Made by a program: the position numbers and the translations under genes. A stretch of DNA of 64,000 bases, from IMG/VR virus record IMGVR_UViG_3300043446_004613, positions 62,001-126,000 of that record. One strand, written 5' to 3'. The stretch's first letter is position 1. Every line of letters begins with the position of its first letter. This document shows, piece by piece, positions 1 to 64,000 of the stretch. The notes beneath the pieces were generated by a model. The model made no database searches, had not been told where the DNA came from, and worked only from the letters and a program-made list of their open reading frames with translations.

Positions 1-155
1 TTGCTTCCGAGATAGTTGTACAGCGCCTGTAGCACATTATCCGGGCGATCATCACGATCCAGCGCCTGTTTGAGCGCAAGGTACTGTGGCGTCCAAATAC
101 CTGTTGGATTTGTCGGGCCGGACAAATCGCTAAAATTGGCAGCAAAAGCTTTCAT
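1..155 (-). CDS. hypothetical protein, 3' end outside the window
   Basis: Manual translation MKAFAANFSDLSGPTNPTGIWTPQYLALKQALDRDD... stays open to the window edge; TAGTTA motif 6 nt upstream. Confidence 0.5.
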   Translation of the reverse strand, partial: MKAFAANFSDLSGPTNPTGIWTPQYLALKQALDRDDRPDNVLQALYNYLGS

Positions 156-164
156 CTGGTGTAA

Positions 165-353
165 CTACCAGTTCAGCGCATCTTCGTACTTGCGCATCAA
201 CTGCTCGATATAGCCGCGTTCATCGTCAGTGTAATGCTCCTTGTCGAGGCTTTTAGCTATAAATTGCTGTTCAGATTCGGTCAACTCAAGCTCTGAGTCG
301 GAGAGCTTTATCAAAAAGTTGCCGCGAATCTGGTCGGTGTCGTAGTAGCTCAT
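165..353 (-). CDS. hypothetical protein (62 aa)
   Basis: ORF start overlaps the upstream stop; acidic helical composition. Confidence 0.6.
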   Translation of the reverse strand: MSYYDTDQIRGNFLIKLSDSELELTESEQQFIAKSLDKEHYTDDERGYIEQLMRKYEDALNW

Positions 354-868
354 TTTCGGATACTGCCGCTAATGTAGGACTTCAAGCCCGGTTTTTGGCG
401 AACGTACATCTGATCTGTCACTGGCCGCCAGACCCGCAACTTAAAGCGGTGCTCAACCCGATTCCACATATCATCAAAAGGCGGCGTGCTGGCAGGATCG
501 GTGTACTGCTTCGCCCATTCAGTCATGCGCCCGCGTGCGTAAGGTGAAACCCACATGGCGTGTGTACCCCATGATCCGGTTGGCCCGCAGCGACAAAGCA
601 CGCCGATGTACACAAGATCGTGATCGTGACAGTGCTTCAGTGGGGCTAGAAAGTTATCGGCAACAATCAGGCAGTCATCCTCGAAAACAAGAACGTCTTC
701 GTCTGGAGCTAGGCTATTGTAGATGCCGAAATGACTGCGGCGACAGCCTTCCCGGCCATCATCCATCATCACGGCAGGCCAGATTTGAGCGTTCGCACGT
801 TGCACCAGTTGCTGCACCATGTCGGAACGCTCAGTACACTTAGTATCGTGTATAACGTACGTTTTCAC
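350..868 (-). CDS. glycosyltransferase family 25-like protein
   Basis: VIH...R N-terminus, EGCRRSH and VLVFEDD motifs typical of GT25. Confidence 0.65.
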   Translation of the reverse strand: MKTYVIHDTKCTERSDMVQQLVQRANAQIWPAVMMDDGREGCRRSHFGIYNSLAPDEDVLVFEDDCLIVADNFLAPLKHCHDHDLVYIGVLCRCGPTGSWGTHAMWVSPYARGRMTEWAKQYTDPASTPPFDDMWNRVEHRFKLRVWRPVTDQMYVRQKPGLKSYISGSIRK

Positions 869-889
869 AGGGTCTTCGATGTGACGTCG

Positions 890-1204
890 TCAAGACCAGT
901 CAATAACGCACGGGCCGATGGCGTATACAGCCACTTTAGCTTTACGCTCTTGCGCGTCTGCGATGTAGGCAAACACGTCGGCGGATTTAAGCACAACACA
1001 CACCGGCTCATCACCCGGCGCAATACCTGTGTAGTCTTTGGCTATAAATCCGTTGGCTTCGCACATGCGCCAACGTGAAAGATCAGCGGCGGCGGCACTC
1101 AGTTTATTTTCAGTTTCTTTGTTCATGTTTGATAGAACAGCATCTGGTTGATTTATTTCGTGCTTGTCAATGATTGACGTCAGGTTGAGCCATGAACGCG
1201 GCAC
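890..1204 (-). CDS. hypothetical protein (start may be at 1126)
   Basis: ORF in co-directional gene run. Confidence 0.5.
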   Translation of the reverse strand: MPRSWLNLTSIIDKHEINQPDAVLSNMNKETENKLSAAAADLSRWRMCEANGFIAKDYTGIAPGDEPVCVVLKSADVFAYIADAQERKAKVAVYAIGPCVIDWS

Positions 1205-1311
1205 CCTCGGCAGTTTTCATCCAGCGATCTAACCGGCTAAAATAGACCGGCACTTTCAACGGACGCTGAGGACGCTTAACTTTACGAAAAAATTCGCGCT
1301 CTGTTAGAGGT

Positions 1312-2406
1312 TTACGCTTGCGGGACATTTTCCACCTCCGGGGCGTTGATCAAGACCGGTTCGATCCAAGTCAAACGTTTTGGTGACGCATCGTTCCAAG
1401 GCTTCGGGCCGAAGGGTTGATTACGCATGTGGCCGCGCCGCCAGTGCATGCGAGGAGATGCGTGAGCGCCGGGTGCTCCTGAACTTTCGACACGCTGCGC
1501 CTTGTAGTCCCAACCGATGCAGTTCGGCTGCCAAAGTGCTTCCTGTTCAATCGCACCTTTACGGTTGCGCTTTTCCGGGCGCTGCAAGGCTCCAAGCTTG
1601 ATGACATGAGGCCGGGCAGTCATGGCCAACAACAGCTTGATCGCAAACATCTGAACTTTTGCGTTGAACTGCTTATCTTCGGCGTCGGTCGGAAAGCCGT
1701 CACGGCATGCGTTTAGCGTATCCGGTGAAAGTTGCTCTTCAAGATACGTTGCATCTTCAAACGGAGCGCTATCCATGTCGCGGATGTTCATGTGCGTCGG
1801 AAAACTTCCGACATAGTCCATAGGAATAGCGCCGTCGTTTCCAACCACGATACTGACAATATTGATGCGCTCTGACTGGTTATCGATCTTGTTGAGCGCG
1901 TCCAGCGGGATGTCACAGGCAGGCATGTTTTTAAGGCACTGCGGATAAATGCCGATCGGACTGCGCGTAACGCTGATAAATGGCACGGCATAGCCAAAGT
2001 ACTTTACGGAGAAGTCGACCGGTAGCACGAAGGTCATGGCTGGTAATGGCCACTTAATCTGGTCAAGAACGAAGTCGTCTGGTGGTTCCGTCTGGATTAC
2101 GGCTTGAGCAAACTCACTCTGCACAAAATAAGTCGGAACGCGATACTGCATCTGCATCAGGCTATTGATCAGGCCGGTGACATGCGGAATCATGTGCAGT
2201 TCAGCCTTAAAGCCAGTGAGCAACTCGCTAAGTAAGCTGGCTGCATAGTATTTAGGATTGAGATACTTGTCGCTTGGCGGCTGGATACGTTTTGGGTAAA
2301 GCGCTTTGAATGTATTAGGCTGATCTTTGAGCAGCCCTTTAAGGACGGTATCAAGTATTGATTTTGTATTCACGTTCAAGATCATAAGTGAGCATCGTAA
2401 GGGCAA
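1312..2406 (-). CDS. conserved phage hypothetical protein with C-terminal HxRRGHxR motif
   Basis: HASPRMHWRRGHMRNQPFGP...LTWIEP motif seen in many phage proteins of unknown function. Confidence 0.7.
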   Translation of the reverse strand: MPLRCSLMILNVNTKSILDTVLKGLLKDQPNTFKALYPKRIQPPSDKYLNPKYYAASLLSELLTGFKAELHMIPHVTGLINSLMQMQYRVPTYFVQSEFAQAVIQTEPPDDFVLDQIKWPLPAMTFVLPVDFSVKYFGYAVPFISVTRSPIGIYPQCLKNMPACDIPLDALNKIDNQSERINIVSIVVGNDGAIPMDYVGSFPTHMNIRDMDSAPFEDATYLEEQLSPDTLNACRDGFPTDAEDKQFNAKVQMFAIKLLLAMTARPHVIKLGALQRPEKRNRKGAIEQEALWQPNCIGWDYKAQRVESSGAPGAHASPRMHWRRGHMRNQPFGPKPWNDASPKRLTWIEPVLINAPEVENVPQA

Positions 2407-2440
2407 ACATGTTCGCTGTCAACATCAATATTTAACATAA

Positions 2441-2875
2441 ATGAGTACCGGTAACAAGCACAGCAAAACGCGCTACGAGACAATCGTACCTCGGGAGTTC
2501 AAGGCGACTATTCCAGATCACATTCTGGATCGGCTGCCTACGGATGAGCGCTATATTGTCAGTGCTCTCAGCAAGTTAGAGAACAGCAGCGATTGGGTTG
2601 TGCAGCACCTGCTTAAAACAAACAAGGCTATCCAAGACTTGGATTCGCGTATCGACGATGTAAACACTCGGATTACGGACGGTGAAAACGAGCAAGCCGC
2701 GCTCAACGTCCGGGTGCAGAAAACCGAAGGTGTCGCGGAAAAAGTGCAGAGGCTGTGGGATTGGAAGCAGTATTTTTCTGGCAAATGGGCGGCGTTGGGA
2801 TGTATTGGACTGGTAGTCCTGACAGCACTCGTAAAAGTTGCCTGTGACGCTTTGTACAAACATTTTACCCACTAA
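2441..2875 (+). CDS. coiled-coil protein with C-terminal transmembrane helix (XhlA/holin-like topology)
   Basis: Heptad region AIQDLDSRIDDVNTRITDGE followed by WAALGCIGLVVLTALVKVAC. Confidence 0.65.
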   Translation: MSTGNKHSKTRYETIVPREFKATIPDHILDRLPTDERYIVSALSKLENSSDWVVQHLLKTNKAIQDLDSRIDDVNTRITDGENEQAALNVRVQKTEGVAEKVQRLWDWKQYFSGKWAALGCIGLVVLTALVKVACDALYKHFTH

Positions 2876-3306
2876 TGACAATCGCAGAAGGCTTAATACT
2901 AAGGTTGTTTCGACCGCCTAAGTTTCTTGTTGTCGAAGCACATGCAGGCATCAGCACGTTACTTAGTGCGCACTATGACTGCGACTTGGTGCAGGCAGGT
3001 TCGGCAGTTGAAGCAGCTGACTGTCTAGCATCCGGCGTGTATGACCTGATCATTTTGGATGCTGCGACACTTAACGGGAGCACAGCAACCCTGATCAAGA
3101 ACATTCAGACCATGTGTCCAGATACACCCACCGTAGCGTTTAATGCTGTTAATACTGCGTTCGACGAAGACGCGTTGGTTACGGTATTCAATGGGGCGAT
3201 AAAAATTGAACTGCTGGAACATCTGTTCAAGCAGTTCAAGATTAAGCTGCGCACCCGCGAGATCGCGGAGTACTGTGCAAGCATTGACCGGACGGCTGCC
3301 GCTTAG
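2875..3306 (+). CDS. single-domain response-regulator receiver (REC), atypical
   Basis: FLVVE, YDLIILD (phospho-acceptor Asp position), CPDTPTVAF; CheY-like size. Confidence 0.7.
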   Translation: MTIAEGLILRLFRPPKFLVVEAHAGISTLLSAHYDCDLVQAGSAVEAADCLASGVYDLIILDAATLNGSTATLIKNIQTMCPDTPTVAFNAVNTAFDEDALVTVFNGAIKIELLEHLFKQFKIKLRTREIAEYCASIDRTAAA

Positions 3307-3680
3307 CGTGGCGCTTGGGTAACGATCGAGTGGATTTTCTGGAGCAGCATGTCGTGCGACGGCGGCAACTGGACGTTGCGGGCTTCGTCGAGAACATGTT
3401 GCAGCAAGTTGACCGGTACTTCCTTTCCGGCCATCAGGGCTTCAATGATCTGCTTGTCTTGATCACTGTTGGCGAGGTGCGCGAGGATCAGCACCAGCAC
3501 GTCTTTCATCTGGCTCACTTCACGCGGAGAAAATTGGCCGGGAGGCTGCATGCCTTCACGCCCGCCGCCCATCACACGGGAGAGGTCATCACCACGGCGC
3601 GGCATCGGACGACGACCCGGATCACGGGGCGGCATCGACGGCATATCATCATTTTCACGAATAAGGTTTTTTGCGTTCAT
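3303..3680 (-). CDS. hypothetical protein with LIRE leader (MNAKNLIRE...)
   Basis: Start reassigned from 3956 because that extension runs through the tRNA-like gene; TATTTA motif 8 nt upstream of 3680. Confidence 0.65.
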   Translation of the reverse strand: MNAKNLIRENDDMPSMPPRDPGRRPMPRRGDDLSRVMGGGREGMQPPGQFSPREVSQMKDVLVLILAHLANSDQDKQIIEALMAGKEVPVNLLQHVLDEARNVQLPPSHDMLLQKIHSIVTQAPR

Positions 3681-3892
3681 ATCGTCCATAAATACGGTTG
3701 CCAGTCCAGACTGGCGTGGAACCACTGTCCCGGTTCTGGCGAGAGGTTCTCTCCCTCTGTCAACTCTGCTTGTTCTAAGGCGTTGAGTTTTACCAAATGG
3801 TGGCTGACTAATCTCTTCGATTAACAGCGTGCAGCCAAAGCGCTTCAACTGCACGCCTGTCCAGAATTGTACCAAACCATCAGCCGTTAAAA

Positions 3893-4006
3893 TGGTGGCT
3901 AGGGCTGGATTTGAACCAGCGTTCATACGATGCCTATGCTTTAGGGTGCCCCCCACACAGGAGACTCAGAGTGCCCTCCGGGCGTCTACCGCTGCGCCAC
4001 CTAGCC
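3893..4006 (-). ncRNA. tRNA-like RNA (114 nt) with canonical acceptor, D and T arms but a 61-nt non-canonical central region
   Basis: GGCTAGG/CCTAGCC-A-CCA acceptor stem; D arm GCG-CAGCGGTAGA-CGC; T arm GCTGG-TTCAAAT-CCAGC; no standard 5-bp/7-nt anticodon arm. Confidence 0.8.
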
Positions 4007-4014
4007 ATGACCGT

Positions 4015-4043
4015 ACTGTATACACGTTATTGCTTATCGTCAA
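4015..4043 (-). promoter_or_regulatory. sigma70-type promoter for the tRNA-like RNA
   Basis: TTGACG-17 nt-TACAGT ending 8 nt before the RNA 5' end. Confidence 0.75.
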
Positions 4044-4443
4044 CAGCAGCTTTTAACAAAGTTTCGTCAGGGCAGAGCATAACGGCGGCCTGTTGGTAAA
4101 TCTGACCTTCCAGTTCGTTACCGTCGGCAAAAAATTTACCGGCCATCTCCGAGGCTTTGATCCAAGCGTCTTTTCCGTGTTGAATTTCCAGCTGGCGACA
4201 GACCAGTGATGGTCGCCACAAGCGCTCTACCGGGCGTACGCTGCCGCAGTCGAGGAATACCTGAATACCGGTCAGGATAAACAGCGCACTGTTGGCTGCC
4301 TCTGCCGGATCAGCACCTTCACTAGCCATCAACAAGGCCAGCATGTTGGCTAATTTCTCGTTCTCGCCGCCTTCCTTTAGCGGCAGCAACTGAATCGGTT
4401 CAGGTTTTGCTTCGGGCGATGGTGTTGGTTGTGGAGTATCCAT
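4027..4443 (-). CDS. hypothetical protein (138 aa)
   Basis: ORF in operon run. Confidence 0.6.
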   Translation of the reverse strand: MDTPQPTPSPEAKPEPIQLLPLKEGGENEKLANMLALLMASEGADPAEAANSALFILTGIQVFLDCGSVRPVERLWRPSLVCRQLEIQHGKDAWIKASEMAGKFFADGNELEGQIYQQAAVMLCPDETLLKAAVDDKQ

Positions 4444-4984
4444 GTATTAAAGGTAGTATTTTGATTTTAGCGCCGACACGTTCCGCAACGGAGCGTTCTC
4501 CGGCATCAAGTGTTTCTAGCGTGTAATCGCCGCCTTTTACCCAGACGTCCGGTGCGATTTTCTCAATCACGTCAGTACAGCGCGTATCGTTAAAAGTAAG
4601 AACGTAATCAACAGGCTCCAGCGCGGCTATGAGTGCAACTCGGTCGTTCTCGTTGTTGATCGGGCGTGTCGGCCCTTTTAGTGTGCGGACGCTCTTGTCA
4701 CTGTTTACAGCAACGACCAACACAGCAGGCATGTCCGACAAAGCATCTCCGGTAGCGCGGGCACGCATCAGCAGGTTGAGGTGTCCAACGTGAAGGATGT
4801 CAAAGCAGCCGTTCGTCAAGATGACACGGCAACCTAAAGGTTTTATCCACGTGCTTGTCGAAACGATGATCTTGTCCTGCCAGTTTCTCATTTTTTGCGT
4901 AACTGCACGTTTACCTTGCCGTGACGTAGAACAGAAAATCCAAGCTGCCAGAACTTGCGGGCGGTGCGTAATCTTTCGCGCCAT
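4400..4984 (-). CDS. heptose-1-phosphate adenylyltransferase (HldE C-terminal/RfaE2-like cytidylyltransferase fold); start may be 4891
   Basis: TNGCFDILHVGH, VAVNSDKSVRTLKGPTRPIN and VKGGDY motifs. Confidence 0.88.
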   Translation of the reverse strand: MARKITHRPQVLAAWIFCSTSRQGKRAVTQKMRNWQDKIIVSTSTWIKPLGCRVILTNGCFDILHVGHLNLLMRARATGDALSDMPAVLVVAVNSDKSVRTLKGPTRPINNENDRVALIAALEPVDYVLTFNDTRCTDVIEKIAPDVWVKGGDYTLETLDAGERSVAERVGAKIKILPLIHGYSTTNTIARSKT

Positions 4985-5044
4985 GTGCTGGCTGTAAATT
5001 TCAGTTCATGTGCGTCAGCTGTGGGTGAGTGTTGTGCGGTCATA

Positions 5045-5692
5045 TCAGTAAGTGATTGGGGTATGGCGTTGGCGTAAAAAGAAATTTTGATACTCCTGTT
5101 TGGTAAAGACGCTGACTTTAAGGCCGTTGCGTACAGCGGCATCGAGAATGAACGGGAATGATAGCTGATCACGCCACGAGTAGCGGCAAATCTCAGCCCA
5201 CCATGCTTCGTTCAGGGCAGTTGTGAGCGAGTTGTGTCGCCGGATCAGTACACTGCAAAAGAAAAGGCCCTCCTTAAATCCGAGGGCCTTGTATTTCTCA
5301 AGCTGGGGTGTGACATTTTCCGGGAGATCGTAGCGCTGCGCTAGAATGTGAGCACCTTCTGTGTAGACATCTTTACGGTCAAAGTGCGCAGCTACTGCCA
5401 CGTCAGCCTCGCCGAGCAAGTCACTAATTATCGCCGAAGGTTTGCGTAACATGCGCACGTTACCATCCAGCCAGATGGAAGTGTCACAGTCTTCGTATTT
5501 GTGGGCTAATACTTTGTGGATTTTGGCATTTTTCTTCGGCTCTACGAACATGGAACACGGCGGTTTTGTCTCCCAAAAGACGGAAGGCTGCTGAGTGTAT
5601 GCGACATAGCGGGCATGATCGTCCGCAGGCTGATCGAGCAGTGTATCACGACCAGTTCCGGTGATTGCGGTTATGACTGCTATTTTCTGCAT
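5045..5692 (-). CDS. DUF616-family glycosyltransferase-like protein
   Basis: ITAITG..D, NAKIHKVLAH, SIWLDGN, RDQLSFP motifs. Confidence 0.75.
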   Translation of the reverse strand: MQKIAVITAITGTGRDTLLDQPADDHARYVAYTQQPSVFWETKPPCSMFVEPKKNAKIHKVLAHKYEDCDTSIWLDGNVRMLRKPSAIISDLLGEADVAVAAHFDRKDVYTEGAHILAQRYDLPENVTPQLEKYKALGFKEGLFFCSVLIRRHNSLTTALNEAWWAEICRYSWRDQLSFPFILDAAVRNGLKVSVFTKQEYQNFFLRQRHTPITY

Positions 5693-5707
5693 TGTGTTCT
5701 AAAAGAC

Positions 5708-6127
5708 GTGTACGAACCGAAATACAAGCTTAACCGGCGCGATAATGATCGCTGGCTTCAACTGCTGGCCCGACACTGTCTTGAAGCCAGCCCGAAGAGC
5801 AAATCTAAATACCCACCGCTCTCTGCTAAAGAGAACCGGGAATTCGAGGCCCTTAGCCGGAAGCGTTCACGCAAAATTGAGTCGCACCCGACGGTTAAGG
5901 CTGAGATACTGCATACGCGTCGCCTGAACCGTCGGCTTAACCGGCTTGTGAACAAGCTGGATCGTTTACTAACGGTAGCTGTAAGTCGATGGACGTACCC
6001 AGCTTGGAATATGTATCGAAGCTCCTCAAATTCGAGGAGGCGTACACGTCACCACATTGAGGTCGTGACGTTACCGTGGGCCGGGTTAGGTTGCTCCATG
6101 ACCCATTTCTGGCCTACGGTCATGTAA
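5708..6127 (+). CDS. basic hypothetical protein (GTG start inferred)
   Basis: Fills the gap between two minus-strand genes; GTTCTAA motif variant 5 nt upstream; tail overlaps next gene. Confidence 0.4.
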   Translation: MYEPKYKLNRRDNDRWLQLLARHCLEASPKSKSKYPPLSAKENREFEALSRKRSRKIESHPTVKAEILHTRRLNRRLNRLVNKLDRLLTVAVSRWTYPAWNMYRSSSNSRRRTRHHIEVVTLPWAGLGCSMTHFWPTVM

Positions 6128-6393
6128 ACCTTACCGTCCAGTTTGGCCATCTGGATATAAAGCCCGGTCTTAGCTTCCGTGACACTGCTCAGTGTCACGG
6201 TTTCGCTTTTTAATACGGATGCGGCAAAGCCTTCTTCACGGACAGGCTCGCCGGAACTAAGAGCGTCGAGCGCGGTTTTGTACATCTTTGCCAGCAGCGG
6301 CGCAGTGGCCGCGCTGACGATACTGTGGTTGCGGACGGTAGCTTCCAGCGGCACAACGTGCTTTGGGTCGATATAGGTATAGCGTGCGAACAT
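6049..6393 (-). CDS. hypothetical protein (114 aa)
   Basis: ORF with GTTCTTAA motif 5 nt upstream. Confidence 0.6.
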   Translation of the reverse strand: MFARYTYIDPKHVVPLEATVRNHSIVSAATAPLLAKMYKTALDALSSGEPVREEGFAASVLKSETVTLSSVTEAKTGLYIQMAKLDGKVYMTVGQKWVMEQPNPAHGNVTTSMW

Positions 6394-6413
6394 GGTATTA
6401 AGAACAGAATATC

Positions 6414-6971
6414 TTAAAAATGACGTGCTCGGACAACCGTACGCTGCTCGCCTTCGTTACACCAGAACTTACGGGTGCGCCCGTCACCGATCATTGAATC
6501 ATCCTCCCAGAGCGCGTCGCATACAGCCTTGCCGATGTTGTCCCAGTCTGGCTTTTGACGGTGAAGGCTGCCAAGCATCTCAGCTTTTTTCTTTTTGCTC
6601 CATGACTCAGGCATGGCTATGTAGGCGATAACATCCACCGCGTACACATCAGCGGTCTGTAACCCGTTCGGCGCGGCCTCGCGCAGCCGGTCGCAGTAGT
6701 CACGATAGCGCAGCACCACGTCACGTTTCATCCAGCGGTCGCGCTGGGTCATGCGCGGCTTTCCCATCGGATCACCAACGGAGGTGAATTCAGTGGTTTT
6801 TGCACCCTCTGGTTCAGGTACATCAGAACTTAGCGGCGGTGAACAGTATTTCGGTTCAACCTTAACATTTTCAGTTGCTTGTTCTTTGGATTTAATGTTT
6901 ACTCCAACCAGACTGTTTACTTTTGGATGCTTTGCTAGTTGCTTTTCTAGTTGTGCTTGTGTCCATCCCAT
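6414..6971 (-). CDS. rusA: RusA-family Holliday junction resolvase
   Basis: KPDWDNIGKAVCDAL...DDSMI catalytic motif; GKPRMTQRD N-terminal motif of phage RusA. Confidence 0.85.
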   Translation of the reverse strand: MGWTQAQLEKQLAKHPKVNSLVGVNIKSKEQATENVKVEPKYCSPPLSSDVPEPEGAKTTEFTSVGDPMGKPRMTQRDRWMKRDVVLRYRDYCDRLREAAPNGLQTADVYAVDVIAYIAMPESWSKKKKAEMLGSLHRQKPDWDNIGKAVCDALWEDDSMIGDGRTRKFWCNEGEQRTVVRARHF

Positions 6972-7002
6972 ACAGTTCTAAGAACCGTATTTATTACACA
7001 TT

Positions 7003-8247
7003 ATGCCATATACCGATCCTAATGTTCTGACGGTACTGCAAAAGTACCGTGTTGCTGATGAGCAGGGCAACCTGCGCATGTCACCTATACGCCGTAATCG
7101 GCCAAACGCGCAGCCCGTACCAGTGCTCTCCGCTGACGTTATCGACAAGCTGGTTGCTTCTGATCCTACGCCCGATAAACGCTGGCTCGACTGGATTTTC
7201 TACCAAGCGGGCGGCGGTGACACTGCTAAAAACATGGCGAAGCAGGCACTTGATTCGATCAAACAGCGTTTCATCGATGAGCGCGTTAACGGCTGGACTC
7301 AACCTGTAACTGGTCAGTATCAAAATCCTGTTCCTCGTGCGGAAGCGGTCGCCCGTTGGGAACGTGCCGAACCTAAGTTTCGCGACGTGCTTTTGGTGAG
7401 TGACGAAGACACGGTAAAGAAGCTAAGAACCTTCGGCTTTTATCGCGAATGGCCCGGCAACGCAAATGTATACGCAAACGTGGTCGATGCCATGAACGCA
7501 TACATGAAAGTTTTCAAGCTTTTGGAAAAGATGAACACCGAGCTTGTGCGCGAAGGCGGCGAGCAGCTGCCGACAACACCGGATGGAATTCCAACATTCA
7601 GTCGCATGAAGGAAATCGCGCAGAAGGTTGAGCGCTACTACGCTTCCAAGAAAGCTCGCTCGGACATCCGCGAACAGACGATCTACGACGACGATGTCAT
7701 CACTGCCTTGGCTCCGTTGACGTATGCAGCTGCCGTCAAGTACGGCTATGATCAGTGGCCGTGGGCAAGCCGCAAGGGCTTTGAAGCTGTATTGGCAGGC
7801 GATCCCGGTAACTGGCGTACTCGCGATGAGTGGAAAGCAAACACCAGTCGCGGTACGGCGATCGTTTACCTGACTTTCCATACGCCGGTACCGGCTTGGA
7901 TTGTCCGTCGCGACGGCGCATGGGATGTGAAAGACCTGACGGACTTAGCTCTGCATCTGGAACCGTCCGACGCCAAAGAAAATCCTGATACTTGGCAGGT
8001 TTATGACCAAGAAAACCAGAACACGCGCACGCTTGCTCAAATCAAGCAGATGATCCTCAGCGAGCCTACCCGCACAGACGCGGAAGAGGATGAAGTGCCG
8101 ATCAAGCGTGGTGCAAATGTATACAAGACAACCGAAGAAGCGCAGCATGTCGTTAACAGCCTTGACCGTGCGGTTAACGCTGTTCAGAAATGGCTGGCTA
8201 AGTTCGACATGAAAGCGGTCAAATCGGACGTGTTCACTCTCGATTGA
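7003..8247 (+). CDS. hypothetical protein, paralog 1 (DPTPDKRWL motif)
   Basis: 414 aa; colinear similarity to the next gene. Confidence 0.8.
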   Translation: MPYTDPNVLTVLQKYRVADEQGNLRMSPIRRNRPNAQPVPVLSADVIDKLVASDPTPDKRWLDWIFYQAGGGDTAKNMAKQALDSIKQRFIDERVNGWTQPVTGQYQNPVPRAEAVARWERAEPKFRDVLLVSDEDTVKKLRTFGFYREWPGNANVYANVVDAMNAYMKVFKLLEKMNTELVREGGEQLPTTPDGIPTFSRMKEIAQKVERYYASKKARSDIREQTIYDDDVITALAPLTYAAAVKYGYDQWPWASRKGFEAVLAGDPGNWRTRDEWKANTSRGTAIVYLTFHTPVPAWIVRRDGAWDVKDLTDLALHLEPSDAKENPDTWQVYDQENQNTRTLAQIKQMILSEPTRTDAEEDEVPIKRGANVYKTTEEAQHVVNSLDRAVNAVQKWLAKFDMKAVKSDVFTLD

Positions 8248-8248
8248 T

Positions 8249-9487
8249 ATGCCGTACGATCAGATAACCAACAGTATTCTTGAAAAGTACTGGGTGACTA
8301 ATCCAGACGGCTCACTGCGCACGGCACCGCTGCGTCCGTCTGATCCAGACAGGACACGTCATCCGTACATAAACCCTGACGTACTGGACAGATTGGTTAA
8401 AGCTGATCCTACACCCGACAAACGCTGGCTAGAATGGATTATGTTTAACGCTGGTGGCGGTAAACAAGCGCACGCTAAATCCGTATCCGATGCTGCCGGG
8501 GCTAAATCCAAGTTCATCAACACCCGCGTCGCAGGTTACACCTTAAACGGTGTGACTTATGCACCAATGTTGAGAGAGAAAGCGGAAGAACTTTGGAAAA
8601 AGAACGAAGCGACTATCATCAATCTCATTATGCACGGAGATCAACCGCTGATTGATCGCTGTCATACTTTTGGTTATTACCGCACGTGGCCGGGTAAGGA
8701 TAATCGTTATGCTCACGTTGTTGATGCTATGCAGCAGTTCATGGCTGTGTATCCGCAGCTGAAAAAGCTCAACGCGGAACTGAAAGCGCAAGGTAAAACA
8801 ACCCTTGCGGATTCACCTCGGCGCATCGAAAACCCTACGGAAATGCTGAACGTCGTTGACGAGGTAAAACGGCACATTGCTGCTAAAAAAGCGCGAACAG
8901 ATGTACGCGAGGAAACTGTTTACGACGATGACAACTTGTCGGTTATCGTGCCGCTGACTTACGCCGCAGCATTGAAGTACGGCTATTCTGGCTGGAATGT
9001 TGCCAACCCGGAGACGTTCGAGCGCGTGCTCACGGTAAAAGGAGCGGCAGGCAACTGGCAAGACCCGTGGAACACGATTACGTCTAGTCAGCAAGTGCCG
9101 TTTTTTATTCACTTCAAAGCACCTGTTCCCGGCTGGACTTCAAGCAAGCGCGGCGAGTATAAACAGTACGATTTCACCGATCTTGTGCTGCCCCTATCAG
9201 TTAACGACGCGGAAAAAGTTGAACCCAAAAGCTGGTCGGTAATAGACCAAGAAAATCGGGTAGATACGACGCTGTGGGATGTGACGAGCGCAATTACCAG
9301 CGCAGGTGCAAAGGCTCAACCTGAAGACGCTTCGCCTCTGGACATCTCTATGAACGCTTGGGGACAGACAAACCAGTCACCGGAAGAGGCTCAATCCGTG
9401 GTTGACTCTTTGAATAAGGCAGTAAAAGAAATCCAGAGATGGATCAAGGAGTTTGATCACCAAAAGATTGTGACGCCCGCTGTTTAA
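8249..9487 (+). CDS. hypothetical protein, paralog 2 (DPTPDKRWL motif)
   Basis: 412 aa; shares DPTPDKRWL, FGxYRxWPG, PLTYAAA.KYGY and DQEN with the previous gene. Confidence 0.8.
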   Translation: MPYDQITNSILEKYWVTNPDGSLRTAPLRPSDPDRTRHPYINPDVLDRLVKADPTPDKRWLEWIMFNAGGGKQAHAKSVSDAAGAKSKFINTRVAGYTLNGVTYAPMLREKAEELWKKNEATIINLIMHGDQPLIDRCHTFGYYRTWPGKDNRYAHVVDAMQQFMAVYPQLKKLNAELKAQGKTTLADSPRRIENPTEMLNVVDEVKRHIAAKKARTDVREETVYDDDNLSVIVPLTYAAALKYGYSGWNVANPETFERVLTVKGAAGNWQDPWNTITSSQQVPFFIHFKAPVPGWTSSKRGEYKQYDFTDLVLPLSVNDAEKVEPKSWSVIDQENRVDTTLWDVTSAITSAGAKAQPEDASPLDISMNAWGQTNQSPEEAQSVVDSLNKAVKEIQRWIKEFDHQKIVTPAV

Positions 9488-10191
9488 GCGTCCGGCATCG
9501 CAATCCGAACAACCCGCTGGACGATGCCGCGCATCGAATACGCCACGCTCTTGTCCCGCACGCTATTCAACTGGTCTAGCACCATGCTGGTCAAGGCGCT
9601 TCCAAAGTCAGTGTGAACGTCAGCCGGTGCGTACGCGCTCGTCAGCGGCACAAGGCAGTGATACTTCTCACGTTTGCAGTAACTGGTTGTCGGCCCCCAT
9701 TCCATGATGTCTACACCGACACTATCCATGTAGGCGATGTTGTTGGCCAACAGTGCGTTTACGACATTGATGTAGACAAGGCGGTCAACACTTCCGCCGG
9801 TATTTGGATAGCTGTCGAGCACATCCTTGTAGGTCTTGCAGGTCTTGCGTAACTCAGCATCTTCCAGCTTTCCTTTGACTGTGGCGACTTGCTCGACCGT
9901 CGGAACGTCCAACTTGTTTTTCCAGATCGCTTCGCCACGTTCGCCGGAGCGCTTCAAGATGAACAGTCCAAATTGGCGAAGGACATCCTCCTCGGCGTTT
10001 TTCACGCTATGCAGGGACGGGTACAGATTGATGACCGCGTTGCCTTTGGCGTCCAGCACCGCAGGCGATCCGATGTCATCATTGTGCCCTTGAAACTCCA
10101 GCAAGCGCCAAAGCGGCAGCAGAAGGTCTTTCAAGGCAGAGTTCAGCAAGTGGCTTTGCGCCGCCTGTACGACATGTTTGTAGTCAGCCAT
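9484..10191 (-). CDS. hypothetical protein (235 aa)
   Basis: ORF in operon run. Confidence 0.7.
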   Translation of the reverse strand: MADYKHVVQAAQSHLLNSALKDLLLPLWRLLEFQGHNDDIGSPAVLDAKGNAVINLYPSLHSVKNAEEDVLRQFGLFILKRSGERGEAIWKNKLDVPTVEQVATVKGKLEDAELRKTCKTYKDVLDSYPNTGGSVDRLVYINVVNALLANNIAYMDSVGVDIMEWGPTTSYCKREKYHCLVPLTSAYAPADVHTDFGSALTSMVLDQLNSVRDKSVAYSMRGIVQRVVRIAMPDA

Positions 10192-10194
10192 AAG

Positions 10195-11286
10195 TCAATT
10201 TATGCGGCAGTAGACGGCACCGTTATCGCAAACGGTATAATCGTGATCGTAGTGTGCAACAAAATGCGCCCAGCCGTCAGTGCGAACAGCGCTTTCTGCC
10301 GCAGCCTTAATGTCTATTTGCGCAATACGTAGAGCCTCGCGCATGGCATCTCTTCCGTAAACATCGCGCATCCAAGCCCAAGGATCGACAGTCGGTTTTT
10401 CGTTGTCGATGTAATCCTGCTTTTTGCTGTCTAATAGCGCAGCCAACTCAGGAGTCTCCGGTAACGGCTCACCGTCGGCATCATAAAACGGATCGTTCGA
10501 ATCGACGTAATTGTTGTCATACAAAAACGTAAGAAGCTCGTCGTAGTCGAGGCTGTTTACTTCGTCGTCCCAGTCTTCGTAAGGATCGCCAATGGCATTG
10601 CGCAGAGAGTCCTCGTCAATAAAGCCGCTAAGCCATTCTTGATTGAATACATCCGGCTCATGTTCAAGGTCGTTTGTCACCAGTTCCAAGGCGAATTCTT
10701 CAGCTACGTCTTCATCCTTGAACATCTTGTAGGTTTGCCCTGCAACCTCGAACTCAAAGCGTGTTGTTGAGTCTTTATCGTCCGCATCGTAATCACCAAA
10801 ATGGCGGCTTTCGATTTCGATCTCACTGGTATCAATATTTTCATTTGCAGCGAACTCTATGAGGGCAACATCAACCCAGTTGCCTGCCAGCATGCGTATG
10901 ACTTCTTCACGGGCGTCTAGGTTAGGTTCAGCTTCAAAATCAGGCTCAGGAACTGGATCAGGCTCGGGCGGAAGCGGCAGTTCTTCGGCCTCTCCAACCA
11001 ATTTTGCCATCGGTTTGATCTTGGCCTGTGGGTCGTGGAGTACTTTTTGGACTTCGTCCTTGAGGGCATTAACCGAATCATAGTCACAGCCCGGACAAAG
11101 CTTCTTGGCGTGCGCCTCGCGCATGGATGTGAACGTGCCATGAACACCGCCGCACTTAGGACAGCGTACGTACCACTTCACTTCGTGCGGCCAGTTGGAA
11201 TGATCAGCATAGACGCCGAGAGAACCACTCCAGCCCTCAGCGGATTTTCCCTCACAGATCGCTTGGATGGCAGCTTCAGGAGTCAT
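10195..11286 (-). CDS. acidic protein with N-terminal Zn ribbon
   Basis: CPKC...CPGC; very acidic C-terminal domain ending DGWAHFVAHYD. Confidence 0.75.
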   Translation of the reverse strand: MTPEAAIQAICEGKSAEGWSGSLGVYADHSNWPHEVKWYVRCPKCGGVHGTFTSMREAHAKKLCPGCDYDSVNALKDEVQKVLHDPQAKIKPMAKLVGEAEELPLPPEPDPVPEPDFEAEPNLDAREEVIRMLAGNWVDVALIEFAANENIDTSEIEIESRHFGDYDADDKDSTTRFEFEVAGQTYKMFKDEDVAEEFALELVTNDLEHEPDVFNQEWLSGFIDEDSLRNAIGDPYEDWDDEVNSLDYDELLTFLYDNNYVDSNDPFYDADGEPLPETPELAALLDSKKQDYIDNEKPTVDPWAWMRDVYGRDAMREALRIAQIDIKAAAESAVRTDGWAHFVAHYDHDYTVCDNGAVYCRIN

Positions 11287-11852
11287 GTGGCACGTGGAGC
11301 GTGACGGCGCGGATATTCCGGCTGATCGTTCATCTCCAGCGTGCCGTCAGGCAGGATAGTGTCTTTACGTGAAAAAGGTAGAAGCTCGCCGCCACTCTCA
11401 CGCGTACCGGCGTTGGTGCGGCGATTAAACCAGTACCACGTACCTTTCTGTTGAAAGATGCTCCAACCGGTGCCGTCAATGTATTTGGTGATCCGGTCAC
11501 GGGTAGTCGATGTCTGCCATCCGCCGGTATCGACGACGACTCTGCCGTCTGGATACGCAACGACCACGTCCGTATGGTGGAGATGTACGGCTAATCGATG
11601 ATACGGGCCTCCGTTGTCGTGATTGAAGAGGTAGGTGTTGTTATCGATTTTGCGTCGATAGCGCCCGTTGCTTAAAGCGAGCAGCCTGCGGTAAACGTCA
11701 TTACCTGATCCCGGTACTCGATGCTTAACACCTGCTGCTTGTATCTGCGCCAGTTCATCTGCTGCCGCGCCTAGAGCAAGAGGATCGAAGCCGGAATCAA
11801 CCGGCTGTTCCTCTTCAATGAGCAGGCGTACGATGGTATTGGCAGGGAGCAT
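11283..11852 (-). CDS. phage hypothetical protein with LLIEE leader
   Basis: Start reassigned to MLPANTIVRLLIEEE (abuts upstream stop at 11854); TGGWQTSTTRDRI motif. Confidence 0.7.
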   Translation of the reverse strand: MLPANTIVRLLIEEEQPVDSGFDPLALGAAADELAQIQAAGVKHRVPGSGNDVYRRLLALSNGRYRRKIDNNTYLFNHDNGGPYHRLAVHLHHTDVVVAYPDGRVVVDTGGWQTSTTRDRITKYIDGTGWSIFQQKGTWYWFNRRTNAGTRESGGELLPFSRKDTILPDGTLEMNDQPEYPRRHAPRAT

Positions 11853-11853
11853 G

Positions 11854-12438
11854 TCACTTTTCGTCGGTAACCATGAATTCACCGGGCGCGTAAGAGCGAT
11901 CTTGCGGCGGCTTGTCCCCTTTGAAACGCAAGCGTACACGGCCATCCGCTTCAAAGTTGCTGATCTCGCCGTTATAGGTGTTGCCTTCAACGCTCACTGA
12001 TGCCGGTTCACCTACGCGGAACGGCTTGCGCGGTTGAGCTACCGGTGACGTCGGCGCTTTCGGGGTAGTGTCCGTCTGCACCATAGGTGTCCCACCAGTC
12101 GGTGTACTTGCGCCTTCAGGCCGGGACAGCCCGTAACCGGCGAACGCTTCGCGGATTGAGGTAGGCATGACGCGTGATTCCGTGACGTCTTTCTCCGCGC
12201 AGTCACAGTCGGTCTTGCCGCAATCCTTACATTTGCAGGCAGATTCCAGTTCAAGCAGCTTGCCGCCGCCAGTGTTCAGCGTCAGCAGGCCGGTTAATTC
12301 GTCGGCGACTAACCAGCGCTTTTCCAGCGCTTCTTGGATACCGTCAGAGCCGATGAGATTTAGCAATTCGCCTGTCGTCATGACAGGGCTGGCGCGAAAA
12401 CGACGTTCGTGCAGTTTGCGTGCGATCGAGATGTTCAT
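11854..12438 (-). CDS. hypothetical protein, possible small beta-barrel C-terminal domain
   Basis: ORF with GTATTTAA 4 nt upstream; CKCKDC cluster; FRVGEPASV...YNGEI C-terminus. Confidence 0.7.
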   Translation of the reverse strand: MNISIARKLHERRFRASPVMTTGELLNLIGSDGIQEALEKRWLVADELTGLLTLNTGGGKLLELESACKCKDCGKTDCDCAEKDVTESRVMPTSIREAFAGYGLSRPEGASTPTGGTPMVQTDTTPKAPTSPVAQPRKPFRVGEPASVSVEGNTYNGEISNFEADGRVRLRFKGDKPPQDRSYAPGEFMVTDEK

Positions 12439-12451
12439 ACGTTAAATACGA

Positions 12452-13153
12452 CTATGCCATGCCCATACGGCCTGTAGGCATTTCTTCAGGTTCAGGTGTT
12501 TCAATGCCGCCCTCTTCAGGAGCAGGAGCGCCCGGCTCAGCGCCCGGAGCTTCACCTTCACCGGGTGGAGTTCCTTCCTCGCCACCGGGAGGTGGTTCAG
12601 CGCCGCCTTCAGGGCCACCTTCGGGGCCACCCGCACCGGGTGCTCCGGGCATAGCAGGAGGAGCGCCGCCACCGCCGCCACCGGGCGGTTCTTCCTGCGG
12701 GCCAAAGCTGGGAGCCATCGGAGGCCCACCCATACCGCCACCGCCACCACCGGCCATCGGTTCATTGCCGGTGTCTTCCATGCCACGGGGCAGTTGTTCT
12801 TCAGAAGCGATCAGCACTTTAAGCTGGTCGCGCAAGCTGCTGAAATACTTGTTCAGCGTCCACTGGTCGACGGCAAGGATGTCAGCGCCGGACTTCAGGA
12901 CTTCGAGCGTTTCGCGGTTGATGGAGCCGGTGATCTCATTGGCCCGCCAAATCTTTAAGAACTCGCGGACTTTATCGGCGTAGGCGTAGTTACGACCCTT
13001 CTCGACTTCATCGAGCATGTTCATCAGCTGGCGCTCGATCTTGCCCTGCCACTGCACGACGGAAGTACCGGCAAAGCCTTCCATGATGTCTGCGCGGTAC
13101 GCAGAAAAATCAAGGCACCCCATGCTTTCGTAATCGTAAAAATTGCGGTTCAT
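12452..13153 (-). CDS. protein with Gly/Pro/Glu-rich low-complexity C-terminal half
   Basis: GGGGGGMGGPP...PPGGEEGTPPGEGEAPG. Confidence 0.75.
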   Translation of the reverse strand: MNRNFYDYESMGCLDFSAYRADIMEGFAGTSVVQWQGKIERQLMNMLDEVEKGRNYAYADKVREFLKIWRANEITGSINRETLEVLKSGADILAVDQWTLNKYFSSLRDQLKVLIASEEQLPRGMEDTGNEPMAGGGGGGMGGPPMAPSFGPQEEPPGGGGGGAPPAMPGAPGAGGPEGGPEGGAEPPPGGEEGTPPGEGEAPGAEPGAPAPEEGGIETPEPEEMPTGRMGMA

Positions 13154-13515
13154 ACGCCTAAATTAAAATCTTGCTGTTTGATCGGGCCTGCGCCCGGTTT
13201 TGTTGACCACTCATCCGCGTTCCGGTCGGTGATGTAAAAACAGTCGTACATCCCGTACTTTACCGGAATCTGAAATTCGCCCGGACGCGTCTTCCACGTT
13301 TTTGTTTTACCGTTGCGGCGGACTTCGGCTTGACCCCGTGTATTCCGCTTGGTGCGGTGGTAAAAGCGCTGTGCAGTCTGCGCAGTGCGATAGTTCACAA
13401 CACCAGAGGCATCCTCTACAGCCGATGCGTCAGCATGCTGATGTACAAAGTCAACCGGATCAAAATCCGGCTCAGCTTCCAGCAGCGAATCAACGACTTG
13501 GCTTGCCTTGCTCAT
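13150..13515 (-). CDS. hypothetical protein with VVDSLLE leader
   Basis: MSKASQVVDSLLEAEP; TKTWKTRPGEFQIPVKYG motif. Confidence 0.7.
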   Translation of the reverse strand: MSKASQVVDSLLEAEPDFDPVDFVHQHADASAVEDASGVVNYRTAQTAQRFYHRTKRNTRGQAEVRRNGKTKTWKTRPGEFQIPVKYGMYDCFYITDRNADEWSTKPGAGPIKQQDFNLGV

Positions 13516-14395
13516 GCTTCTTAGCTTTATTCTTGCGGAAGCGGTTACGTAAAGGCTGACCCATCGGCGACTCTACCGCCGGGATCGCCGAGACGCCGGT
13601 CATCTCCTGTAATTCGCTTTCATCGATGTCGTCGATGTCGCGAACATACTTATGACAGTCACAGCGGTTACCGTTGCCGGAACCGTTCCAGCACGCACCT
13701 AAGCGCACACCTGTTCCTTCAGGGTCTTCGCGGTGGTCTTCCTTGGTGTGACCGCAACGGGCGCAAACATGATGCTTTTCGTCCAACATACGCTTTGCCA
13801 GAGCACGGGCAGACTCCTTAACGCCCTTGGGTTTACCTTCGGGTTTGTCGCCGTCTTTGGGCTTACCAACGCCTTTCTGGCCGTCGGAACTACCCTTGGT
13901 ATCGTATGTGACAGGGTTGAGTTCATCGTCGTGTTCCACCGGGGTGGTGGCAAACTTCTGCGCATCCTTGACGACCTTTTCCAAGGATTCGGCATCCTTC
14001 TTGTTATCCGGGGTGTCGAGGATTCCCAGTTCGATGAAACCGATCTTCAGGTCGGGCACTTCGTTGCTCATGGCCTGATCGCCACGCTGGGACATAATCC
14101 AGCCCTGCTCGGCGAGTTTGTGCATCGCTTCCGGTGTACGCAGCTTAGCCACGAGTTCGTGGTATTCCGCATCGCAGTCGCAATGAATCTCGTAGCACTC
14201 GTCGGCGTCGCCAACTTCCTTGTCGATGCCGATAGATTTGAGTGCGGCGACGAGCGGCTTTTTGCTCGCCGCCGTCTGTTCCATCTCTTCCTCAGCGGCA
14301 TCTTCAAACAGCTTCACGATGCTCTCACCCAACGCTTCGTTGGTCTGACGAACGGCTGCCGGGCCAAATAGGAATTCAAGCAGATTTTTTCGCAT
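13490..14395 (-). CDS. acidic putative head/scaffold-type protein with internal Cys/His finger
   Basis: Multiple LxE sites; CARCGH...H...C...CDC. Confidence 0.7.
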   Translation of the reverse strand: MRKNLLEFLFGPAAVRQTNEALGESIVKLFEDAAEEEMEQTAASKKPLVAALKSIGIDKEVGDADECYEIHCDCDAEYHELVAKLRTPEAMHKLAEQGWIMSQRGDQAMSNEVPDLKIGFIELGILDTPDNKKDAESLEKVVKDAQKFATTPVEHDDELNPVTYDTKGSSDGQKGVGKPKDGDKPEGKPKGVKESARALAKRMLDEKHHVCARCGHTKEDHREDPEGTGVRLGACWNGSGNGNRCDCHKYVRDIDDIDESELQEMTGVSAIPAVESPMGQPLRNRFRKNKAKKHEQGKPSR

Positions 14396-14428
14396 ATCCG
14401 ACCTAACTACGCTAGTCGCGTCAGCAAT

Positions 14429-14917
14429 CTACTTTTGTTGCTTATCACGATTATGCGCATCGACCAGCTGAGCTTGGATAATCGGTGCCAGAACGGCTGG
14501 ACTATAGCTCGGCCCTTTGACCCACTTACCATCTTCACGGCGGTGGCCGTCGATGAACTTGGAGTCGTTGCTGCGCATGACTTCATCAAATCCGGGCTTA
14601 CACTCGATGCCCATCGCGACGGCGGCACCTAAAACCACGACCTGTAAGTCGTTAACTCCGTCGTAGGCTTCCACAAGATCATGAAAATTGAGCGCCGGTT
14701 TAGCGTCGTCGGCGACAATTTCAATCTTCGGTTTTTTACCTTTACGGGTATCCAGTACCATGCGCAGGCCGAAAGCGGCGCACAGTTCAGCCAATTCCTC
14801 GGCGATCAGCTTGATGCGGAGGACACGGGTTTCATGATCAGGCATCGTTGGGCGATCGGGTGTCGCCTGACCAGCCTTGACCATCCATTCACGTACATGT
14901 TGTTGTTCGTTTTTCAT
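14429..14917 (-). CDS. MazG-like nucleoside-triphosphate pyrophosphohydrolase (PRA-PH-like)
   Basis: LRIKLIAEELAEL, EAYDGVNDL, FDEVMRSNDSK motifs. Confidence 0.8.
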   Translation of the reverse strand: MKNEQQHVREWMVKAGQATPDRPTMPDHETRVLRIKLIAEELAELCAAFGLRMVLDTRKGKKPKIEIVADDAKPALNFHDLVEAYDGVNDLQVVVLGAAVAMGIECKPGFDEVMRSNDSKFIDGHRREDGKWVKGPSYSPAVLAPIIQAQLVDAHNRDKQQK

Positions 14918-16560
14918 GAGTAAAACTTAAAAGAGTCTTTGAACCATTTCGGGAAGAACTTGCTATTTTCGTTGTACAGTCGGATAAAATCACGATCCAG
15001 AATATAAGTCGAGCCGTGATCAGTTTCGCTGCGGACAATGCGACCGCACGCCTGTAAAATAGTCATGACTGTCTGTAGCGTATACCAGTCTTTATCGATT
15101 TCCATCTTAGCTGCAACCTGCTCGTCACCGAGGTAAGGAAACGGCACTTTTGCGATGATCTGAAAACGGGCTAGATCATCATCAAAGCTGTAGCCTTCTA
15201 CGATGCTTGGACTGAGCATTACGGTCGGCAAGGTACTTTGCCGATGATGGTTGAAATCCGAGACACGCGACGCAGCTTTTTGGGAAAACAACAAACGTTT
15301 ACCGTGAGGTGTCGTCCGCATGTGCTCGTAAATTTTTTGACCTAGAGCGTAGCTGTGACAGTGGATGATTCCTTTCTCGTCCGGGTGTGCGTCAAGAATC
15401 GTGCTGCACATCGACATCAAACGGGGAAGTGTTTCATCGATGTACTTGCGCCCCATCGAACCGACGGTTGTCATGTGTACCAAACGGTTGTCTACAGGAA
15501 ATGTACTGTCTAGTTCCAACCACGCTACGCCAGCTGGATCAAGCCCCATGCTGCGGCAGAACACATCTTTCGGCCCCGGATATGCGCTCATGTAAACACG
15601 GATGGCGCTCATTGAATCAAGCAGCTGCGGTGCAAACGGTGCTGCGCTTAACGGTTTGGCGATCGATACCAAATCATCCTCAGTCTGTTTTTGCCAGAAA
15701 ATCCAGTCTTTCGGGTAACTGACCATTGTGTCTACAGCGTAAGTTATACGCCCAACATGGTTCTGTAAACGCTTGAGTTCGTCCTGCATCTTCCGGTTTT
15801 GATAGCCGCTGGCGGCTAAGTTTTCGGCTAACATGTCTAGGCGGTTCGTGCAGGTCTTCAAGTAACAATTCTTCAGCCAGTCAACAAACTGAGCCAACTT
15901 ATTCATCTTCGGTACCGGGCGGCAATCAGGTGCCCAGTTGTCTAGTGCTTCACTGTCTACAACGACTTCAACGAAACCGGTAATCTGCCGTTCAAGGGTG
16001 TGGCACTCGTCACAGATGATAATGTTGCGCGGCGGCAGTTCGTTGACGTACAGGTGCTCTGTAAACAGATACGGATAATTCGTGACGGCAACTTTCGACA
16101 TCGAGAAACGCCATTTTGCCAACTGGTACGGGCACGTTTTGTTCGCACGTTGGCTACACATTTTGCCGTTTTTATCCCCTTCTGCGCTGGCCATGCCGCC
16201 AAGCATGCAGTTACCGTAGCGCTGGCAGCCGTACTCTGAACTGCTCTTGATGGAACCAGCATCCGTTCTGAATTTTGCGATGAAGCGCGGAAAGTCCGCC
16301 TCCAGCTGATCTTGCAGCATCTTTTGCGTGACGAGGTAGTAGCCTCCGCGCTCATAGCCGTTTAGCTCAAAAGATGAACCCCAGATTGACACTGCTGTTC
16401 CAATACCTGTTTTACCGACACCGGTTGGGGCTGCAATGACGATGTCGCGGTAGCCTTGGTTGACCGCATCTTGGATAAATTCCAGTGCCTCTACCTGCGC
16501 GGGACGCGGGTTAGCCATTGGAAAGTAATCCATGATCTGGCCGCCTATTTTTTCATTCAT
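14914..16560 (-). CDS. DinG/YoaA (XPD-family) ATP-dependent helicase
   Basis: APTGVGKT Walker A, DECH, Cys cluster for Fe-S, EGYSF..D, QACGRIVR; start set at MNEK from upstream motif. Confidence 0.88.
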   Translation of the reverse strand: MNEKIGGQIMDYFPMANPRPAQVEALEFIQDAVNQGYRDIVIAAPTGVGKTGIGTAVSIWGSSFELNGYERGGYYLVTQKMLQDQLEADFPRFIAKFRTDAGSIKSSSEYGCQRYGNCMLGGMASAEGDKNGKMCSQRANKTCPYQLAKWRFSMSKVAVTNYPYLFTEHLYVNELPPRNIIICDECHTLERQITGFVEVVVDSEALDNWAPDCRPVPKMNKLAQFVDWLKNCYLKTCTNRLDMLAENLAASGYQNRKMQDELKRLQNHVGRITYAVDTMVSYPKDWIFWQKQTEDDLVSIAKPLSAAPFAPQLLDSMSAIRVYMSAYPGPKDVFCRSMGLDPAGVAWLELDSTFPVDNRLVHMTTVGSMGRKYIDETLPRLMSMCSTILDAHPDEKGIIHCHSYALGQKIYEHMRTTPHGKRLLFSQKAASRVSDFNHHRQSTLPTVMLSPSIVEGYSFDDDLARFQIIAKVPFPYLGDEQVAAKMEIDKDWYTLQTVMTILQACGRIVRSETDHGSTYILDRDFIRLYNENSKFFPKWFKDSFKFYS

Positions 16561-16623
16561 GCGTGACAAAGAACGGCGTTTTGTAAACACGTACGACGTA
16601 AATCTGCGCCGGTATGTAAGGAT

Positions 16624-17031
16624 ATGGCAGATTTCATGTATCCGAGCATAAAAGAAAAGATGCTATCAGGTCAGTTTAACTGGCTTTCTGACAGCATCGT
16701 AGCGATTCTCGTCGCTTCCGGCAAGTATACACCGTCGGTAAATCACGCCTCTTTGCTCGATTTACCAGTGACTGCGCGGGTCGCCACGTCGGATGTGCTT
16801 ACCGGTCGCACCGTTGTAAATAATGTTGTTGACGCAGACGACTACCTCTTCTCTAACGTGTCAGGCCCGCAGGTTGCAGCCGTCGTTCTCGCTGTCAACA
16901 GCGGCACAGAGGCTACCTCATGGTTGATTGCTTATCTGGATAAGGGTGTCAGCGGGCTGCCGTTTAATCCGTCAGATGGCCCGGCCCAGCTGGCTTGGGA
17001 TAACGGAGCTAATAAGATTTTTGCCCTGTAG
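16624..17031 (+). CDS. putative virion (tail/baseplate-associated) protein
   Basis: FMYP...NW..D...LIAYLD...GLP...WDNG.NKIFAL pattern seen in phage structural genes; upstream of baseplate gene. Confidence 0.6.
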   Translation: MADFMYPSIKEKMLSGQFNWLSDSIVAILVASGKYTPSVNHASLLDLPVTARVATSDVLTGRTVVNNVVDADDYLFSNVSGPQVAAVVLAVNSGTEATSWLIAYLDKGVSGLPFNPSDGPAQLAWDNGANKIFAL

Positions 17032-17038
17032 TTATTGC

Positions 17039-17290
17039 ATGTGGTACGCCATAACACTAATCGGAGCGGTGATCCTCACCGCATTGGTTGTTCGCAGCTG
17101 CTGTCGGACATCTGCTACTATTGGACTGGCCCGCTGGGTGCCCAACCGCGAGCGTAAATTCGGGCAAGCCTTGTCCTACGGAATCGTCATTGTTCGGGTT
17201 GAAGGTCAGGCTGAAGAGCGCTGGGTGTTTACGCCGCACGAGCGCGAAAACATGCTAAAACGCGCTGAAGCTAATCCCGAAGATAATTGA
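17039..17290 (+). CDS. small membrane protein
   Basis: MWYAITLIGAVILTALVV N-terminal TM helix; TAGTTA 4 nt upstream. Confidence 0.6.
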   Translation: MWYAITLIGAVILTALVVRSCCRTSATIGLARWVPNRERKFGQALSYGIVIVRVEGQAEERWVFTPHERENMLKRAEANPEDN

Positions 17291-17306
17291 TTTGGTTCTT
17301 ACCGGC

Positions 17307-17534
17307 ATGGCTATAAATTTCAAGGCTCATGCCGAAAACTTACGCACGCTGGCTGATGGAGCGTCTAGGCTCGATCGGCAGAACTGCAACAATCTGCACT
17401 TAGTGGCCGATGTTCTAAACCGCATCGATCACCTTAAACAACAGCTTACGAACTGTAATGCGGACGATGATGACGACGTCACCCGCACAGCAAAAGAGCT
17501 TATGGCCGTGCTTGGAATCCAGCCCGGTAGTTAA
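17307..17534 (+). CDS. hypothetical protein
   Basis: ORF with GTTCTTA 5 nt upstream. Confidence 0.55.
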   Translation: MAINFKAHAENLRTLADGASRLDRQNCNNLHLVADVLNRIDHLKQQLTNCNADDDDDVTRTAKELMAVLGIQPGS

Positions 17535-17537
17535 AGC

Positions 17538-19877
17538 ATGGCGAACGAGACACTTCGCTACATAAAGTACGACTACCAAAGTCAGAAGGATGCGCTGTTA
17601 CAGCGGATTCGTGACCGGTGGCCGGGGCGCTGGAACGATTTTCTTGCCAACAGTCTTGGCATCGTGATCGTTGATGTCGTTGCGTGGTCACTCGCGACGC
17701 TGGCGTTCTTGGTCAATCGCGTTGCGGGCGAGCAGTATGTGCCTACGATGACGTTGCGGGAGTCGGCGGTGCGCATTGGAGCTTTAACCGGCTACCAGCT
17801 ACGCAGCGCTTTGCCTTCTACTGTCAGCTGCGAGGCGACGATCACGACACCGCAGCCTGCATCAATTACCATCTACAAAGGCACGCTGATCCGCAGTAGC
17901 GACAGCAAATCGCTGGCGTTTGAAGTTGTCAAAGACTACACGATTGCAGCGGGCGAGTACACGCCCAAGGCGCTGGTGGTTACGTTCAGCCCCAGTATTT
18001 CCGGTCAAAACGTTCTCAACACGTTTTTGCGCGTCACGAACGGTTCTTCGGCGGTGGACGAAGTAGACACGACAATCGATCTCTCACAGTACATCGAAAT
18101 CGGCCAGACGCTGTACATGCTGAATGACACCACCGGCTACACGATCCAGAACATCGAAACGGCTCCGGGAGGCGTCAACAATAATTCCCGTATTGTGCTG
18201 GATTCCCCTTGGACGGGTGACAGCGGTGTTATCGAAGCGCAGGTATTCGAGCAGCGCATCCAACTGGTGCAGGGTCAGACGGTAATCGACCGCTTCGTAG
18301 CTCCGGCGCAGACTACCGGCTATGCAGTGCGCTTGAGCCGTACACCTGTAATCGATGACTCGGTTCAAGTCAGTGTCAACGGCGAACCGTGGCAGCAGGC
18401 ATCTTCGGTCGGTGTGCAAGACGGAACCGCCACAGTTTTCCAAGTAAAGACCTACGTAAACGGCGAAACAGCCATCCTGTTTGGCGACGGTGTATTCGGT
18501 GCAGCCGTGCCTGCGGACGCTGCGATTACCGTGACCTACCGGATTGGCGGCGGTGTTGCGGGCAATATTCCGCTGAACACCATCAACACGTCTGTTACCG
18601 GACTGGTCACCAGCCTTTCAAACCCGGTATCGGTGCAGATCACCAATCAGGTCAGCACCGGCCAAGGCGGCAAAGAAGCGGAAACTCTGGATCAGGCCCG
18701 TGTTAACATCCCATACTACACGCGCACTAATGATCGGGCAGTTACGCTAAGCGATTACCAGACAATCGCTCAACAGTACAGTGATGCGCAGCTAGGTGCG
18801 GTAGCCTATGCGCGGGCCGTTGTCCGCACGGAAAACTCCCTGCTTGAAGGTAACGTCGTCAGTGTTTACGCGTGGACTACCGGTACCGATGGCGGCCTAG
18901 TCTCGCTGAACGCGCAGCTTAAAGTCGCACTGCGCTCCTATCTGCAAACAAAAGCAGTCGGCACCGATTTCGTTCAAATCTTAGACGGTACAAGTCGCCC
19001 GGTTCCGATCAGCTTGCGGTTCAAGACTGCCAGCGGTTTCGGGATCAGTGACACCAAATCGCTCATTATTGGCACCATCGACAAGTACATCACGTCGCTT
19101 CGGCCCGGTGATCCGGTCATCTACAGTGACCTCGTTTCCCAGTTGGATGGCGTGCTCGGTGTATCCAGCTTGATCATGGCTACACCGAACACTGACCTGT
19201 ATCCGTCAAACAGCACAGAATTATTCACGGTACCGCAAGATACGTTTGTTTACGCGCTCAGTAAAACAGCCAGCGGCTCTCCGATTGCCGACGGTAGCAG
19301 CCCCTATACGGTGCAGCTACCGGTATTCCCTGTTCAGACTTGGTCATTTAACCTGCTACTTGGCGGAAAAGAGATCAGCATCCTGCCTTACATCTATCAA
19401 GGTGCTGATGGTCGCGTGTTGGTTCAACAGAGCCGTTTGATTGGCGAAGACCTGAGCACGGAAGCAGTCAGCACGGTGAACCTCTTGACCGGGCAGGCGG
19501 TGCTGTACATCAAAGGCGCTCCCGGCGATCTGGTAATGGAACTGGTCACTGCTCAAGGCTACAGCGCAGACCGCGTAGTCAACCTGTACATTGGGTACAC
19601 GGGCGATACCAGCCAGACCAAGCGCCGCGAAATTCGCGCTGCGTTGCAGGCATGGAGTCAGGGCCTGTACATCGGCGGCGTCATTTACGCAAACGAAGTC
19701 GACGGTGTTGCGGCCTCGGTGGTGAACGTCAAAGACATGGTGGCGTCCATTCCCGGAATAACAGCCGTAAGCCGGGTGGCTTTGGATACCCCGGCAAACA
19801 CGCTTGAAAGGGTCACGGCATCGGACTACGAACTGTTGCGCGTTGGCCAGATTGTGCTTAACAACCAAGTTGATTGA
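17538..19877 (+). CDS. baseplate wedge protein (T4 gp6/Baseplate-J-like)
   Basis: YDYQS..DAL...W.DF...SLG..IVDV, YRIGGGVAGN, GGKEAETL...R, RAVTLSDY. Confidence 0.88.
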   Translation: MANETLRYIKYDYQSQKDALLQRIRDRWPGRWNDFLANSLGIVIVDVVAWSLATLAFLVNRVAGEQYVPTMTLRESAVRIGALTGYQLRSALPSTVSCEATITTPQPASITIYKGTLIRSSDSKSLAFEVVKDYTIAAGEYTPKALVVTFSPSISGQNVLNTFLRVTNGSSAVDEVDTTIDLSQYIEIGQTLYMLNDTTGYTIQNIETAPGGVNNNSRIVLDSPWTGDSGVIEAQVFEQRIQLVQGQTVIDRFVAPAQTTGYAVRLSRTPVIDDSVQVSVNGEPWQQASSVGVQDGTATVFQVKTYVNGETAILFGDGVFGAAVPADAAITVTYRIGGGVAGNIPLNTINTSVTGLVTSLSNPVSVQITNQVSTGQGGKEAETLDQARVNIPYYTRTNDRAVTLSDYQTIAQQYSDAQLGAVAYARAVVRTENSLLEGNVVSVYAWTTGTDGGLVSLNAQLKVALRSYLQTKAVGTDFVQILDGTSRPVPISLRFKTASGFGISDTKSLIIGTIDKYITSLRPGDPVIYSDLVSQLDGVLGVSSLIMATPNTDLYPSNSTELFTVPQDTFVYALSKTASGSPIADGSSPYTVQLPVFPVQTWSFNLLLGGKEISILPYIYQGADGRVLVQQSRLIGEDLSTEAVSTVNLLTGQAVLYIKGAPGDLVMELVTAQGYSADRVVNLYIGYTGDTSQTKRREIRAALQAWSQGLYIGGVIYANEVDGVAASVVNVKDMVASIPGITAVSRVALDTPANTLERVTASDYELLRVGQIVLNNQVD

Positions 19878-19878
19878 T

Positions 19879-20134
19879 ATGGTTTCACCTCAGATTAAAA
19901 AGCTTGTTGAGGATGAGTCTGTAGACGCGCAAGGCTACATCGATAGCACGCCCAATCCGTACGAGGTAGAAGTGCGCGTCTGGATAAAGTTTTCCGAACC
20001 GCTTGCTAACCGCGAAGTGGTTGCTGACCGCGTTAAAAGCTGCCCTAGCCGCTGAAATTGAAAGCGGTAATGGATTATCCGGTGACGAGAATGAAGCATA
20101 CACTGAGTCATTCACCGTCCAGCTTGTCGACTGA
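19879..20134 (+). pseudogene. small protein interrupted by an apparent 1-nt insertion (A4 run at 20035-20038)
   Basis: MVSPQIKKLVEDE...VADRVK continues as AALAAEIESG...VQLVD* if one A is removed; the stop then abuts the convergent gene at 20135. Confidence 0.55.
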
Positions 20135-20941
20135 TCACGGAAGTCTTCCAAACATCAACTCTTTGGGAATAGCTGTCGGCCCCTCGATATTACGGAACGC
20201 ACTTCCCGGCAATGATCGATTCTGCGGATAGCTGTAATCTCCAATCTGCACGAATAGCTGAGGGAAAAGATCACGATCAGTGTCAACGCTCTCGCCGAAT
20301 TGGCACGCTTCGCGGTATAGGCGATGACCGTACTTATGCGCCAGATTGGTCAGCATTGCTTGTTCACAGCGGTGCTCGTGAAAGCCTTCAACCTCCGGTG
20401 CCAGCACACTCGGATCAAACGTGTTGCAGCGAATGTCGAGCACGTAATGCTGCCACTCTGCAAGAAATGGTATGTGATCCTTTGTGAACGCCATGAAACG
20501 CGCAACAGCGTGCTGCTGGTCGTAGTATTTCGGCTCATCCTGCCCCATTAAGATGTAGCAGTCGCGTTTGCACCAGCGGCGCTGCCAGCAGCCGACTGCG
20601 GAAAACAGCATGATGCGCTCCCGTTCCGCTGTGTCGTAGATTACGGATAGATCGTGGATCGGATGAGTATCTCCGTCGACAAAAAGCACAACCGCATCCG
20701 GGTTGCGGAAGAGCGCGTCCATGATAACAAACGGTTTCCAGCTGAACCAGCCGTAGCCGCGAGTTTTTGGATGTGTAAAAAGCGGGTTAGCTTTAGCCAT
20801 GAACTCGGGACACGCAGTAGAGAGCCAGTGGTCATCGTAAACAGTAACTTGCTCGGCACCGAATTTTGGTGCGTTCTGAACGGCAAGACTTGTTGGGTTA
20901 TGGTAGCGCTGGCCGCTGAAAGTAATATAAATGCGTTTCAT
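20135..20941 (-). CDS. glycosyltransferase-like protein
   Basis: RGYGWFSWKPFVI, LFVDGD (DxD), HRCEQAMLT motifs. Confidence 0.65.
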   Translation of the reverse strand: MKRIYITFSGQRYHNPTSLAVQNAPKFGAEQVTVYDDHWLSTACPEFMAKANPLFTHPKTRGYGWFSWKPFVIMDALFRNPDAVVLFVDGDTHPIHDLSVIYDTAERERIMLFSAVGCWQRRWCKRDCYILMGQDEPKYYDQQHAVARFMAFTKDHIPFLAEWQHYVLDIRCNTFDPSVLAPEVEGFHEHRCEQAMLTNLAHKYGHRLYREACQFGESVDTDRDLFPQLFVQIGDYSYPQNRSLPGSAFRNIEGPTAIPKELMFGRLP

Positions 20942-21534
20942 CGTGACATAATTACATTCTCGGCGTTTTGTCCGATGGGACGAAAACCGTACTGTTCTGC
21001 AATTTGGCGCATCTCGTTGACATGCCCGTCATGCTCCACGCAGATTACACGTGTGGCGGTAAGCTGCGTCCACGGTAAAGCGCGGAACAAGTCGATGTTA
21101 ATGCTCTCGACGTCAATGTTTATGAATTCGTGTTGTGTACCGAATGATTCAAACAGCACCCCAAGCGGCATCGTGTATACCCAGTGCTTATTGAAGCGGA
21201 TGGTTGAACCAGCTTCCCATTTATCTTTATGCGCCGCGCTGACGCTTGATACGCCGTCACCGTTGCTATCATACCACGGACAGAGTGTTCCAGCAGTCCC
21301 CGGCGTTATGGCGGCATTGACGAGGGAGATTTTCGGGTTGTCCTTATGCAGTTCAGCCAAGCGGACAAAGACGCACGGTGATGGTTCAACGCATACCCCA
21401 GACCAGCCTAATTCGACCAAACGGTAAGTGTTGCTTAAAGCCTTGCCGTCAAACGCGCCAATGTCGAGAAAGCTGCCGGTGATACCTTCCAGTGCTTTGG
21501 TGATGATCTGCTCTTCGTTATTTTGTGAGTACAT
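20938..21534 (-). CDS. FkbM-family methyltransferase
   Basis: YSQNNEE, FLDIGAFDG..SNT, GVCVEP, FINIDVE. Confidence 0.85.
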   Translation of the reverse strand: MYSQNNEEQIITKALEGITGSFLDIGAFDGKALSNTYRLVELGWSGVCVEPSPCVFVRLAELHKDNPKISLVNAAITPGTAGTLCPWYDSNGDGVSSVSAAHKDKWEAGSTIRFNKHWVYTMPLGVLFESFGTQHEFINIDVESINIDLFRALPWTQLTATRVICVEHDGHVNEMRQIAEQYGFRPIGQNAENVIMSR

Positions 21535-21569
21535 GTTAAAAAGAACTTACTTTTTATTAAATTTTTATG

Positions 21570-21598
21570 TTTACGTTTGTTGTGCTACTGTCTACACT
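21570..21598 (+). promoter_or_regulatory. sigma70-type promoter, predicted leaderless transcript
   Basis: TTTACG-17 nt-TACACT; GTG start 6 nt after the -10 box. Confidence 0.55.
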
Positions 21599-21604
21599 CC
21601 TGAC

Positions 21605-22429
21605 GTGAATATCGAAACCCTTAAAGACCTGCTGGCCGTTCCAACGCTCAGCTACAAAGAACACGCGTTAGTGAACTGGCTGGTTCACTACATCACACAC
21701 AACATTCCCGGCTGCACCGTTACAATCGATCCCTATCGTAACGTGTACGTGCGCAAAGGTACGGCTAAACAGGCACCCTGCATCGGAGCGCACATCGACA
21801 GCGTCCAGCCGCTGCGCAAAGTCAAAATCGTACAGGAAGGTACGCGTATTATCGGTTATGCCGATAAAAATCGTCAAGTTGGTATCGGCGGTGATGACAA
21901 GGCGGGCGTTTTCGTGTGCCTTAACCTGCTTGAGCGCTTCAGTGACATCAGCGTGATCTTTTTCGCTACCGAGGAGTGCGGTTGCGTCGGCGCACGTAAT
22001 GTAGACCCTGAGTTTATTGCCGGAGTGGGATACTTGATCGAATACGACTGCCCCAGCCGTAACATGTTATCGTATTCCGTTGGCGGTACCCGCCTGTTCC
22101 AGAACCGGGGTGACTTTATTCAGACAGCTTTTCCTGTCCTTATGCGCCACGGCACCCAGCTATGGCAACGGCATCCGTACACCGATGTCATGGCCATCCG
22201 CCGGTTATTTCCGATCTCGTGCCTGAATCTGTCCTGTGGCTACTACAACTGGCACGCAGATAACGAGTTTGTCAGCCTGCCTGATGTTGACTTGGCCATC
22301 GCACAGGGCGAGGAGTTGATCGCTACACTGGGAAGTAAGGCATACCCTTGCCCGATCGACTTAGCGTTTGATACGGATGCGCCATTGACGCCGATTACAA
22401 GTCTGCACGTGCCAGACCCGCTATCGTAG
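21605..22429 (+). CDS. M28/M20-type zinc peptidase-like protein
   Basis: HIDSV, GGDDKAG, TEECG, EYD, WHADNE metal-ligand motifs; GTG start inferred. Confidence 0.8.
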   Translation: MNIETLKDLLAVPTLSYKEHALVNWLVHYITHNIPGCTVTIDPYRNVYVRKGTAKQAPCIGAHIDSVQPLRKVKIVQEGTRIIGYADKNRQVGIGGDDKAGVFVCLNLLERFSDISVIFFATEECGCVGARNVDPEFIAGVGYLIEYDCPSRNMLSYSVGGTRLFQNRGDFIQTAFPVLMRHGTQLWQRHPYTDVMAIRRLFPISCLNLSCGYYNWHADNEFVSLPDVDLAIAQGEELIATLGSKAYPCPIDLAFDTDAPLTPITSLHVPDPLS

Positions 22430-22441
22430 TTAAGGCTGCAC

Positions 22442-23290
22442 ATGTTTGAAGCTGCGTGGGTCATAAATAAATTCTGCAACATGGAGTGCTCGTACTGCAA
22501 CGCGCACAACGTGACGAAGCAACAGCAGATACCAGTCGACAGAATACTACGCTTTTTCAACAGTAAAGGGCGCAAGTGGCACATCAATATTGCGGGCGGT
22601 GAACCGTTTCTGTACCCGAAATTCAATGACCTATTGCACCGGCTTTGTGAAAACCACGAAGTCAGTATCATCACTAATCTGGATACGCCGCCCGTTCTTG
22701 ACTTCATTCAGACGCCACCTAAAAGCGTTCGGTACGTGATGGCCTCCCTGCATCTAGGCCAAAATCGGCGTCTGTCTGTGGATGAGTTTTGCGCCCGGAT
22801 AAAAGCTCTCAACCAAAAAGGTATTCACACGTTTGCGACGCAGGTCATCACACCAGAGGTATTCGATGCGTTTGACGGTGTGCTGAACGAATTCATATCC
22901 AAACACGGACTGGTGGTAGCCCCCAAGTGTCTGCGGGGTCTGCACGCTGGCAGTGTATATCCGGCAGCGTACACAACAGAACAAAGAGAAAAATTCTTGG
23001 AGTGGAGCCTGCTTGCGCAGCAAAGCCATAACGGGCAGCTGCACGATATGTCTGTTGATCGGGCATTTATCCACGGACGCGCTCCGTTTTTAGGCAAGCA
23101 CTGTCGGGCAGGTACGGACTTCATCCGCATACATGCAAGCGGCAAGATCACACGCTGCGGCGACAGTAACACTGTGATCGGAAACCTTTTGACGGGTGAG
23201 CTTCACCTAAAGGCGGAGCCTGCGCTGTGCGATATAAAAGACGCCTGTCCGTATTTTTGTTACCGGCACTCTTTACTGACAGCGCCGTAG
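22442..23290 (+). CDS. radical SAM protein with C-terminal Cys-rich (SPASM/twitch-like) domain
   Basis: CNMECSYC, GGEPF, C-terminal CRAG...RC...CD...C...C. Confidence 0.85.
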   Translation: MFEAAWVINKFCNMECSYCNAHNVTKQQQIPVDRILRFFNSKGRKWHINIAGGEPFLYPKFNDLLHRLCENHEVSIITNLDTPPVLDFIQTPPKSVRYVMASLHLGQNRRLSVDEFCARIKALNQKGIHTFATQVITPEVFDAFDGVLNEFISKHGLVVAPKCLRGLHAGSVYPAAYTTEQREKFLEWSLLAQQSHNGQLHDMSVDRAFIHGRAPFLGKHCRAGTDFIRIHASGKITRCGDSNTVIGNLLTGELHLKAEPALCDIKDACPYFCYRHSLLTAP

Positions 23291-23297
23291 TTAACAC

Positions 23298-24014
23298 GTG
23301 GATAACGATAATCCAGAAGCGTTTTTGGCGCACTTGCCGCCGACGAAAGAACTGCACGTACAAGAATTGCGACGCAACATGTTCAATTACGTGCAGGATT
23401 TCTTTTACGATAACGAGGAAGAAAGCGACGACGTTCGGATGTACACAGAAGACGGTGCTTACGTGAGGCAGGTTCCAAACAGCTACAACGGACGTGACAT
23501 CTACGTAGCTGTTCGCGACGATCATCCAAATCCCGAGCGCCGTCGGTCTGAAGTTGTGCTTACTGATCTTCAACACCGTACGATTACAACGTATAGACAC
23601 CACATCAGTTTTGCAGAAGCAGCTATGTCGGCGATAGCCCTTGCAGCGAAGCTGGAGAACGGCCAAGCTGAAATTGTAGGCCGAAACCGTTTAATCGTTC
23701 ACGAATCTATGATCACTGAAAGTAAACACAAAGCAGACTGCACCTGTGGTTTCTGTAAAAACAAAGGGAGCTTCGGCAAAAAAGAAAAGGCCGAAGCCAA
23801 GCCTGAGATGACCGCAGAAAGCGTTGTAGACACGCTTCTTGAAAACGATTACGCGCAGCGCATGAAAATCGGCGCGGACGTTGAAAGCGAACACACCAGT
23901 GATCCAAAAAAGAAGCGTAAAATTGCACGCGAGCACATGCGCGAGAATCCAAAGTACTATCCCAAGACGCCTAAGCCGAAGGGCGCTAAAGAAGCGTTGC
24001 GCTGGACAAAATAG
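23298..24014 (+). CDS. modular hypothetical protein with DUF5661-like C-terminal domain
   Basis: GADVESEHTSD...KIAREHMRENPKYY; internal CTCGFC; internal VVDTLLE. Confidence 0.7.
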   Translation: MDNDNPEAFLAHLPPTKELHVQELRRNMFNYVQDFFYDNEEESDDVRMYTEDGAYVRQVPNSYNGRDIYVAVRDDHPNPERRRSEVVLTDLQHRTITTYRHHISFAEAAMSAIALAAKLENGQAEIVGRNRLIVHESMITESKHKADCTCGFCKNKGSFGKKEKAEAKPEMTAESVVDTLLENDYAQRMKIGADVESEHTSDPKKKRKIAREHMRENPKYYPKTPKPKGAKEALRWTK

Positions 24015-24097
24015 TTAAGCACTTGGTCTGCCGTCAGCGTGTTAGTGCTGGCTGCTTCGACAGGTGCGAATACCAGCACGCGCTACTGACCGGTTGC

Positions 24098-24495
24098 TTA
24101 GACGGCTCTGATCGGGTGTTCCACAGGCCAGCGCTTTTCTAGTTCAATCAGGCGCTCTTTTAGACTGTACGGGCTGATTAACTCCTCAACACCTGTACCG
24201 TTTGTAGCGTGCTGATAGTAGTAGCGCAGCGAAGCAAGGTAGCAATGTCCGGGCGTACGTGCATATTTTGCACCTAAGCATACGGAAATCAACAAAGGGC
24301 AGCGTCCGTTTTGACCTCCTCTGTAGATCGTTTTTCCCAATCATCGTTTACATCATCGTACGCGTATCCCAGCGTTTTCAAGAGCATGCCGACATCAGGC
24401 AACTCATCAACATAGCGTGCCGGGTCATCGTCCATGCTGGAATCTTACAGCAGGCGAGCTACCGCACAGGCTGCACATGTCGCGGCGATACTCAT
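24098..24495 (-). pseudogene. interrupted LLE-leader family gene (in-frame TAA plus frame break)
   Basis: MSIAATCAACAVARLL-TAA-DSSMDDDPARYVDELPD; stop at 24445-24447; second break near 24290-24340. Confidence 0.5.
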
Positions 24496-24977
24496 TGAGG
24501 CGTCGGCGGTAGAGGTTTGTCAAACCAGACACGTGAACCATCGTTCAGTTCAACACCTAGCATGTGATCGCGGTATTTTCCGTGCAGGTCAGTAAAGCTG
24601 TAGCGCACTTCTTTTTCTTTTAGCGGGCCGCCGCAGTATTGACATTTTTCGCCAGTTTGTGGCTTTAACGCGTTGCATTGTGAATCGGCACAGACATGTA
24701 CCGTGTGTGTTTGCTTGTAATTGTCAGTACTGCCGATCTGCGCCCCGTAAATTCGGTGACTGACATCAGGCTTATCCACACCGATCCGCGCCAGCGCTCG
24801 TTCGTATCCGATGGATCGGCCCAGTTCAAGAAATAGCTCGTGCGCCTGCCGTTTCTTTTGCAGTAACTCATCGTAGGTTTGACCCGCTTTATCCCAGTGC
24901 TGTACGCGATTATACGCCTTCACGTGCTGGTTGAGGTCATTCTCCAGCAATCTGTCTACTATGTGTTTTGCAGTCAT
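24492..24977 (-). CDS. Zn-ribbon protein with IVDRLLE leader
   Basis: MTAKHIVDRLLEND; CADSQC...CQYC. Confidence 0.7.
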   Translation of the reverse strand: MTAKHIVDRLLENDLNQHVKAYNRVQHWDKAGQTYDELLQKKRQAHELFLELGRSIGYERALARIGVDKPDVSHRIYGAQIGSTDNYKQTHTVHVCADSQCNALKPQTGEKCQYCGGPLKEKEVRYSFTDLHGKYRDHMLGVELNDGSRVWFDKPLPPTPQ

Positions 24978-24980
24978 ATT

Positions 24981-25145
24981 CTAATTACCGTAGTATTCAA
25001 TCTCAAGCAGTTGGGCGACGAGCGAAGCGTCAGCTTGCCTGTCTTGGCGCGTGCGCCGGTCTGCCCACTTATGCTTGTGTGGTTTGCACATGGCGCAGCT
25101 ACAGCCCGGCTTGTTGGATAACTTTCGTTTAAGACGATTGTTCAT
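24981..25145 (-). CDS. small basic Cys/His protein (54 aa; not in ORF track)
   Basis: MNNRLKRKLSNKPGCSCAMCKPHKHKWADRRTRQDRQADASLVAQLLEIEYYGN; ATGA overlap with upstream gene. Confidence 0.65.
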   Translation of the reverse strand: MNNRLKRKLSNKPGCSCAMCKPHKHKWADRRTRQDRQADASLVAQLLEIEYYGN

Positions 25146-25552
25146 AGCGGCTCAATGGTTACCACGCCTTCCAGAGTGAAAATGTTCACGTGGATATGGT
25201 CGGCAGTAGCTAAAGTCGTATTACTGTATACAGGTTTAATTCCGTCGGCAACGGAGATTGTTATGTGTGGGTAGTCGTTTTCGCTTTCGACGCCGACAAG
25301 GGCCGCCTGCGCTTTACCGTCATCAGCGTAAGCTACGACAGGTATGTGTACGATTTCACCTTCAAGGTCACGGTATTTGGACAGAGTCGCTTCATCCGGG
25401 TCATAGGCCATCGTGACGTGATGCGCTATTACACGTTCCAGCGTCGGCGGGATGCGTCGCAAAAGCTCGGCACGGCTGGCCGGTGTCAGCACGGCACCGA
25501 CAAAGAGTCCGGTGCTTTCGAGCATCTGCTTTACAACATTCTGCGCGTTCAT
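25142..25552 (-). CDS. 2H phosphoesterase-family protein
   Basis: Two HxT motifs (AHHVTM, PHITIS). Confidence 0.72.
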   Translation of the reverse strand: MNAQNVVKQMLESTGLFVGAVLTPASRAELLRRIPPTLERVIAHHVTMAYDPDEATLSKYRDLEGEIVHIPVVAYADDGKAQAALVGVESENDYPHITISVADGIKPVYSNTTLATADHIHVNIFTLEGVVTIEPL

Positions 25553-25556
25553 GTCG

Positions 25557-25570
25557 TAACTACGTAGTTA
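25557..25570. promoter_or_regulatory. palindromic bidirectional motif TAACTACGTAGTTA between divergent genes
   Basis: Perfect 14-bp palindrome made of two back-to-back TAGTTA motifs; recurs at 41661. Confidence 0.7.
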
Positions 25571-26701
25571 ATGGATATGAGCGAAGAAAACTTAGACAGC
25601 TTTGATGTTGTTGTACCGGAAATTCCATTACCGGTAGCAGCAGAAACCGCAGACATTAAAGATGAATTCGAGGGCGGTTTCAAATTCGCTTTTATTGGCA
25701 GCGGCCAAGGCGGCGGGCGACTGGCACATACTTTCTGGAAGCTCGGCTACCGTCGCGTTTGCGCCGTCAACACCGCGTCGCAGGACTTGGCAACCTTGCC
25801 GTTGCCGGAGGCCAACAAGCTGTGTCTCGGCGATGCAGGCGGCGCAGGCAAGAATCCAGCGGTGGCCAAAGCCACGTTCAAAGAGCGCAAAGAGGACGTT
25901 CTCGATTTCATGCGTCGCTCATTCGGCCCCGGACTCGATCGCGTATTTGTCTGCGTTGGTGCGGGCGGAGGAACTGGCGCGGGTACGGCAGTGCAGCTTG
26001 TAGACACAGCCGTCGAACTTCAGAAATCGCTCAAGTGCAAGAGCGACAAGGTCGGCGTCATCGTAGCGCTGCCCAAGCTGGCCGAAGGCAAGAAGGTAGC
26101 CGCTAATGCGTACAACACGCTGAACGATCTTCTGTTCCTTGTTGAAAAGGAGGTCGTATCACCGTTGATTGTGGTTGATAACGAGAAGATTGGAACACTC
26201 TATCCGAATCTCGCTGTTGATCCATTTTGGGATACATCGAATACGAGCGTGTGCTCCCTGTTCCATCTGTTCAATACGATCTGCGTCAAAAACAGCAGCT
26301 ACACCAGTTTCGATCGCGCTGACTTGCTGACGGTACTCGACAGCGGCTTAATCACTTTTGGAGCCAATCCGGTTACTTCGTACAGCAGTGAAACGGACAT
26401 CAGCTATGCTGTTCGTAACAATCTGCGTAAGAACATTCTTACCGGCGGCATTGACCTCGCTACCGGGGACATTGCAGCCGCTGTGGTTATCGGCGGTGCC
26501 GAGATCATGAACTCAATGCCGCAGGCATATATCGAGCACGCGTTTGACCAGCTGAACCGCATGCTCAAAGCAGGCAGCACTGTTCATCGCGGCATCTACA
26601 AGGGCAACAAGAATAACCTAGTCGTGTATACGATGGTAGGCGGTTTGGCGAAGCCGAAAGAGAAACTGGCTGATCTCAAGCGTGTTGGCGACCTGATTTA
26701 G
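25571..26701 (+). CDS. tubulin/FtsZ-family GTPase (phage PhuZ/TubZ-like candidate)
   Basis: GSGQGGG, AVNT, GAGGGTGAG signature loop, VDNE, SFDRAD T7-like loop; no FtsZ C-terminal tail. Confidence 0.9.
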   Translation: MDMSEENLDSFDVVVPEIPLPVAAETADIKDEFEGGFKFAFIGSGQGGGRLAHTFWKLGYRRVCAVNTASQDLATLPLPEANKLCLGDAGGAGKNPAVAKATFKERKEDVLDFMRRSFGPGLDRVFVCVGAGGGTGAGTAVQLVDTAVELQKSLKCKSDKVGVIVALPKLAEGKKVAANAYNTLNDLLFLVEKEVVSPLIVVDNEKIGTLYPNLAVDPFWDTSNTSVCSLFHLFNTICVKNSSYTSFDRADLLTVLDSGLITFGANPVTSYSSETDISYAVRNNLRKNILTGGIDLATGDIAAAVVIGGAEIMNSMPQAYIEHAFDQLNRMLKAGSTVHRGIYKGNKNNLVVYTMVGGLAKPKEKLADLKRVGDLI

Positions 26702-26712
26702 TTCTTGAGGGA

Positions 26713-27471
26713 ATGATCAGAGTCATCACTGCTGCTGACGACGTGTTTAAGCACGCCGTCATGCTTACGGTTAATGCGTCTGCCCGCGCAGGCTATACCA
26801 CTGAGGTTTATGATCTCGGTGGTTTAGGTTTTGGAAAGCCGTATCCGCGACCGGAGCAGTACAAAAACCATCGCCGATCTCATCTGTTCGGCCCATGCAA
26901 GCTGATTGATCAAAACGTTCGAGGTGTCGCGCCTTGGAAACCTGCATTGATCCGGGATGTACTGCTTACCTGTAAACCGGAAGATTACGTAGTTTGGCTT
27001 GATGCCGACGCTTGGATCATAAGGCCACTGAACGCTATCCAGACCGACGACTACGACATCGGCGTTACTGTCCGAAACGCGAACGAAACAGATCACGGGC
27101 ACGGCTTAATAAATGCCGGTGTCTTGTTTTTAAGACCAACACAAGCAGCCTTAAATTTCATTGACCGCTGGATACAGGAAATACCGCTCTCGACGGTACA
27201 GTCCGATCAGTTCACGCTAAATGATCTTCTGGAACGGGAAAACGTATTCAGATCGCGTGATGCTGTGTCTGTCGGGTATAACACGCGTTTTAAGTTTTTT
27301 CGTGCCGAACAGTTCAATTTCTACTACGCTCCAAAACCCCTGCTGCCTACGACCGCTATAGTACATTTCAAGCGTGATACACGTAAAAAGCACGCTGATT
27401 TTGAGCAGTGGATCGCTACAACTGCACCAGCATATCTCACTGCTGGCCTATCTGTTGATCGCGTGGCGTGA
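26713..27471 (+). CDS. nucleotide-diphospho-sugar glycosyltransferase (GT-A fold)
   Basis: WKPALI, VWLDAD, INAGVLF, SDQ..LN, IVHFK. Confidence 0.75.
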   Translation: MIRVITAADDVFKHAVMLTVNASARAGYTTEVYDLGGLGFGKPYPRPEQYKNHRRSHLFGPCKLIDQNVRGVAPWKPALIRDVLLTCKPEDYVVWLDADAWIIRPLNAIQTDDYDIGVTVRNANETDHGHGLINAGVLFLRPTQAALNFIDRWIQEIPLSTVQSDQFTLNDLLERENVFRSRDAVSVGYNTRFKFFRAEQFNFYYAPKPLLPTTAIVHFKRDTRKKHADFEQWIATTAPAYLTAGLSVDRVA

Positions 27472-27667
27472 CCTTAGCGCCGGGCGGATATGAGCCGACA
27501 TAGACAGGCGCACCGCTTTGCGCATAGCCGCTGCGCAGCATTGAACTGCCAAGCTTTATACCCAGCTGCGCCCAAGCATCTTCGGGATTAGAGGCCGTGA
27601 CGCCGATAACTTGTCGCTTTTCCTGATTTGTAAACGTGTAGCTGTAGTAGCGAATAAGGGCACTCAT
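27437..27667 (-). CDS. hypothetical protein (76 aa)
   Basis: ORF with CGTAGTTAA 5 nt upstream. Confidence 0.55.
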   Translation of the reverse strand: MSALIRYYSYTFTNQEKRQVIGVTASNPEDAWAQLGIKLGSSMLRSGYAQSGAPVYVGSYPPGAKVTPRDQQIGQQ

Positions 27668-27701
27668 TGCTTTAACTACGGCTCGGCGTTGTATTTAGTG
27701 C

Positions 27702-28157
27702 GTGGATTACAGAAACACATTTGCATACAAGCTGTTGCAGAAGTTCGAGTCAATGCGTGAGCGTGTTGCGCATTACGTGGCTGTTATTGATGAGTGCCCT
27801 ATCCCAGCGTTCATAACATCGCGAGACGGAAAGGAACTGTATTACGTAAATGCCGCGTACCGCGAGCTTTTTGGCAAGGATGAAGCGCAGCTTCAGGAAG
27901 ATGAGTGGATGAAATTGATCCACCCAGATGACCGCGCTAAGGCGGCCACTGTCTGGCAGGAATATATTAAAAATCCAGTGAATAATGTCCCGATGATCCA
28001 CACGCTGCGGTACATTACACGCAATGGTGTGTTGCCAGCATCTACGAAAGTTACCGCTATTCCGGGTAACGGCATCGTAGGATACATCGTGTGCGCAACA
28101 GGATGTTCAGCGTCTAGTATTCGCGATCTTCAGCCGGTTTCGACTCCGTCGATATAG
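27702..28157 (+). CDS. stand-alone PAS-domain protein
   Basis: CPIPAFIT..DG...YVNAAY.ELFG, WMKLIHPDDR PAS signature. Confidence 0.8.
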   Translation: MDYRNTFAYKLLQKFESMRERVAHYVAVIDECPIPAFITSRDGKELYYVNAAYRELFGKDEAQLQEDEWMKLIHPDDRAKAATVWQEYIKNPVNNVPMIHTLRYITRNGVLPASTKVTAIPGNGIVGYIVCATGCSASSIRDLQPVSTPSI

Positions 28158-30108
28158 TGCGTCCCATCATCTGCGCAAACTGCGTTTCGGTAAGCTTAGG
28201 CACACCGTACTTTAGCGCGGCAGCCAGTTTATTCACACCGGGGTCAGTGCCAACGACAAGGTAGTCAGTTTTGCTGGTCACGCTGCTCTTCCAAACACCG
28301 CCTGCATTGCGGATAATGTCCGGTAGGTCATCGCGACCGCCGCACAAAAGACCTCCGGTAACACAGAACGATTTACCTTCCAGCGGCCCGCTGGCGCGTT
28401 TTTCACCGCTTAGCTTGATGAGTTGGTCAAGGCTGTCGATCTCTTCAACGTTGTTCAGGACGTACTCCGTCAAGTTTTGCATCACGACTGGCCCTACAAT
28501 CTCAACCAGTGCTTTGGTGTCATCATCAGTCGCAAACATCTCAGGCAGGCTCGCCCAACGATCGGCTATTTCCATGCTTAGGGCTTGACCTAGGCCGTCA
28601 ATGCCGAGTGCGTGGAGTTTGCGCCAAAACGGTTTACCAGCTACTGCGGCCCGCCCCGCCAGAAACCGTTTTTTGGCCGCTGCCTTTAGGAAGGTAGGGT
28701 CAATCGTAAACACGTCCGATATTGAACGTACCCCGTTTTCGACCAAGGTCTGGACAAGCACGTCGCCGCAACCATCAATGTCCAGCGCCTGCTTGCTACA
28801 GGCATGCTGGATACGTCCGACAATCTGATCTTTGCACTCTGGGTTTAAGCAAAACGTGTCCACAAACCCTTCCGGTCGTTGCAGTACGGACTGGCAGCAC
28901 GGACACGTGGATGGAAGTTTGTAGACACCCTTAGCGTTTTTATTGGTAAGCCCGACAATTTTCGGGATGATTTCAGCCGACTTTTCAACCAACACATCAT
29001 CACCGACATTGATGCCTAAACGGTCAATCTCGTCTTGGTTGCAGATCGAAGCCCGAGCTACCGTAGTTCCGCTCAAACCAACTGGGTGAAGGTTAGCCAC
29101 TGGAGTCAGCTTGCCTGTGCGTCCGACTTGAACCGTAATGCTTTCAAGTCGTGTCGTTTTACGTTCCGGCGGAAACTTGTAGGCACAGGCCCATTTGGGA
29201 TACTTTGTGCCGACACCCAGCTTCAGCTGTTCGCGCAAGTCATTGATCTTGAAAACCAGTCCGTCGGTAGGCAGATCAAGGAATTGACGGGCCGCGTCAG
29301 CCTCGGCAATACGCTTCGCAAGCTGTTCAGCAGTTTCAACCTTAAAGCAGTCTGCCACCGTATTGCACGATTGCGTTACCGGAAGCCAGTAGACACTTTG
29401 GAAGCCTAAAAACTCTAGGTAGTCTGTCAGGCCGCTTTGGCTGGGTGCGACGGCGTCTCCACGCGTCATACCGTAAGCCACAAAGCAAAGGTTGCGTTCG
29501 GCAACCTGTCGTGGATCGCGCAGTTTAAGTGTGCCTGCGGCAGCGTTACGTGGATTAGCCAGCAGCGGTTTACCCTCCTTTTCCAGTTTCGTGTTTAACT
29601 GGTTAAAGGTGCTGTAGCGCATGTAGACCTCACCTTTGACTTTGCAGTCAACAGGCGCTGAGAGCTTGAGTGGTATAGTCGGTATTGTACGCGCATTTGC
29701 GGTTACATCGTCGCCTTCCATGCCGTCACCGCGAGTGATCGCTTGCGTCAGCACGCCCTTCACGTAGATCAGCTTTAAGGACAACCCGTCAATCTTAGGC
29801 TCCATCGTTACCTCGGTCGGCCCGAGATATTTGAGCACTTCCTCGGCAGTGAACGTATTCTCAAGCGACAGCATCTTTTCATCGGTATGCGGAACCTTGT
29901 TAAAAGAGGTACACTTGGCACCGACACGCTGCGTAGGGCTGGCAGGATCAGCATACTGAGGGAATTCACGTTCCAGATCGGCAAGCTCATTGTACAGCTT
30001 ATCGAACTCGGCATCAGTGATTGGGCTGCAATTCAAGACGTAGTACTGGTAAGAGTAACGGGTGACGTCAGCCCGGAGCTTGGAAATACGATCAGATGTT
30101 TCGGACAT
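28114..30108 (-). CDS. ligA: NAD-dependent DNA ligase
   Basis: EPKIDGLS active site, RNAAAGTL, DGLVFK, QVGRTG, Zn finger, C-terminal BRCT. Confidence 0.97.
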   Translation of the reverse strand: MSETSDRISKLRADVTRYSYQYYVLNCSPITDAEFDKLYNELADLEREFPQYADPASPTQRVGAKCTSFNKVPHTDEKMLSLENTFTAEEVLKYLGPTEVTMEPKIDGLSLKLIYVKGVLTQAITRGDGMEGDDVTANARTIPTIPLKLSAPVDCKVKGEVYMRYSTFNQLNTKLEKEGKPLLANPRNAAAGTLKLRDPRQVAERNLCFVAYGMTRGDAVAPSQSGLTDYLEFLGFQSVYWLPVTQSCNTVADCFKVETAEQLAKRIAEADAARQFLDLPTDGLVFKINDLREQLKLGVGTKYPKWACAYKFPPERKTTRLESITVQVGRTGKLTPVANLHPVGLSGTTVARASICNQDEIDRLGINVGDDVLVEKSAEIIPKIVGLTNKNAKGVYKLPSTCPCCQSVLQRPEGFVDTFCLNPECKDQIVGRIQHACSKQALDIDGCGDVLVQTLVENGVRSISDVFTIDPTFLKAAAKKRFLAGRAAVAGKPFWRKLHALGIDGLGQALSMEIADRWASLPEMFATDDDTKALVEIVGPVVMQNLTEYVLNNVEEIDSLDQLIKLSGEKRASGPLEGKSFCVTGGLLCGGRDDLPDIIRNAGGVWKSSVTSKTDYLVVGTDPGVNKLAAALKYGVPKLTETQFAQMMGRTISTESKPAEDREY

Positions 30109-30136
30109 AATCTGTTCTTTATGTTAGGTGATTCAG

Positions 30137-30165
30137 AGTGTAGACAGTTACGCATTACGAATCAA
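30137..30165 (-). promoter_or_regulatory. sigma70-type promoter for ligA
   Basis: TTGATT-17 nt-TACACT. Confidence 0.5.
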
Positions 30166-30184
30166 CATTTTATTTTAATTATTT

Positions 30185-30475
30185 ATGGTCATCGATGAAC
30201 AGACAGCAAAGACAGCCCAGAGCGTGCTCATGTACGTAGGGCTGGTGGCGTTGCTTAGTGCGGTAGGTTGGCCGCTATTTCGTCTTGTGCGCTGGGCACG
30301 TAAATTTTGGAAGGCGCGTCGACGCTTTAGCGCGGTTGGATGCTACTGTGCGCACTGTGCCGCTCCAAACACAGGTGATCCACAAAAAGCAATAGCCGTG
30401 GATGACCACGGCTATTTTGTCTACCAATGCCGCTACTGCGAGCAGCTGACACTACTTCCGCTGCCGAATAAGTGA
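30185..30475 (+). CDS. small membrane-anchored Zn-ribbon protein
   Basis: TM helix VLMYVGLVALLSAVGWPLF; CAHC...CRYC. Confidence 0.65.
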   Translation: MVIDEQTAKTAQSVLMYVGLVALLSAVGWPLFRLVRWARKFWKARRRFSAVGCYCAHCAAPNTGDPQKAIAVDDHGYFVYQCRYCEQLTLLPLPNK

Positions 30476-31762
30476 TGCGGCTAAGCTCTCTTCCTGACGG
30501 CCTTCTTCCTCGGCGCGGATTTCGTTAACGATGTTCTGGATGTACTGACGTCCGCGAGGTGTCTCCTGTAGGATGTCCTGCATCAACTGGTTGAATTCAC
30601 CTGTTGGGCGCGTGACCAGATGGCGGTAAATCTTGCCCATCAAATCGGCACCTCCAGCGTTATTTACGAGATGGTTCAGATGACGCCAGACGCCCGGCCC
30701 TTTCATGATGTCCCACTGTTCATTCGCAAGCGTGTCGCCCTTGGAATAGGCATACTTGCGCACTTCTTCCGGGTCATCCTCGTTGAAGGACAGGAACTCG
30801 TACAAGCCTTTGGCCAGTTCTTGGATCAGCACTGGGAATACCAGAGCAGAAGCACGAATTGTGTACGTGCCATCATCTTCCGGTGTCACTTCTTCCATGC
30901 CGCCACCGCCCGCGCCAGAACCCATCATCTGGTTGAGGGTATCTTCCGGCATCATCCAGTACATCAACTCAGCGATAGACATGAGCTTACCGTAGGTTTG
31001 TAGGATGTTCGGGTCGATTGCCCGTAGCTGGTCGGCGATCTGGTGGTAGGCGTAATTCTTGTTGATGGCCGCGCCTTGGATGAGCATGTTGATGAAGCGG
31101 CGTTTATTAGCTTCTTCGTCGTATTCGCCGCGAATCTGAGGCACGTCTAAACCGAGTTCGGCGCGTTCCTCTTCTGTCTCCTCACCCGGTTCAACCTGCA
31201 TCTGCTGGCCCTGCTCTTCCTCATCTTCGGCTTCCTCAGCTGCACCTTGGATACGCTGCTGCATTTTGCGCATCATCGCTTGCGGATCAAGCAACCGAGC
31301 TTCAATTTTCAGATCACCGGATTCAACAGCTTCGCGGGCATCGCGGAATTCAGGCAAGCTGAGCACCACTTCAACCGCTGCCTGTTCCAGTTCTTGGCGG
31401 TGCGCGGCCTCGGCGCGGGTAGCCTGCTGCATCGCCTGCATCATGAGCATACCCAGCTGCTGCGGCTGCATGCGGCGTGGGTCTTGCCCAGTGTACTGCT
31501 GCACCTTGCGCACGATCTCAGGATACACGTTGGACGTCACCAATTCGCTGTAAGACTGGGTCGGATCAGGCCGATTTGGGTCATCGCGGTATGGCGCACC
31601 TTGGCGGCGTGCTGGCTTGTTCTGCGGAAAGGCAGGATTACCAGCATACGGATGCTGGCCGGTCTGGATTTTGCGCTTTTTCTGTGGATCGATCCAGTCA
31701 GGCACGTCGCCCAGATCGAGTGCCATTTCCGTCAGGATGCGCTTGGATAGTGGAGTACTCAT
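30452..31762 (-). CDS. conserved large-phage protein, putative head/core component
   Basis: KRRFINMLIQG and FPVLIQELAKG motifs; MSTPLSKRILTE leader; start set at ATGA-type overlap. Confidence 0.7.
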   Translation of the reverse strand: MSTPLSKRILTEMALDLGDVPDWIDPQKKRKIQTGQHPYAGNPAFPQNKPARRQGAPYRDDPNRPDPTQSYSELVTSNVYPEIVRKVQQYTGQDPRRMQPQQLGMLMMQAMQQATRAEAAHRQELEQAAVEVVLSLPEFRDAREAVESGDLKIEARLLDPQAMMRKMQQRIQGAAEEAEDEEEQGQQMQVEPGEETEEERAELGLDVPQIRGEYDEEANKRRFINMLIQGAAINKNYAYHQIADQLRAIDPNILQTYGKLMSIAELMYWMMPEDTLNQMMGSGAGGGGMEEVTPEDDGTYTIRASALVFPVLIQELAKGLYEFLSFNEDDPEEVRKYAYSKGDTLANEQWDIMKGPGVWRHLNHLVNNAGGADLMGKIYRHLVTRPTGEFNQLMQDILQETPRGRQYIQNIVNEIRAEEEGRQEESLAASLIRQRK

Positions 31763-31983
31763 GCGCCTTTGATGAGTTGCTTGGCCTTGCTCTCCCAACA
31801 AGCTTTTGGCTTAGGCATCGGCCCCGGTTCAGTGCCGTGACGGCGACGACGGAACGGATTGGGATGTTTGCTAGGAGCCGGGCGACCCGGTTTGGTGTCG
31901 GGCTTGACGTCAGGTTTGACATCAGGCTTGGTCGGAGCTTCAGTCGGGCCAGCGGCCCGTTCAAATAGTTGACGCGCTTTCAT
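31759..31983 (-). CDS. small Pro/Lys-rich protein (KPDV repeats)
   Basis: MKARQLFE leader; PTKPDVKPDVKPDTKP. Confidence 0.65.
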   Translation of the reverse strand: MKARQLFERAAGPTEAPTKPDVKPDVKPDTKPGRPAPSKHPNPFRRRRHGTEPGPMPKPKACWESKAKQLIKGA

Positions 31984-32002
31984 GCTATCCTTAAATACGT
32001 GG

Positions 32003-35000
32003 TCACTTGTCGATAATGAGCAACTTGTCCCAGTCGATGTCCTTCTTAGGAATCTTTTTCATGTTCAAGTAGTTCAAACCGACTTCACAGTCACCGCTAA
32101 ACGGAACCAGCATCCAAGACGTATCGAAGTTATTTCCGAACACATGCTTAAAAACGTCAGGAAAGTTGTTCAATACATCGGTTACGATTTCGTGGACGAT
32201 TGGAAGTTCTTCGCGGACGGCGTCGATGACCAGCGAGTCATGCACCGTTGAAACCAGAATAGATTCCAAGTTCATCTGGCGCATAAGGTCTTCGATGACA
32301 CACAGAGCCGTCAACATCATATCCGAAGCTGTTGACTGAATGAGGTGGTTACATCCAGCCCGTAAAGCTTTAGCCTGTGCTTCCTTATCCTCGCCAAGAA
32401 CTTCCTCAAACACACGCACACGGCCAAAAACGGAACAGGCAACGTGGTTGTCCATGATGAAGCGCTTGTACTCCATCAGCAGCGTCTTCAGTGAAGGGTA
32501 GGAGTCGAAAAATAGCTCGATGATATGCTGACATTCTTCAGGGCTGCGGAAAATGCCTTTCATCGCCAGCACGTTTTGTAGACCAAACGCACCGCCACCG
32601 TAGCCGGTCAAAAAGTTTACGGTCTTGCCGATGGAGCGCTTTTCATCCAGTTCCTTCGCCTCTTTGCTGTTACCCTTCTCCTGCAACGACTTCATGTAGT
32701 CCTTACTGAAGTGCTCGTAAGGTACGTCGAATATGCGACTGGTCGTAAGCGAGTGCAGATCGATGTCATCAAAATACGCTTTTACCATCGTCGGATCACC
32801 GCAGGCGGCAGCCATGAGGCGTAGTTCGATCTGCGACAAGTCCCCTTGATACATGCAGCCGCGCTTACCGAAACGGGATACGAACATGGATTTAACAGCG
32901 CCGTCGCGGGGTAGCTGTTGCAAGTTCGGGTCTTTGCACGACAGACGACCTCCGCGAGTCCCGGTTAGCAAAAAGCTGGCGTGGATACAGCTGTCAAAGC
33001 ACAGATGCGCATCTGCTGTGCGCTGCTTCTTATCCAAACCTTCGCTGAAATAGTTTTGCAGTGGCCGAACGTAGGTGCTGTAGAGCTTGAACTCTTTCCG
33101 GTAATTCATCAGTGGGCGGAGTTGCTCGTGCTCTGAGCATAGATTGTTAAGTGTGAACTTGTCTACAGCTGCGACCTCGCGCAGCTGCTCCTGCACAGCG
33201 GCGTTCAGTGCAGCCTCGTCATGGTTTAACTCCGGGCGCATTGATGCGATTGTCGCGGTTAGACTCGCGGTTGCCTCGTCAATATTTTCGCCGAGCAGCT
33301 TTCGACCCTGCTTGGTAAAGCGCTTTACAGGTAGTTTTAGGACATTGAATATCAAGTCTTTAAGCTGACTCTTGTTTTCAAGGTCTAGCTCAAAGCCTTT
33401 CTCTGTCGCCGCTTTCTCCTTGATCCACGATGCGATACGCGGGTCAACATTGGCCATGCTTGTGCGCAGTTCCTTGATGCGCTTAGGCATAGTGTCTTCC
33501 ATCATGTGCAGCGTAGCTTTATCAATGTATAGACCGCGAGCCATCATCTTCATCAAAACACTCGCAGCGGGAGACATGATCTTTTCGTAGACCCATTCGC
33601 GATTATGTGGGGCATACCAGCGAAACTTTCCGGGACGCTTTGGATCAGCTAACGGAATCTCGTAAAGGCGACTCGTTGCCAGCTTTTCAGCAATCTTCTC
33701 TCGGGCTTGATAGCACACTTCAACGTCACCCATTACGTAAGGGATCAAGTGCGTCTCGGTTTTATCAACCGGACAGTTTAGGTAGTGGCCACCTTTACCT
33801 TCTGCCGGGTGCATGCTTTCACGGTGGAGGTCGATTAGAAGCGTCATGTCTTCTTCATAACCGGCAAGGTCAGGTACCCACTCGTAAGCAAGCACCTCTA
33901 GGCCAAGGCTGCCACGGCGCTGCTGGATGGCAAACGCCATGTGCCACGTGTCGTACTTGCAGGCGTTCGCGAGCTTTACCAACCAGCTGTCGCGCTTGCG
34001 GTTGTACTGCGGATCATCCCAACCGACCAGCTTCGTTTTCCAGAAGGTGGCGTAGGTGTAAAGCATGTCGAAGGTCAAGTTATGGCCAATTAGTGTTGAC
34101 TGCGTCAGCACCTTCCAGACATCCAACTTCAGCACGTGCAGATAAGGTCGCAGCGGGCTTTCGCGCCACTCAGGGAAATCCTGCGTAGGGCCGAAATCCC
34201 ACGGAAATCCTATAGAGCGCGGCTTATTTGTAAACGGGTCTGTCCAGCGCAACATGATGCTGACAATCGCCGCATCTTTAGCCCACGGACGCACACCTGT
34301 AGTTTCCGTATCGTAGCATATAGCGAGCTTCTTACCGTTCGCCTTCAAAGCTTCGATCTGCTCGAGTAGTTCACCCAATACAGCGCTGACTTCTGCCGGG
34401 TCTTCTGTCCAGTGATACCACTTGCGTGTGTACTTTGGAGCCGGTACGCCCTGCTTTGCCATCTTCAGCGCGGCCACGATTTGCTTTTCCCAGCGAGCAC
34501 GTACACTGCGATTTTGGCGTGCGTTGATGATGCGCGGCGACTGGATAGGCACCATAGGTATGCGCCAGTCCGGTATTGGGCCGAAAAGTGGATGACCGAT
34601 GGCGTCAACATTATTAGGCAATTTGTACGATAGAGCGTACTTCGGATTTGTCAGCCAATCATCCGGCCAACCGCGAAAAGTCAGGAGGCGACCTGACCAT
34701 TCTTCGGCATTTGATTTGTGTGATAGCATGCCGAGTGCGACCGTACCGACAGGCATTATCAGCGCAGGCGGGTAGCGCATTAAGTCATCAATCGCATGAT
34801 AGCGGCACCAATTAGCACGCGGCTTCAGATCGACCATCTTTTTAAGCCAATTCGAGCAGCGCGTCATGGTAACCCAACGTACGTCGTCCAAGGTAACGCC
34901 TGTTGTAGCTTGGTGTTTACGGATTATCTGGCGAAGCACTGCCGGGCTGCCATCACCGGCAATACCGAGCGCTCCCGCCATATCGTCAGGATGGGTAACA

Positions 35001-35380
35001 CCGTCAAAAATAATCGTAATCAGTGGCTTTTTGCTGCCGCCGAAAGGCATGAAAGGGGTACGGCACTCGTGGTTGAAAAGGTCGCACTGCTTACAAAGCG
35101 GTGATTCGGCGCTGGGTACAGGTGCCTTTGGCAGCATCGGCGGATTTTGATCGTACGGCGTAATCCACTCGATCTTCTCTTTCTTCTTTCCGGTGGGAGG
35201 TGTTATCGATTTCTCTTCGCCGTAGTAGTAGATGAGCATGTCCTTGTCCATCTTGGGCAGGATCTTCAACTGAGACTGTGTTACCAGCGTCCCATCCGAT
35301 AAACGGAATAAGCGCTTTTTACTCGGTTTGCGAGGCGCAAGCGTCTCTTCTGCTTTTTGCTGTTCTGTTTCGTCTGACAT
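32003..35380 (-). CDS. polA: family A DNA polymerase with N-terminal UDG family 4-like domain and 3'-5' exonuclease
   Basis: Motifs A DLSQIELR, B RSIGKTVNF..GYG, C VHDS; ExoI YDTETTG, ExoII GHNLTFD; N-terminal CKQC...RC...C. Confidence 0.95.
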   Translation of the reverse strand: MSDETEQQKAEETLAPRKPSKKRLFRLSDGTLVTQSQLKILPKMDKDMLIYYYGEEKSITPPTGKKKEKIEWITPYDQNPPMLPKAPVPSAESPLCKQCDLFNHECRTPFMPFGGSKKPLITIIFDGVTHPDDMAGALGIAGDGSPAVLRQIIRKHQATTGVTLDDVRWVTMTRCSNWLKKMVDLKPRANWCRYHAIDDLMRYPPALIMPVGTVALGMLSHKSNAEEWSGRLLTFRGWPDDWLTNPKYALSYKLPNNVDAIGHPLFGPIPDWRIPMVPIQSPRIINARQNRSVRARWEKQIVAALKMAKQGVPAPKYTRKWYHWTEDPAEVSAVLGELLEQIEALKANGKKLAICYDTETTGVRPWAKDAAIVSIMLRWTDPFTNKPRSIGFPWDFGPTQDFPEWRESPLRPYLHVLKLDVWKVLTQSTLIGHNLTFDMLYTYATFWKTKLVGWDDPQYNRKRDSWLVKLANACKYDTWHMAFAIQQRRGSLGLEVLAYEWVPDLAGYEEDMTLLIDLHRESMHPAEGKGGHYLNCPVDKTETHLIPYVMGDVEVCYQAREKIAEKLATSRLYEIPLADPKRPGKFRWYAPHNREWVYEKIMSPAASVLMKMMARGLYIDKATLHMMEDTMPKRIKELRTSMANVDPRIASWIKEKAATEKGFELDLENKSQLKDLIFNVLKLPVKRFTKQGRKLLGENIDEATASLTATIASMRPELNHDEAALNAAVQEQLREVAAVDKFTLNNLCSEHEQLRPLMNYRKEFKLYSTYVRPLQNYFSEGLDKKQRTADAHLCFDSCIHASFLLTGTRGGRLSCKDPNLQQLPRDGAVKSMFVSRFGKRGCMYQGDLSQIELRLMAAACGDPTMVKAYFDDIDLHSLTTSRIFDVPYEHFSKDYMKSLQEKGNSKEAKELDEKRSIGKTVNFLTGYGGGAFGLQNVLAMKGIFRSPEECQHIIELFFDSYPSLKTLLMEYKRFIMDNHVACSVFGRVRVFEEVLGEDKEAQAKALRAGCNHLIQSTASDMMLTALCVIEDLMRQMNLESILVSTVHDSLVIDAVREELPIVHEIVTDVLNNFPDVFKHVFGNNFDTSWMLVPFSGDCEVGLNYLNMKKIPKKDIDWDKLLIIDK

Positions 35381-35410
35381 CGAATCAAAAGAACGGTGTT
35401 CTTAAAAAAT

Positions 35411-36481
35411 ATGGAACGTGAATCACAAAGTATACCGCTACCATGCTTCGGCATGGAGCATAATAGCAGCGATCCGCAGTGTTTAAGCTGTAAGCATGAA
35501 GCCGATTGCCGCATATTCATGGGTGCTCGCGCAGATAAAGTGACGCTGGATCAGGTAAAGTTCGACTTGATCTCAGACAAGTACCCAAAAGAAATATTTA
35601 ATGTTGACGACCCTGACAAGGTGCGACTGCAAACACTATACTGTAATTGTTACGCTACGGTATTTGACGGAGTAGTCCCCGATAAAAACGACAATGCTGA
35701 GCGCTTTAGTGCAAAGATATTAGCCAACGCCAACGCTGCTGATTGTTCACTTCGCATGTTCATGCTGTCAAACATGATAGCTCACGAGACACACGAAAAA
35801 CAGGTTATCAAGCATACGGAGAAACTGCGAGCGTCACGCTTTACGGCACGTTCGCTCACAAGCGCGTACGCCATAAAACGGGCGCAGATGTATCAACAGA
35901 TGTGCCGTGACCGCTTTGGCGTATTCAGTGTTAAAAGCTTGGCGGCATTGTCGGATGATAAGGAAACCATGACCGACACTGAACAGCTGATGCTGCAAAA
36001 TGAAGTCATGGCCGGTACGTGGATGGTGCGCCACAAGATATTTAACAGCGGCCCGAGCGAAAGACTGATGTTTGACACCCTTGAATTCCAACTGAGCCAT
36101 GAATGGTTGGCACTGGAATCATCTTACACGCGCTACGTGCTCACGCCGATGCGCCTCGGCGAGCTTAAAAGCACCAAGGTACAGGAGTATCGGCGCAAAG
36201 AAGTACTCGACCTTATCGGTTTTTTGAAGCGTAACCCGAGCAAAGGCCGCTGGTATTGGACGACGCGTCAGGCTATCATGGCAAAAGCTGTGACGCAGGT
36301 GCTCGCAAAATTTAATCTGCAACCGTGCGATTTCATGTATAGTCGCGAACCTGTCACAGACGTGATGAGTTTTTGGCGCACGCTGGGCCTGACAGTCCGG
36401 CACTACCACTGCCTGTTGTACCTGAACGGCGAAAACAATTTATTTACGCCGCGTCACCTTCGCTGGGAACACCGTTCTTAA
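35411..36481 (+). CDS. hypothetical protein with N-terminal Cys cluster, replication-associated
   Basis: PCFG...DPQCLSCKHEADC; directly upstream of helicase. Confidence 0.7.
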   Translation: MERESQSIPLPCFGMEHNSSDPQCLSCKHEADCRIFMGARADKVTLDQVKFDLISDKYPKEIFNVDDPDKVRLQTLYCNCYATVFDGVVPDKNDNAERFSAKILANANAADCSLRMFMLSNMIAHETHEKQVIKHTEKLRASRFTARSLTSAYAIKRAQMYQQMCRDRFGVFSVKSLAALSDDKETMTDTEQLMLQNEVMAGTWMVRHKIFNSGPSERLMFDTLEFQLSHEWLALESSYTRYVLTPMRLGELKSTKVQEYRRKEVLDLIGFLKRNPSKGRWYWTTRQAIMAKAVTQVLAKFNLQPCDFMYSREPVTDVMSFWRTLGLTVRHYHCLLYLNGENNLFTPRHLRWEHRS

Positions 36482-36488
36482 CACCGCT

Positions 36489-37928
36489 ATGTCACGCTGG
36501 GAAACCTACAACTTCACGAACGACTTTCAGGACATGATCCTCGCGTGCCTTATCCGGCACCCGGAAGAATTTTATGCGTTCGGCGAAATCATCAAACCGG
36601 AATTCTTCACCGGATCAATAGCCACCGAAGCGGTATTCAATCTGATGCAGTATCGGACTGAGTACGGCAAGGTGCCTAACTTTACGGTACTGGCCAACTA
36701 CGCCTTTCACCGCTCGGCCACCGTTAACATCGATCACGCCAAGGAACTTTTCGACTACATCGAGAAACTGGCCAGCATTGAAACATCGGAGCGCAAGTAC
36801 ATCGTCAACTCGACGGTAAAATTTGCGAAGGAGCGGGCTATCTATGACGCGATCCGCAAGATTCACGCAGCCCAGACAGAAGGTAAACCGTTGGATGTCG
36901 TCAAAGTCATGTCCGATGCGCAGGCCGTCGGCGAGAACATGAACGATTACGGCCTGTCGCTGGCCCACGACACCGACAAGATCATCGATACGGTCACCCA
37001 GAAGAGCTACGGCGTCATGACGGGCTACGCGGAATTCGACAAGCTCTGGAAAACCGGCTGGGCACCCGGCTGGCTGATCGTACCGCTGGCTCCGCCTAAG
37101 CGCTACAAGACCACGTTTTCGATCAATCTGGCGCTTAATATCGTCACCAATCAGGACGCGGATGTGCTGTATTACGCCTGCGAAATCTCGCAGGAACTGG
37201 CAGGCATGCGTGCGCTTTGTAATGTCACGGGATGGAGTACCGATGCTTTCTACGAAAGCCCGGAAAAGGGCAAGCTTACGGCCAAGAAAGCTGTTGATGG
37301 AAAACTCTGGGGTAACATCGTCTTCAAAAGCTATCCGTCCAAAAGTGCATCGATCAGTCAGATCAAAGCCCATGCCAAGCACCTGATTGAAACACACTCG
37401 TTGAACGTCAGAGCGATCATCATCGACTACGCAGAAACGGTTAAGGCAGACAAGGTCGATAAAGACATGCCTGACTGGCGTCAGCAAGCTGACATCTACA
37501 CGCAGGCGCGTGCGATGGGGTCTGAACTTGGATGCTGCGTCATCATGCCGGATCGCTGCAATAAAGACACGGTGGGCCGTGATGTGCCGAGCATGAAGTC
37601 GTTCCAAGGTGCGTTTGAGAAAGCCGGTATTGTCGACATCGCTATCGGTCTGTGCGCCAGCGACAGCGAACTGAAGCAAAACCGGATGCGCTATTTTGTG
37701 TTCCTCAACCGTCACGGAGAAGCCTTGAAGCACTACGAGGGCAGCATCGATCCTGAACGTATGCAGATGTCCGTCGGGAGCGAGATCGAGTACAATCCAG
37801 ACGAAGAAGAAAACCAAAGCCGTGGCGGTGGTAGCGGCCATTCCCGCAGCGGTTTACCTAAAAAGCGCACAAGCGCAGCGTCTCGGCAAGCGGCACACGA
37901 AGCGGCGATGACTCAAGCAGACGGATAA
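36489..37928 (+). CDS. DnaB/gp41-like replicative helicase
   Basis: RecA-like SF4 layout: APPKRYKT (variant Walker A), YYACE, IIIDY Walker B, VFLNRHG. Confidence 0.85.
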   Translation: MSRWETYNFTNDFQDMILACLIRHPEEFYAFGEIIKPEFFTGSIATEAVFNLMQYRTEYGKVPNFTVLANYAFHRSATVNIDHAKELFDYIEKLASIETSERKYIVNSTVKFAKERAIYDAIRKIHAAQTEGKPLDVVKVMSDAQAVGENMNDYGLSLAHDTDKIIDTVTQKSYGVMTGYAEFDKLWKTGWAPGWLIVPLAPPKRYKTTFSINLALNIVTNQDADVLYYACEISQELAGMRALCNVTGWSTDAFYESPEKGKLTAKKAVDGKLWGNIVFKSYPSKSASISQIKAHAKHLIETHSLNVRAIIIDYAETVKADKVDKDMPDWRQQADIYTQARAMGSELGCCVIMPDRCNKDTVGRDVPSMKSFQGAFEKAGIVDIAIGLCASDSELKQNRMRYFVFLNRHGEALKHYEGSIDPERMQMSVGSEIEYNPDEEENQSRGGGSGHSRSGLPKKRTSAASRQAAHEAAMTQADG

Positions 37929-37934
37929 TTTTAA

Positions 37935-37963
37935 TTGACTGTATACATTTGTGTGCGTACAGT
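37935..37963 (+). promoter_or_regulatory. sigma70-type promoter for the tRNA/ncRNA/tmRNA cluster
   Basis: TTGACT-17 nt-TACAGT ending 5 nt before the tRNA. Confidence 0.8.
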
Positions 37964-37968
37964 CTGTT

Positions 37969-38045
37969 CGCGGGGTGGAGCAGCCCGGTAGCTCGTCTGG
38001 CTCATAACCAGAAGGTCGTTGGTTCAAATCCAACCTCCGCAACCA
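37969..38045 (+). tRNA. tRNA-fMet (CAT), initiator type
   Basis: Full cloverleaf, C1:A72 mismatch, anticodon loop CTCATAA, encoded CCA. Confidence 0.95.
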
Positions 38046-38054
38046 ATTTCGGTA

Positions 38055-38216
38055 GCTTGCCGTGAGCAAGTGAATGTCGCAGCACGAGCGGCTAGGTACA
38101 GTGCGGGTTGAGAGATTCCCGGCGTCGTGCAGTGTCTCTCTGGTGGAGGGCCAGTGATGGCCCCCGGCGAGCAGCCTAGCGTGACTGCCGCAGTCTTTAC
38201 CGGCTGCAACTGCTCG
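38055..38216 (+). ncRNA. candidate structured ncRNA of unknown class
   Basis: Nested helices, GNRA hairpin and a 6-bp loop-loop pseudoknot; followed by a U-rich tract. Confidence 0.6.
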
Positions 38217-38234
38217 CTTTTTGATTTTTGATTT

Positions 38235-38652
38235 GGGCGCGTACTGGTTTCGACTTTGATCGTAGCGGTGACGCCGACATGCCGAGGATGATGGTTGGCC
38301 TCGTAAAACAAACCGTCAAAAGTTAAATGCTGAAGAAGCTGAACTGAACAGCCTCCTCGCGGAAGCCGAAAGCATTTTCAACAATGCTGACGAAGTTCTC
38401 GCGAACGCTGAAGCTGTGGCGGCCTAACGGCCACCACCCGTTTACCGATCGATGCCTGCTGAATCGAGTAAACGCCATTAGCAGGACAGTGTGGATGCCG
38501 AGCAACGTCGGCGTTGGCCCGTGCCAGCCTATGGCGCAACCGGCAGGGTTTTCAGTTGTCGCTCTGATCCTGCCGCACAAAAGCGAAGAAGCATGTGAAT
38601 GGTGCAGTGTTACGGACATAGGACAGGGGTTCAACTCCCCTCGCGTCCACCA
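38235..38652 (+). ncRNA. ssrA: transfer-messenger RNA (tmRNA)
   Basis: 5' GGGCGCGTACTGGTTTCGAC; 3' GGGGTTCAACTCCCCTCGCGTCCACCA; G3-U wobble; pk1 CGAGG/CCTCGTAAA; tag ORF 38329-38427 ending AVAA*. Confidence 0.95.
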
Positions 38653-38656
38653 CTTT

Positions 38657-38761
38657 ATGAAAGAATTCTTGATCATGTTCGGTGTTGGCTTTGGTGTAGT
38701 CTTGCTTGGGTTTTTGATTGGAAGGCTCTTGGCTAACGTCCTTTTCCCAGAGTCAGACTAA
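38657..38761 (+). CDS. small membrane peptide (34 aa)
   Basis: MKEFLIMFGVGFGVVLLGFLIGRLLANVLFPESD. Confidence 0.55.
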   Translation: MKEFLIMFGVGFGVVLLGFLIGRLLANVLFPESD

Positions 38762-38801
38762 TTTTACACGACCGTCAAAGACGACGTAGAGCGCGATCCA
38801 T

Positions 38802-38915
38802 TTGATATTAACCGATCCAGCGAATCCGATTAGTCCGCTTAATCCAGCGAATCCAGCTAATCCAAGCAACCTTCTCAATCCAGCAAATCCAGCTAGTCCG
38901 CTGTGGCCGCGCTGA
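38802..38915 (+). repeat. 9-nt degenerate tandem repeat encoding (N/S/D)P(A/L/I) peptide
   Basis: aatccagcg/aatccagct/aatccaagc/aatccagca units; translates DPANPISPLNPANPANPSNLLNPANPASPLWPR*. Confidence 0.65.
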
Positions 38916-38922
38916 TGTAGTT

Positions 38923-39201
38923 ATGGGCATGGATTACGACCCGCTTGAAGTACAGAAAAATATCGACCACGCGAATAATCTGCGAGCGCGGATTAAGCAG
39001 TCGTTATCAAAGTCACCTGCACACACGGTTGTAAACCGGCTGTTGGACGAGCCTCTTCCGAAACATGGAGCACGCGGCACTCAGCGCAAAAAAGCCGCCA
39101 GCGCTCGATCGGCCCGCATGAGCACCAACCGTAACCTGCGTGCGCGGAGCTTTGGTCGCAACGACAACTACAGCGTCCGCGATCGCGGCTGGCCAACGTG
39201 A
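38923..39201 (+). CDS. basic hypothetical protein with internal VVNRLLDE
   Basis: ORF with TAGTTA motif at its start. Confidence 0.6.
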   Translation: MGMDYDPLEVQKNIDHANNLRARIKQSLSKSPAHTVVNRLLDEPLPKHGARGTQRKKAASARSARMSTNRNLRARSFGRNDNYSVRDRGWPT

Positions 39202-39962
39202 AACAGGCTGTTGTATTTGTTTGCCACCGTTGGTGCGCGTCTACGCGCTCAGAATTTGAGCGCATGCAGCGCGAGATCGGAAACCGCGCCGACTGCTACC
39301 TGCTTTTTCAGTCAGATACTCCAGTCGACTATCCCGTTTTTCGCGTAACGTCTGCCGATCTTATTGACCTTGGTTACCGTAATCTGACACTGCCGCTACA
39401 GGCAGGTTTTAAGCAGCTGCCTGTTTTCGTCTTCCACCGCAAGCAATCTTATGACTACTACTGGTTCGTCGAGTATGACGTACGTTTTACCGGTAATTGG
39501 GAATTATTGTTGACGAGCTTTGAGACTAATCCGGTCGACTTTCTAGCAGCGCACGTGCGCACAGACGTGCAAGAACCTGAATGGTGCTGGTGGCCTAGCC
39601 TGCAACACCCTACACAAGTACACCGGAATAAACTCAGGTGTCTTGCGGTCGTGTTTAGAATCAGCCGTGCTGCGATGGGCTGCCTTGATGATGCCTACGT
39701 CTCTGGTTGGATCGGTCACCCCGAGGTGCTGTGGCCTACAATCCTGTATCATGCTGGGTATACGATCGAAGATTTTGGCGGTGAAGGTGCATTTACACCT
39801 GCCGGTCGCGTGGCACGCTGGTACTGCGATAGCTCTCCGAACAGTAAAGGTCAGCTATACGACGGCACTTTACGCTTCCGAAACCCTATGCGTGTTGCCG
39901 GTACTTTGACGGATAAGCTCTACCATCCAGTTAAAACGGCTGATCATCAGGAACAGGTTTAG
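39198..39962 (+). CDS. DUF3405-like glycosyltransferase-related protein
   Basis: YDYYWFVEYDVRFTGNW, GHPEVLWPT. Confidence 0.6.
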   Translation: MKQAVVFVCHRWCASTRSEFERMQREIGNRADCYLLFQSDTPVDYPVFRVTSADLIDLGYRNLTLPLQAGFKQLPVFVFHRKQSYDYYWFVEYDVRFTGNWELLLTSFETNPVDFLAAHVRTDVQEPEWCWWPSLQHPTQVHRNKLRCLAVVFRISRAAMGCLDDAYVSGWIGHPEVLWPTILYHAGYTIEDFGGEGAFTPAGRVARWYCDSSPNSKGQLYDGTLRFRNPMRVAGTLTDKLYHPVKTADHQEQV

Positions 39963-40473
39963 CGTCGTATTCGCTTTCGTCCGCATCTCCACGCTCCGTG
40001 CGCGGTGTGTTGTCGGCACCTTGAGCACTATTCTCTGCGTGGGTTAAAACCCGGATATTCCAGATGTGGTAGCCTTCATTCCAGTCTTTACGGTCGATTG
40101 TAAGGTCATCTGGTTGATTGCCGCGCTTGGCTAAATAACCCGTATCTGTGCAGAATTTAATGAATTGTTCAAGGGTTAGTGTAAAAGGCAGATTCCGTTT
40201 ACGAGCGCTGTGCCTGAGCATATTCAGCACGTACGTCGCAGGATGTCGCTCTTTAAGACGGCGAGAACGACACTTCCAGCAATGCTCCAGCATATAGCCG
40301 TTAGAGTTAACGGCTCGCGCATTACGGCACCACTTAGACGCGCACTTGTCCTCTTTGCTTCGCGCTTTGGGTGCCTGCTTCCACTTTTTACGGTTACGTC
40401 GGCGCACGCAGGTTAAGAACGGATTAAGTATTTTTTGATTACGGTTGAAAAAGCGTTTACAAATAAGTTGCAC
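39931..40473 (-). CDS. HNH-like phage protein
   Basis: LTLEQF...LTIDRKD..EGY...NIRVLT..ENS pattern; N-terminal Cys pairs. Confidence 0.55.
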   Translation of the reverse strand: MQLICKRFFNRNQKILNPFLTCVRRRNRKKWKQAPKARSKEDKCASKWCRNARAVNSNGYMLEHCWKCRSRRLKERHPATYVLNMLRHSARKRNLPFTLTLEQFIKFCTDTGYLAKRGNQPDDLTIDRKDWNEGYHIWNIRVLTHAENSAQGADNTPRTERGDADESEYDAKPVPDDQPF

Positions 40474-40496
40474 GGCTGTTGCATACAGTGTATCGT
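40468..40496 (+). promoter_or_regulatory. sigma70-type promoter, predicted leaderless transcript
   Basis: TTGCAC-17 nt-TATCGT; ATG 7 nt after the -10 box. Confidence 0.5.
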
Positions 40497-40503
40497 CCTG
40501 CGT

Positions 40504-40692
40504 ATGGACGCTGCTGTAAACAACCAGCCGTGCAACTGCGAACTATGCCAGCCAAACTGGCATTTAGGTCGCGACGGTGAGTTTGAGCGTGCCCCGGAGA
40601 CGGTCGAAAAGAATTCGACCGCGTTTACCCCGGAGCACTTGCTTGCTCATTTTCGTCGGATCGAAGCAGAGTTTGAGTTTGTCATTGGCTGA
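40504..40692 (+). CDS. small hypothetical protein
   Basis: MDAAVNNQPCNCELC... Confidence 0.5.
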   Translation: MDAAVNNQPCNCELCQPNWHLGRDGEFERAPETVEKNSTAFTPEHLLAHFRRIEAEFEFVIG

Positions 40693-41599
40693 CCGGAGGC
40701 TTGCAAAAGCCTGTAAAAGCCTGTGGAAGCGCAGGCTTAGCAGGACGCGTCACCGCCGTTTTCTTCGACAGAATCACACCCGCCTTCTCAAGTGAAGCTG
40801 CGTTTGAATAGTAGATCAGCAGCGTGCAGAGTTCATTCTCGCGCTCGAACATAGTCTCGCTCACCTCGCTTTTAACTGATGTGCCCCAGCCGGTACCAAG
40901 GCTGAAATCCGGCACGCTGACGCTGTTGCACATAATACGGCCTTCGCTTTTGTTCGGGGTCATGCGCATTACATTTCCAGAATAGAGCGTAGAGTCACCT
41001 GCTACACTTGAGTCGGCAGGTGTATTGAAAGTCGTATACGTGGGCTGGCACGTATAGTCCACCATCCAGATCGGCGTGCCGGGCCATGCTGGTTTAGCGG
41101 GCCATGTCGGTGGCGGAGGATAGTGCCAGTGGTGATGGTGCTCCTCCACGATGGTCTGCTGCTGCTGCTTTTTGAAAGCTTCCAGTATCTTATTCGCTTT
41201 GGGTTTTTCGCTGATAAACTTCACACCGATTACGCCACAATTATGCACGTCACCTGAAGCTGATTTGGCATAAGCTTTCTCCTTATTTTCAAAGACGAAG
41301 CGGCTGGCCTCCTTCAAACTGGTGCGCCAGCCGTCCACTTCCACGGTACTGTACGCCGGGACAACGTAGCCACGAGCTTCCGGCGCACAGGGCTGGCCAT
41401 CGACGACGTTTACACCATCGATGCTGACAACCGCCAAGACGCGCTGGGCGCTGTTGTTGGTCAGCTTTACCGTGTAGGGTTGACCCTGACGCCCTTCAAC
41501 GAAGGTCAGGCCGTTCAGGCCGTATTCAGGAATGTTTACTGTGCCGGTGCCTTTGGAACGAGGCACGGCTACGGATACTTCAAACAGGTCATGTTTCAT
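40682..41599 (-). CDS. conserved hypothetical protein (NNSAQRVLAVVSIDG family)
   Basis: EGRQGQPY, VVSIDGVNV, DGWRTS, GVIGV motifs; start set at MKHD after AAAGGT. Confidence 0.7.
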   Translation of the reverse strand: MKHDLFEVSVAVPRSKGTGTVNIPEYGLNGLTFVEGRQGQPYTVKLTNNSAQRVLAVVSIDGVNVVDGQPCAPEARGYVVPAYSTVEVDGWRTSLKEASRFVFENKEKAYAKSASGDVHNCGVIGVKFISEKPKANKILEAFKKQQQQTIVEEHHHHWHYPPPPTWPAKPAWPGTPIWMVDYTCQPTYTTFNTPADSSVAGDSTLYSGNVMRMTPNKSEGRIMCNSVSVPDFSLGTGWGTSVKSEVSETMFERENELCTLLIYYSNAASLEKAGVILSKKTAVTRPAKPALPQAFTGFCKPPVSQ

Positions 41600-41660
41600 T
41601 TTACCTTTCTGCCGCATACGCGGACTTTTGTTTACAGCTGGCGTGTTTGCCGGTTGTATA

Positions 41661-41676
41661 TTAACTACGTAGTTAA
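41661..41676. promoter_or_regulatory. palindromic bidirectional motif TTAACTACGTAGTTAA
   Basis: Perfect 16-bp palindrome between divergent genes; core identical to 25557-25570. Confidence 0.7.
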
Positions 41677-41684
41677 GAACAGAA

Positions 41685-42224
41685 ATGACCGCACCGAAAG
41701 GAACAAATCTTAAAGCTGTTGCGATCGCCGCCAAACTGCTTGAAAACGAAGACCTGTCGTTTACGAACCAGTACCGTGGAGGCGATGGCACAGGTGGTCT
41801 TATTCTCTGGGGTGGCTCGCCATCTGACCCTGATGGTGATCCAGAAGGTACCATTCTTATCGAGTGGGGCGTTGAGATCGAAGCACGTAGCTGGGGCATA
41901 AAGGACATCGTGCCGTTCATCAAGCGCATCGTGCTGGATGGATACTGGAACATCTATCAGGAAACAGGCCCGGATGTTGAGAGCGAAGAGCGCTTTCATT
42001 ACGAATACCCGGAGACACCGGAAGCAAAGCCTACGGTTAAAGCAACAGCAGGCTCTGTAGACGTCGATACAGCTAATCCCGAGGATGTTGAACGCTTGGC
42101 ACAGCCACCAAAATGGAAGCTGGAATATGGTATCGACCGCTATCGCGACAACGATAACCGTACCACGTTCATTCCAAAAGCGGATGTTAATCTGACCACC
42201 CGAACGATTGAAATCACGTTCTAA
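41685..42224 (+). CDS. acidic hypothetical protein with AAKLLE leader
   Basis: AVAIAAKLLENED. Confidence 0.7.
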   Translation: MTAPKGTNLKAVAIAAKLLENEDLSFTNQYRGGDGTGGLILWGGSPSDPDGDPEGTILIEWGVEIEARSWGIKDIVPFIKRIVLDGYWNIYQETGPDVESEERFHYEYPETPEAKPTVKATAGSVDVDTANPEDVERLAQPPKWKLEYGIDRYRDNDNRTTFIPKADVNLTTRTIEITF

Positions 42225-42229
42225 GCAGC

Positions 42230-42910
42230 ATGGCAAACTACCGGCTGACCACCCGAACGTTTTCAAGGCAGTGGCGGCGCAGCAAACTCTACTCTGATAA
42301 AGAGATCAGATGGCTTGCGCGTAAACGCAACTTGACCCTTAAAGACGAGCGCACCGCTATCCAAGTTCTTGACCGTAACGCTAAGGTAGTCGCAGCCTTT
42401 CAGCAGGTTGATGAAGCTGAAGCTCCACACATGCGAAAAAAATCAAACCTGTACGCCGCACTAAAGCTTGGACTTTGGCTGCTTTGCGCGTTGCCTGCTG
42501 CGGCCCAAACGTACGAGGAAAAGGTGATTGCTGCTGTACTAATGGGTGAAGCTTGGGGCGAAGGTACGAACGGTATGACCGCTGTCGCAGAAGTAATTCA
42601 TCAGCGGTCTGTTGATAAGCAAAAGACGCTCCTCCAAATCGTCACGACTCATAGCGGACACATCCACGCGTTTTCATGCTTGAACGGAACATCGCCCAGT
42701 CAGCTTATCAGCAAGTTCAAAGACGAACCTGACTTTCAAAAAGCGCTAGAGATTGCCAAAACAGCATGCCGTACGCCGGATCAGTTGCCGGGCACGACGA
42801 AGCATGCTAATCATTTTACACGTACAGACGAAACACCGTGGTGGGCAAAAAACAAAAAGGCAGTCGCCGTAGTCGGAAATCACTCGTTTTACCGCATGGA
42901 GCGGTACTAG
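42230..42910 (+). CDS. SleB/Hydrolase_2-family cell wall hydrolase with N-terminal extension
   Basis: GEAWGEG..GM.AVAEVI..R, FSC, HF...PWW, VGNHSFY. Confidence 0.85.
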   Translation: MANYRLTTRTFSRQWRRSKLYSDKEIRWLARKRNLTLKDERTAIQVLDRNAKVVAAFQQVDEAEAPHMRKKSNLYAALKLGLWLLCALPAAAQTYEEKVIAAVLMGEAWGEGTNGMTAVAEVIHQRSVDKQKTLLQIVTTHSGHIHAFSCLNGTSPSQLISKFKDEPDFQKALEIAKTACRTPDQLPGTTKHANHFTRTDETPWWAKNKKAVAVVGNHSFYRMERY

Positions 42911-43179
42911 CGCTTGGATTCATTGACGGCTCGAGCGAACCGGGAGCACACATCTCACCGGAAACGGCGGAGCTTTGCGGCTTTAAGCACGGAGATTACG
43001 TGCAGATCGAAAGCGATGAGTCGTGTACTTCAATCACGCGCTCTCTCTGCACTCACGGCCATTTTGGTATGCAACCGAACTACATCTATCTGGATGACGA
43101 CAGTCTCGACTACTTGCAGAGTGAGACAAGGAAACCGGTAAAGGTTTGCCTTTCAAGCGTCACCTTTGATGTACCTTGA
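42838..43179 (+). CDS. hypothetical protein, start unclear
   Basis: HISPETAELCGFKHGDYVQI resembles a double-psi barrel segment; overlaps the SleB 3' end. Confidence 0.4.
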   Translation: MVGKKQKGSRRSRKSLVLPHGAVLALGFIDGSSEPGAHISPETAELCGFKHGDYVQIESDESCTSITRSLCTHGHFGMQPNYIYLDDDSLDYLQSETRKPVKVCLSSVTFDVP

Positions 43180-43292
43180 CTCAGGTAAACTGTATACACT
43201 TGAGCAACTAAATAACTTGTTTGCGCCGTGACTTTACTGACAACGGGCCAAGTAATTAAATTGAACAAAAATTAAAAATAACGTGTTTGATG

Positions 43293-43323
43293 GAACGGCA
43301 ACCTTCGGGTTGCCGTTCTTTTT
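43293..43323 (+). terminator. Rho-independent terminator
   Basis: GAACGGCAACC-TTCG-GGTTGCCGTTC-TTTTT. Confidence 0.85.
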
Positions 43324-43328
43324 AGCGT

Positions 43329-43628
43329 ATGGCACAAGACAAAAACGAAAACGAATACAAAGAGCATCCGATGCGCATATCGGTGGCTGAAATCAATCCC
43401 GACGCGTTATTTATGGACGGTCACGATGATGCAATCATCGGCGTCGCTTCACGCTGCGGCATGAATGACGTCGCTTGCTATGACTACGACAAAGTGATAG
43501 CAAAGCACATCGAAGAAGGAATGTCCGAAGAAGAAGCGATTGAGCACTTCAGCTACAATCAGATCGGCGGTTGGGTTGGAGATAATACGCCGGTATTTGT
43601 CCGTCTGCTCCCGCCCGCTTCCGAATAA
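43329..43628 (+). CDS. conserved phage hypothetical protein
   Basis: DGHDDAIIG...YD..K...GMSEEEA.E.F.YN..G.W.G..TP pattern. Confidence 0.75.
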   Translation: MAQDKNENEYKEHPMRISVAEINPDALFMDGHDDAIIGVASRCGMNDVACYDYDKVIAKHIEEGMSEEEAIEHFSYNQIGGWVGDNTPVFVRLLPPASE

Positions 43629-43669
43629 AATGTCAGCGTAAAAATTACAAAAACCTGTTCTTAGTACAC

Positions 43670-44764
43670 ATGAGCAATACTCAACAAATGACTAATGTCG
43701 TTGGATACTACAACGGAAACAAGTGGCCTATTCAGCTTGTAATATCCAAGCTGAACCTCACCCTGACACTGGAACCGGGTAAGTACGTTCTTGATCGACA
43801 GGGACGTAAGATCAACGATCCCTACTTCGAGGTGTTTGCGAACAACAAGCAGCTTCACCGCGAAACGTCCACTACATCAGTGCCGGTAATCGCCATTCCG
43901 GTAGTTGCGGCAACAACAACAACACCTTCACCGTCTACAAATCCAGTGCGCTCGATTGATAAGTTTGAGCGCGATACCAAAGGTGTGCGTCGCCCGGTAT
44001 TGACTCAAGCGCAACCGGTTGAAATGCCAAAACCTTCCATTCCGGTGGTTGCTTCCAACAGTCAAGCCATCCATGCGCTTTCGATGGATGAAGCACGCCG
44101 TCTTGGTTTCGTCAGGAAGGTACGCGAAGTGCCGGAAGATTACGGCGTCACGGACACGAACGGTTTACCGCCGTCACGTATCCCCGAGATGAAGTACTCG
44201 ATTGATCCGACCATCAACAAAGCGCAGCCGCCGTTGCCCAAGGAGATGCTCAACCTGCCGAAAGATGATCCAAGCAATCCGCAGCGTTCGCAGCTTGTCG
44301 CCGGACTCACCCAGAGTAACCGGATGCCCGCCCCTGACGCGTCGACCAGTCCATTTGCCAACACGACGGTAGCAGACGCACCTGCCGAAAGTCCGCTTGT
44401 CGCCGGAACGCCGATTACCGAAGCGCAGGAATCGCTGCCCGAAGAAAGCCAACCCGTCCTCGATGAAGGTGCCGTGGAAAGCGACCCGGTGGTTGAAGCC
44501 GCCGAGACGATCCTGCCGATGCCGAATCTGGACGACGACGACGACGACGACGAAGAACCTGCACCTGCACCTCAGCCCGCAGCGGCAGCCCCAAAACCGG
44601 CTCCGGCAGCCCCCAAGGCACCGACCAGCGCTGGCAAGTACATCTGCGTCGGATGCGGTAAACCGTTCGGCATGCTCAATCAGTTGAAGCGCCACGCCGA
44701 GAAGGAACATCCCGACCGTTTGAACGCCATCTTGTCACCGTACCGGCAACAGACACTACCTTGA
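43670..44764 (+). CDS. Pro-rich/acidic protein with C-terminal C2H2 zinc finger
   Basis: YICVGCGKPFGMLNQLKRHAEKEH; (GAC)7 poly-Asp tract. Confidence 0.75.
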   Translation: MSNTQQMTNVVGYYNGNKWPIQLVISKLNLTLTLEPGKYVLDRQGRKINDPYFEVFANNKQLHRETSTTSVPVIAIPVVAATTTTPSPSTNPVRSIDKFERDTKGVRRPVLTQAQPVEMPKPSIPVVASNSQAIHALSMDEARRLGFVRKVREVPEDYGVTDTNGLPPSRIPEMKYSIDPTINKAQPPLPKEMLNLPKDDPSNPQRSQLVAGLTQSNRMPAPDASTSPFANTTVADAPAESPLVAGTPITEAQESLPEESQPVLDEGAVESDPVVEAAETILPMPNLDDDDDDDEEPAPAPQPAAAAPKPAPAAPKAPTSAGKYICVGCGKPFGMLNQLKRHAEKEHPDRLNAILSPYRQQTLP

Positions 44765-44775
44765 GTAGTTAAGGC

Positions 44776-45546
44776 ATGGTATCAGGCCCGAGCAGTAACG
44801 GCAGTCAGCCGGTCAGCACGAGTGCGCAGAGTCCCGATCTGCTCCCGCTGACCGGCTACTCTATTGATCAACTGAAGAACTACATCATGCGCCAGCTTGG
44901 CGCTCCGACGTGGAACGTTGAGTTGACCAATCAACAGATCATTGATTGCATCCAAGATGCGCTCGGCCTGTATTCTCAGTGGGTGCCGAACATAAAAGTC
45001 GGCAATCTCTTGCTGACACGCGGCCAGTTCAAATACCTCGTAAACGAAAACGTAGGGCTGGGCGTCGCTCGGGTTGACTTTGTCGAACCTAACCCAGTAC
45101 CCACGGAAATCTTCTATGGTAACCTGATCAATCCTGCGCCGCTCTTTCGTACCGGCTTGGACGAGTACGATGTGTTTCTGCGCTGGCGTAAGACGTGGCA
45201 GCGTGTCACGTCAATCAAGCCAGACTGGTTTTATGACGAGATGGAGCACGCGCTTTACATCCATAACCCGATTGAGCGTTATCAGGCTGGCATATTCTGC
45301 TACTGGCCACACGAGAAGACCGAAAAGCTGAATTACACAGGTGCTGACTGGGTCAAGCGCTTTGCACTGGCCCGCTCCAAGTTGTTGCTTGCAGAGACGT
45401 GGATGAAATTTTCCGGCGCTATTCCCGGCCCCGGTCAAAACATCCAACTGGATCAGCAACGGCGTGAGTCTGCGCAGAGCGAAATCGATAAGCTGATGGA
45501 ACAGCTAAAGGGCATGCAATTAAGCACGCCAATCATGGTCGATTAG
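44776..45546 (+). CDS. neck/head-completion protein (T4 gp13-like)
   Basis: LKNYIMRQLGAP..NVEL...QI.DCI.DAL..Y; WVKRFALA..K; KFSG.IPG. Confidence 0.75.
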   Translation: MVSGPSSNGSQPVSTSAQSPDLLPLTGYSIDQLKNYIMRQLGAPTWNVELTNQQIIDCIQDALGLYSQWVPNIKVGNLLLTRGQFKYLVNENVGLGVARVDFVEPNPVPTEIFYGNLINPAPLFRTGLDEYDVFLRWRKTWQRVTSIKPDWFYDEMEHALYIHNPIERYQAGIFCYWPHEKTEKLNYTGADWVKRFALARSKLLLAETWMKFSGAIPGPGQNIQLDQQRRESAQSEIDKLMEQLKGMQLSTPIMVD

Positions 45547-46321
45547 TTGAAAAATGTGCCCGGACAGTTTTGCGGATGTTATTTGCCAGCGTACTGGCTC
45601 TTTTGTCATCATTTTTCGGTGTAGCCTCAATGAAACCTTTTATCTGCTTGAACGATGCGCTAGGCACGTGCGCGGCGCACAGTGTGCCTAGACCCATCGT
45701 TCGATCGCAGTTATCGAGTGTCAGCATCACAGGTGTTCCTACTGCCACACACGGTAAGGCGACGTGAAGCCGAGAGGTTATTACGCAGCGTGCGGCAGCG
45801 TAACGGCGTAAACGTTTCAATGCCTGCCATTCGCGGCGACCAACAGGTGCGTTAGGATCGACTTCGACGTCGGCGTAGACTAGCGGCAGACCGGCACAGG
45901 GCGGAATGTCCACCGCCAGCACTTCTTCAGTTTTAGGCACATCAGGTCGATTTAAGGTCAGTGTCACGCAGCCAGCAAAGTAAGCTTCGATACCGCAGGC
46001 TTCAAAAATGGCAGCGGTTGATGTATCACGCGTATACACCGGTTTTCCGTAGCTATTCCAGTAATCACGGTGTTTATCGACAAGCTCACGTTTAGCGATG
46101 TGCACGCCGACAAACAGCGGATTATAGTTGGGATGCGGCGGCCAGTCCCATGCGTTGTGCTTGTACCATCCTGCAACAACGACGTTTGTGCCGGGTGGCA
46201 CGCAGTATCCGAGGTGCTCGCGATCGACTTCCAAGTCGACGCCGGGCATCATGTTGCGCACGGCAAGTGCCTGCATATCGTCGCCGTTGTTCGTAGTTGA
46301 GCAAACAATTAACGCGTTCAT
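45533..46321 (-). CDS. polysaccharide pyruvyl transferase-family protein
   Basis: NNGDDMQ, RD..T, FAGCVTLTL, ITSRLHVALPC.A.GTP. Confidence 0.8.
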   Translation of the reverse strand: MNALIVCSTTNNGDDMQALAVRNMMPGVDLEVDREHLGYCVPPGTNVVVAGWYKHNAWDWPPHPNYNPLFVGVHIAKRELVDKHRDYWNSYGKPVYTRDTSTAAIFEACGIEAYFAGCVTLTLNRPDVPKTEEVLAVDIPPCAGLPLVYADVEVDPNAPVGRREWQALKRLRRYAAARCVITSRLHVALPCVAVGTPVMLTLDNCDRTMGLGTLCAAHVPSASFKQIKGFIEATPKNDDKRASTLANNIRKTVRAHFSTNRP

Positions 46322-46336
46322 GCTAGAAAGAACAAT

Positions 46337-46915
46337 ATGTCTAAAGTCATTTGTGTTGGTAATCCTAAAACAGCAACAACAAGTTTACAGCGGGCTATGG
46401 AATTGCTTGGTTACTCTGTAATGGGTTGGAATGACTACGCTGTGCAGTCTTGGATTTCTGGGCAAGATGAGTTGTGCCTGAGCTTGGCAAAACCATACGG
46501 ATTTTTGAAGGATTGGCCTTGGCGCACGTACTACAGAGTGTTTGATAAAGCATATCCCGGCAGTAAGTTTATCCTTACTACGCGAAATGTAGACGCTTGG
46601 GTTGACAGCTTGATTCGCCATCTAGCCTACCATAAATCGACACCTTGGGCAGAACAAGCTCGTATCAAAGGTTATGGCTTTGACCCCCGTAAGCACGTCA
46701 ACGACAAAGCGTTTCTCATCGACTACTACGAGGCAAAAAACGCCGAAATAAGAAACTACTTTATCTCCAGACCTGATGACCTTCTGGAGCATGACTTTAC
46801 GATTGATCCAACATGGGAAGCGCTATGCGGTTTTCTCAAGAAACCGGTTCCATTAAAAGCGTTTCCAAAATTAAACGTAAATCCGCTTAAAAGTGAAAAT
46901 GTTCAACGTACTTAG
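46337..46915 (+). CDS. sulfotransferase-family protein 1
   Basis: VICVGNPKTATTSL (5'-PSB loop), DWPW, KFILTTR..DAW..S, WEALCGFL. Confidence 0.82.
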   Translation: MSKVICVGNPKTATTSLQRAMELLGYSVMGWNDYAVQSWISGQDELCLSLAKPYGFLKDWPWRTYYRVFDKAYPGSKFILTTRNVDAWVDSLIRHLAYHKSTPWAEQARIKGYGFDPRKHVNDKAFLIDYYEAKNAEIRNYFISRPDDLLEHDFTIDPTWEALCGFLKKPVPLKAFPKLNVNPLKSENVQRT

Positions 46916-46918
46916 TAC

Positions 46919-47518
46919 ATGAGCAAGATAATCTGTGTCGGCAACTCTAAAACGGTATCGTCGTCAATACTGACGGCGGCTAACATACTAGGTTACAGCA
47001 CCATCGGCTGGAACGAGCACTACGTTAAAGCGTGGAATTCCGGCGATGAATCCTCTTGCCTATTAACGGCGCAGGCGTATGACTTTTTATACAGTTGGCC
47101 GTGGCGCTGCCTTTACCAGCAGCTGGATGCAGCCCATCCCGGCAGCAAGTTCATCCTGTCTACAATGAATAGCGACACATGGGCCGATCAGTTTGTGCGT
47201 CATATCGCCTACAATCGACCCCTGTCGTGGATTACGGAAGCTCGCATCAAAGCGTACGGTTTTGATCCAGAGATGTACTTGGATGACAAGCCTTACCTTA
47301 TCCAAAACATCTACGAGGCCAAAAACGCAGAGGTTCAAGCGTACTTCGCAAGTCGCCCGGACGATTTGCTTACCGTTGACTTCAACACTGATCCTACGTG
47401 GGATGCCCTTTGCACCTTTTTGGGTAAGCCGATACCGGATGTACCATTTCCGGTCATTCCAGCAGCAAGTAGCCCCGTCATTCTTGGGTACGGAGCGACA
47501 GGCACTAATGTTCCGTGA
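46919..47518 (+). CDS. sulfotransferase-family protein 2 (tandem paralog)
   Basis: IICVGNSKTVSSS, WPW, KFILST, WDALCTFL. Confidence 0.78.
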   Translation: MSKIICVGNSKTVSSSILTAANILGYSTIGWNEHYVKAWNSGDESSCLLTAQAYDFLYSWPWRCLYQQLDAAHPGSKFILSTMNSDTWADQFVRHIAYNRPLSWITEARIKAYGFDPEMYLDDKPYLIQNIYEAKNAEVQAYFASRPDDLLTVDFNTDPTWDALCTFLGKPIPDVPFPVIPAASSPVILGYGATGTNVP

Positions 47519-48867
47519 ACCGCATTGTAGACAAGCTGCTTGAAATGGACATTCCAGACGATCCTCTGGAGTTAATCCATCAAACGCACAATCCGTCCGA
47601 TGAAGCGCAAAGCATCTTGCGCGATGAGCTTGTCGACATGGGCTGGCGGCATATCCGACTCACTCTCTCTGATGAAGGCTGGTTGCTTCACGCCGGTATG
47701 ATTGATCCGCAGCACCGCGCAGAGTGGGAAAATAGCGGTGCTCGTGTAGCACCGGCTCCCCAAGAAACGCCGCTGCTACGCCCGCGCATAATGCGGACGT
47801 TCAAGGCTGCGGCTCGTCGCGCTGGCATGGACGTAAGTAGCGCGAAGCTGACGTCAATAAGACCTGCGTATGACTCGCACGATCTGTACTACGCATGGGA
47901 AGACTTTGAAGATGATCCCGGTGATTGGGAGATCGAAATTGAACTCCAGTGGTCACCAAAAGACAAGTTTTGGAGCAAAGCCAGCGCAGCACTCGGCTAC
48001 GAGACTAAACCCTACCAGCAGGCAGGAAAGCTCGCAAAAACCGGTTCAGCAAAACCATCTCCACTTACCCCTGAACAGCTAGATGCTGCGGATGACGCTA
48101 CGCGCTCACGGCTCTTAAAAGCTGAACGTGCCGCTCAAGGTTCGGAAGAACGTGCGGATAAAGCCTTGCAGCGTTGGCGTCAGGCCGGAGCCGACCGGGC
48201 TGAACTGTCGAAATACCTTGAGCAGACAGACGAAAGCATAAAAGGCATGGTCGCTGCCGGATTACTCGGTGCCTCCACTTTAGCCGGAACGGCAGCAAAG
48301 CACACTCAGCGCCCGGCACGCATGCCGCATAGCCAGATTGTTCAAACCGCAAAGCGTATGGATACACAGTCACCAGAATCGATCATCATGGGTTATGAAA
48401 ACAGCAAAGATAACCCAAAAGGCGGCTACGATAAGCGAACTGGACGTTGGTATCCACATCGCAGCATTGAAGGCGGTTCAGACACGATTGCCTACGGGCA
48501 CAAGATTCAAGCCGGTGAAGACTATAGCAACGGTTTGTCTGACGCAGAGGCTACGGCACTTTTGCGGCAAGACATCGCAAAGCGGGAACGCGACATCCAG
48601 CGCAATATTCCGGCGTACGCCAGCTTGCCGCAGTACGTTAAAAATGCGGTGATTAGCGCGTGGTACCGTGGTGATCTCGGCCCACGGGCGACTCCGCGCA
48701 CACTCCGTTTGATAAACGCAGGCCAGTGGGAGCAGGCAGCCCGCGAATATCTCAATCATAATGATTTCCGTAATGGCCCGAATGGCGTCAAAAACCGTAT
48801 GCAGAATAACGCAAACGCTTTTGCCCGCTATGCTCAAGAAAAAGGCACAACATACGCAAGTCACTGA
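47515..48867 (+). CDS. multidomain protein with C-terminal GH24 (phage lysozyme-like) domain
   Basis: YEN...GGY...WYPH.S.EGG.DTIAYGHK...LL.QD; IVDKLLE leader. Confidence 0.8.
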   Translation: MNRIVDKLLEMDIPDDPLELIHQTHNPSDEAQSILRDELVDMGWRHIRLTLSDEGWLLHAGMIDPQHRAEWENSGARVAPAPQETPLLRPRIMRTFKAAARRAGMDVSSAKLTSIRPAYDSHDLYYAWEDFEDDPGDWEIEIELQWSPKDKFWSKASAALGYETKPYQQAGKLAKTGSAKPSPLTPEQLDAADDATRSRLLKAERAAQGSEERADKALQRWRQAGADRAELSKYLEQTDESIKGMVAAGLLGASTLAGTAAKHTQRPARMPHSQIVQTAKRMDTQSPESIIMGYENSKDNPKGGYDKRTGRWYPHRSIEGGSDTIAYGHKIQAGEDYSNGLSDAEATALLRQDIAKRERDIQRNIPAYASLPQYVKNAVISAWYRGDLGPRATPRTLRLINAGQWEQAAREYLNHNDFRNGPNGVKNRMQNNANAFARYAQEKGTTYASH

Positions 48868-48910
48868 TAATAAGGCGCATGCGTAGAAGTAAAATAATTA
48901 AATAATAGTG

Positions 48911-48938
48911 TTGACGCTTGGCTTATCGTGTATACACT
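48911..48938 (+). promoter_or_regulatory. sigma70-type early promoter, predicted leaderless transcript
   Basis: TTGACG-16 nt-TACACT with AT-rich UP region; ATG 6 nt after the -10 box. Confidence 0.65.
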
Positions 48939-48944
48939 GGAGCC

Positions 48945-50312
48945 ATGAAATATACGATATTCGAGCACAACTTCAGTGTCCTCACCAAGAAGCTGACGAA
49001 CCTCAATCAGAAGCTCACACGTATTGGCGCAAGCCCAGTGGCTTTTTCCGTTACAGGCCAGCACGATGTTCCGGCAAACGACAACCCGACCAAGCTGCTG
49101 CGCACGTTCGATATTGAAGTCAGCTGCGCCAATCCTAGCCACAACGGTTGGAAGTTTATCGCGACAATCGTTCATACGGACGAAGGCAACATCGTTCGCG
49201 CTGTTCCGGGCTTTGAAGTATCTGCTGAACACCGCGACCGCCCAACGTGGTGTGATCACTGCAAAACTAACCGTCAGCGCCACGACACGTATATTGTCCG
49301 GCATGATGACGGTCGCACCATGCAGGTCGGTTCATCCTGCCTCGGCGAATTCATCGGCTCAGCCAATCCAAACACCCTGTGCAAAGCTGCCGAACACATG
49401 CTCAACGCGTTCGACGTATGCGACGCTGCACAGAGCCGCAACTGGCTCGGCGGTGAAGGCGCGGGTGTTTACCGGATCGACCTCGACACATTCCTCGCTA
49501 ATGTCGCTGCTACCGTGCTGGCGCAAGGACAGTATGTTACGCGCAAGAGCGCCTATGAACAACATACCACAGCAACCAGCGACATCGCCCGCAACAGCCG
49601 CTACGAGGTTACACCTGAAGCGATTAAGCTTGCGACCGATGCCCGGAACTGGGTTTTGAACACGTATAGCCCTGCAATTACCGATGTTGATGGCCTCAGC
49701 GACGGTGCGATCATCGACATGATCACCGATAGTTTCAAGTCCAGTAATCGCCAGCTGTCCGACTTTGAGCACAATCTGCTCGCAGCTGCTCGCGCTGAAG
49801 CGATTGAACCCCGCCTTTGCGGTATTGCGGCATACATCGTAGAAGCCTATCGTCGTGCGCAGCCTAAGACCAAGCCGACACAGCTGGACGCTGTGGGTCT
49901 GGAACGTATTTTCCAGATGTTTGATAAGGCAAAGTCCAACAAGCTGGCACACCCCGGTATTCGCCTTGTGGACGACGCCGGACAACATTTGAAGCTATCA
50001 CTTGCGGCAGATTCATCGAAGAACGCGGGATACGTTTACGTAAAGGGCACCGAGTACTTTGGCAAAATCTCTCCGAAAGGTGAGTTCTTCCCGGTCAAAG
50101 CGTGCCCTAGCACTGTCCACGGCCAGCTGGCCGCGTTCGCTGCTGATCCTGAAACGATTGCAGCCAAGTACGGTAAGATGACCGGATGCTGCTGCTTTTG
50201 CAGCCGTAAGCTGGATGATGCGCGTTCAACTGAAGTCGGTTACGGCCCGGTCTGCGCTAAAAAATTCGGACTGAACTGGGGTAAGCAGCTTGAAGAAGTT
50301 TTAGCCGCGTAA
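48945..50312 (+). CDS. phage protein with C-terminal DUF6011-like Zn domain
   Basis: CDHC...R, VGSSCL, CCFCSRKL.D.RS..VGYGPVCAK. Confidence 0.75.
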   Translation: MKYTIFEHNFSVLTKKLTNLNQKLTRIGASPVAFSVTGQHDVPANDNPTKLLRTFDIEVSCANPSHNGWKFIATIVHTDEGNIVRAVPGFEVSAEHRDRPTWCDHCKTNRQRHDTYIVRHDDGRTMQVGSSCLGEFIGSANPNTLCKAAEHMLNAFDVCDAAQSRNWLGGEGAGVYRIDLDTFLANVAATVLAQGQYVTRKSAYEQHTTATSDIARNSRYEVTPEAIKLATDARNWVLNTYSPAITDVDGLSDGAIIDMITDSFKSSNRQLSDFEHNLLAAARAEAIEPRLCGIAAYIVEAYRRAQPKTKPTQLDAVGLERIFQMFDKAKSNKLAHPGIRLVDDAGQHLKLSLAADSSKNAGYVYVKGTEYFGKISPKGEFFPVKACPSTVHGQLAAFAADPETIAAKYGKMTGCCCFCSRKLDDARSTEVGYGPVCAKKFGLNWGKQLEEVLAA

Positions 50313-50336
50313 GCGGTTTAGTGGGACAGGGGAACC

Positions 50337-50367
50337 AAAAGGCGATCTCTTAGGAGGTCGCCTTTTT
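50337..50367. terminator. bidirectional Rho-independent terminator
   Basis: AAAA-GGCGATCTC-TTAG-GAGGTCGCC-TTTTT between convergent genes. Confidence 0.85.
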
Positions 50368-50704
50368 ATTTTACAAGTCGGCGCAAGATGTTTGCAGGAC
50401 GCCCGGTATTCGCGACAAGCTCTACAGCGCTGTCATCCCAAATCTCAACGCAATCGAAGTCCTTCGCATTAGTCACCTCAAGATCAGGAAGCCCTTGAGC
50501 ACGCAACCAGTCTTTTACGTAGGGGATGTTCGCAGGAACAGCAGCCCGAGCCGTAAAAATCTTCACAGTCTTCCCGTCGGCCAGCCAATCGCGTACACGA
50601 TCAAGCATCTCTGGTATAGCCGGGCCAATGTGCTGCGGCCCTTTCCACCCAGAGTAGTGAGCAAGTGTGCCGTCAAGATCGACACCTATCCAACGTTTAT
50701 CCAT
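50366..50704 (-). CDS. HAD-superfamily phosphatase-like protein
   Basis: GVDLDGTLA motif I, IFTAR, IWDD. Confidence 0.75.
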   Translation of the reverse strand: MDKRWIGVDLDGTLAHYSGWKGPQHIGPAIPEMLDRVRDWLADGKTVKIFTARAAVPANIPYVKDWLRAQGLPDLEVTNAKDFDCVEIWDDSAVELVANTGRPANILRRLVK

Positions 50705-50712
50705 GTTGTTAA

Positions 50713-50865
50713 CTACATGCGCGGGCGCACCCTCTTAAAAGGATAGCCCTCTATGCTTGTGCTGGTTTTGCCGCAAGGGCACGTGAAACGGAATTTCTTC
50801 GCGTCCCAGAGCAACGTCGGAGAACCGCAGCAAGCTGTCGGTTGTTTTAGCTCTTTTGGCTTCAC
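50713..50865 (-). CDS. small Cys-rich protein (50 aa; not in ORF track)
   Basis: MKPKELKQPTACCGSPTLLWDAKKFRFTCPCGKTS...; GTGA overlap with HU stop. Confidence 0.55.
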   Translation of the reverse strand: MKPKELKQPTACCGSPTLLWDAKKFRFTCPCGKTSTSIEGYPFKRVRPRM

Positions 50866-51158
50866 TCAGGATTAAGCTGATTGTTGAGTTCTTTGCCAGC
50901 ACGGAAACGAACAGCCTTACGCGCAGGGATGCTGACGTTGCCCTTTTCAGGGTGCTTTGGGTTACGTCCTACTTTCGCTTTTCGATCGACGACGTCAAAC
51001 ATTCCAAAGCCGCGAAATTCAACGTTGTTACCGCTGGCTAGGGCATCAGTAAGCACGGATAGAGTGACGTCAACAATGCCACGGGCGCGGTCTACCGGCA
51101 TACCGAGGCGCAAGTTGAGTTCTATAGCTAGGTCGTTACGTGTAAAGTTTTGGCTCAT
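50862..51158 (-). CDS. HU/IHF-family DNA-binding protein
   Basis: VEFRGFGMF...RKAKVGRNP...IPARKAVRFRAGKEL. Confidence 0.93.
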   Translation of the reverse strand: MSQNFTRNDLAIELNLRLGMPVDRARGIVDVTLSVLTDALASGNNVEFRGFGMFDVVDRKAKVGRNPKHPEKGNVSIPARKAVRFRAGKELNNQLNPE

Positions 51159-51484
51159 TTTTTACGTCCTTCCCAGAATCCGAGTACGATGCGTGCGGCG
51201 GATTCAGGCATTAAGTTGATGTCGGCTTGCACGTCCAAGATGAAAACCAGCCCGCGATAAACGAGCACGATAATCCAGCACTGCGTCAGGAAAACGGCGG
51301 CAAGCGCCAAGCCAATCAGCTGGATTCCGGTAGGTGATCCAACCAGTTTCCAGACCAAAGCACTGATCCAGATTAGGAGAACAACGCCCAGACAGACAAA
51401 GTCGTGCGGCGCAAAAAGTCCAAGTTTGCGCTGTGCTTGAAAGCGCGACATCTGCTTCTCGGGAGCAATGACAGGTTCAGCCAT
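51155..51484 (-). CDS. two-TM membrane protein
   Basis: Two hydrophobic helices; start set at MAEP. Confidence 0.7.
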   Translation of the reverse strand: MAEPVIAPEKQMSRFQAQRKLGLFAPHDFVCLGVVLLIWISALVWKLVGSPTGIQLIGLALAAVFLTQCWIIVLVYRGLVFILDVQADINLMPESAARIVLGFWEGRKK

Positions 51485-51485
51485 A

Positions 51486-53003
51486 TTATTCAAAGGTTTC
51501 TTTGCTGTGCTGTTCAATCAATGCGATAAGCTCAGCCAGCGGAGTATTATCGCGGGGATACCACGTCTTTTGTTTACCCGTCAGCTTCTTTTTAAGCTCA
51601 TCGCTGGGTTCGCAAAAACGAAGTTTCATCGGAGCTTCACTGTCGAGACAGAACAGAAAACAACGTTTACGCTCCGCCCCTACGTAGTGATACCAAAACT
51701 GACGACCTTGGCGTTCAGCACGGTTAAATGTCTCATCGAGGTGACTGATGATTTCTGCCTCATCGTTGCTGGTAATCCGCTGACTGGGTTCGTTGGTAGG
51801 CCGGGGCAGGTAGGCAGGCGTGCGCTGCTGGCGGGCACCCAGCAGCTTAGGGCTGATTGCCATCTTTGATAGCCCAAGATTTGCGGCTTCGACAGAGCAG
51901 GAGTGACGCAAGTCACAGGTGTTGCATTGGCGAGCGTTCTTGGAGTACAGGATGCCATAGCAGGCGAGTTTTCCGTTTCCGATCGAACGCGGAACCTTGG
52001 CGTTAACCTCAGTCAACATCTCGGCAACTTGTGGCGACACCTTGTCAAATTGATCACGGGCCGCCATCGTGAGCATGCGGCGTACGACCATACCGTCAAG
52101 GTCAGTTGGAATCTGTAGTCCGAAGACAAGTTTAAGCTGTGCGATGATTGCGTTTTGACGGGCTTCGCCGTCGTGTTGTTCTTGAGTTACCATACGATGC
52201 GCTAGAGTTTTGTTACGTATTGATAGAACAGCTTCTGAAAATAGTTCGGTCGAAATTCCGACAGCTTCCGCCATGTGCGTGAATTTTATTTTTACCGTCA
52301 CCTTTCCCTTGTTGCCTTTGCGCATCGCGTCCAATTCGGCATAGCAGCGTGCGTGCGCACTAGGGCTAATTAGTTCGTGAAAAACAAGCTTCTCTACAGG
52401 CGTAAGTTGGAAAGCAAACTCAGCCGCTGTTTGGCTAAATCCCCAATCAATGTCGTTTTCGTCGCATCCACTGTCTACGTCGTGCATGTCCGGCACTTGC
52501 AGTCCCAAATCAGGGTCGTCAAGTGATAGGTCAACGTTCTTGTGATACTCTGGCGTTTCCTCGCTGTCATGCGCAGCTTTAGGCGCGTCTAGTTTTTGCT
52601 GTTGACGCGGCGGCGGTTTTTGACCAGTGCGCTTTTCCGTAAAGCGGTATTTCTGAACACGGCTTTTGGTGTTGTTGTTTACACTTGTCTTGAAAAAGGC
52701 AAAAAACGAGTGACGAGTCGGACACTTATCGCCGCCCATGATGCCCTTGCTGATAAGTTTGCTGAGCACAAGGTTGCCTTCACCCATCAGTTCGTCAAAC
52801 TGAAGGTGCGGCGTAGTCTCGTCGCGGTATTGGTTAGCCACAGTGGCGATGACACGCTGTAGATCAGGCATCATCTCTTCCAACACCGGAGGTCTAAGCT
52901 TCGGGTCTTTGAAGATTAGGAATAAACGTTGACGCTTTGGGCGCAGTGCGCCAAGGATGTCACTCGTTAGCCGAATCTTCGTTGAAAATGCTGTGCTCGC
53001 CAT
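51486..53003 (-). CDS. sigma-factor-like protein with C-terminal Zn-binding extension
   Basis: Region 2-like LQRVIATVANQY...FDELMGEGNLVL...FFAFFK; HTH-like MAEAVGIS; CYG...CNTC...C. Confidence 0.55.
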   Translation of the reverse strand: MASTAFSTKIRLTSDILGALRPKRQRLFLIFKDPKLRPPVLEEMMPDLQRVIATVANQYRDETTPHLQFDELMGEGNLVLSKLISKGIMGGDKCPTRHSFFAFFKTSVNNNTKSRVQKYRFTEKRTGQKPPPRQQQKLDAPKAAHDSEETPEYHKNVDLSLDDPDLGLQVPDMHDVDSGCDENDIDWGFSQTAAEFAFQLTPVEKLVFHELISPSAHARCYAELDAMRKGNKGKVTVKIKFTHMAEAVGISTELFSEAVLSIRNKTLAHRMVTQEQHDGEARQNAIIAQLKLVFGLQIPTDLDGMVVRRMLTMAARDQFDKVSPQVAEMLTEVNAKVPRSIGNGKLACYGILYSKNARQCNTCDLRHSCSVEAANLGLSKMAISPKLLGARQQRTPAYLPRPTNEPSQRITSNDEAEIISHLDETFNRAERQGRQFWYHYVGAERKRCFLFCLDSEAPMKLRFCEPSDELKKKLTGKQKTWYPRDNTPLAELIALIEQHSKETFE

Positions 53004-53970
53004 AACGCCGTGGGTCGATAGTCTCGATCATCTCGTTGTACGTTTCTTGTGCTGAACGTACAGTTTTCTTGTGTTTGCGGGCGACCTCTGCGATCGAATC
53101 AGGGTCTAAATCTGTCTTGTCGATGTCACGCATCAACAAGTAATCAGAATGGATTTTTGACAGCTGTTGGATGGTAGGAAACTTCATCCGTTTGCCTCCG
53201 AACAGCACGCACAGCTTTTTAGCAACTTCAAACCCGAACTCATCTACAATATCGGGCAGATACGTGTAGCTTTGAGAAGCCAGCACAAGATCGTATTCTG
53301 TAAACGGGACGTAAGTTTGTTTATAGAAGGCTTGGCGCAAATTCACGATTGACCAGTCGTAAAAGAATTTGGATAAGTCGAAACTGATACCGTAGGCATA
53401 AGCTGCGCTGCGAATTGCGTCCTGCTTATCGTGCTCGTCGTCTATGATACACTGGATCAAGAAGCGGATAGCGCCAATCTCCTGTGGATCGCCCCATCGA
53501 CAGTTTAGCTCTCTAAGCTTGTTGTGCGTTTCCTGTACGGCATCGTGCTTGTCGACTTCGTGATCATCAACGCCGTAAAACTTTTCAAGGTTATCGCTGG
53601 TGACGTGGAATCGACGCCGGTACTGATTTACTTTCTGTAGTTCAGAACGAAAAGCGTTTTTAGCGCATTTGCTAAACCAAGAAAACAACTTGCCCTTTTT
53701 AGGCTGCCACGCTGCCAGCCACTTGATGACTTTTTCCTGTGCAGCGCTGACCAGTTGTGGAAGATCGACCGTGTAATGAAAATCTTCAAACTGCGCTAAA
53801 CGCTCAAACATCGCCGAGGAGCCGACGACAATGTTTTCAAGCACGAGCATCGCATCTTTGTGGCGACCAGCCGCGTTCAGCTGCTTCCACTGGATAGCCA
53901 GCGGCGTCAGTTGACTTGCCGGAAATATATGCTCTCCGTCAGCGGGTGTTGCTGGATTCTTCTTTGGCAT
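52960..53970 (-). CDS. sigma region 2-like domain fused to Mor-like activator domain
   Basis: WQPKKGKLFSWFSKCAKNAF; LPDIVDEFGFEVAKKLCVLFGG.RMKFP; C-terminal HTH. Confidence 0.6.
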   Translation of the reverse strand: MPKKNPATPADGEHIFPASQLTPLAIQWKQLNAAGRHKDAMLVLENIVVGSSAMFERLAQFEDFHYTVDLPQLVSAAQEKVIKWLAAWQPKKGKLFSWFSKCAKNAFRSELQKVNQYRRRFHVTSDNLEKFYGVDDHEVDKHDAVQETHNKLRELNCRWGDPQEIGAIRFLIQCIIDDEHDKQDAIRSAAYAYGISFDLSKFFYDWSIVNLRQAFYKQTYVPFTEYDLVLASQSYTYLPDIVDEFGFEVAKKLCVLFGGKRMKFPTIQQLSKIHSDYLLMRDIDKTDLDPDSIAEVARKHKKTVRSAQETYNEMIETIDPRRYGEHSIFNEDSANE

Positions 53971-54661
53971 CGGCGGGTAAAACGGTGTACTGGTGAACTT
54001 TGTTGATCAGTTTTTCCGTATCGGCGCAAACATCGTCAGCTTCCTTGTCGCCGTTTGTAACGTGAGGTTGCATAAGCTGCATGACGCCTTCAAGAAGGCT
54101 CAGTGCGGCAACGCCGACCAGATATGGAAAATGCGGACGAATGAACTTTGGCGCATCTCCAGCGTTGTCCGTCTTTTTACCAGACTTTTGGTCGCTGTCA
54201 ACCGCAGGTGCTGGTTTGGCTTTTGCAGCCTTGGCTTTCGGGGCACTGGTGGGTTTAAGCTCTTCCGCTTTAACCGGTTCAGCCTTCGGTTCTTCCGCGT
54301 TGGTTTCTGCCGGTACGTCAAGCTTAGCTGCGGGCTTAGCTTTGGGTTTTGGCGCTCTGCTGCGCGGTGCGGGCTTTTGCGTTGGAACCTTCTGCGTGAT
54401 TTTGATCGCAGGGTTGCTGCTCAAAAAGCGGTGCGCGTGACTTAACAAGTCCAATTTGGACATTGATGCCACGTCGCCACCATTGTCATGGATATTATCG
54501 ACGACGGCTACAACTTCGGCGGGAAAATCAACAAACGACTGATCAGGCTTGCCGATGGCCACCGTATTTGTGCTGAGTTTGCGCTTGAGCGCGTGGTCGT
54601 TCGACAAAATAGTGTGTACGCGTTGGTAGCGAACAAATGAGGTACGTTTAGTTTCAGGCAT
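53939..54661 (-). CDS. Ala/Pro/Lys-rich hypothetical protein
   Basis: Low-complexity central linker; start set at MPET. Confidence 0.65.
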   Translation of the reverse strand: MPETKRTSFVRYQRVHTILSNDHALKRKLSTNTVAIGKPDQSFVDFPAEVVAVVDNIHDNGGDVASMSKLDLLSHAHRFLSSNPAIKITQKVPTQKPAPRSRAPKPKAKPAAKLDVPAETNAEEPKAEPVKAEELKPTSAPKAKAAKAKPAPAVDSDQKSGKKTDNAGDAPKFIRPHFPYLVGVAALSLLEGVMQLMQPHVTNGDKEADDVCADTEKLINKVHQYTVLPADAKEESSNTR

Positions 54662-54692
54662 AAAGCGCAACTTGTTATTATGTTGTAAACAG

Positions 54693-54737
54693 TGGGAGAT
54701 CAAAAGTAAACATAAATCGTTATATTTTGATCTCCCA
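54693..54737. repeat. 13-bp perfect inverted repeat with 19-nt spacer (terminator or operator)
   Basis: TGGGAGATCAAAA...TTTTGATCTCCCA, intergenic. Confidence 0.7.
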
Positions 54738-54744
54738 TTTTGAT

Positions 54745-55554
54745 TTAATCTTCAGGTTCAGGGTCGCCTACGAGCACTGGTTTGTTACGGCGTGGCACAG
54801 GGCGAGCGAGAACACGTGGCTTTTCTTCCTCATCCTCATCCTCATCCGCGTTTGGCGCAGCATCTTCAGCTTCCTCACCTTTCGCCTTGGGTTGAGCTTT
54901 GGCCGCGTTTACGACACGACGAGACAAATAGTTCTCATCGGAGTCTTCTGCGCTTTTACTCTTCCCTTTGGGACGTGAAGGTGCTTCGTCCTGTTCAGGT
55001 GCTTCTTCCGCAGCAGGCGTTTCGTCCTGTGCAGCGGATTTACCTGCTTGGATGGCTTTTCCGGCTTGCACTGCTCCGGCGACGGCAGTCAACAGGGTGT
55101 GGCGTAGACCAGCCGCTTCAAAAAACCCCGACACACGCGGACTGTAAGGCCCAAAGCGCTTGATGACACAAGCCATGTCTTGAAAGTCCCACGGGCGCGT
55201 TTTTAACTTAACTCCGTCGTCCTTTACGACAACCTCGATCCGGGAAAGGTAACGGAACATCTCCGCGTTACGTGTTCTATCGTCGGACTTTTTCCAGAAG
55301 TGGTTGTCGACAACAAGGACGTAATTCGGACGCGACTCGACCAGAAGTCGGAACTCTTCTGGCATTTTCTTTAGCTTGAGTACTTCGCCTTTTGGTTCGA
55401 TTTCCTCTTGGTTCTCGTCCATACGGACGCATAGAACTGGTTCGATTACGACGTTATTCTCGATCAGCGGCGCAAACATCAGGTCGCTGTTCAGACACTT
55501 TTGGAACATGTCTGACAGTTCCTTTTCTTGCACGTATTCAATATGTGTTGGCAT
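54745..55554 (-). CDS. phage metallopeptidase-like domain (apparently degenerate) with acidic tail
   Basis: YVLVVD..FW...D..R.A...LSRI...DFQD...VIKRFG pattern without HExxH. Confidence 0.55.
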   Translation of the reverse strand: MPTHIEYVQEKELSDMFQKCLNSDLMFAPLIENNVVIEPVLCVRMDENQEEIEPKGEVLKLKKMPEEFRLLVESRPNYVLVVDNHFWKKSDDRTRNAEMFRYLSRIEVVVKDDGVKLKTRPWDFQDMACVIKRFGPYSPRVSGFFEAAGLRHTLLTAVAGAVQAGKAIQAGKSAAQDETPAAEEAPEQDEAPSRPKGKSKSAEDSDENYLSRRVVNAAKAQPKAKGEEAEDAAPNADEDEDEEEKPRVLARPVPRRNKPVLVGDPEPED

Positions 55555-55557
55555 AGT

Positions 55558-56931
55558 TTATTCCTCGGTAGCTTCTTGCGACACGCCGAGCGGATCGGAC
55601 ATGTCTTCGTCAACTTCGACACCTTCATCAAGACCTTCGGTACTCATACAGTATTCGATGGCCTTGGCCCAAAGCAGGTCGATGTCTGCTTTGTGTTTAT
55701 CATAGAACTTAGGCCACTCTGACCGGAACTTAAAACCGGGGTCTTTGCGGCTTCCTGTGCGGCGGTTTGCAGGCAATTCGTCATCGTCTTCCAGTGACGT
55801 TTCAACTGACGCAGCGTCAAAAGTTGTCGGGACGATGCCATTCTTTTTGAACTTCAGGATGTAGCCAGTGTGCTTGGTTTCAGCCTCAACTTCAACGAAG
55901 CCAAGGTAAACCAGCGTTTCCAGCATACTGAAGATGTTATTGAGTCCGCCGTTCTTTTTATCAAAGAGCAGCACCATACGGCCATCGCGCAGCGGCGGTT
56001 TGATCCGGTTTTTCTTTGTATGGAATCCAACCAGCAAGCCCGCACTGAACTGAGCGTCCGGCACAAGCTTATATTTCTGGCCGTACGCATACATGAACAC
56101 GCGATGTGACGAATAAAAGCGGAGCGCCATACCGCCTACTGACGTGTAATCGTCAGGACTGATCGTGTAGCTGCCTTTTTGTCCCGGCGCGGAGCCGGGG
56201 TTGAATTTCGTACGTACCTGATTGGTGAACAAGATGGCGGCTTGACAGCGGTTAACTTTGCGCACCAGACGGCACAGAGCACGACTGATCTGCTTGGGCT
56301 GGCGCGGGAAATCTTCCGTTCCCCACTTGGCCTCAAGCTCTTGGCGTGTCGACGTAGAGGCAATGGTATCGACTACGATGAACATGAAGCGCATGATGCC
56401 ATCCTTTTCCTGTTGCGCCAGACGGTCATTCTGATACGACAACGCACCGTCGATTGCCTTAAACACGTCGTCAGTGGTATCAAATCGCCCACCGACAACG
56501 TCGAGTGCTTCGCCATCGACGACAAGCTTCATGTCGTCGTCGAGCGAACCTTCGTTATCAATGTACACAGTTACAACTTTACACTTATCAGGATCAAGGG
56601 GCTTGAGTGTTACATTGCCGTGTTCGTCGCGAACAATCTCGGCAACGTGCTTCTTCATCGCACGGCCCGCACAGCGGATGGCCATCGCGGTTTTACCGCA
56701 ACTTTCCAGTCCGTACAGTTCAACCATGCGACCGATTGGAATACCGCCTGCGATGTCGTCAAACGACTCGATGCCGGTGGTCAGCACGTACTTGACCTCG
56801 CTTAACACGAGGTCTTTAGTACGGCTGATTTCCCAGCTGGCAGCGTTTTCACCTTTAGGTGCAATGGACTTGAGCTTGGCAATCAAACCCTCGTTCTCAT
56901 CGACCTCTACAGTTTTACGTTTAGCTGCCAT
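55558..56931 (-). CDS. recA: RecA/UvsX-family recombinase
   Basis: GGIPIGRMVELYGLESCGKT, IVVDTIA, LFTNQVR, GGMALRFYSS, KKNRI.PP. Confidence 0.9.
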   Translation of the reverse strand: MAAKRKTVEVDENEGLIAKLKSIAPKGENAASWEISRTKDLVLSEVKYVLTTGIESFDDIAGGIPIGRMVELYGLESCGKTAMAIRCAGRAMKKHVAEIVRDEHGNVTLKPLDPDKCKVVTVYIDNEGSLDDDMKLVVDGEALDVVGGRFDTTDDVFKAIDGALSYQNDRLAQQEKDGIMRFMFIVVDTIASTSTRQELEAKWGTEDFPRQPKQISRALCRLVRKVNRCQAAILFTNQVRTKFNPGSAPGQKGSYTISPDDYTSVGGMALRFYSSHRVFMYAYGQKYKLVPDAQFSAGLLVGFHTKKNRIKPPLRDGRMVLLFDKKNGGLNNIFSMLETLVYLGFVEVEAETKHTGYILKFKKNGIVPTTFDAASVETSLEDDDELPANRRTGSRKDPGFKFRSEWPKFYDKHKADIDLLWAKAIEYCMSTEGLDEGVEVDEDMSDPLGVSQEATEE

Positions 56932-56936
56932 AAGTT

Positions 56937-58343
56937 TTAAGCGTCAGCGGGCATGGTGGTTAAACGGGCGCGAAGACGATTGGCTGATTCTGTGCCAGCA
57001 CCTTTACCGCGAGCCACTGGCGTTGGAACGTCGTCATCTTCTTCCGGTTCAGCATCTACCGGCGCAGCTGTCCGCTTCGGCGCGGGCGGCACTGGATCGG
57101 TGTCATCTTCAGGCAGGTTGTCTTCTTCTTCAGATTCCGCCTGCGGAGTTCCGGTTGCTTCGCTCTTAGCAGGGGTAGCTGCGGCGGAGCGCTTGGACGT
57201 CTGACCGAAGTTGCGAACCGGTGACTTTGCAGGTGGTTCGCTTTCTTCCGCAGGCTCGTTGGAAGCGTCATCATCGACGGGTTCTGAGCGACGGATAGGC
57301 TTGGGCTGGGCTTTGGGCGGCGTGCGCTGTGGGCCAAGATCACCGTCGTCATCATCGTCGACAGCTTCATGTGCCGGATTAGCGCGAGCAGGGCGGCGCG
57401 GAGCTTCAACTTCATGCTCAACCGGGGCGCTACGACGAGCACGCGGAGCTTCGTCTTGCTCGTCAGCTTCCGGTGCTGCACGGCGGCCTGCCGGACGAGC
57501 CGGTGCGTCATCAACGTCATCTTCAACCGCAGGACGTGCAGAGCGAGCCGGACGACGGAACGCTGCTTCGTCATCATCGCCGTCATCGGCGTAACCACCA
57601 CGAACAGCACCGCGACGCGGAACGTCGCCACCGCCGCGATGTGCGCTTTCCTGAAGCTTGTCAGCAAACTGCTGCATCTGTTCGGCGGTTGGAATTGTCA
57701 CTTTCGGCGGCTTGCACGCGGCCATGATCTTCTTGATGTGCTCGTTATACTTCGGATCATCCAGAGTGAAGATCGGAGCACTGTCTTGTTTATCAAGGCG
57801 CATACCCTTACCGCCCTTGCTGACGACAAAGTCATTGCCCTGCTCAAAGTCCAAAATGCTGTCCATACACTTGCGACCACCCGCCATGTAGAACGCTTTC
57901 AGTTCTTCAAACGTTGAGCGATAGTGCCAGAACTCGTAAGGGTTAAGCACTTCCGACAAAGGCTGCTGCACGCCGTCTTTGTCGAAAACCAAACAGTAGG
58001 TAAGGAACTGCGGCGTCGACATGGCTTTGTAGCCAATCTTGCTGATCGCTTCGTCGCGGTCGGCGTTCAGTTCATCGCAGACCGTGCAGACAGGGCACTC
58101 GCAGTCCGGGTCGCCGCCGAAGTCCATCGCCGTATTGCGCGGGCAGGTGATCGGAAGCTTGTTGTTCCAGTGGCGGGCGATACGGGCGAACCAGAGTCCA
58201 TCCGGCCCGAGTTTGGCGGGCAGGAAGCGGATCGTCCAGCTTTGACCGCGTTCCAGTTTGACGCGGCGGTTGCCGCGTGATTGAGATTGCAAGAAGGCGT
58301 CTTCGCCCTGCATGCGTTTGAGGATTTTAGGATCGATGCTCAT
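56937..58343 (-). CDS. gp32-like single-stranded DNA-binding protein with long low-complexity tail
   Basis: IRFLPA, Zn-type H...CPR...CPVC, DFEQGNDF; next to RecA. Confidence 0.75.
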   Translation of the reverse strand: MSIDPKILKRMQGEDAFLQSQSRGNRRVKLERGQSWTIRFLPAKLGPDGLWFARIARHWNNKLPITCPRNTAMDFGGDPDCECPVCTVCDELNADRDEAISKIGYKAMSTPQFLTYCLVFDKDGVQQPLSEVLNPYEFWHYRSTFEELKAFYMAGGRKCMDSILDFEQGNDFVVSKGGKGMRLDKQDSAPIFTLDDPKYNEHIKKIMAACKPPKVTIPTAEQMQQFADKLQESAHRGGGDVPRRGAVRGGYADDGDDDEAAFRRPARSARPAVEDDVDDAPARPAGRRAAPEADEQDEAPRARRSAPVEHEVEAPRRPARANPAHEAVDDDDDGDLGPQRTPPKAQPKPIRRSEPVDDDASNEPAEESEPPAKSPVRNFGQTSKRSAAATPAKSEATGTPQAESEEEDNLPEDDTDPVPPAPKRTAAPVDAEPEEDDDVPTPVARGKGAGTESANRLRARLTTMPADA

Positions 58344-58369
58344 AATACTTTTTCTGGTCTTGTTTTTGT

Positions 58370-58840
58370 TTATTCAACTACATTTCTACGTTTGTCCGGT
58401 TCATGCTCCATGCGACGAGTCGCTTCAATAGAACGGAGAAGTTCCATTTTCGCTTCGATGGCCTTGATCGTGGCCGTTATCCAGTCGTAGTCTTTCTCAG
58501 CGCGAGCGTAAGCTTCCGACGCTGCCTTAACCTCTGGAGCAAGAGTAACTGCGCGTTCAAGCGCGGCTTCGGTCATCTTTTCGCCGAAGCCTTGACTCAT
58601 GAAGCCGCCGTTTTTAAGGTCGAAGTATGCCTTCGCTTCGGCTTCCTTGAGTTTATATTTATTGTTGATGACGCGTTCGTTGGCTTTACCTTTTTGGTAG
58701 CCAAACCATCCGATGTAGGACGGCAGCATGCCAGCCGCCTCGCCGATGTCTTCAAACGAAGCCTTCAACACGGCATCGATGTCGGCAGTCTGGCCGTCGA
58801 TGGTGAAGGACTTCAAAACCGGTATGGACTGTTTTCTCAT
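58370..58840 (-). CDS. UvsY-like recombination mediator (candidate)
   Basis: Helical protein with KMTEAALERAV...; clustered with RecA and SSB. Confidence 0.5.
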   Translation of the reverse strand: MRKQSIPVLKSFTIDGQTADIDAVLKASFEDIGEAAGMLPSYIGWFGYQKGKANERVINNKYKLKEAEAKAYFDLKNGGFMSQGFGEKMTEAALERAVTLAPEVKAASEAYARAEKDYDWITATIKAIEAKMELLRSIEATRRMEHEPDKRRNVVE

Positions 58841-60069
58841 GGTGTTGCCGGGTGAAAAGCATCCAACTGCTTTTGCGCTAATTCCATCAAGTCTACCTTC
58901 TTTAGAACGTCGTCAGGTGCAACTGCGGAGGTAACTTCGCAAGAATGTTGCCGGATACCTTGAGGGCACTTGTTTACAGGGAACTCGCCAAACGCAAAGC
59001 ACGGAGAGAATTGACAGGCATCCTGCTTCCAGACAGCTAAGTCCATGTAGTTTTTATCGTAACCGATGCGTGCGCCGGGAGCGTGTGTACCCCAGATGCT
59101 AACCGCAGGCGTGTTCAAAGCCTGCGCCATGTACAGCGGAGCGCTATCCAAACAGACTAATCCGGCTGAACGGGAGATCAGCGCCATGAGCACGCGGATC
59201 GACGTGCTGTCGATTGCGTTGATGACTCCGCCACCCAGCTGGGCTATACGTTGATTGAATTCGCCTGCGCTCATATCCATATCCGGCAGACGCAAAGAAC
59301 TGTTTCCTACAACCACAACCGGACGGCGTGTAGACATTTCTTTAATAATTTCCAACCACGTGCCGTAGTTCATGCTACGCAGGGTCGCGTTGCTGAAAGG
59401 TGCAACGACGTAGTAGCCAACATGCCGCAAGTCGACTTTACGCTGCTCCCAGACGTAACGGTAGAGTCGATCAAGGTTTTGATAGTCTTCAGAAATCAAG
59501 GTTGCCGTAGGGCGCTTCCACTTAGGATCAATACTTGCCGGATCAAAACCAAGCTGCTTAAACAGTGCATCATACACGTTCAGCTGGTCACCCTCACAGT
59601 CCTGCTCGGTGACCGTATTGATGAGCCAGTGGTAGTTGTACATGCGGAGATGGTCATACTCCAGCGGGCCGCATTTGACGCACTTGTTGCTGATGAGCGG
59701 GCTATGCGTCAACACTAATCCCCGATCTGCGAACGCCATGACGTCGATTTCAACGTCACCGCCCGATACGTGGTTGATGAAACCCAGCGGCCCGGTAAGG
59801 AACAACAGGTCACCTATGCCGCGCTCACGGCAACGCTCCACCAAAATCTTAGCGCCGGTCACGTTTTTACCAGCGGTAAGCCGGTTATAGAGCGAAGCCC
59901 CATCCAGTTCGGATACGGTATCAATGAAGTCCTTGATCGGTTCAATGCGGTTTGCGTTTACAACGTAGCGGCGGTTTGGATTGAACAGCCACGTTTCGTC
60001 AGCGGTCTGGTTAAACATCACCGGTTCCTTGACGGTTACTATCAGCCATTGCGTATTGATCGGAATCAT
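58837..60069 (-). CDS. GT9 (heptosyltransferase-like) glycosyltransferase
   Basis: RGIGDLLF; LDSAPLYMAQALNTPAVSIWG. Confidence 0.8.
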   Translation of the reverse strand: MIPINTQWLIVTVKEPVMFNQTADETWLFNPNRRYVVNANRIEPIKDFIDTVSELDGASLYNRLTAGKNVTGAKILVERCRERGIGDLLFLTGPLGFINHVSGGDVEIDVMAFADRGLVLTHSPLISNKCVKCGPLEYDHLRMYNYHWLINTVTEQDCEGDQLNVYDALFKQLGFDPASIDPKWKRPTATLISEDYQNLDRLYRYVWEQRKVDLRHVGYYVVAPFSNATLRSMNYGTWLEIIKEMSTRRPVVVVGNSSLRLPDMDMSAGEFNQRIAQLGGGVINAIDSTSIRVLMALISRSAGLVCLDSAPLYMAQALNTPAVSIWGTHAPGARIGYDKNYMDLAVWKQDACQFSPCFAFGEFPVNKCPQGIRQHSCEVTSAVAPDDVLKKVDLMELAQKQLDAFHPATP

Positions 60070-60090
60070 GCGTTGTAAAAGAACAGGGTT

Positions 60091-61626
60091 TTAATTTTTT
60101 GTCGTACCAAGATACGGACGTACAGATGCAGGCATTTCTGCCAGTTCATTTTCCTTCCAAGCACGCACTTTTGGCCAAACTTGCCATTTTGTAAACATGT
60201 GTGCGTTCTGCATGCCCGGTTTTATGTTAGGCAGCTTATCCTTGATCCAGCCTTCAAAGTCATAGTCTGGATCGTCATAGTGGCCGCCACGACGGTGTTT
60301 TTTGACGGTTTCTTCCATATTACGGCGTGTACCGGTGAAATGGTAAATCATTGGGCGGAAGACAACTGTGGGGGGTGTAAAAGGGCTGCGACAAGCCTTA
60401 AAACGCATGCCCGACCCGATATAAACGACCGCCGTATCGGTTGCACCGTCAACAGGAAATCCCGGTAAACCGATGACAGGGATCATGCGCACGCTGACGC
60501 TTTGACGACCTTGTTCGACGTAAGCTTTGATTACTTTAAGCGTACCACGCATCCAAAGTTCATCGCCATCGACAATAAGGATATGCTCATAACCCAGCGA
60601 ACGAATCCAATCCAAGCTGGCATTACGCAGGCGGGTTTCTACGTCGATACGGCTGCTTCCCTCCGTAGTGTAGGAGTCAACATTATATTTTGAATAATGC
60701 ACTGTCTGACCGGCGTCTTTGAGCGCTTTGACAGCTTTTTGCACATCATCAACATTCTCTTGTTCAACCGGTTCACCTGACCAGTACTTATCGGGCTGGC
60801 AGAAACAGAAATCGTTAACACCCTCTTCAACAAGGCGTTGGCAAACGTCAAGCAGGCACAGGTCATCCTTTGTAACCTGCAAGTAGGCGACATACTTATC
60901 GTTTTTGTTATTTTTTGTTGACGCCTCTGATTTGACTGCTTTAGGGCCATCATCCAGAGGGAAACCGGCTGCACGGCGAAAGTTAAACAGCATCTCGCCT
61001 GTATTCCAACGTTCTTGCGACGCATGGATGAGATCGTGGCCATCGCGTGGGCGCTTGCCGCAGTCCGGGTGTAGGTGCTCAAACAATAGATGATTAGCGT
61101 CGATAACCACGCCGTCGCGAACAGCTACCTCGCCAAATTCCGTATCGTTGAACATGGACGGATATTTCGGGTAAAATAGATAACCGAAACGCTCATAGCG
61201 TTTACGCGTCAGGATTGAGAGTACAAAGATATTGTGGACGTAGCCGTCTTCGACTTTGACCACGTACTCCCCATCAATCCAATTAACAGGCTTGAGCGAA
61301 AGAAGTAACTCATCCCAGTTGTTTGGCGGCACAAAATCGTCGGCTACTGCAATGAGTACTTTACCTGTAGACACTTCGGCGGAAGCGTTCCAACCTGCGA
61401 CACAGGTTTTAGGGCCGTTGTTTACAGCTATTTTGACATTCAAGTTTTCTTCTGCCAGAGCCTTGGCTACGTCAAGGCAGGCACTATTTCCAGCATCGAT
61501 GCCCAAGCACCATTCGATAGTTTCAGGGTTTTTGGCACGGGTATTCCATAAATTAACGACACGGGCCATGATTTGAGGCCGGACACTGGTGAAGCACAGA
61601 GAAAATATAGGTGTAGATTTATTCAT
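60091..61626 (-). CDS. glycosyltransferase with two GT2-like domains
   Basis: VADDF and IVDGDE DxD motifs; HLHP; YHF. Confidence 0.75.
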   Translation of the reverse strand: MNKSTPIFSLCFTSVRPQIMARVVNLWNTRAKNPETIEWCLGIDAGNSACLDVAKALAEENLNVKIAVNNGPKTCVAGWNASAEVSTGKVLIAVADDFVPPNNWDELLLSLKPVNWIDGEYVVKVEDGYVHNIFVLSILTRKRYERFGYLFYPKYPSMFNDTEFGEVAVRDGVVIDANHLLFEHLHPDCGKRPRDGHDLIHASQERWNTGEMLFNFRRAAGFPLDDGPKAVKSEASTKNNKNDKYVAYLQVTKDDLCLLDVCQRLVEEGVNDFCFCQPDKYWSGEPVEQENVDDVQKAVKALKDAGQTVHYSKYNVDSYTTEGSSRIDVETRLRNASLDWIRSLGYEHILIVDGDELWMRGTLKVIKAYVEQGRQSVSVRMIPVIGLPGFPVDGATDTAVVYIGSGMRFKACRSPFTPPTVVFRPMIYHFTGTRRNMEETVKKHRRGGHYDDPDYDFEGWIKDKLPNIKPGMQNAHMFTKWQVWPKVRAWKENELAEMPASVRPYLGTTKN

Positions 61627-61652
61627 AGTCTGTTCTGTAGAACAGAAAACTT

Positions 61653-61925
61653 ATGGACGCCAAACTGGATAGTGAACTTAAAATGACCCGGATACGCGGC
61701 GCGGCTTTGACTTTGCGCGTTCAGCCGGTAATGGTCATGTCTGAGATGCTGAGTGAGTACATTCAGCTTTGCGATGCTCAGCAACGTCAGATCGCTGACT
61801 TATGCGCCATAATTGCCAAATATGAAGCTAATCAAACAAATGATCCAGCAGTACCAAGCCAAGCACAACCGCCTGCCGCTGCAAGTCCTTGTACACCCGG
61901 TAGCACTGACAGCCCTCGCACTTAA
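61653..61925 (+). CDS. small coiled-coil hypothetical protein
   Basis: ORF; 3' third overlaps the next gene. Confidence 0.5.
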   Translation: MDAKLDSELKMTRIRGAALTLRVQPVMVMSEMLSEYIQLCDAQQRQIADLCAIIAKYEANQTNDPAVPSQAQPPAAASPCTPGSTDSPRT

Positions 61926-62055
61926 AAAGTCTGCCCTGCCGATGTGTGATGGCGTACCAATCGTGTGTCGTGAGGTTACAGTGGCACCTGCTGTAGACAG
62001 TCTTCGCCTTGGTATAACCGTAATCGACGGAGCCATCCGTACTTTTGACATCTAA
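61822..62055 (+). CDS. hypothetical protein
   Basis: MKLIKQMIQQYQAKHNRLP... Confidence 0.55.
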   Translation: MKLIKQMIQQYQAKHNRLPLQVLVHPVALTALALKKSALPMCDGVPIVCREVTVAPAVDSLRLGITVIDGAIRTFDI

Positions 62056-62980
62056 TTTTATGCGTAGCCTAATTGCAATCAAAACCTATCGCCGACTCCA
62101 CGCCCTCAAAGCTATGATGTCGGGCATCGAACAACACTGTCCGCAGTATCACTGCATTATCAGCGAAGACTGCGGTCAGCGTGATGGAACGACAGATTTC
62201 ATTACTAAAGGCCGTGTCGGCACAGCTGTGCCGGAACTGCTGTCGACAAAGCATGTCGTTGAAAGCGGCGACGCTAACTTCATTAACGCAGATGTATACA
62301 CTGGAGACGTAAATCTGGGTGTTACAGGCAACAACAACCGTTTGCTCAAGCTGTTCATGGATGGCGAGTGGGATCACCTGCTGCTGTGCGATGACGATTT
62401 GCTCGTGACGGGTGATTTCGTTGAAGCATACGCGAACGCCCATGCAGACCTTGGTGTGGACATGTTTTGCTTCTGCGACTTCACTGAAGCATCTCCAGCC
62501 ATATCCGGTGCCCCGGAAACGTATAAATGGACTACTTATCCGATGCGCGGTTATCAAGTAAAGTTTCTACCCCGCTTCACCGGCATCATGATGTCGGTAA
62601 CACGCAGCCTCATTGAAAAGATAGGCTACATGGATGCCGAGTTCGGCAAGTTTGGAGAAGAACACTGCGACTGGACAATTCGTGCGCGTATGGCAGGCGG
62701 CATACGTCTGAACAACACGGATATGAATTGTTTGGACATCGCCCATAACCGCCTGACCCATCAAAACGTACAGACCAGTATGTCAGGTTCAGCGCGTAAG
62801 CACGCTGATCAAGAAGCCCACGTCGCTATGCAGCGGGCTGCCTATGAATACCGTTTGCGTCACTATTACCGGCCCTTCCGTCTTACCTATCCAGTGATGG
62901 CGGCAGGCCATTCCGGTGTCGGCGTGCCCTGCCGCCAGCTGGATCAGATCGGCTATAGACTCGTGAACGCCCCTGCGTAG
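62045..62980 (+). CDS. GT2-family glycosyltransferase
   Basis: IISED, LGVTGNNN, LLCDDD, IGYMD..FG.FG.EH.DW..R. Confidence 0.8.
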   Translation: MTSNFMRSLIAIKTYRRLHALKAMMSGIEQHCPQYHCIISEDCGQRDGTTDFITKGRVGTAVPELLSTKHVVESGDANFINADVYTGDVNLGVTGNNNRLLKLFMDGEWDHLLLCDDDLLVTGDFVEAYANAHADLGVDMFCFCDFTEASPAISGAPETYKWTTYPMRGYQVKFLPRFTGIMMSVTRSLIEKIGYMDAEFGKFGEEHCDWTIRARMAGGIRLNNTDMNCLDIAHNRLTHQNVQTSMSGSARKHADQEAHVAMQRAAYEYRLRHYYRPFRLTYPVMAAGHSGVGVPCRQLDQIGYRLVNAPA

Positions 62981-62987
62981 TTAGGCT

Positions 62988-63635
62988 GTGACTAAGAATC
63001 CGCATCTGAAGAAATTACTCGGCGAATCGGAACACGACGAGGTTCACCGCTACGCCGATGCTATGCAGCAAACGCCGCAGAACGGACGCGAAGCATACCC
63101 AGATCAGCCTGAGCTTGCCTCTGCGTTTGATCGGCTGCATTTGCAGGATAAGTCGTTGGACGAACTGCGCGACATGGTTGCCAATCAAGCGCTAAACGGC
63201 TTTGAGCTTGAGGTCGTAAACAACGAGATCGAGTTTTTGAGCGGACTCTCTGAAAATCTCGAAGATCAGCAGAATATGCCCGCACGTCCAAAAGACGAGA
63301 CGCAGGACGACACGCCGATCAAGCCGAAAAGTAACAAGGCGGCCAGCTTCGGAAACGTCAACGTGGAACTGGCTCCGAGCGTGCGGGAATTGATCGGTCT
63401 TTGGAAGCGCGGCGAGCACATGGCAGTTGCCGCCCGCTTGATGTTCACGCCAGCGAGCTATGTCGATTTCATTGCGTTATCTTTTACCATTGGTCAAGCT
63501 GGTGCAATGGAATTGGCTGGTTTACTGGATGAACTTTCAGATACCGAAAATATGCGACCGCCGTCCACCCCGCCAGAGTACAAAGAATTGCTTCAAAAAG
63601 TCGCAGGAGCAAACGCAGAGGAAAACGTTATATGA
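62988..63635 (+). CDS. acidic hypothetical protein with KKLLGE leader
   Basis: GTG start 4 nt after TAGTTA; MTKNPHLKKLLGESE. Confidence 0.7.
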   Translation: MTKNPHLKKLLGESEHDEVHRYADAMQQTPQNGREAYPDQPELASAFDRLHLQDKSLDELRDMVANQALNGFELEVVNNEIEFLSGLSENLEDQQNMPARPKDETQDDTPIKPKSNKAASFGNVNVELAPSVRELIGLWKRGEHMAVAARLMFTPASYVDFIALSFTIGQAGAMELAGLLDELSDTENMRPPSTPPEYKELLQKVAGANAEENVI

Positions 63636-64000
63636 GCAGCAACCCCCTTTTAGCCCGCGCCCTTGGTGAATCAACCGGCGATGTCGTGCCGGTTCTCGCC
63701 AATGTACCGCGCAGCACGCAACGCAGTCGTCTTGAGCGCCTGCGCCAGCGCCGTGATCCAGAAGGTATTGAATCCAAAAATGAAAGCCATCGGCGCGACA
63801 TCTCGCGCCTGATCGGTGAATCTGAAACCGATGAGCAGCAAAAGCGCAGCGATAGCGTTATCCCGGACGAAGCAGAGGAGATTGATAAGAGCGCCTACAC
63901 TGTAGGCAAGCCGATTGATCCGCCCAAGAAAGTCGTGCAGGAACCGTCGCATCCAACAGCTGATAAGGAGAAGTACATTACTCCGGCATCTGCTTTGACT
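63632..64000 (+). CDS. hypothetical protein, partial (RALGE leader)
   Basis: Manual translation MSSNPLLARALGEST...ISRLIGESE... open to the window end; ATGA overlap. Confidence 0.65.
   Translation, partial: MSSNPLLARALGESTGDVVPVLANVPRSTQRSRLERLRQRRDPEGIESKNESHRRDISRLIGESETDEQQKRSDSVIPDEAEEIDKSAYTVGKPIDPPKKVVQEPSHPTADKEKYITPASALT

What the first reader, a model, noticed from the sequence alone, without database searches (positions are those of the whole stretch)
21570..48947. Host-type sigma70 promoters whose predicted +1 coincides with the start codon
Seen: TTTACG-17-TACACT then GTG after 6 nt (21605); TTGCAC-17-TATCGT then ATG after 7 nt (40504); TTGACG-16-TACACT then ATG after 6 nt (48945). 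Knowledge: +1 is usually 6-7 nt after the -10 box, and leaderless initiation depends on fMet-tRNA and 70S ribosomes. Inference: early genes are leaderless too, which with the two phage motifs and a phage-encoded initiator tRNA suggests a genome-wide leaderless translation strategy.
Basis: partly seen in the sequence, partly recalled or inferred. Interest (0 to 1): 0.65.

Follow-up and report, generated by a model that had tools for sequence, protein, structure and literature searches.

The report
Promoters fused to start codons
In this 211-kb freshwater jumbo phage, host-type promoters and two phage-specific promoter-like motifs sit so close to start codons that most transcripts should begin at the start codon itself, with no ribosome-binding site, a gene-expression style so far mapped mainly in Thermus phages.

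Summary
Sites 1 and 3 belong to a family of about 21 promoters (class A). Its consensus is an AT-rich UP element, TG, TTGACk, 16-18 nt, (tgta)TACAGT. Under a definition that ignores ORFs, 10 of 14 such sites have ATG/GTG opening an ORF 6-9 nt after the -10 box (background 3.5%, p about 3e-12). Site 2 alone is at chance level. However, its 62-aa gene has homologs in 15 distinct metagenome loci, and 14 of them keep TTGnnn-16/17-TAnnnT ending 5-9 nt before the same start codon.

Two phage heptamers behave the same way. GTAGTTA is followed by an ORF start within 3-10 nt in 38 of 47 copies and precedes virion genes. GTTCTTA precedes replication genes. No gene class shows Shine-Dalgarno enrichment. 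Twelve divergent gene pairs have only 15-34 nt between their start codons. A related contig (PolA 70% identical) keeps motif class and spacing.

The only canonical tRNA is an initiator type, and it begins 5 nt after a class A -10 box. No RNA data exist, so transcription starts are inferred, not mapped. About a quarter of the protein-gene class A promoters have leaders. The closest precedent is the Thermus phages phiYS40 and Lalka27a.

The parts
21545..21598 (+). Site 1 class A promoter: AT-rich UP (ttattaaatttttatg), -35 TTTACG 21570-21575, 17-nt spacer, -10 TACACT 21593-21598
   Evidence: Read. PWM rank 6 genome-wide. The ortholog in G001 has TTGACA-16-TACGCT-6-ATG.
21605..22429 (+). Site 1 gene, 274 aa, peptidase-like (phrog_4191), GTG start 6 nt after the -10
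   Evidence: residues 3-229 align to profile positions 5-231. M1 aligns to M1 of the G001 ortholog (64% identity), whose start is ATG.
40468..40496 (+). Site 2 promoter-like element TTGCAC-17-TATCGT. Not class A (no UP/TG element, -35 matches 3 of 6).
   Evidence: Read. Chance-level alone. The same geometry is conserved in 14 of 15 homologous loci (alignment A2).
40504..40692 (+). Site 2 gene, 62 aa, Cys-rich (CxCxxC), no known family; ATG 7 nt after the -10
   Evidence: 20 homologs at 41-71% identity in metagenome contigs, most aligned from residue 1. No Pfam or PHROG hit.
48886..48938 (+). Site 3 class A promoter: UP (taaaataattaaataatagtg), -35 TTGACG 48911-48916, 16-nt spacer, -10 TACACT 48933-48938
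   Evidence: Read. PWM rank 4. Also called by the consensus scan.
48945..50312 (+). Site 3 gene, 455 aa (phrog_2319 N-terminal part, DUF6011 C-terminal part), ATG 6 nt after the -10
   Evidence: residues 1-311 align to profile positions 4-302. Pfam DUF6011 hit.
2383..2422 (-). Further class A promoter TTGACA-17-TACGAT, then 8 nt, then ATG of a 357-aa gene (1312-2385)
37935..38045 (+). Class A promoter (TTGACT 37935-37940, TACAGT 37958-37963) followed after 5 nt by tRNA-fMet (37969-38045, anticodon CAU, C1xA72, A11:U24, G30:C40 and G31:C39, U29:A41, encoded CCA)
   Evidence: ARAGORN, Rfam, sequence read, PWM.
3896..4043 (-). Class A promoter (TTGACG 4043-4038, TACAGT 4020-4015) followed after 8 nt by a tRNA-like gene (4006-3896) with a 56-nt insert in the anticodon region
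   Evidence: (Rfam tRNA 35.1 bits).
30108..30165 (-). Exception: class A-like promoter TTGATT-17-TACACT with the ligase ATG 28 nt after the -10 (leader of about 22 nt)
17527..17540 (+). Motif B example: GTAGTTA 17527-17533, aagc, ATG 17538 of the baseplate wedge gene (779 aa)
   Evidence: Identical arrangement in G001. phrog_219 hit.
25550..25579 (.). Back-to-back motif B pair TAACTACGTAGTTA in a 24-nt divergent spacer between start codons at 25552 (-) and 25577 (+)
35378..35413 (.). Back-to-back motif C pair in a 30-nt divergent spacer: AAAGAAC (reverse complement of GTTCTTT, 35388-35394) for PolA (start 35380, - strand) and GTTCTTA 35398-35404 for the 356-aa gene (ATG 35411, + strand)
36474..36491 (+). 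Motif C example: GTTCTTA, 8 nt, ATG 36489 of the DnaB-like helicase
   Evidence: The G001 ortholog has GTTCTTA, 9 nt, ATG.

Best explanation
The window lies in a 211-kb jumbo myovirus-like phage from a freshwater metagenome. Its transcription units are built without 5' leaders.

About 21 host-type promoters (class A) share one design: an AT-rich UP element, TG, TTGACk, 16-18 nt, (tgta)TACAGT. They place the canonical +1, the 7th nt after the -10 hexamer, on or within 0-3 nt of the A or G of the start codon. For two RNA genes they place it near the mature tRNA 5' end.

Two phage-specific heptamers act as -10-only promoters for later classes. GTTCTTA precedes replication and recombination genes. 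GTAGTTA precedes virion genes. Each is followed at a fixed minimum distance (5 and 4 nt) by the start codon.

The resulting mRNAs start with AUG or GUG. They would be decoded by 70S ribosomes with fMet-tRNA and without Shine-Dalgarno pairing. Downstream genes in operons would be reached by tight stop/start coupling. The initiator tRNA, transcribed from a class A promoter, would support this mode.

Shown here: the motifs, their spacing statistics, the lack of SD, the conservation in relatives and the tRNA identity. Inferred: the actual transcription starts, the timing classes, which polymerase or factor reads the two heptamers, and any benefit from the extra initiator tRNA.
For: Class A promoters
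- ORF-independent definition: 10 of 14 sites have an ORF start 6-9 nt after the -10 (p = 2.7e-12).
- PWM list: 14 of 19 protein-gene promoters have d = 6-9, with the mode and lower bound at 6.
- tRNA 5' ends lie 5 and 8 nt after the -10 in this genome and 6 nt in the relative. This places +1 independently of ORF calling.

Heptamer motifs
- An unbiased ranking of all 7-mers puts GTAGTTA first (38 of 47 copies followed by an ORF start, background 6.9%, p = 5e-36) and GTTCTTA third (17 of 32 copies).
- The same test on G001 gives GTAGTTA 9 of 9.
- Distance distributions have sharp lower bounds with the mode at the bound: 26 of 59 at 4 nt for B, 13 of 47 at 5 nt for C.

Other lines
- 36 ortholog pairs keep motif class and near-identical spacing while the flanks diverge.
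- SD duplex energies are no better than at internal codons in any class, and 0-2% of motif-linked starts reach -6 kcal/mol against 11% of controls.
- 12 of 31 divergent pairs have 15-34 nt between start codons.
- 42 of 109 operon-internal genes overlap by ATGA.
- Function split: C precedes PolA, DnaB, a helicase and SbcCD; B precedes baseplate, portal, tail fibre and sheath genes.
- Site 2 geometry is conserved in 14 of 15 homologous loci.
- N-termini of the site 1 and 3 proteins match profile and ortholog N-termini.
Against: - No transcription start is mapped. Only two DNA runs from one freshwater sample hold the phage, and no RNA run does.
- Five class A promoters have the first long ORF 16-76 nt downstream, so the rule is not absolute.
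- Pyrimidine at -1 is also common at starts without a motif (71%), so it does not discriminate.
- For heptamer sites at larger distances, the Y/R signature at the predicted fixed +1 is only weakly kept.
- No sigma, RNAP, IF3 or S21 gene was found that would explain recognition of B and C or a translation switch. Only three small N-terminal HTH proteins were found.
- Gene calls are my own codon-usage caller. The key statistics do not depend on it.
- Several starts are GTG, which E. coli translates poorly on leaderless mRNA (my knowledge). The host is unknown.
Confidence: 0.78

Rival explanations
1. Only the sigma70-type class A elements are promoters. The heptamers GTAGTTA and GTTCTTA are not promoters but RNA-level signals next to start codons: either non-SD ribosome recruitment sites, or cleavage sites for a phage or host endoribonuclease that trims polycistronic RNA to near-leaderless mRNAs.
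For: The heptamers lie 4-9 nt from start codons, a range like SD spacing. 36 of them lie between same-strand genes, where read-through RNA would exist. No phage sigma or RNAP was detected. The host evidently does not rely on SD.
Against: 37 motif-linked starts are in divergent pairs with no same-strand upstream gene, some with only 24-34 nt between the two start codons. The distance distribution is a spike at a hard lower bound, not a bell. The two heptamers split by gene function like temporal promoter classes. The class A analogy gives the same geometry.
Confidence: 0.12
2. The promoters are real, but the true start codons lie further downstream. The mRNAs would then have ordinary short coding-sequence 'leaders', and the adjacency to ATG/GTG would be a by-product of how starts were chosen.
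For: Starts were assigned computationally. Many ORFs have several candidate starts.
Against: The motif-centred statistics use any ATG/GTG opening an ORF of at least 50 aa, not my start choices. Protein N-termini align from residue 1 with orthologs at 64% identity, with 15 site-2 homologs and with PHROG profile N-termini. No SD-like signal is found anywhere.
Confidence: 0.04
3. The arrangement is not a phage strategy. The phage simply copies a host whose own genes are largely leaderless and SD-independent, for example an alphaproteobacterium, an actinobacterium or a member of Deinococcus-Thermus.
For: The phage tRNA-fMet anticodon arm (U29:A41) is identical to that of many Alphaproteobacteria (Sphingomonas, Brevundimonas, Paracoccaceae, Rhizobiales), among other groups. 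In Caulobacter, 75% of genes lack SD and leaderless mRNAs are translated as well as leadered ones (PMC4117421). This is compatible with the main explanation and concerns only its cause.
Against: Even in Caulobacter only 9.6% of CDSs are leaderless, against at least 38% of genes here. Homologs of the site-1 gene in AT-rich phage contigs carry Bacteroidetes-type TAnnTTTG plus 4 nt plus ATG, although Bacteroidetes hosts have only 3.7-5.5% leaderless mRNAs. The host is unidentified.
Confidence: 0.3

Closest known systems
Thermus phages phiYS40 and Lalka27a (leaderless transcription programmes)
   Same: Host-type -35/-10 promoters serve early genes. Later genes use phage-specific -10-like motifs without a -35. 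Most transcripts begin with the A or G of the initiation codon (bioRxiv 10.64898/2026.04.20.719267; review PMC3594737). The phages are large myoviruses.
   Different: Those are thermophile phages with mapped 5' ends, and their host phylum is itself rich in leaderless genes. For phiYS40 a shift in IF2/IF3 levels is reported. Here the source is a mesophilic freshwater sample, the lineage is unrelated (PolA best 24% identity to any isolate), and the heptamers differ (GTAGTTA and GTTCTTA against TAGGGT). A phage initiator tRNA and tmRNA are present, no IF3 gene is found, and nothing is mapped experimentally.
Lambda cI mRNA from PRM (the classic leaderless phage mRNA)
   Same: A sigma70 promoter whose +1 is the A of the AUG, translated by 70S ribosomes with fMet-tRNA (PMC10491246, listed). 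Homologs of the site-2 small gene add an inverted repeat around the -35, which suggests an operator-controlled regulator gene.
   Different: In lambda it is a single gene. Here the arrangement covers at least 100 genes in three promoter classes.
T4 late promoters (gp55/gp33, TATAAATA at -10) - from my own knowledge
   Same: A short -10-only motif with no -35 suffices and marks virion genes. This is the likeliest working analogy for GTAGTTA and GTTCTTA.
   Different: T4 late mRNAs have leaders with SD sequences. No gp55-like or sigma r2 protein was detected here. The motif sits about 2 nt closer to the presumed +1.
Jumbo phages with mapped transcription starts (phiKZ, AR9)
   Same: Jumbo genome size and short phage-specific promoter motifs.
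   Different: phiKZ has no leaderless transcript, and most of its 5' UTRs are 31-40 nt (PMC8244752). AR9 UTRs are 26-491 nt (PMC5312081). Both encode their own multisubunit RNAPs, and none was detected here.

Membership tests
Sigma70-type (-35/-10) bacterial promoter | -35 hexamer close to TTGACA | tested here: met
   Site 3 has TTGACG (5/6) and site 1 has TTTACG (4/6). The class consensus is TTGACk. Site 2 has TTGCAC, only 3/6.
Sigma70-type (-35/-10) bacterial promoter | Spacer of 17 +/- 1 nt and a -10 hexamer TAnnnT | tested here: met
   Spacers are 17, 17 and 16 nt. The -10 hexamers are TACACT, TATCGT and TACACT. All class members have 16-18 nt.
Sigma70-type (-35/-10) bacterial promoter | AT-rich UP element upstream of the -35 (optional enhancer) | tested here: met
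   Sites 1 and 3 have 84-88% AT in the 25 nt upstream. Site 2 lacks the class pattern.
Sigma70-type (-35/-10) bacterial promoter | Transcription by the host holoenzyme starting about 7 nt after the -10 | not testable with these tools
   No RNA run holds the phage and the host is unknown. Indirect support: tRNA 5' ends lie 5, 6 and 8 nt after the -10.
Leaderless mRNA | Primary 5' end at, or fewer than about 5-10 nt before, the start codon | not testable with these tools
   Predicted from geometry only: d = 6-9 for class A, 4-9 for B, 5-8 for C.
Leaderless mRNA | No Shine-Dalgarno sequence upstream of the start | tested here: met
   0-2% of motif-linked starts reach -6 kcal/mol with the anti-SD, against 11% of internal control codons.
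Leaderless mRNA | AUG (or GUG) as the 5'-terminal codon and an authentic protein N-terminus | tested here: met
   84 ATG and 16 GTG among 100 motif-linked starts. N-termini align with orthologs and profiles.
Bacterial initiator tRNA (tRNA-fMet) | CAU anticodon, C1xA72 mismatch, A11:U24 | tested here: met
   Sequence 37969-38045 read. ARAGORN call.
Bacterial initiator tRNA (tRNA-fMet) | Three consecutive G:C pairs (29:41, 30:40, 31:39) in the anticodon stem | tested here: inconclusive
   Two of the three are present, with U29:A41 in place of the first. The same arm occurs in the genomes of many Alphaproteobacteria and Patescibacteria, so it is a natural variant.
phiYS40/Lalka27a-type leaderless phage programme | Host-type early promoters plus phage-specific -10-only later promoters, all abutting start codons | tested here: met
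   Classes A, B and C. Function split.
phiYS40/Lalka27a-type leaderless phage programme | Sequence relatedness to those phages | tested here: not met
   No Thermus phage appears among the listed best PolA or sheath matches. The best isolate matches are 22-26% identical. The similarity is one of design, not of descent.

The most novel reading that the evidence does not exclude
The phage has given up Shine-Dalgarno initiation altogether and runs a private expression regime. Three promoter classes are fused to start codons. tRNA genes are transcribed from their mature 5' ends and so would not need RNase P. The phage's own initiator tRNA and tmRNA are made from an early promoter. This regime would let the phage disable or outcompete leader-dependent host translation while its own leaderless mRNAs keep being read by 70S ribosomes. 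The design would recur in distant phages with other host promoter types (TAnnTTTG plus 4 nt plus ATG in Bacteroidetes-type contigs).
Probability: 0.15. Interest if true: 0.85.

Novelty: new variant of a known kind. Interest (0 to 1): 0.62.

Why it matters
If transcription starts are confirmed, this would be a mesophilic, uncultured jumbo phage lineage in which most transcription units are leaderless across all temporal classes.

- It gives simple rules for annotating starts and promoters in such genomes. Standard gene callers that expect an RBS will misplace starts.
- It supplies two compact 7-bp promoter motifs and ultra-short (15-34 nt) bidirectional promoter units.
- It offers a natural system for asking how a phage exploits or enforces SD-independent, 70S-type initiation.
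- It suggests a concrete role for phage-borne initiator tRNA, which is usually explained only by codon usage.
- The same geometry appears with Bacteroidetes-type promoters in distant contigs, so promoter-to-start-codon fusion may be commoner in phages than in their hosts.

Tried and rejected
Searches that found nothing useful
- A near-identity DNA search against isolated phages found nothing. PolA and sheath protein searches gave only 22-26% identity matches, so there is no named relative.
- The sequencing-run search returned only two DNA runs from one freshwater sample and no RNA. Read laying was therefore not used and transcription starts could not be mapped.
- Pfam six-frame searches of the genome found nothing for T7-type RNAP, RNAP beta, RNAP beta', sigma70 r2, peptide deformylase, IF3 or S21. 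For T7-type RNAP the controls were also silent, so that result is uninformative. A DxDGD-type regex gave no convincing RNAP.
- Sigma70 r4 hits turned out to be N-terminal HTH domains in three small proteins, not demonstrable sigma factors.
- Ten class A proteins have no Pfam family. Six large proteins have no PHROG.
- No site-3 ortholog was found in G001, and only a C-terminal relative in viral contigs.
- The AT-rich jumbo contigs that share the site-1 gene lack this PolA. They are not close relatives and I use them only as an analogy.

Arguments dropped
- Pyrimidine at -1 is also frequent at starts without a motif, so I dropped it as a transcription-start signature.
- Host assignment from the tRNA-fMet arm is too broad to be more than a hint.
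- Stop-codon recoding was considered because G001 has a CUA tRNA. It is not supported in this genome, where TAG ends 58 of 264 genes and coding density is 94% under table 11.
Full report
**Context.** The window is bases 62001-126000 of a 211,113-bp IMG/VR virus record, estimated 93% complete. It encodes a family A DNA polymerase, an NAD-dependent ligase, a DnaB-like helicase, a second helicase, baseplate, sheath and portal proteins. It is therefore a jumbo contractile-tailed phage. It has no close DNA match among isolated phages, and its best protein matches to isolates are 22-26% identical. The only sequencing runs that hold it are two DNA runs from one freshwater sample. No RNA run holds it, so everything below about transcription starts is inferred from sequence.

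**The observation.** Each start codon opens an ORF. PHROG profiles align from the N-terminus of the site 1 protein (274 aa, peptidase-like) and the site 3 protein (455 aa, DUF6011 at the C-terminus).

**Class A promoters.** I called 264 genes with a codon-usage caller (94% coding) and listed the upstream regions. This showed that sites 1 and 3 are members of a stereotyped family: TAAAAT-rich UP element, TG, TTGACk, 16-18 nt, (tgta)TACAGT.
- I used a definition that ignores ORFs: TTGAC, 16-18 nt, TAnnnT, and at least 60% AT in the 25 nt upstream. It finds 14 sites. Ten have an ATG/GTG opening an ORF of at least 50 aa 6-9 nt after the -10, against a background of 3.5% (p = 2.7e-12).
- Eight TTGAC sites without the AT-rich element show no such start.
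- A PWM built from the family finds about 21 sites, and sites 3 and 1 rank 4th and 6th. Among the 19 that precede protein genes, 14 have d = 6-9, with the mode and the lower bound at 6. That distance puts the canonical +1 on the first base of the codon.
- Five are exceptions with leaders. One is the ligase gene, whose ATG lies 28 nt after the -10.

**tRNA genes give an independent ruler.** Two class A promoters precede RNA genes.
- The tRNA-Met at 37969-38045 begins 5 nt after TACAGT.
- A tRNA-like gene at 4006-3896 begins 8 nt after TACAGT.
- In the related contig G001, a tRNA with anticodon CUA begins 6 nt after TTGATT-17-TACAAC.

tRNA 5' ends are defined by structure, not by ORF calling. 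Their position supports a +1 about 7 nt after the -10 and a general no-leader design.

**Site 2.** This element is not in class A: it has no UP/TG element and its -35 matches 3 of 6 bases. The consensus scanner does not call it. Among 1351 comparable TAnnnT sites, ORF starts at 6-7 nt are no more frequent than at other distances. In isolation it is chance-level.

However, the 62-aa Cys-rich ORF has 20 homologs in metagenome contigs. In 14 of 15 distinct loci, a TTGnnn-16/17-TAnnnT element ends 5-9 nt (mode 6-7) before the orthologous ATG/GTG (alignment A2). In most of these homologs an inverted repeat, GTAGACG..CGTCTAC, brackets the -35; the window's own copy shows no clear repeat. Those contigs otherwise show SD-like words before genes. 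The promoter-to-start unit therefore travels with this gene. Site 2 is real, but for a different reason than sites 1 and 3.

**The two phage motifs.** I ranked all 7-mers by how often an ORF start follows within 3-10 nt.
- GTAGTTA comes first: 38 of 47 copies, against a background of 6.9% (p = 5e-36).
- GTTCTTA comes third: 17 of 32 copies (p = 3e-12).
- GTATTTA is a variant: 10 of 15 copies.
- Composition-matched permutations average 6-8%.

Distances have hard lower bounds with the mode at the bound: 4 nt for GTAnTTA (26 of 59) and 5 nt for GTTCTwn (13 of 47). This is what a fixed transcription start would impose, and it is unlike the bell-shaped SD spacing.

Genes behind GTTCTTA include PolA, DnaB, a helicase and SbcC/SbcD. 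Genes behind GTAGTTA include baseplate, portal, tail fibre and, at 15 nt, the sheath gene. I therefore read them as middle and late promoter classes.

In total, 100 of 264 genes carry a class A, B or C motif 2-10 nt before the start. Among genes that head a divergent unit, 42 of 64 do. Several of the remainder show one-mismatch variants.

**Anatomy that leaves no room for leaders.** Twelve of 31 divergent gene pairs have only 15-34 nt between their two start codons, with the motifs back to back. Examples are TAACTACGTAGTTA at 25557-25570 and AAAGAACggtGTTCTTA at 35388-35404. Of 109 operon-internal genes without a motif, 42 overlap the upstream stop by ATGA, and 75 lie within -8 to +5 nt of it. 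This pattern suggests coupled re-initiation.

**No Shine-Dalgarno signal.** Duplex energies between the anti-SD and the 18 nt before the start are no better than at internal in-frame ATG/GTG codons, in every gene class. Motif-linked starts are depleted: 0-2% reach -6 kcal/mol, against 11% of controls.

**Relatives.** G001 (IMGVR_UViG_3300037424_002697, 56.8 kb, PolA 70% identical) reproduces the pattern.
- GTAGTTA is followed by an ORF start in 9 of 9 copies. The three best class A hits have d = 7, 7 and 6.
- In 36 ortholog pairs the motif class and spacing are kept while the flanks diverge.
- This includes site 1, which is TTGACA-16-TACGCT-6-ATG in G001. The two proteins align M1 to M1 at 64% identity.

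More distant homologs of the site 1 gene (35-42% identity) lie in AT-rich jumbo contigs that lack this PolA. There the gene, and many neighbouring genes, are preceded by the Bacteroidetes-type box TAnnTTTG plus exactly 4 nt plus ATG, in 32 distinct contexts. That box occupies -12 to -5 (PMC9723704), so this is the same +1-on-the-start-codon geometry. Yet leaderless mRNAs are only 3.7-5.5% in Bacteroidetes hosts.

**Translation factors and polymerases.** The tRNA-Met has the initiator hallmarks: C1xA72, A11:U24, anticodon CAU, and two of the three G:C pairs, with U29:A41 in place of the first. It is the only canonical tRNA in the genome. An identical anticodon arm occurs in many Alphaproteobacteria, Patescibacteria and Bdellovibrionales. 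This is a weak host hint. It fits Caulobacter, where 75% of genes lack SD and leaderless mRNAs are translated efficiently (PMC4117421).

I found no phage RNAP, sigma r2, IF3, deformylase or S21. I found three small N-terminal HTH proteins. What reads the heptamers is therefore unknown. My best guess is host RNAP redirected by a phage factor, by analogy with T4 late promoters (my knowledge).

**Comparison with what is known.** Leaderless phage programmes are documented for the Thermus phages phiYS40 and Lalka27a. In these, most transcripts start with the A or G of the initiation codon, and late promoters have a phage-specific -10. Other jumbo phages with mapped starts, phiKZ and AR9, have no leaderless transcripts. 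The present phage is unrelated by sequence to the Thermus phages but shares their design. It adds its own initiator tRNA, leader-free tRNA genes and very short bidirectional units. I rate it a new variant of a known kind.

**Verdict.** My confidence that most class A, B and C units give leaderless or near-leaderless mRNAs (5 nt or less) is about 0.78. The decisive experiment is 5'-end mapping.

Noticed in passing
window 38235-38652 (+): A full-length tmRNA gene (Rfam RF00023, 127.5 bits). ARAGORN predicts an unusually long acidic tag ending in AVAA. It lies about 190 nt downstream of the tRNA-fMet with no promoter of its own, so the two are probably co-transcribed early.
   Followed up: partly
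window 3896-4006 (-): A tRNA-like gene (Rfam tRNA, 35.1 bits) with normal acceptor, D and T arms and an encoded CCA, but a 56-nt insert in place of the anticodon arm. ARAGORN missed it. It is driven by a class A promoter.
   Followed up: partly
G001 26701-26775 (L094:6701-6775, +): The related phage contig carries a tRNA with anticodon CUA (amber-suppressor type) right after a class A-like promoter. In the window's own genome TAG is an ordinary stop (58 of 264 genes), so no recoding is evident.
   Followed up: partly
whole genome; in the window e.g. 4017, 8118, 25225, 37940, 43191, 48929, 62293: The 8-bp palindrome TGTATACA occurs 40 times against about 3 expected. About a dozen copies overlap the class A -10 region, and the rest are mostly inside genes. 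It may be an operator for early-promoter shut-off, or a site for another DNA-binding or modification function.
   Followed up: partly
L014-L092 (AT-rich viral contigs): The Bacteroidetes-type promoter box TAnnTTTG is followed by exactly 4 nt and then ATG in 32 distinct contexts. This suggests leaderless early genes in unrelated jumbo phages whose hosts rarely use leaderless mRNAs.
   Followed up: partly
L096-L114; weakly in window 40444-40496: Homologs of the 62-aa Cys-rich gene have a conserved inverted repeat, GTAGACG..CGTCTAC, bracketing the -35 of their promoter. It looks like an operator, or a terminator for the upstream gene. The repeat is degenerate in the window copy.
   Followed up: no
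window 39931-40407 (-): The gene divergent from site 2 is a 158-aa basic, Cys-rich protein that looked HNH-endonuclease-like to me by eye (no family search was run on it). It is preceded by GTTCTTA plus 6 nt plus GTG. The region 38.9-42.2 kb has no counterpart in the G001 fragment.
   Followed up: no
G000 127484-129178 (outside the window): A 564-aa gene is one of the few preceded by a good SD-like GGGAG 5 nt before the ATG, with a 114-nt gap upstream. I did not scan its function. Not every gene in this phage avoids SD.
   Followed up: no
G000 137733-137836 (-), outside the window: A class A promoter is followed by a leader of about 70 nt with a hairpin (CCTTGGCTGG..CCAGTCAAGG) before a 374-aa gene. 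It is an exception to the leaderless rule and a possible regulatory leader.
   Followed up: no

What the first reader, a model, noticed from the sequence alone, without database searches (positions are those of the whole stretch)
25557..61645. Divergent gene pairs share palindromic back-to-back copies of the motifs
Seen: TAACTACGTAGTTA (25557-70), TTAACTACGTAGTTAA (41661-76), AAGAAC-GGT-GTTCTT (35389-35403, polA versus helicase operon), CTGTTCT-GT-AGAACAG (61630-45) and the mixed pair CTAAGAAC-C-GTATTTAT (6978-94). The first four are same-class pairs. Inference: ultra-compact bidirectional promoters, or binding sites for a dimeric factor.
Basis: partly seen in the sequence, partly recalled or inferred. 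Interest (0 to 1): 0.6.

Follow-up and report, generated by a model that had tools for sequence, protein, structure and literature searches.

The report
Back-to-back phage promoter motifs
The palindromes are real, but each is two separate 7-base gene-start signals, most likely phage middle and late promoters, pushed against each other where two genes diverge across only 14 to 34 bases in an uncultivated T4-like jumbo phage.

Summary
All five sites exist as written. The window lies in a 211-kb freshwater jumbo-phage contig of the T4 superfamily.

**Chance.** Palindrome length alone is not unusual: 13 perfect palindromes of 14 bp or more, against about 16 expected. What is non-random is their building blocks.

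**The motifs.**
- GTANTTA (mostly GTAGTTA) and (C)TGTTCT(T/A) lie 4-9 nt upstream of start codons on the coding strand. That holds for 36 of 47 GTAGTTA copies, against 3% for random 7-mers.
- They precede 65% of genes that head a divergent cluster, 24% of internal genes and 6% of genes overlapping their upstream neighbour.
- They split by function. GTAGTTA precedes baseplate, portal, adaptor, sheath and tubulin genes. GTTCT precedes PolA, two helicases, RusA and SbcCD.
- Nothing else is conserved upstream, and no Shine-Dalgarno signal exists.
- The phage encodes a conserved T4 gp55-like sigma domain fused to a Mor/C-like HTH domain.

**The pairs.** At 12 of 31 divergent junctions both genes carry a motif, as independence predicts (about 13). 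Copy-to-copy spacing varies from crossed or overlapping, through 0, 1, 3, 4, 5 and 11 nt, to several hundred nt. Each copy keeps its distance to its own start. Same-class pairs are not enriched.

**Verdict.** These are compact divergent promoter pairs giving leaderless or near-leaderless mRNAs, not dimer sites. No RNA data exist, so transcription start sites are inferred.

The parts
25557..25563 (-). GTAGTTA copy (reads TAACTAC on +) 4 nt upstream of the start of gene 25142-25552(-)
25564..25570 (+). GTAGTTA copy 6 nt upstream of the tubulin/TubZ-like gene 25577-26701(+). It abuts the minus-strand copy, and the two together form the 14-bp palindrome.
   Evidence: The start codon is supported by N-terminal alignment to 48 homologues.
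41662..41668 (-). GTAGTTA copy pointing at gene 40682-41599(-), but 60 nt from its ATG. An AAAGG Shine-Dalgarno-like stretch lies in between. Preceded on the minus strand by CTGTTCTTA (41674-41682).
41669..41675 (+). GTAGTTA copy 9 nt upstream of gene 41685-42224(+)
35388..35394 (-). GTTCTTT copy (reads AAAGAAC on +) 7 nt upstream of the family-A DNA polymerase gene 32003-35380(-)
35398..35404 (+). GTTCTTA copy 6 nt upstream of gene 35411-36481(+). The next gene, DnaB-like helicase 36489-37928, has its own GTTCTTA at 36474-36480.
61632..61638 (+). GTTCTGT copy 14 nt upstream of ORF 61653-61925(+). Crossed arrangement: it lies on the far side of its partner and overlaps it by 2 bp.
61637..61643 (-). 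GTTCTAC copy (reads GTAGAAC on +) 10 nt upstream of the glycosyltransferase-like gene 60091-61626(-). The start codon is confirmed by a 55%-identical orthologue aligned from residue 1.
6979..6985 (-). GTTCTTA copy (reads TAAGAAC on +) 7 nt upstream of the RusA-like resolvase gene 6414-6971(-)
6987..6993 (+). GTATTTA copy (a GTANTTA variant) 9 nt upstream of gene 7003-8247(+)
27673..27697 (.).
46327..46333 (-). GTTCTTT copy 5 nt upstream of 45533-46321(-), inside a 15-nt gap to the divergent gene 46337(+), which has no copy of its own
16568..16574 (-). GTTCTTT copy 7 nt upstream of the DNA helicase gene 14914-16560(-)
52960..53970 (-). Candidate trans-acting factor. A 336-aa protein with an N-terminal sigma region-2-like (T4 gp55-like) domain and a C-terminal Mor/Mu-C-like HTH. 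It lies in a minus-strand cluster headed by GTTCT-type motifs.

Best explanation
The palindromes are a by-product. Each is two independent, oppositely oriented copies of short phage-specific promoter elements, and each copy sits 4-9 nt upstream of its own start codon.

Two classes exist:
- GTANTTA (mainly GTAGTTA) precedes virion-structure genes. It is most likely the late promoter, read by host RNA polymerase carrying the phage's gp55-like sigma.
- (C)TGTTCT(T/A) precedes DNA replication and recombination genes. It is most likely a middle class.

A third set, TTGAC-N15-18-TATACA with AT-rich upstream tracts, looks like host-sigma early promoters.

The elements abut the start codons, so transcripts would be leaderless or carry leaders of only a few nucleotides. 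Where two clusters diverge, the intergenic DNA shrinks to 14-34 bp. The two elements then abut, overlap or cross, and this sometimes gives a perfect palindrome.

Shown here: motif positions, their orientation, the class/function split, enrichment at cluster heads, variable copy-to-copy spacing, and the presence of the sigma-like gene.

Inferred: that the elements act in transcription, which factor reads which class, and where transcription starts.
For: 1. Position and strand. 36/47 GTAGTTA copies, and 53/75 GTANTTA copies overall, lie just upstream of a same-strand start, against 2.9% for random 7-mers.

2. Operon position. The motif precedes 40/62 genes that head a divergent cluster and 52/215 internal genes (Fisher p = 1e-8). 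It precedes only 6/96 genes that overlap their upstream neighbour. Most of the 22 motif-less heads, by my reading of their upstream sequences, have either a TTGAC-type promoter or a motif copy 12-64 nt upstream.

3. Class tracks function.
- GTAGTTA: baseplate wedge, head-tail adaptor, portal, fibre-like protein, tail sheath, tubulin.
- GTTCT: PolA, DnaB, helicase, RusA, SbcC, SbcD.

4. No other conserved element. No position is conserved from -70 to the GTAGTTA motif, and there is no Shine-Dalgarno signal before any gene class. At 14-34-nt divergent gaps the motifs are therefore the only candidate promoter elements.

5. Spacing is one-sided. There is a hard lower bound that is also the mode: 4 nt for GTANTTA (25 genes) and 5 nt for GTTCT (14 genes). 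A tail runs to 9-10 nt, with rarer copies at 12-64 nt. A fixed start site gives this shape; an optimal ribosome-site distance does not. All 25 spacer-4 genes have a pyrimidine at -1 and a purine as the first base of the start codon.

6. Independence of the two copies. Both genes carry a motif at 12/31 junctions, against 12.9 expected. Copy-to-copy spacings are crossed, 0, 1, 1, 3, 4, 5, 11, 25, 46, 55 and 459 nt. Same-class pairs number 7/12, against 6 expected.

7. A sigma-like factor. The protein from 52960-53970(-) gives a model whose top Foldseek hits are all sigma factors. VIA-align gives Z 11.1, rmsd 3.4 A over 122 residues to chain F of the T4 late-transcription complex 7D7D. Its C-terminus matches Mu activator C with Z 6.2. 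PHROG 234 'late sigma transcription factor' scores E 0.003, and PHROG 836 / Pfam Mor score E 1e-4 to 1e-3. It has 293 homologues at 57-76% identity. No phage RNA polymerase was found.

8. Relatives.
- The closest ones (GC about 0.5) keep the same motifs at the same spacing, including mixed back-to-back pairs.
- AT-rich relatives instead carry AGTGTAAT, either 7-13 nt from the ATG with no Shine-Dalgarno, or 16-23 nt away with AAGGA in between. That is the behaviour of a promoter, not a ribosome site.
- In GC-0.57 relatives CGTTCTTA lies 10-22 nt upstream.

9. Precedent. A -10 motif 6-7 bp before about one third of ORFs drives leaderless mRNAs in Deinococcus (PMC12340547). Bacterial bidirectional promoters have divergent start sites 10, 18 or 23 bp apart around shared -10 elements (PMC12825309).
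Against: - There is no transcript evidence. Only DNA runs of one freshwater study hold the sequence.
- The motif sits exactly where a Shine-Dalgarno sequence would sit.
- With the canonical geometry of a -10 element (start site 6-7 nt after it), the 47 genes with spacers of 4-5 nt would start transcription inside the start codon. A shorter, unprecedented motif-to-start distance has to be assumed.
- 9 of the 15 spacer-4 GTAGTTA genes begin with GTG, which is a poor leaderless start in E. coli.
- The sigma-like protein has only weak sequence-level hits. Pfam Sigma70_r2 does not match anywhere in the genome, and a profile search of PDB sequences finds nothing.
- Which factor reads the GTTCT class is unknown.
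- The 41662-41668 minus-strand copy is 60 nt from its gene, yet abuts its partner exactly as at 25557. Compaction alone does not explain that.
- The host is unknown (one search was inconclusive).
- Gene starts are my own calls.
Confidence: 0.65

Rival explanations
1. The motifs act in the mRNA as non-Shine-Dalgarno translation-initiation or translational-control signals. The reader would be a protein or rRNA segment of a host that does not use Shine-Dalgarno pairing. Promoters would then lie further upstream, and the palindromes would be two such signals back to back.
For: - The motifs sit at -11 to -5, the position of a ribosome-binding site, and no Shine-Dalgarno signal exists anywhere in the genome.
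- In AT-rich relatives the orthologous tubulin gene has an AAGGA Shine-Dalgarno at that position.
- The motifs are rare before genes that overlap their predecessor, which could rely on translational coupling.
- The geometry problem of the promoter model for spacers of 4-5 nt disappears.
Against: - Motif class follows gene function (structural versus DNA metabolism), which a general ribosome signal should not do.
- The motif is 5.7-fold enriched (odds ratio) at heads of divergent clusters.
- At 14-34-nt divergent gaps every promoter would have to lie inside the partner's coding sequence, yet nothing is conserved there.
- 186 genes manage with neither a motif nor a Shine-Dalgarno sequence.
- Copies at 12-64 nt upstream of otherwise motif-less head genes are too far away for a ribosome site.
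- The spacing distribution is one-sided.
- The two middle bases of the 7-mer differ between the variants (AG, TC, AT, AC, AA), which argues against pairing with one rRNA stretch.
Confidence: 0.17
2. The palindromic sites, above all the GTTCT/AGAAC ones, are operators for a dimeric phage regulator that controls both divergent genes together. One of the small sigma-4/HTH proteins could be that regulator. This could hold in addition to any promoter role.
For: - Tight GTTCT-N1-2-AGAAC occurs 3 times, all in divergent gaps, against about 0.4 expected (observed counts; the expectation is my own arithmetic from them).
- The inverted repeat at 61630 is also a perfect 12-bp palindrome at the orthologous junction of relative L137.
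- The two GTAGTTA/GTAGTTA close pairs both abut with zero spacing, including 41661, where compaction does not force it.
- The phage encodes at least three small HTH proteins with sigma region-4-like motifs.
Against: - Most copies are solitary and show no conserved second half-site.
- AGAAC..GTTCT pairs within 30 nt are not enriched (7 against 6.3).
- Half-site spacing ranges from crossed to hundreds of nt, and the two orientations differ in arrangement.
- In relative L136 the two halves of the 61630-type repeat are 27 nt apart.
- The 25557 palindrome is not conserved. Relatives have an imperfect left copy 5 nt away, no divergent partner, or a GTTCT-type motif instead.
- Mixed-class pairs are as frequent as chance predicts.
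Confidence: 0.13
3. The palindromes are chance inverted repeats without function.
For: Perfect palindromes of 14 bp or more are not in excess (13 against 15.7 expected). Inverted repeats with 6-bp arms are common by chance.
Against: - The same 14-mer occurs twice.
- All the sites are built from 7-mers with an extreme association with start codons.
- The motif system is conserved in related phages.
Confidence: 0.02

Closest known systems
T4 late transcription (gp55 sigma, TATAAATA -10-only late promoters)
   Same: - The phage clade belongs to the T4 superfamily: relatives carry Gp23, the prohead protease, gp13 and a RecA/UvsX-like protein beside the sigma gene.
- It encodes a gp55-like sigma region-2 domain.
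- The candidate late promoter is a single short element with no -35 box, placed before structural genes.
   Different: - The motif is GTAGTTA, not TATAAATA.
- It abuts the start codon, whereas T4 late mRNAs have Shine-Dalgarno-bearing leaders (my own knowledge).
- The sigma-like domain is fused to a Mor/C-like HTH domain.
- The gp33 and gp45 partners were not looked for.
-10 elements adjacent to ORFs giving leaderless mRNAs (Deinococcus-Thermus, PMC12340547; Thermus phage phiYS40 middle and late genes, from my own knowledge)
   Same: - About one third of the genes carry a short promoter-like motif a few bases before the start codon, with no Shine-Dalgarno sequence (93/279 here).
- The motif occupies the place of a ribosome-binding site.
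   Different: - The sequences are not TANNNT.
- There are at least two classes, with different gene sets.
- The modal distance is 4-5 nt rather than 6-7 nt.
- Transcription start sites are unproven here.
Bacterial bidirectional promoters (Warman et al. 2021, as cited in PMC12825309)
   Same: Divergent transcription would start from one short, pseudo-symmetrical stretch. Predicted start sites would lie roughly 13-34 bp apart, with both elements between them. The crossed pairs (61630, and the 14-nt gap at genome 29053-29066) resemble a shared -10 region.
   Different: There, the symmetry comes from a single -10 hexamer that reads alike on both strands. Here there are two distinct oriented 7-mers, their mutual spacing is free, and they can belong to different classes.
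Late promoters of jumbo phages AR9 and phiKZ (AACA-N6-TA/G; TATG) (PMC5312081)
   Same: Very short phage-specific consensus elements lie close to the start site, in front of a large share of the genes of a jumbo phage.
   Different: Those promoters are read by phage multisubunit polymerases, and AR9 5' UTRs are 26-491 nt long. No phage polymerase was found here.

Membership tests
T4-type late promoter system | Phage-encoded gp55-family sigma (region 2 only) | tested here: met
   The model of 52960-53970(-) aligns to 7d7d_F with Z 11.1, rmsd 3.4 A over 122 aa. Many sigma region-2 structures score Z 8-10. All top Foldseek hits are sigma factors. PHROG 234 scores E 0.003. Sequence-level support is weak. 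That chain F is gp55 comes from my own knowledge.
T4-type late promoter system | Promoter consensus TATAAATA | tested here: not met
   The consensus here is GTAGTTA(A/G). Only the T-A..T-A skeleton could be aligned.
T4-type late promoter system | No -35 element; located before late (structural) genes | tested here: met
   No position from -70 to -1 relative to the motif carries information. Baseplate, portal, adaptor, sheath and fibre-like genes carry the motif.
T4-type late promoter system | Co-activator gp33 and sliding clamp gp45 | not tested
   Not searched for.
Leaderless -10-adjacent-ORF expression | Promoter element a fixed few bases before the start codon, with no Shine-Dalgarno sequence | tested here: met
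   The spacer is 4-9 nt and its mode sits at the lower bound. No Shine-Dalgarno signal is present.
Leaderless -10-adjacent-ORF expression | Primary 5' end at or next to the start codon | not testable with these tools
   No RNA run holds the sequence.
Bidirectional promoter (shared symmetrical -10) | Divergent start sites about 10, 18 or 23 bp apart around one shared element | not testable with these tools
   Start sites are unknown. The gaps between divergent start codons are 14-34 nt at 11 junctions.
Operator of a dimeric DNA-binding protein | Two half-sites at a fixed spacing, with symmetry present at most sites | tested here: not met
   Spacings are crossed, 0, 1, 1, 3, 4, 5, 11, 25, 46, 55 and 459 nt. 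Solitary copies show no partner half-site. One exception remains open: tight GTTCT-N1-2-AGAAC occurs 3 times against about 0.4 expected (counts; the expectation is my own arithmetic).
Operator of a dimeric DNA-binding protein | The palindrome is conserved at orthologous junctions | tested here: inconclusive
   25557: not conserved. 61630: a perfect palindrome in L137, with the halves 27 nt apart in L136.
Shine-Dalgarno-type ribosome-binding site | The same signal before genes of all functional classes and operon positions | tested here: not met
   Class follows function. 65% of cluster heads carry a motif, against 6% of overlapping genes.
Shine-Dalgarno-type ribosome-binding site | Complementarity to the 3' end of the host 16S rRNA | not testable with these tools
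   The host is unknown. The motif is not purine-rich, and the two middle bases of the 7-mer differ between its variants.

The most novel reading that the evidence does not exclude
A widespread, uncultivated clade of T4-superfamily jumbo phages (200-245 kb) expresses about a third of its genes as leaderless or near-leaderless mRNAs. The promoters are 7-bp elements that abut the start codons. A gp55-like sigma fused to a Mor/C-type DNA-binding domain reads the late class. The phage also carries its own initiator-type tRNA and tmRNA. Divergent gene pairs then share promoter regions as short as 14 bp.
Probability: 0.4. Interest if true: 0.65.

Novelty: new variant of a known kind. Interest (0 to 1): 0.45.

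Why it matters
If the reading is right, this clade gives a clean natural example of minimal promoters. One 7-bp element with no -35 box and no leader would drive each gene. Temporal classes could be read straight from the sequence, and two promoters could be packed into 14-34 bp.

This would help in three ways:
- It would improve gene-start and operon annotation of uncultivated jumbo phages.
- It would point to a new architecture in the gp55 family (sigma region 2 plus a Mor/C-like HTH).
- It would offer compact bidirectional parts for synthetic biology.

The palindromes themselves are a geometric consequence and not a new kind of element.

Tried and rejected
- **RNA evidence.** The one sequencing-run search found only two DNA runs of one freshwater study. 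No reads were laid and start sites could not be mapped.
- **Named relatives.** There was no nucleotide match in the phage collection. Protein matches were only distant (PolA 24% to SPO1-like phages; tubulin 22% to Bacillus phage G).
- **Related loci.** Searches with the 356-aa PolA neighbour, the 305-aa gene and the PolA N-terminus found nothing in viral contigs. The PolA junction was reached only through two relatives' records, and the N-terminal alignment there was imprecise.
- **Phage polymerase and sigma.** Pfam models for the T7-type polymerase, Rpb1 domain 2, Rpb2 domain 6 and Sigma70_r2 gave no match in the genome. The T7-type model rang in none of the control genomes, so that blank says little. 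A scan for catalytic-loop-like D.D[GIA]D strings found nothing resembling a polymerase active site.
- **Sequence search of PDB** with the sigma-like protein, alone and as a profile, found nothing useful.
- **Host.** Ligase relatives are 30-40% identical across many phyla, with many Verrucomicrobiales. This is inconclusive.
- **GTATTTA, GTACTTA and GTAATTA genes.** PHROGs gave no annotation for ten of them, so a separate function for that sub-class could not be tested.
- **Word statistics.** Maximal-order Markov k-mer over-representation did not single out the motifs. Positional enrichment did.
- **Sense-strand AGAAC as a motif of its own.** 15 genes have it within 16 nt. I rejected this as a separate class, because most cases are the partner gene's GTTCT copy and the remaining 6 are close to the chance number of about 3.5, which is my own estimate. 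The 61630 junction and its orthologues remain ambiguous.
- **GTAGT-type motifs in the GC-0.57 relatives.** They are too frequent there to be informative.

Full report
**What the window is.** The window is bases 62001-126000 of a 211,113-bp IMG/VR virus record, estimated 93% complete. It was assembled from a freshwater metagenome and has no nucleotide match among deposited phages.
- The window encodes a family-A DNA polymerase, a DnaB-like helicase, an NAD-dependent ligase and a tubulin/TubZ-like protein.
- Elsewhere the genome encodes a tail sheath and an SbcC-like protein.
- Relatives carry Gp23, the T4 prohead protease, gp13 and a RecA/UvsX-like protein. This is therefore an uncultivated jumbo myovirus of the T4 superfamily.
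- Gene calls are my own, from a codon-usage caller (279 genes). They are imperfect.

**The observation.** Each lies between two divergent start codons.
- The gaps are only 24 nt (25552/25577), 30 nt (35380/35411), 26 nt (61626/61653) and 31 nt (6971/7003).
- The exception is 41661, where the minus-strand gene starts 60 nt away.
- Length alone is not remarkable. The genome has 13 perfect palindromes of 14 bp or more, against a mean of 15.7 in Markov simulations.

**What the halves are.** GTAGTTA occurs 47 times in the genome, and 36 copies lie within 10 nt upstream of a same-strand start codon.
- The same holds for GTATTTA (8/15), GTAATTA (5/6), GTACTTA (4/7) and GTTCTTA (15/32). Random 7-mers score 2.9%.
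- Logos show two families. One is GTANTTA, with nothing conserved upstream. The other is (C)TGTTCT(T/A).
- 93 of 279 genes carry one of these motifs.
- The 186 genes without a motif show no upstream signal at all, and no Shine-Dalgarno sequence.
- A third set of sites, TTGAC-N15-18-(TG)TATACA behind AT-rich tracts, looks like host-type early promoters.

**Why I read the motifs as promoters.**
1. Operon position. They precede 40/62 heads of divergent clusters and 52/215 internal genes (p = 1e-8), but only 6/96 genes that overlap their predecessor. Most heads without a proximal motif have, by my reading, a TTGAC-type promoter or a motif copy 12-64 nt upstream.
2. Function. GTAGTTA precedes baseplate wedge, adaptor, portal, fibre-like, sheath and tubulin genes. 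GTTCT precedes PolA, DnaB, a second helicase, RusA, SbcC and SbcD.
3. Necessity. Divergent genes must each have a promoter, and in 14-34-nt gaps these motifs are the only conserved sequence.
4. Spacing. The spacer has a hard lower bound that is also its mode (4 nt for GTANTTA, 5 nt for GTTCT), with a decaying tail. A fixed transcription start with leaders of 0-5 nt gives this pattern. All 25 spacer-4 genes have a pyrimidine at -1 before the purine of ATG or GTG.
5. A sigma-like factor. The phage encodes a conserved 336-aa protein (52960-53970, minus strand).
   - Its N-terminal domain models as sigma region 2. The match to chain F of the T4 late-transcription complex 7D7D has Z 11.1, and all top Foldseek hits are sigma factors.
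   - Its C-terminus is Mor/Mu-C-like.
   - The gene sits in a cluster headed by GTTCT motifs, as expected for a middle gene that makes the late sigma.
   - No phage RNA polymerase was detected.
6. Relatives.
   - The closest ones keep the same motifs and spacing.
   - AT-rich relatives instead use AGTGTAAT, placed either 7-13 nt from the ATG without a Shine-Dalgarno sequence, or 16-23 nt away with AAGGA in between.
   - Published precedent exists for -10 elements adjacent to ORFs that give leaderless mRNAs (PMC12340547).

**Why the palindromes are by-products.**
- Of 31 divergent junctions, 12 have a motif for both genes, against 12.9 expected under independence.
- The distance between the two copies is crossed or overlapping, 0, 1, 1, 3, 4, 5, 11, 25, 46, 55 or 459 nt. 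Each copy keeps 4-9 nt to its own start.
- Same-class pairs (7/12) match expectation (6).
- At the orthologous tubulin junction, relatives have an imperfect left copy 5 nt away, no divergent partner, or a GTTCT-type motif instead.
- At 61630 and at the 14-nt gap at genome 29053-29066, the two copies have crossed. Each lies beyond its partner, and this resembles the shared -10 region of bacterial bidirectional promoters (PMC12825309).

**What remains open.**
- No RNA data exist, so no reads were laid.
- Canonical -10 geometry would put the start site inside the start codon for spacers of 4-5 nt. A shorter motif-to-start distance must be assumed.
- 9 of the 15 spacer-4 GTAGTTA genes start with GTG.
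- The minus-strand copy at 41662-41668 abuts its partner although its gene is 60 nt away. On the minus strand it follows a CTGTTCTTA, so that gene may have tandem middle and late promoters and a leader bearing a Shine-Dalgarno-like AAAGG.
- Tight GTTCT-N1-2-AGAAC repeats occur 3 times against about 0.4 expected (counts; the expectation is my own arithmetic). The 61630 repeat is a perfect 12-bp palindrome in relative L137, but its halves are 27 nt apart in L136. An additional role as an operator for the GTTCT class is therefore not excluded.
- The host is unknown.

**Verdict.** Of the two interpretations, compact divergent promoters is the better one and is partly supported. The dimer-site reading is not supported for GTAGTTA and is weak for GTTCT. 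The system is a new variant of known kinds: T4-type late promoters, leaderless expression from -10 elements adjacent to ORFs, and bidirectional promoters.

Noticed in passing
window 37969-38045 (+): The single tRNA (anticodon CAT) has a C1 x A72 mismatch at the top of the acceptor stem. That mismatch is the hallmark of bacterial initiator tRNA (my own knowledge). A phage-borne initiator tRNA would fit a genome that depends on leaderless or Shine-Dalgarno-less initiation.
   Followed up: partly
window 38235-38652 (+): A genuine phage-encoded tmRNA (Rfam RF00023, 127.5 bits, full length). ARAGORN predicts an unusually long tag peptide ending in AEAVAA. The ORF callers also place a spurious ORF on it.
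   Followed up: partly
window 37935-37963; genome-wide about 60 sites: The 8-bp palindrome TGTATACA is very frequent (TGTATAC counted 123 times on both strands). It usually sits at the -10 position of TTGAC-type promoters with AT-rich upstream tracts, only 2-10 nt before the ATG. Before the tRNA it lies directly after TTGAC, inside the spacer. It could be the early -10 element or an operator for early shut-off.
   Followed up: partly
window 52960-53970 (-): A 336-aa fusion of a gp55-like sigma region-2 domain and a Mor/Mu-C-like HTH domain. It has 293 homologues at 57-76% identity, many on contigs of 200-245 kb. One homologue is named a sigma-24 family protein by JGI.
   Followed up: yes
genome 29067-29537 (+), 203921-204472 (+), 205709-206167 (-) (outside the window: L003, L010): Three small proteins with sigma region-4/HTH_38-type helix-turn-helix motifs. 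The first lies in a 14-nt divergent gap where a GTTCTAA and an ATAGTTA element overlap. They are candidate middle-gene regulators.
   Followed up: partly
loci L016-L058 (relatives with GC 0.38-0.41): AT-rich relatives of the tubulin locus use a different upstream motif, (A)AGTGTAAT. It lies at 7-13 nt from the ATG without a Shine-Dalgarno sequence, or at 16-23 nt with AAGGA in between. The promoter motif has therefore changed within the family.
   Followed up: partly
window 25577-26701 (+): A tubulin/TubZ-like (PhuZ-type) gene sits in a T4-superfamily phage that shows no detectable phage RNA polymerase. It has 48 homologous loci in IMG/VR at 48-68% identity.
   Followed up: partly
whole genome: No Shine-Dalgarno signal precedes any gene class. 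About 70% of all genes have a pyrimidine at -1 and about half have A at +4. The host's mode of initiation is probably not Shine-Dalgarno-based, and the host is unidentified.
   Followed up: partly

What the first reader, a model, noticed from the sequence alone, without database searches (positions are those of the whole stretch)
38055..38234. Unrecognised pseudoknotted RNA between tRNA-fMet and tmRNA
Seen in a 189-nt gap with no convincing ORF: hairpin CTTGC/GCAAG (38056-70); P1 CGAGCG/TGCTCG (38085-90/38211-16); P2 GCTAGGT/GCCTAGC (38091-97/38174-80); stem CGGG/CCCG (38104-07/38118-21) whose loop GAGAGA (38110-15) perfectly complements TCTCTC (38135-40); GGGCCA-GTGA-TGGCCC GNRA hairpin (38148-63); GCAGTC/GGCTGC (38190-207); then a U-rich tract. 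I could not match it to SRP, RNase P, 6S or common riboswitch signatures. Inference: a novel translation-related phage ncRNA or ribozyme that is co-transcribed and processed with the tRNA and tmRNA.
Basis: partly seen in the sequence, partly recalled or inferred. Interest (0 to 1): 0.75.

Follow-up and report, generated by a model that had tools for sequence, protein, structure and literature searches.

The report
Spacer between phage tRNA and tmRNA
The 189-base gap between a phage's initiator tRNA gene and its tmRNA gene is most likely a transcribed spacer, not a new pseudoknotted ribozyme, but its last 80 bases form a two-hairpin element that recurs in one related phage.

Summary
The gap (38046-38234) is real. 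It lies between an initiator-type tRNA-Met (37969-38045) and a full tmRNA (38235-38652) in a 211-kb uncultured freshwater jumbo phage. The overall fold is no more stable than shuffled sequence (z about -0.5 to -0.7).

In the relative with the same layout (tRNA 79% and tmRNA 73% identical) the spacer core cannot be aligned. The 5' half, which holds the 5' strands of P1 and P2, stem P3 and the GAGAGA loop, has no homologue anywhere.

The two ends belong to the neighbouring genes. One is an AUUU trailer after CCA. The other is a 12-nt leader motif found in front of many phage tmRNAs.

The 3' 80 nt (about 38140-38217) do have one significant homologue, in the tRNA/tmRNA cluster of a related phage (G004).

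Verdict: a composite transcribed spacer containing one small conserved structured module of unknown role. No evidence supports a pseudoknot or a ribozyme. Expression could not be tested.

The parts
37935..37963 (+). Sigma-70-like promoter candidate (TTGACT, 17 nt, TACAGT). It ends 6 nt before the tRNA, so it would start transcription at about the tRNA's first base.
   Evidence: Consensus scan only: 1 site found against 1.5 expected in shuffles, so this is weak evidence.
37969..38045 (+). Initiator-type tRNA-Met (CAT) with encoded CCA and a C1/A72 mismatch.
   Evidence: ARAGORN; Rfam RF00005 at 61.4 bits.
38046..38049 (+). AUUU trailer directly after CCA. It recurs after tRNA 3' ends in related phages and is probably a 3'-processing site (inferred).
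   Evidence: CCA followed by ATTT appears in the window, L167, L172 and L170, and twice in L169.
38046..38138 (+). Non-conserved 5' half of the spacer.
Evidence: No similarity to G004 (z -0.66), and no similarity of the spacer core (38054-38215) to the spacers of L167, L172 or L171.
38140..38217 (+). Conserved two-hairpin module: a single-stranded CUGGUGGA, hairpin B, CCG, then hairpin C.
   Evidence: Homologue at G004:59265-59343. Model R2 scores 20.8 bits, E 9e-4 per genome. Local alignment z 7.9, with 0 of 500 shuffles as good. Identity is 65% overall and 73% in the core, against 66% for the two tmRNAs. Both copies give the same MFE architecture, with z -2.4 and -4.9.
38148..38163 (+). It can be extended by 38144-46 pairing with 38164-66.
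   Evidence: Two of its 6 pairs changed on both sides in G004 and stayed paired.
38167..38217 (+). Hairpin C: outer stem 38167-74 with 38210-17, conserved core 38169-74 with 38210-15.
   Evidence: One compensatory pair (A-U to U-A) and five invariant pairs. It is part of the MFE of the module and of the spacer's last 80 nt, 38155-38234.
38218..38234 (+). U-rich pre-tmRNA leader: TTTTTGA twice, then TTT. Bases 38223-38234 match the conserved motif G(A/T)TCTTTGA plus 2-4 nt that abuts the tmRNA's first G.
   Evidence: The motif precedes the tmRNA in L167, L172, L169, L166 and L170, which were found without using the motif, and in L184, L186-L188, L190, L191 and L195. In this genome it occurs only at the tmRNA.
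38235..38652 (+). tmRNA with G3-U in the acceptor stem and a 32-aa tag (coding part 38329-38427).
   Evidence: RF00023 at 127.5 bits; ARAGORN; translation.

Best explanation
The finding is the internal transcribed spacer of a phage tRNA-fMet/tmRNA unit. It is a composite, not one folded RNA.

(1) The first bases (AUUU after CCA) are the tRNA's 3' trailer.
(2) About 90 nt of lineage-specific sequence follow, under no detectable constraint.
(3) About 80 nt (38140-38217) fold into two hairpins that are kept in at least one related phage. In this window the second hairpin is a GC-rich 8-bp stem running straight into a U tract. This most likely acts as a structural insulator, or as a leaky terminator or 3'-end stabiliser, between the tRNA and the tmRNA.
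(4) The last 12-17 nt are the conserved leader motif that sets or accompanies the tmRNA's mature 5' end.

Shown: the anatomy, the lack of conservation of the 5' half, the homology and shared fold of the module, and the conservation of both ends.
Inferred: transcription through the spacer, processing at both ends, and the insulator or terminator role.
For: - Flanking genes and strand.
- Promoter-like site just 5' of the tRNA, and no terminator called by the scan between the genes.
- Whole-gap fold no better than shuffles.
- No Rfam match.
- Relatives G013/G002 have tRNA-Met, a 183-nt spacer and a tmRNA with a homologous long tag. The tRNA is 79% identical (z 21) and the tmRNA 73% (z 31), but the spacer core scores z -0.08.
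- One phage (L187) has the tmRNA about 21 nt after a tRNA, so a long spacer is not required.
- Module homology and shared fold.
- A stable hairpin within 0-25 nt of the leader motif in all five relatives examined, with unrelated sequences.
- A 3.7-kb contig from the source sample is 97% identical over 37800-38046 and then diverges right after the tRNA's CCA, which suggests the spacer varies even between strains.
Against: - The module is as conserved as the tmRNA itself (65-73% against 66%) while the surrounding spacer cannot be aligned. That fits a specific function better than a generic insulator.
- In G004 hairpin C is not followed by a U tract, so a terminator role is not conserved.
- Hairpin C has a 35-nt branched interior, outside the usual terminator form, and the scan did not call it.
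- Transcription and processing are untested.
- Only two members are known, so the covariation rests on three pairs in an alignment fitted to the structure.
Confidence: 0.55

Rival explanations
1. The 3' 80-nt module, alone or with the whole spacer, is a functional small RNA released when the tRNA 3' end and tmRNA 5' end are processed. Precedents are spacer-derived regulators of E. coli tRNA operons and the two stable RNAs of the T4 tRNA cluster. Its conserved single-stranded UGGUGGA(G) could pair with the UCCACCA 3' end of the tmRNA or of tRNA-Ala-type acceptor ends.
For: The module is conserved at tmRNA-like identity inside otherwise unalignable spacers. It has three compensatory pairs, and both copies have a well-defined MFE at 26-40% of the ensemble. 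The conserved linker is complementary to 7 of the last 8 nt of the window's tmRNA and to 8 of 8 in G004. After RNase P cleavage the product would end in a hairpin plus U tail, as many bacterial small RNAs do (established knowledge).
Against: Only two members were found in 25 related or tmRNA-bearing phage records. None were found in IMG/VR by pattern or in cultured phages. It is absent from G013/G002, the relatives with the most similar tmRNA examined. There are no expression data. A 7-8 nt complementarity to a universal CCA end could be a relic of an inverted tRNA end.
Confidence: 0.25
2. The spacer is decayed sequence with no function of its own: remnants of lost tRNA or tmRNA-like genes, or of an inverted tRNA 3' end. 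The G004 similarity would reflect common descent or a transfer, not selection.
For: Related clusters contain degenerate tRNA-like pieces: sub-threshold tRNA hits in L167, a partial tmRNA-like hit at L169 1220-1269, and a tRNA missed by ARAGORN in L170. TGGTGGAG is the reverse complement of the CTCCACCA ends of tRNAs and tmRNAs throughout these loci. Spacer cores differ completely between relatives.
Against: No tRNA or tmRNA model matches the gap even at E<=10. Neutral sequence in these phages appears saturated, yet the module keeps 65-73% identity and its substitutions in stems are compensatory.
Confidence: 0.12
3. One reading: one pseudoknotted RNA of about 180 nt (P1-P5 plus a loop-to-strand pseudoknot) that acts as a ribozyme or translation-related ncRNA.
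For: All the helices exist. The pseudoknot looks sterically feasible judging by its loop lengths (my own reading of the sequence). No known family explains the gap.
Against: The fold is not above chance, and the model is about 10 kcal/mol above the MFE. The 5' strands of P1, P2, P3 and the pseudoknot lie in the non-conserved half. P1's 3' strand is used by the conserved hairpin C. A covariance model of this structure finds nothing in relatives. No ribozyme family matches.
Confidence: 0.03
4. The gap encodes a 24-aa peptide (ATG 38157 to TGA 38231) preceded by GGAGG (38145-49) at 7-nt spacing.
For: The sequence shows GGAGG, 7 nt, ATG and an open frame of 24 codons.
Against: Genes of this phage show no Shine-Dalgarno signal. 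They carry GTTCTT 6-9 nt before the start instead. The start codon is buried in hairpin B. In G004 the ATG is absent, and the differences fall mainly on first and second codon positions (read). The stop codon lies inside the conserved tmRNA leader motif.
Confidence: 0.03

Closest known systems
Transcribed spacers of bacterial tRNA operons that act as RNAs after processing (E. coli 3'ETS of leuZ and the metZ-metW spacer; from my own knowledge, not checked in a paper here)
   Same: A non-coding stretch between or after tRNA-type genes on one strand. It would be released by the processing of its neighbours and would end in a hairpin plus U-rich tail.
   Different: Here the downstream gene is a tmRNA in a phage. 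No target, no Hfq link and no expression data exist. Only the 3' 80 nt are conserved, and in only one other genome.
Stable RNAs 'species 1' and 'species 2' (rnaC, rnaD) of the phage T4 tRNA cluster (from my own knowledge)
   Same: Phage-encoded, inside a tRNA gene cluster, co-transcribed and processed with the tRNAs, and of unknown function.
   Different: No sequence or model comparison was possible, since these RNAs were not among the Rfam hits. T4 and this phage are unrelated, and the closest cultured-phage helicase is under 27% identical.
Intrinsic (Rho-independent) terminator
   Same: A GC-rich 8-9 bp stem (38167-74 with 38210-17) followed at once by five U and more U-rich sequence.
   Different: The stem encloses 35 nt with its own inner hairpin instead of a 3-8 nt loop. 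The homologous hairpin in G004 has no U tract. The U tract here doubles as the conserved tmRNA leader.
T-box leader, acceptor-end recognition
   Same: A single-stranded UGG-containing stretch complementary to a tRNA-type NCCA 3' end, next to a hairpin.
   Different: There is no Rfam T-box match, no specifier loop, no downstream regulated ORF and no antiterminator/terminator pair. This is a resemblance only.
Bacterial Y RNA-like YrlA (RF02553)
   Same: Related phages carry sub-threshold YrlA-like hits in the same RNA clusters.
   Different: There is no YrlA hit in the window at E<=5. The hits in relatives lie downstream of the tmRNA, not in the spacer.

Membership tests
Any Rfam 15 family (including SRP, RNase P, 6S, tRNA, tmRNA, YrlA, T-box, riboswitches and the small self-cleaving ribozymes) | Covariance-model score at or above the family's gathering score | tested here: not met
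   No hit inside 38046-38234 at gathering score, or at E<=10 on a 401-nt search that uses the laxest filters.
Intrinsic terminator | GC-rich stem of at least 5 bp | tested here: met
   38167-74 pairs with 38210-17: 8 Watson-Crick pairs, 6 of them G-C.
Intrinsic terminator | Short loop (about 3-8 nt) | tested here: not met
   35 nt lie between the strands, with an inner hairpin. The scan did not call it.
Intrinsic terminator | U tract directly 3' of the stem | tested here: met
   38218-22 is TTTTT, followed by GATTTTTGATTT. The G004 homologue lacks it.
Intrinsic terminator | Transcripts end there | not testable with these tools
   No RNA run was listed.
Spacer-derived small RNA of a tRNA operon | Lies between co-transcribed tRNA-type genes | tested here: inconclusive
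   The genes share a strand, a promoter-like site precedes the tRNA, and the scan called no terminator. However, a conserved motif abuts the tmRNA 5' end and might be its own start signal.
Spacer-derived small RNA of a tRNA operon | Accumulates as a discrete stable RNA and has a target | not testable with these tools
   No transcriptome data were available, and the host is unknown.
Conserved structured RNA (general criterion) | Homologues with compensatory base changes | tested here: inconclusive
For 38140-38217 there are two members, 3 of 14-15 pairs changed on both sides, 93% of cells paired, and no covariation when partners are slid. Two sequences are too few.
Self-cleaving ribozyme | Match to a known ribozyme fold, or demonstrated cleavage | tested here: not met
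   No ribozyme family matches in the gap. Cleavage itself cannot be tested here.

The most novel reading that the evidence does not exclude
The 80-nt two-hairpin module (38140-38217) may be a new tmRNA-associated RNA element. Its invariant single-stranded UGGUGGA(G) would pair with the UCCACCA 3' end of the tmRNA, or of host tRNA-Ala-type acceptor ends. It could act in cis within the precursor or in trans after release, masking or sensing the acceptor end in a T-box-like manner. A mirror reading: on the minus strand the same bases form an 8-bp helix with a G-U at the 3:70 position, A73 and CCA, which is an alanine-minihelix look-alike.
Probability: 0.08. Interest if true: 0.75.

Novelty: new member of a known kind. 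Interest (0 to 1): 0.35.

Why it matters
If the main reading holds, this is an ordinary transcribed spacer and the 'novel ribozyme' claim can be dropped. That is useful for curating phage RNA clusters.

The small conserved module is worth a note. It is one of very few non-tRNA, non-tmRNA elements seen to persist in the RNA clusters of an uncultured jumbo-phage family. Its conserved linker is complementary to the tmRNA's CCA end.

Two by-products may matter more for annotating these phages. One is a leader motif that abuts the 5' end of many phage tmRNAs. The other is a GTTCTT motif 6-9 nt upstream of gene starts that takes the place of a Shine-Dalgarno signal. The second affects gene calling and hints at leaderless transcripts or a processing signal.

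Tried and rejected
- **Rfam.** Searched at gathering and permissive thresholds on the gap, on 5 kb around it and on six related loci. Nothing falls in the gap.
- **Repeats in the own genome.** The gap is unique. Short co-linear matches at window 4203-4392 lie inside a minus-strand ORF. After allowing for about 80 short hits they are within chance (my own rough estimate is 15%), and there is no protein similarity.
- **Anchored pattern scans** (tRNA T-arm, gap, tmRNA 5' end) in viral, metagenome and species-genome collections. These found only analogous layouts with unrelated spacers: L009/L020/L024, L028 and L057. L008 holds a 64-codon ORF.
- **Neighbouring proteins.** Relatives of the helicase and DNA polymerase are syntenic up to the helicase and then differ. 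Relatives of the downstream DUF3405 protein are only 45% identical and sit in other contexts.
The tmRNA tag was too short to use as a protein query.
- **Covariance models.** The two-sequence model of the module found no third member.
- **Cultured phages.** No DNA match to the module. The helicase is under 27% identical to any cultured phage.
- **Expression.** Only the source sample holds the sequence, and no RNA run was listed. Read laying showed only contigs, and the window's own contig was filtered out.
- **Intergenic GC content.** A crude gene map made this test uninformative.
- **Pseudo-tmRNA next to the G004 module.** This rests on a 16-bit Infernal hit, and a global alignment did not bear it out.
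- **Chi-like reading of CTGGTGG.** Considered from memory and not pursued.

Full report
**Setting.** The window is bases 62001-126000 of a 211-kb IMG/VR virus record estimated 93% complete. Only its source sample, a freshwater metagenome, holds the sequence. No cultured phage is close: the DnaB-type helicase next to the finding is under 27% identical to any cultured-phage protein. The whole genome has just two RNA genes detectable by ARAGORN, a tRNA-Met(CAT) and a tmRNA.

**The observation.**
- ARAGORN and Rfam place the tRNA at 37969-38045 and a full-length tmRNA at 38235-38652 (127.5 bits). Its tag is unusually long at 32 aa.
- The tRNA closely resembles bacterial initiator tRNA as I recall it (not tested) and has the C1/A72 mismatch.
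- The 189-nt gap has no Rfam hit at gathering score. A 401-nt search at E<=10 also finds none.
- The + strand MFE (-71.4 kcal/mol) is no better than dinucleotide shuffles (z -0.71; z about -0.5).
The best fold that keeps them scores -61.8.
- The tRNA itself scores only z -1.06, so thermodynamics cannot decide. Comparative data are needed.

**Finding relatives.**
- Single-protein searches found one IMG/VR relative without the RNA genes.
- The large protein collection holds many helicase relatives at 60-68% identity on contigs of 220-250 kb. Synteny holds up to the helicase stop (37928) and then breaks, and none has the tRNA/tmRNA there.
- Anchored DNA patterns in the three collections gave only analogous layouts with unrelated spacers.
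- An alignment of 29 helicases (A2) found 15 IMG/VR relatives, seven of which carry a tmRNA.
- G013 and G002 have tRNA-Met, a 183-nt spacer and a tmRNA whose 33-aa tag is clearly homologous to the window's. G014, G015, G008 and G004 have other tRNAs or longer spacers upstream.

**Is the spacer conserved?** Between the window and G013 the tRNA is 79% identical (z 21) and the tmRNA 73% (z 31). The spacer core scores z -0.08. One phage (L187) has the tmRNA about 21 nt after a tRNA. The spacer as a whole is therefore neither conserved nor required.

**The two ends.**
- CCA is followed by AUUU in the window and after several tRNA-type ends in relatives.
- The last 12 nt (38223-38234) match a motif, G(A/T)TCTTTGA plus 2-4 nt, that abuts the first G of the tmRNA in the family's tmRNAs. 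These were found without using the motif.
- The same motif appears in unrelated AT-rich phage contigs. There only TTTGA was imposed by my search pattern.
- In the window its TTTTTGA part is present twice in tandem. In this genome the motif occurs only at the tmRNA.

**A conserved module.**
- The R1 search gave a weak partial hit in G004. On inspection it shares CUGGUGGAGGGC, a hairpin and GCCCCCG with the window.
- A model of 38135-38222 (R2) then matched G004:59265-59343 full-length at 20.8 bits, E 9e-4 per genome. This site is about 300 nt upstream of G004's tmRNA on the same strand.
- A plain local alignment gives z 7.9, with 0 of 500 shuffles as good. The 5' half of the gap gives z -0.66.
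- Identity is 65% overall and 73% in the core, compared with 66% for the two tmRNAs.
- Both copies fold, as the MFE with 26-40% of the ensemble, into the same two hairpins (z -2.4 and -4.9).
- RNAalifold predicts the same structure. Sliding the partners removes all covariation.
P2 would have to form a pseudoknot with it.
- A two-sequence model (R3) found no third member in 25 phage records. An IMG/VR pattern scan found only chance hits, and cultured phages gave nothing.

**Which strand?** Neither strand is clearly favoured in the window (-39.5 against -38.7 kcal/mol). G004's long hairpin C uses three wobble pairs that exist only on the + strand (-40.1 against -36.1), and all neighbouring RNA genes are on the + strand. 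On the minus strand, hairpin B extends to 8 bp with a G-U and is followed by ACCA, an alanine-acceptor look-alike. On the + strand the invariant UGGUGGA(G) is complementary to the UCCACCA end of the tmRNA. Either could be a relic of an inverted tRNA end, because TGGTGGAG is the reverse complement of many tRNA and tmRNA ends in these loci.

**Interpretation.** I read the gap as a composite transcribed spacer:
- a tRNA trailer;
- about 90 nt of unconstrained sequence;
- an 80-nt two-hairpin module whose second stem runs into a U tract;
- the tmRNA leader motif.

All five relatives examined have some stable hairpin within 0-25 nt of the leader motif, with unrelated sequences. This fits an insulating, 3'-stabilising or leaky terminator role. 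The module's tmRNA-like level of conservation keeps a specific RNA function open as the main rival. A pseudoknotted ribozyme is not supported. A 24-aa ORF with GGAGG is unlikely: this phage's genes do not use Shine-Dalgarno signals, and the ORF is not kept in G004.

**Limits.**
- No RNA run holds the sequence, so transcription, processing and stability are inferred.
- Read laying showed only contigs, and the window's own contig was filtered out. One 3.7-kb contig is 97% identical over 37800-38046 and diverges right after the CCA, which hints at strain-level variation of the spacer.
- The covariation rests on two sequences in an alignment fitted to the model.

Noticed in passing
window 38223-38234; L167 about 1489-1500; L172, L169, L166 and L170 just 5' of their tmRNAs; L184, L186, L187, L188, L190, L191, L195: A conserved motif, G(A/T)TCTTTGA plus 2-4 nt, abuts the mature 5' G of phage tmRNAs in very different phages (GC 29-58%). 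In AT-rich phages a sigma-70-like promoter sits about 20 nt upstream, so there the motif lies in the RNA leader. Its role is unknown; it could be an RNase P or E determinant, or a start signal.
   Followed up: partly
whole genome G000; for example window 36474-36479 (before the helicase ATG at 36489) and the divergent pair at window about 35385-35403: GTTCTT lies 6-9 nt upstream of the start codon of at least 27 ORFs, often preceded by an A-rich stretch and CY. GGAGG and AGGAG show no such positional peak. Helicase relatives show the same motif, but the AT-rich phages that share the tmRNA leader motif do not. The spacing to ATG equals the spacing from the motif to tmRNA +1. This may be a promoter for leaderless mRNAs or a cleavage signal, and it matters for gene calling.
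   Followed up: partly
window 38329-38427; L167 tmRNA 1501-1926: The tmRNA tag is 32 aa (33 aa in G013/G002) and is recognisably conserved between them. This is much longer than the roughly 10-aa bacterial tags I recall. Other phage tmRNAs found here also have tags of 24-29 aa.
   Followed up: no
window 37928 onward, compared with L084, L087, L088 and L002: Synteny with relatives ends at the helicase stop codon. The tRNA, spacer, tmRNA and the following + strand genes (a 34-aa membrane-like ORF at 38657-38761, a 92-aa ORF and a DUF3405 protein) replace a minus-strand peptidase-like gene and a methyltransferase cluster. In G013 and G002 the tmRNA cluster lies about 30 kb from the helicase.
   Followed up: partly
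L167 2767-2880; L172 2878-2942; L169 2324-2391, 2605-2661, 2669-2730: Sub-threshold matches to the Y RNA-like family YrlA (up to 39.9 bits, E 8e-6, gathering score 69) lie downstream of the tmRNA in three related phages. None occurs in the window.
   Followed up: no
L169 about 924-1012 and 1220-1269; L170 1358-1428: G004 has an element of about 88 nt with a GGGCGG...CCGUCC acceptor-like stem (G-U third pair) ending in ACCA, which ARAGORN does not call. It also has a 50-nt partial tmRNA-like hit just after the conserved module. G008 has a tRNA (40 bits) that ARAGORN missed.
   Followed up: no
L009 6357-6983; L020; L024: Human-gut phage contigs show the same layout: tRNA-Met, a 194-198 nt AT-rich spacer, then a tmRNA with tag ANKYAEKVAA. 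There is no sequence similarity to the window's spacer. Their spacer folds with z -2.2.
   Followed up: partly
window 37800-38046 (run X2, record 9): A 3660-nt contig from the source sample is 97% identical up to the tRNA's CCA and then continues with different bases. A close strain therefore seems to carry something else in place of the spacer. Only about 15 nt beyond the CCA are known.
   Followed up: no
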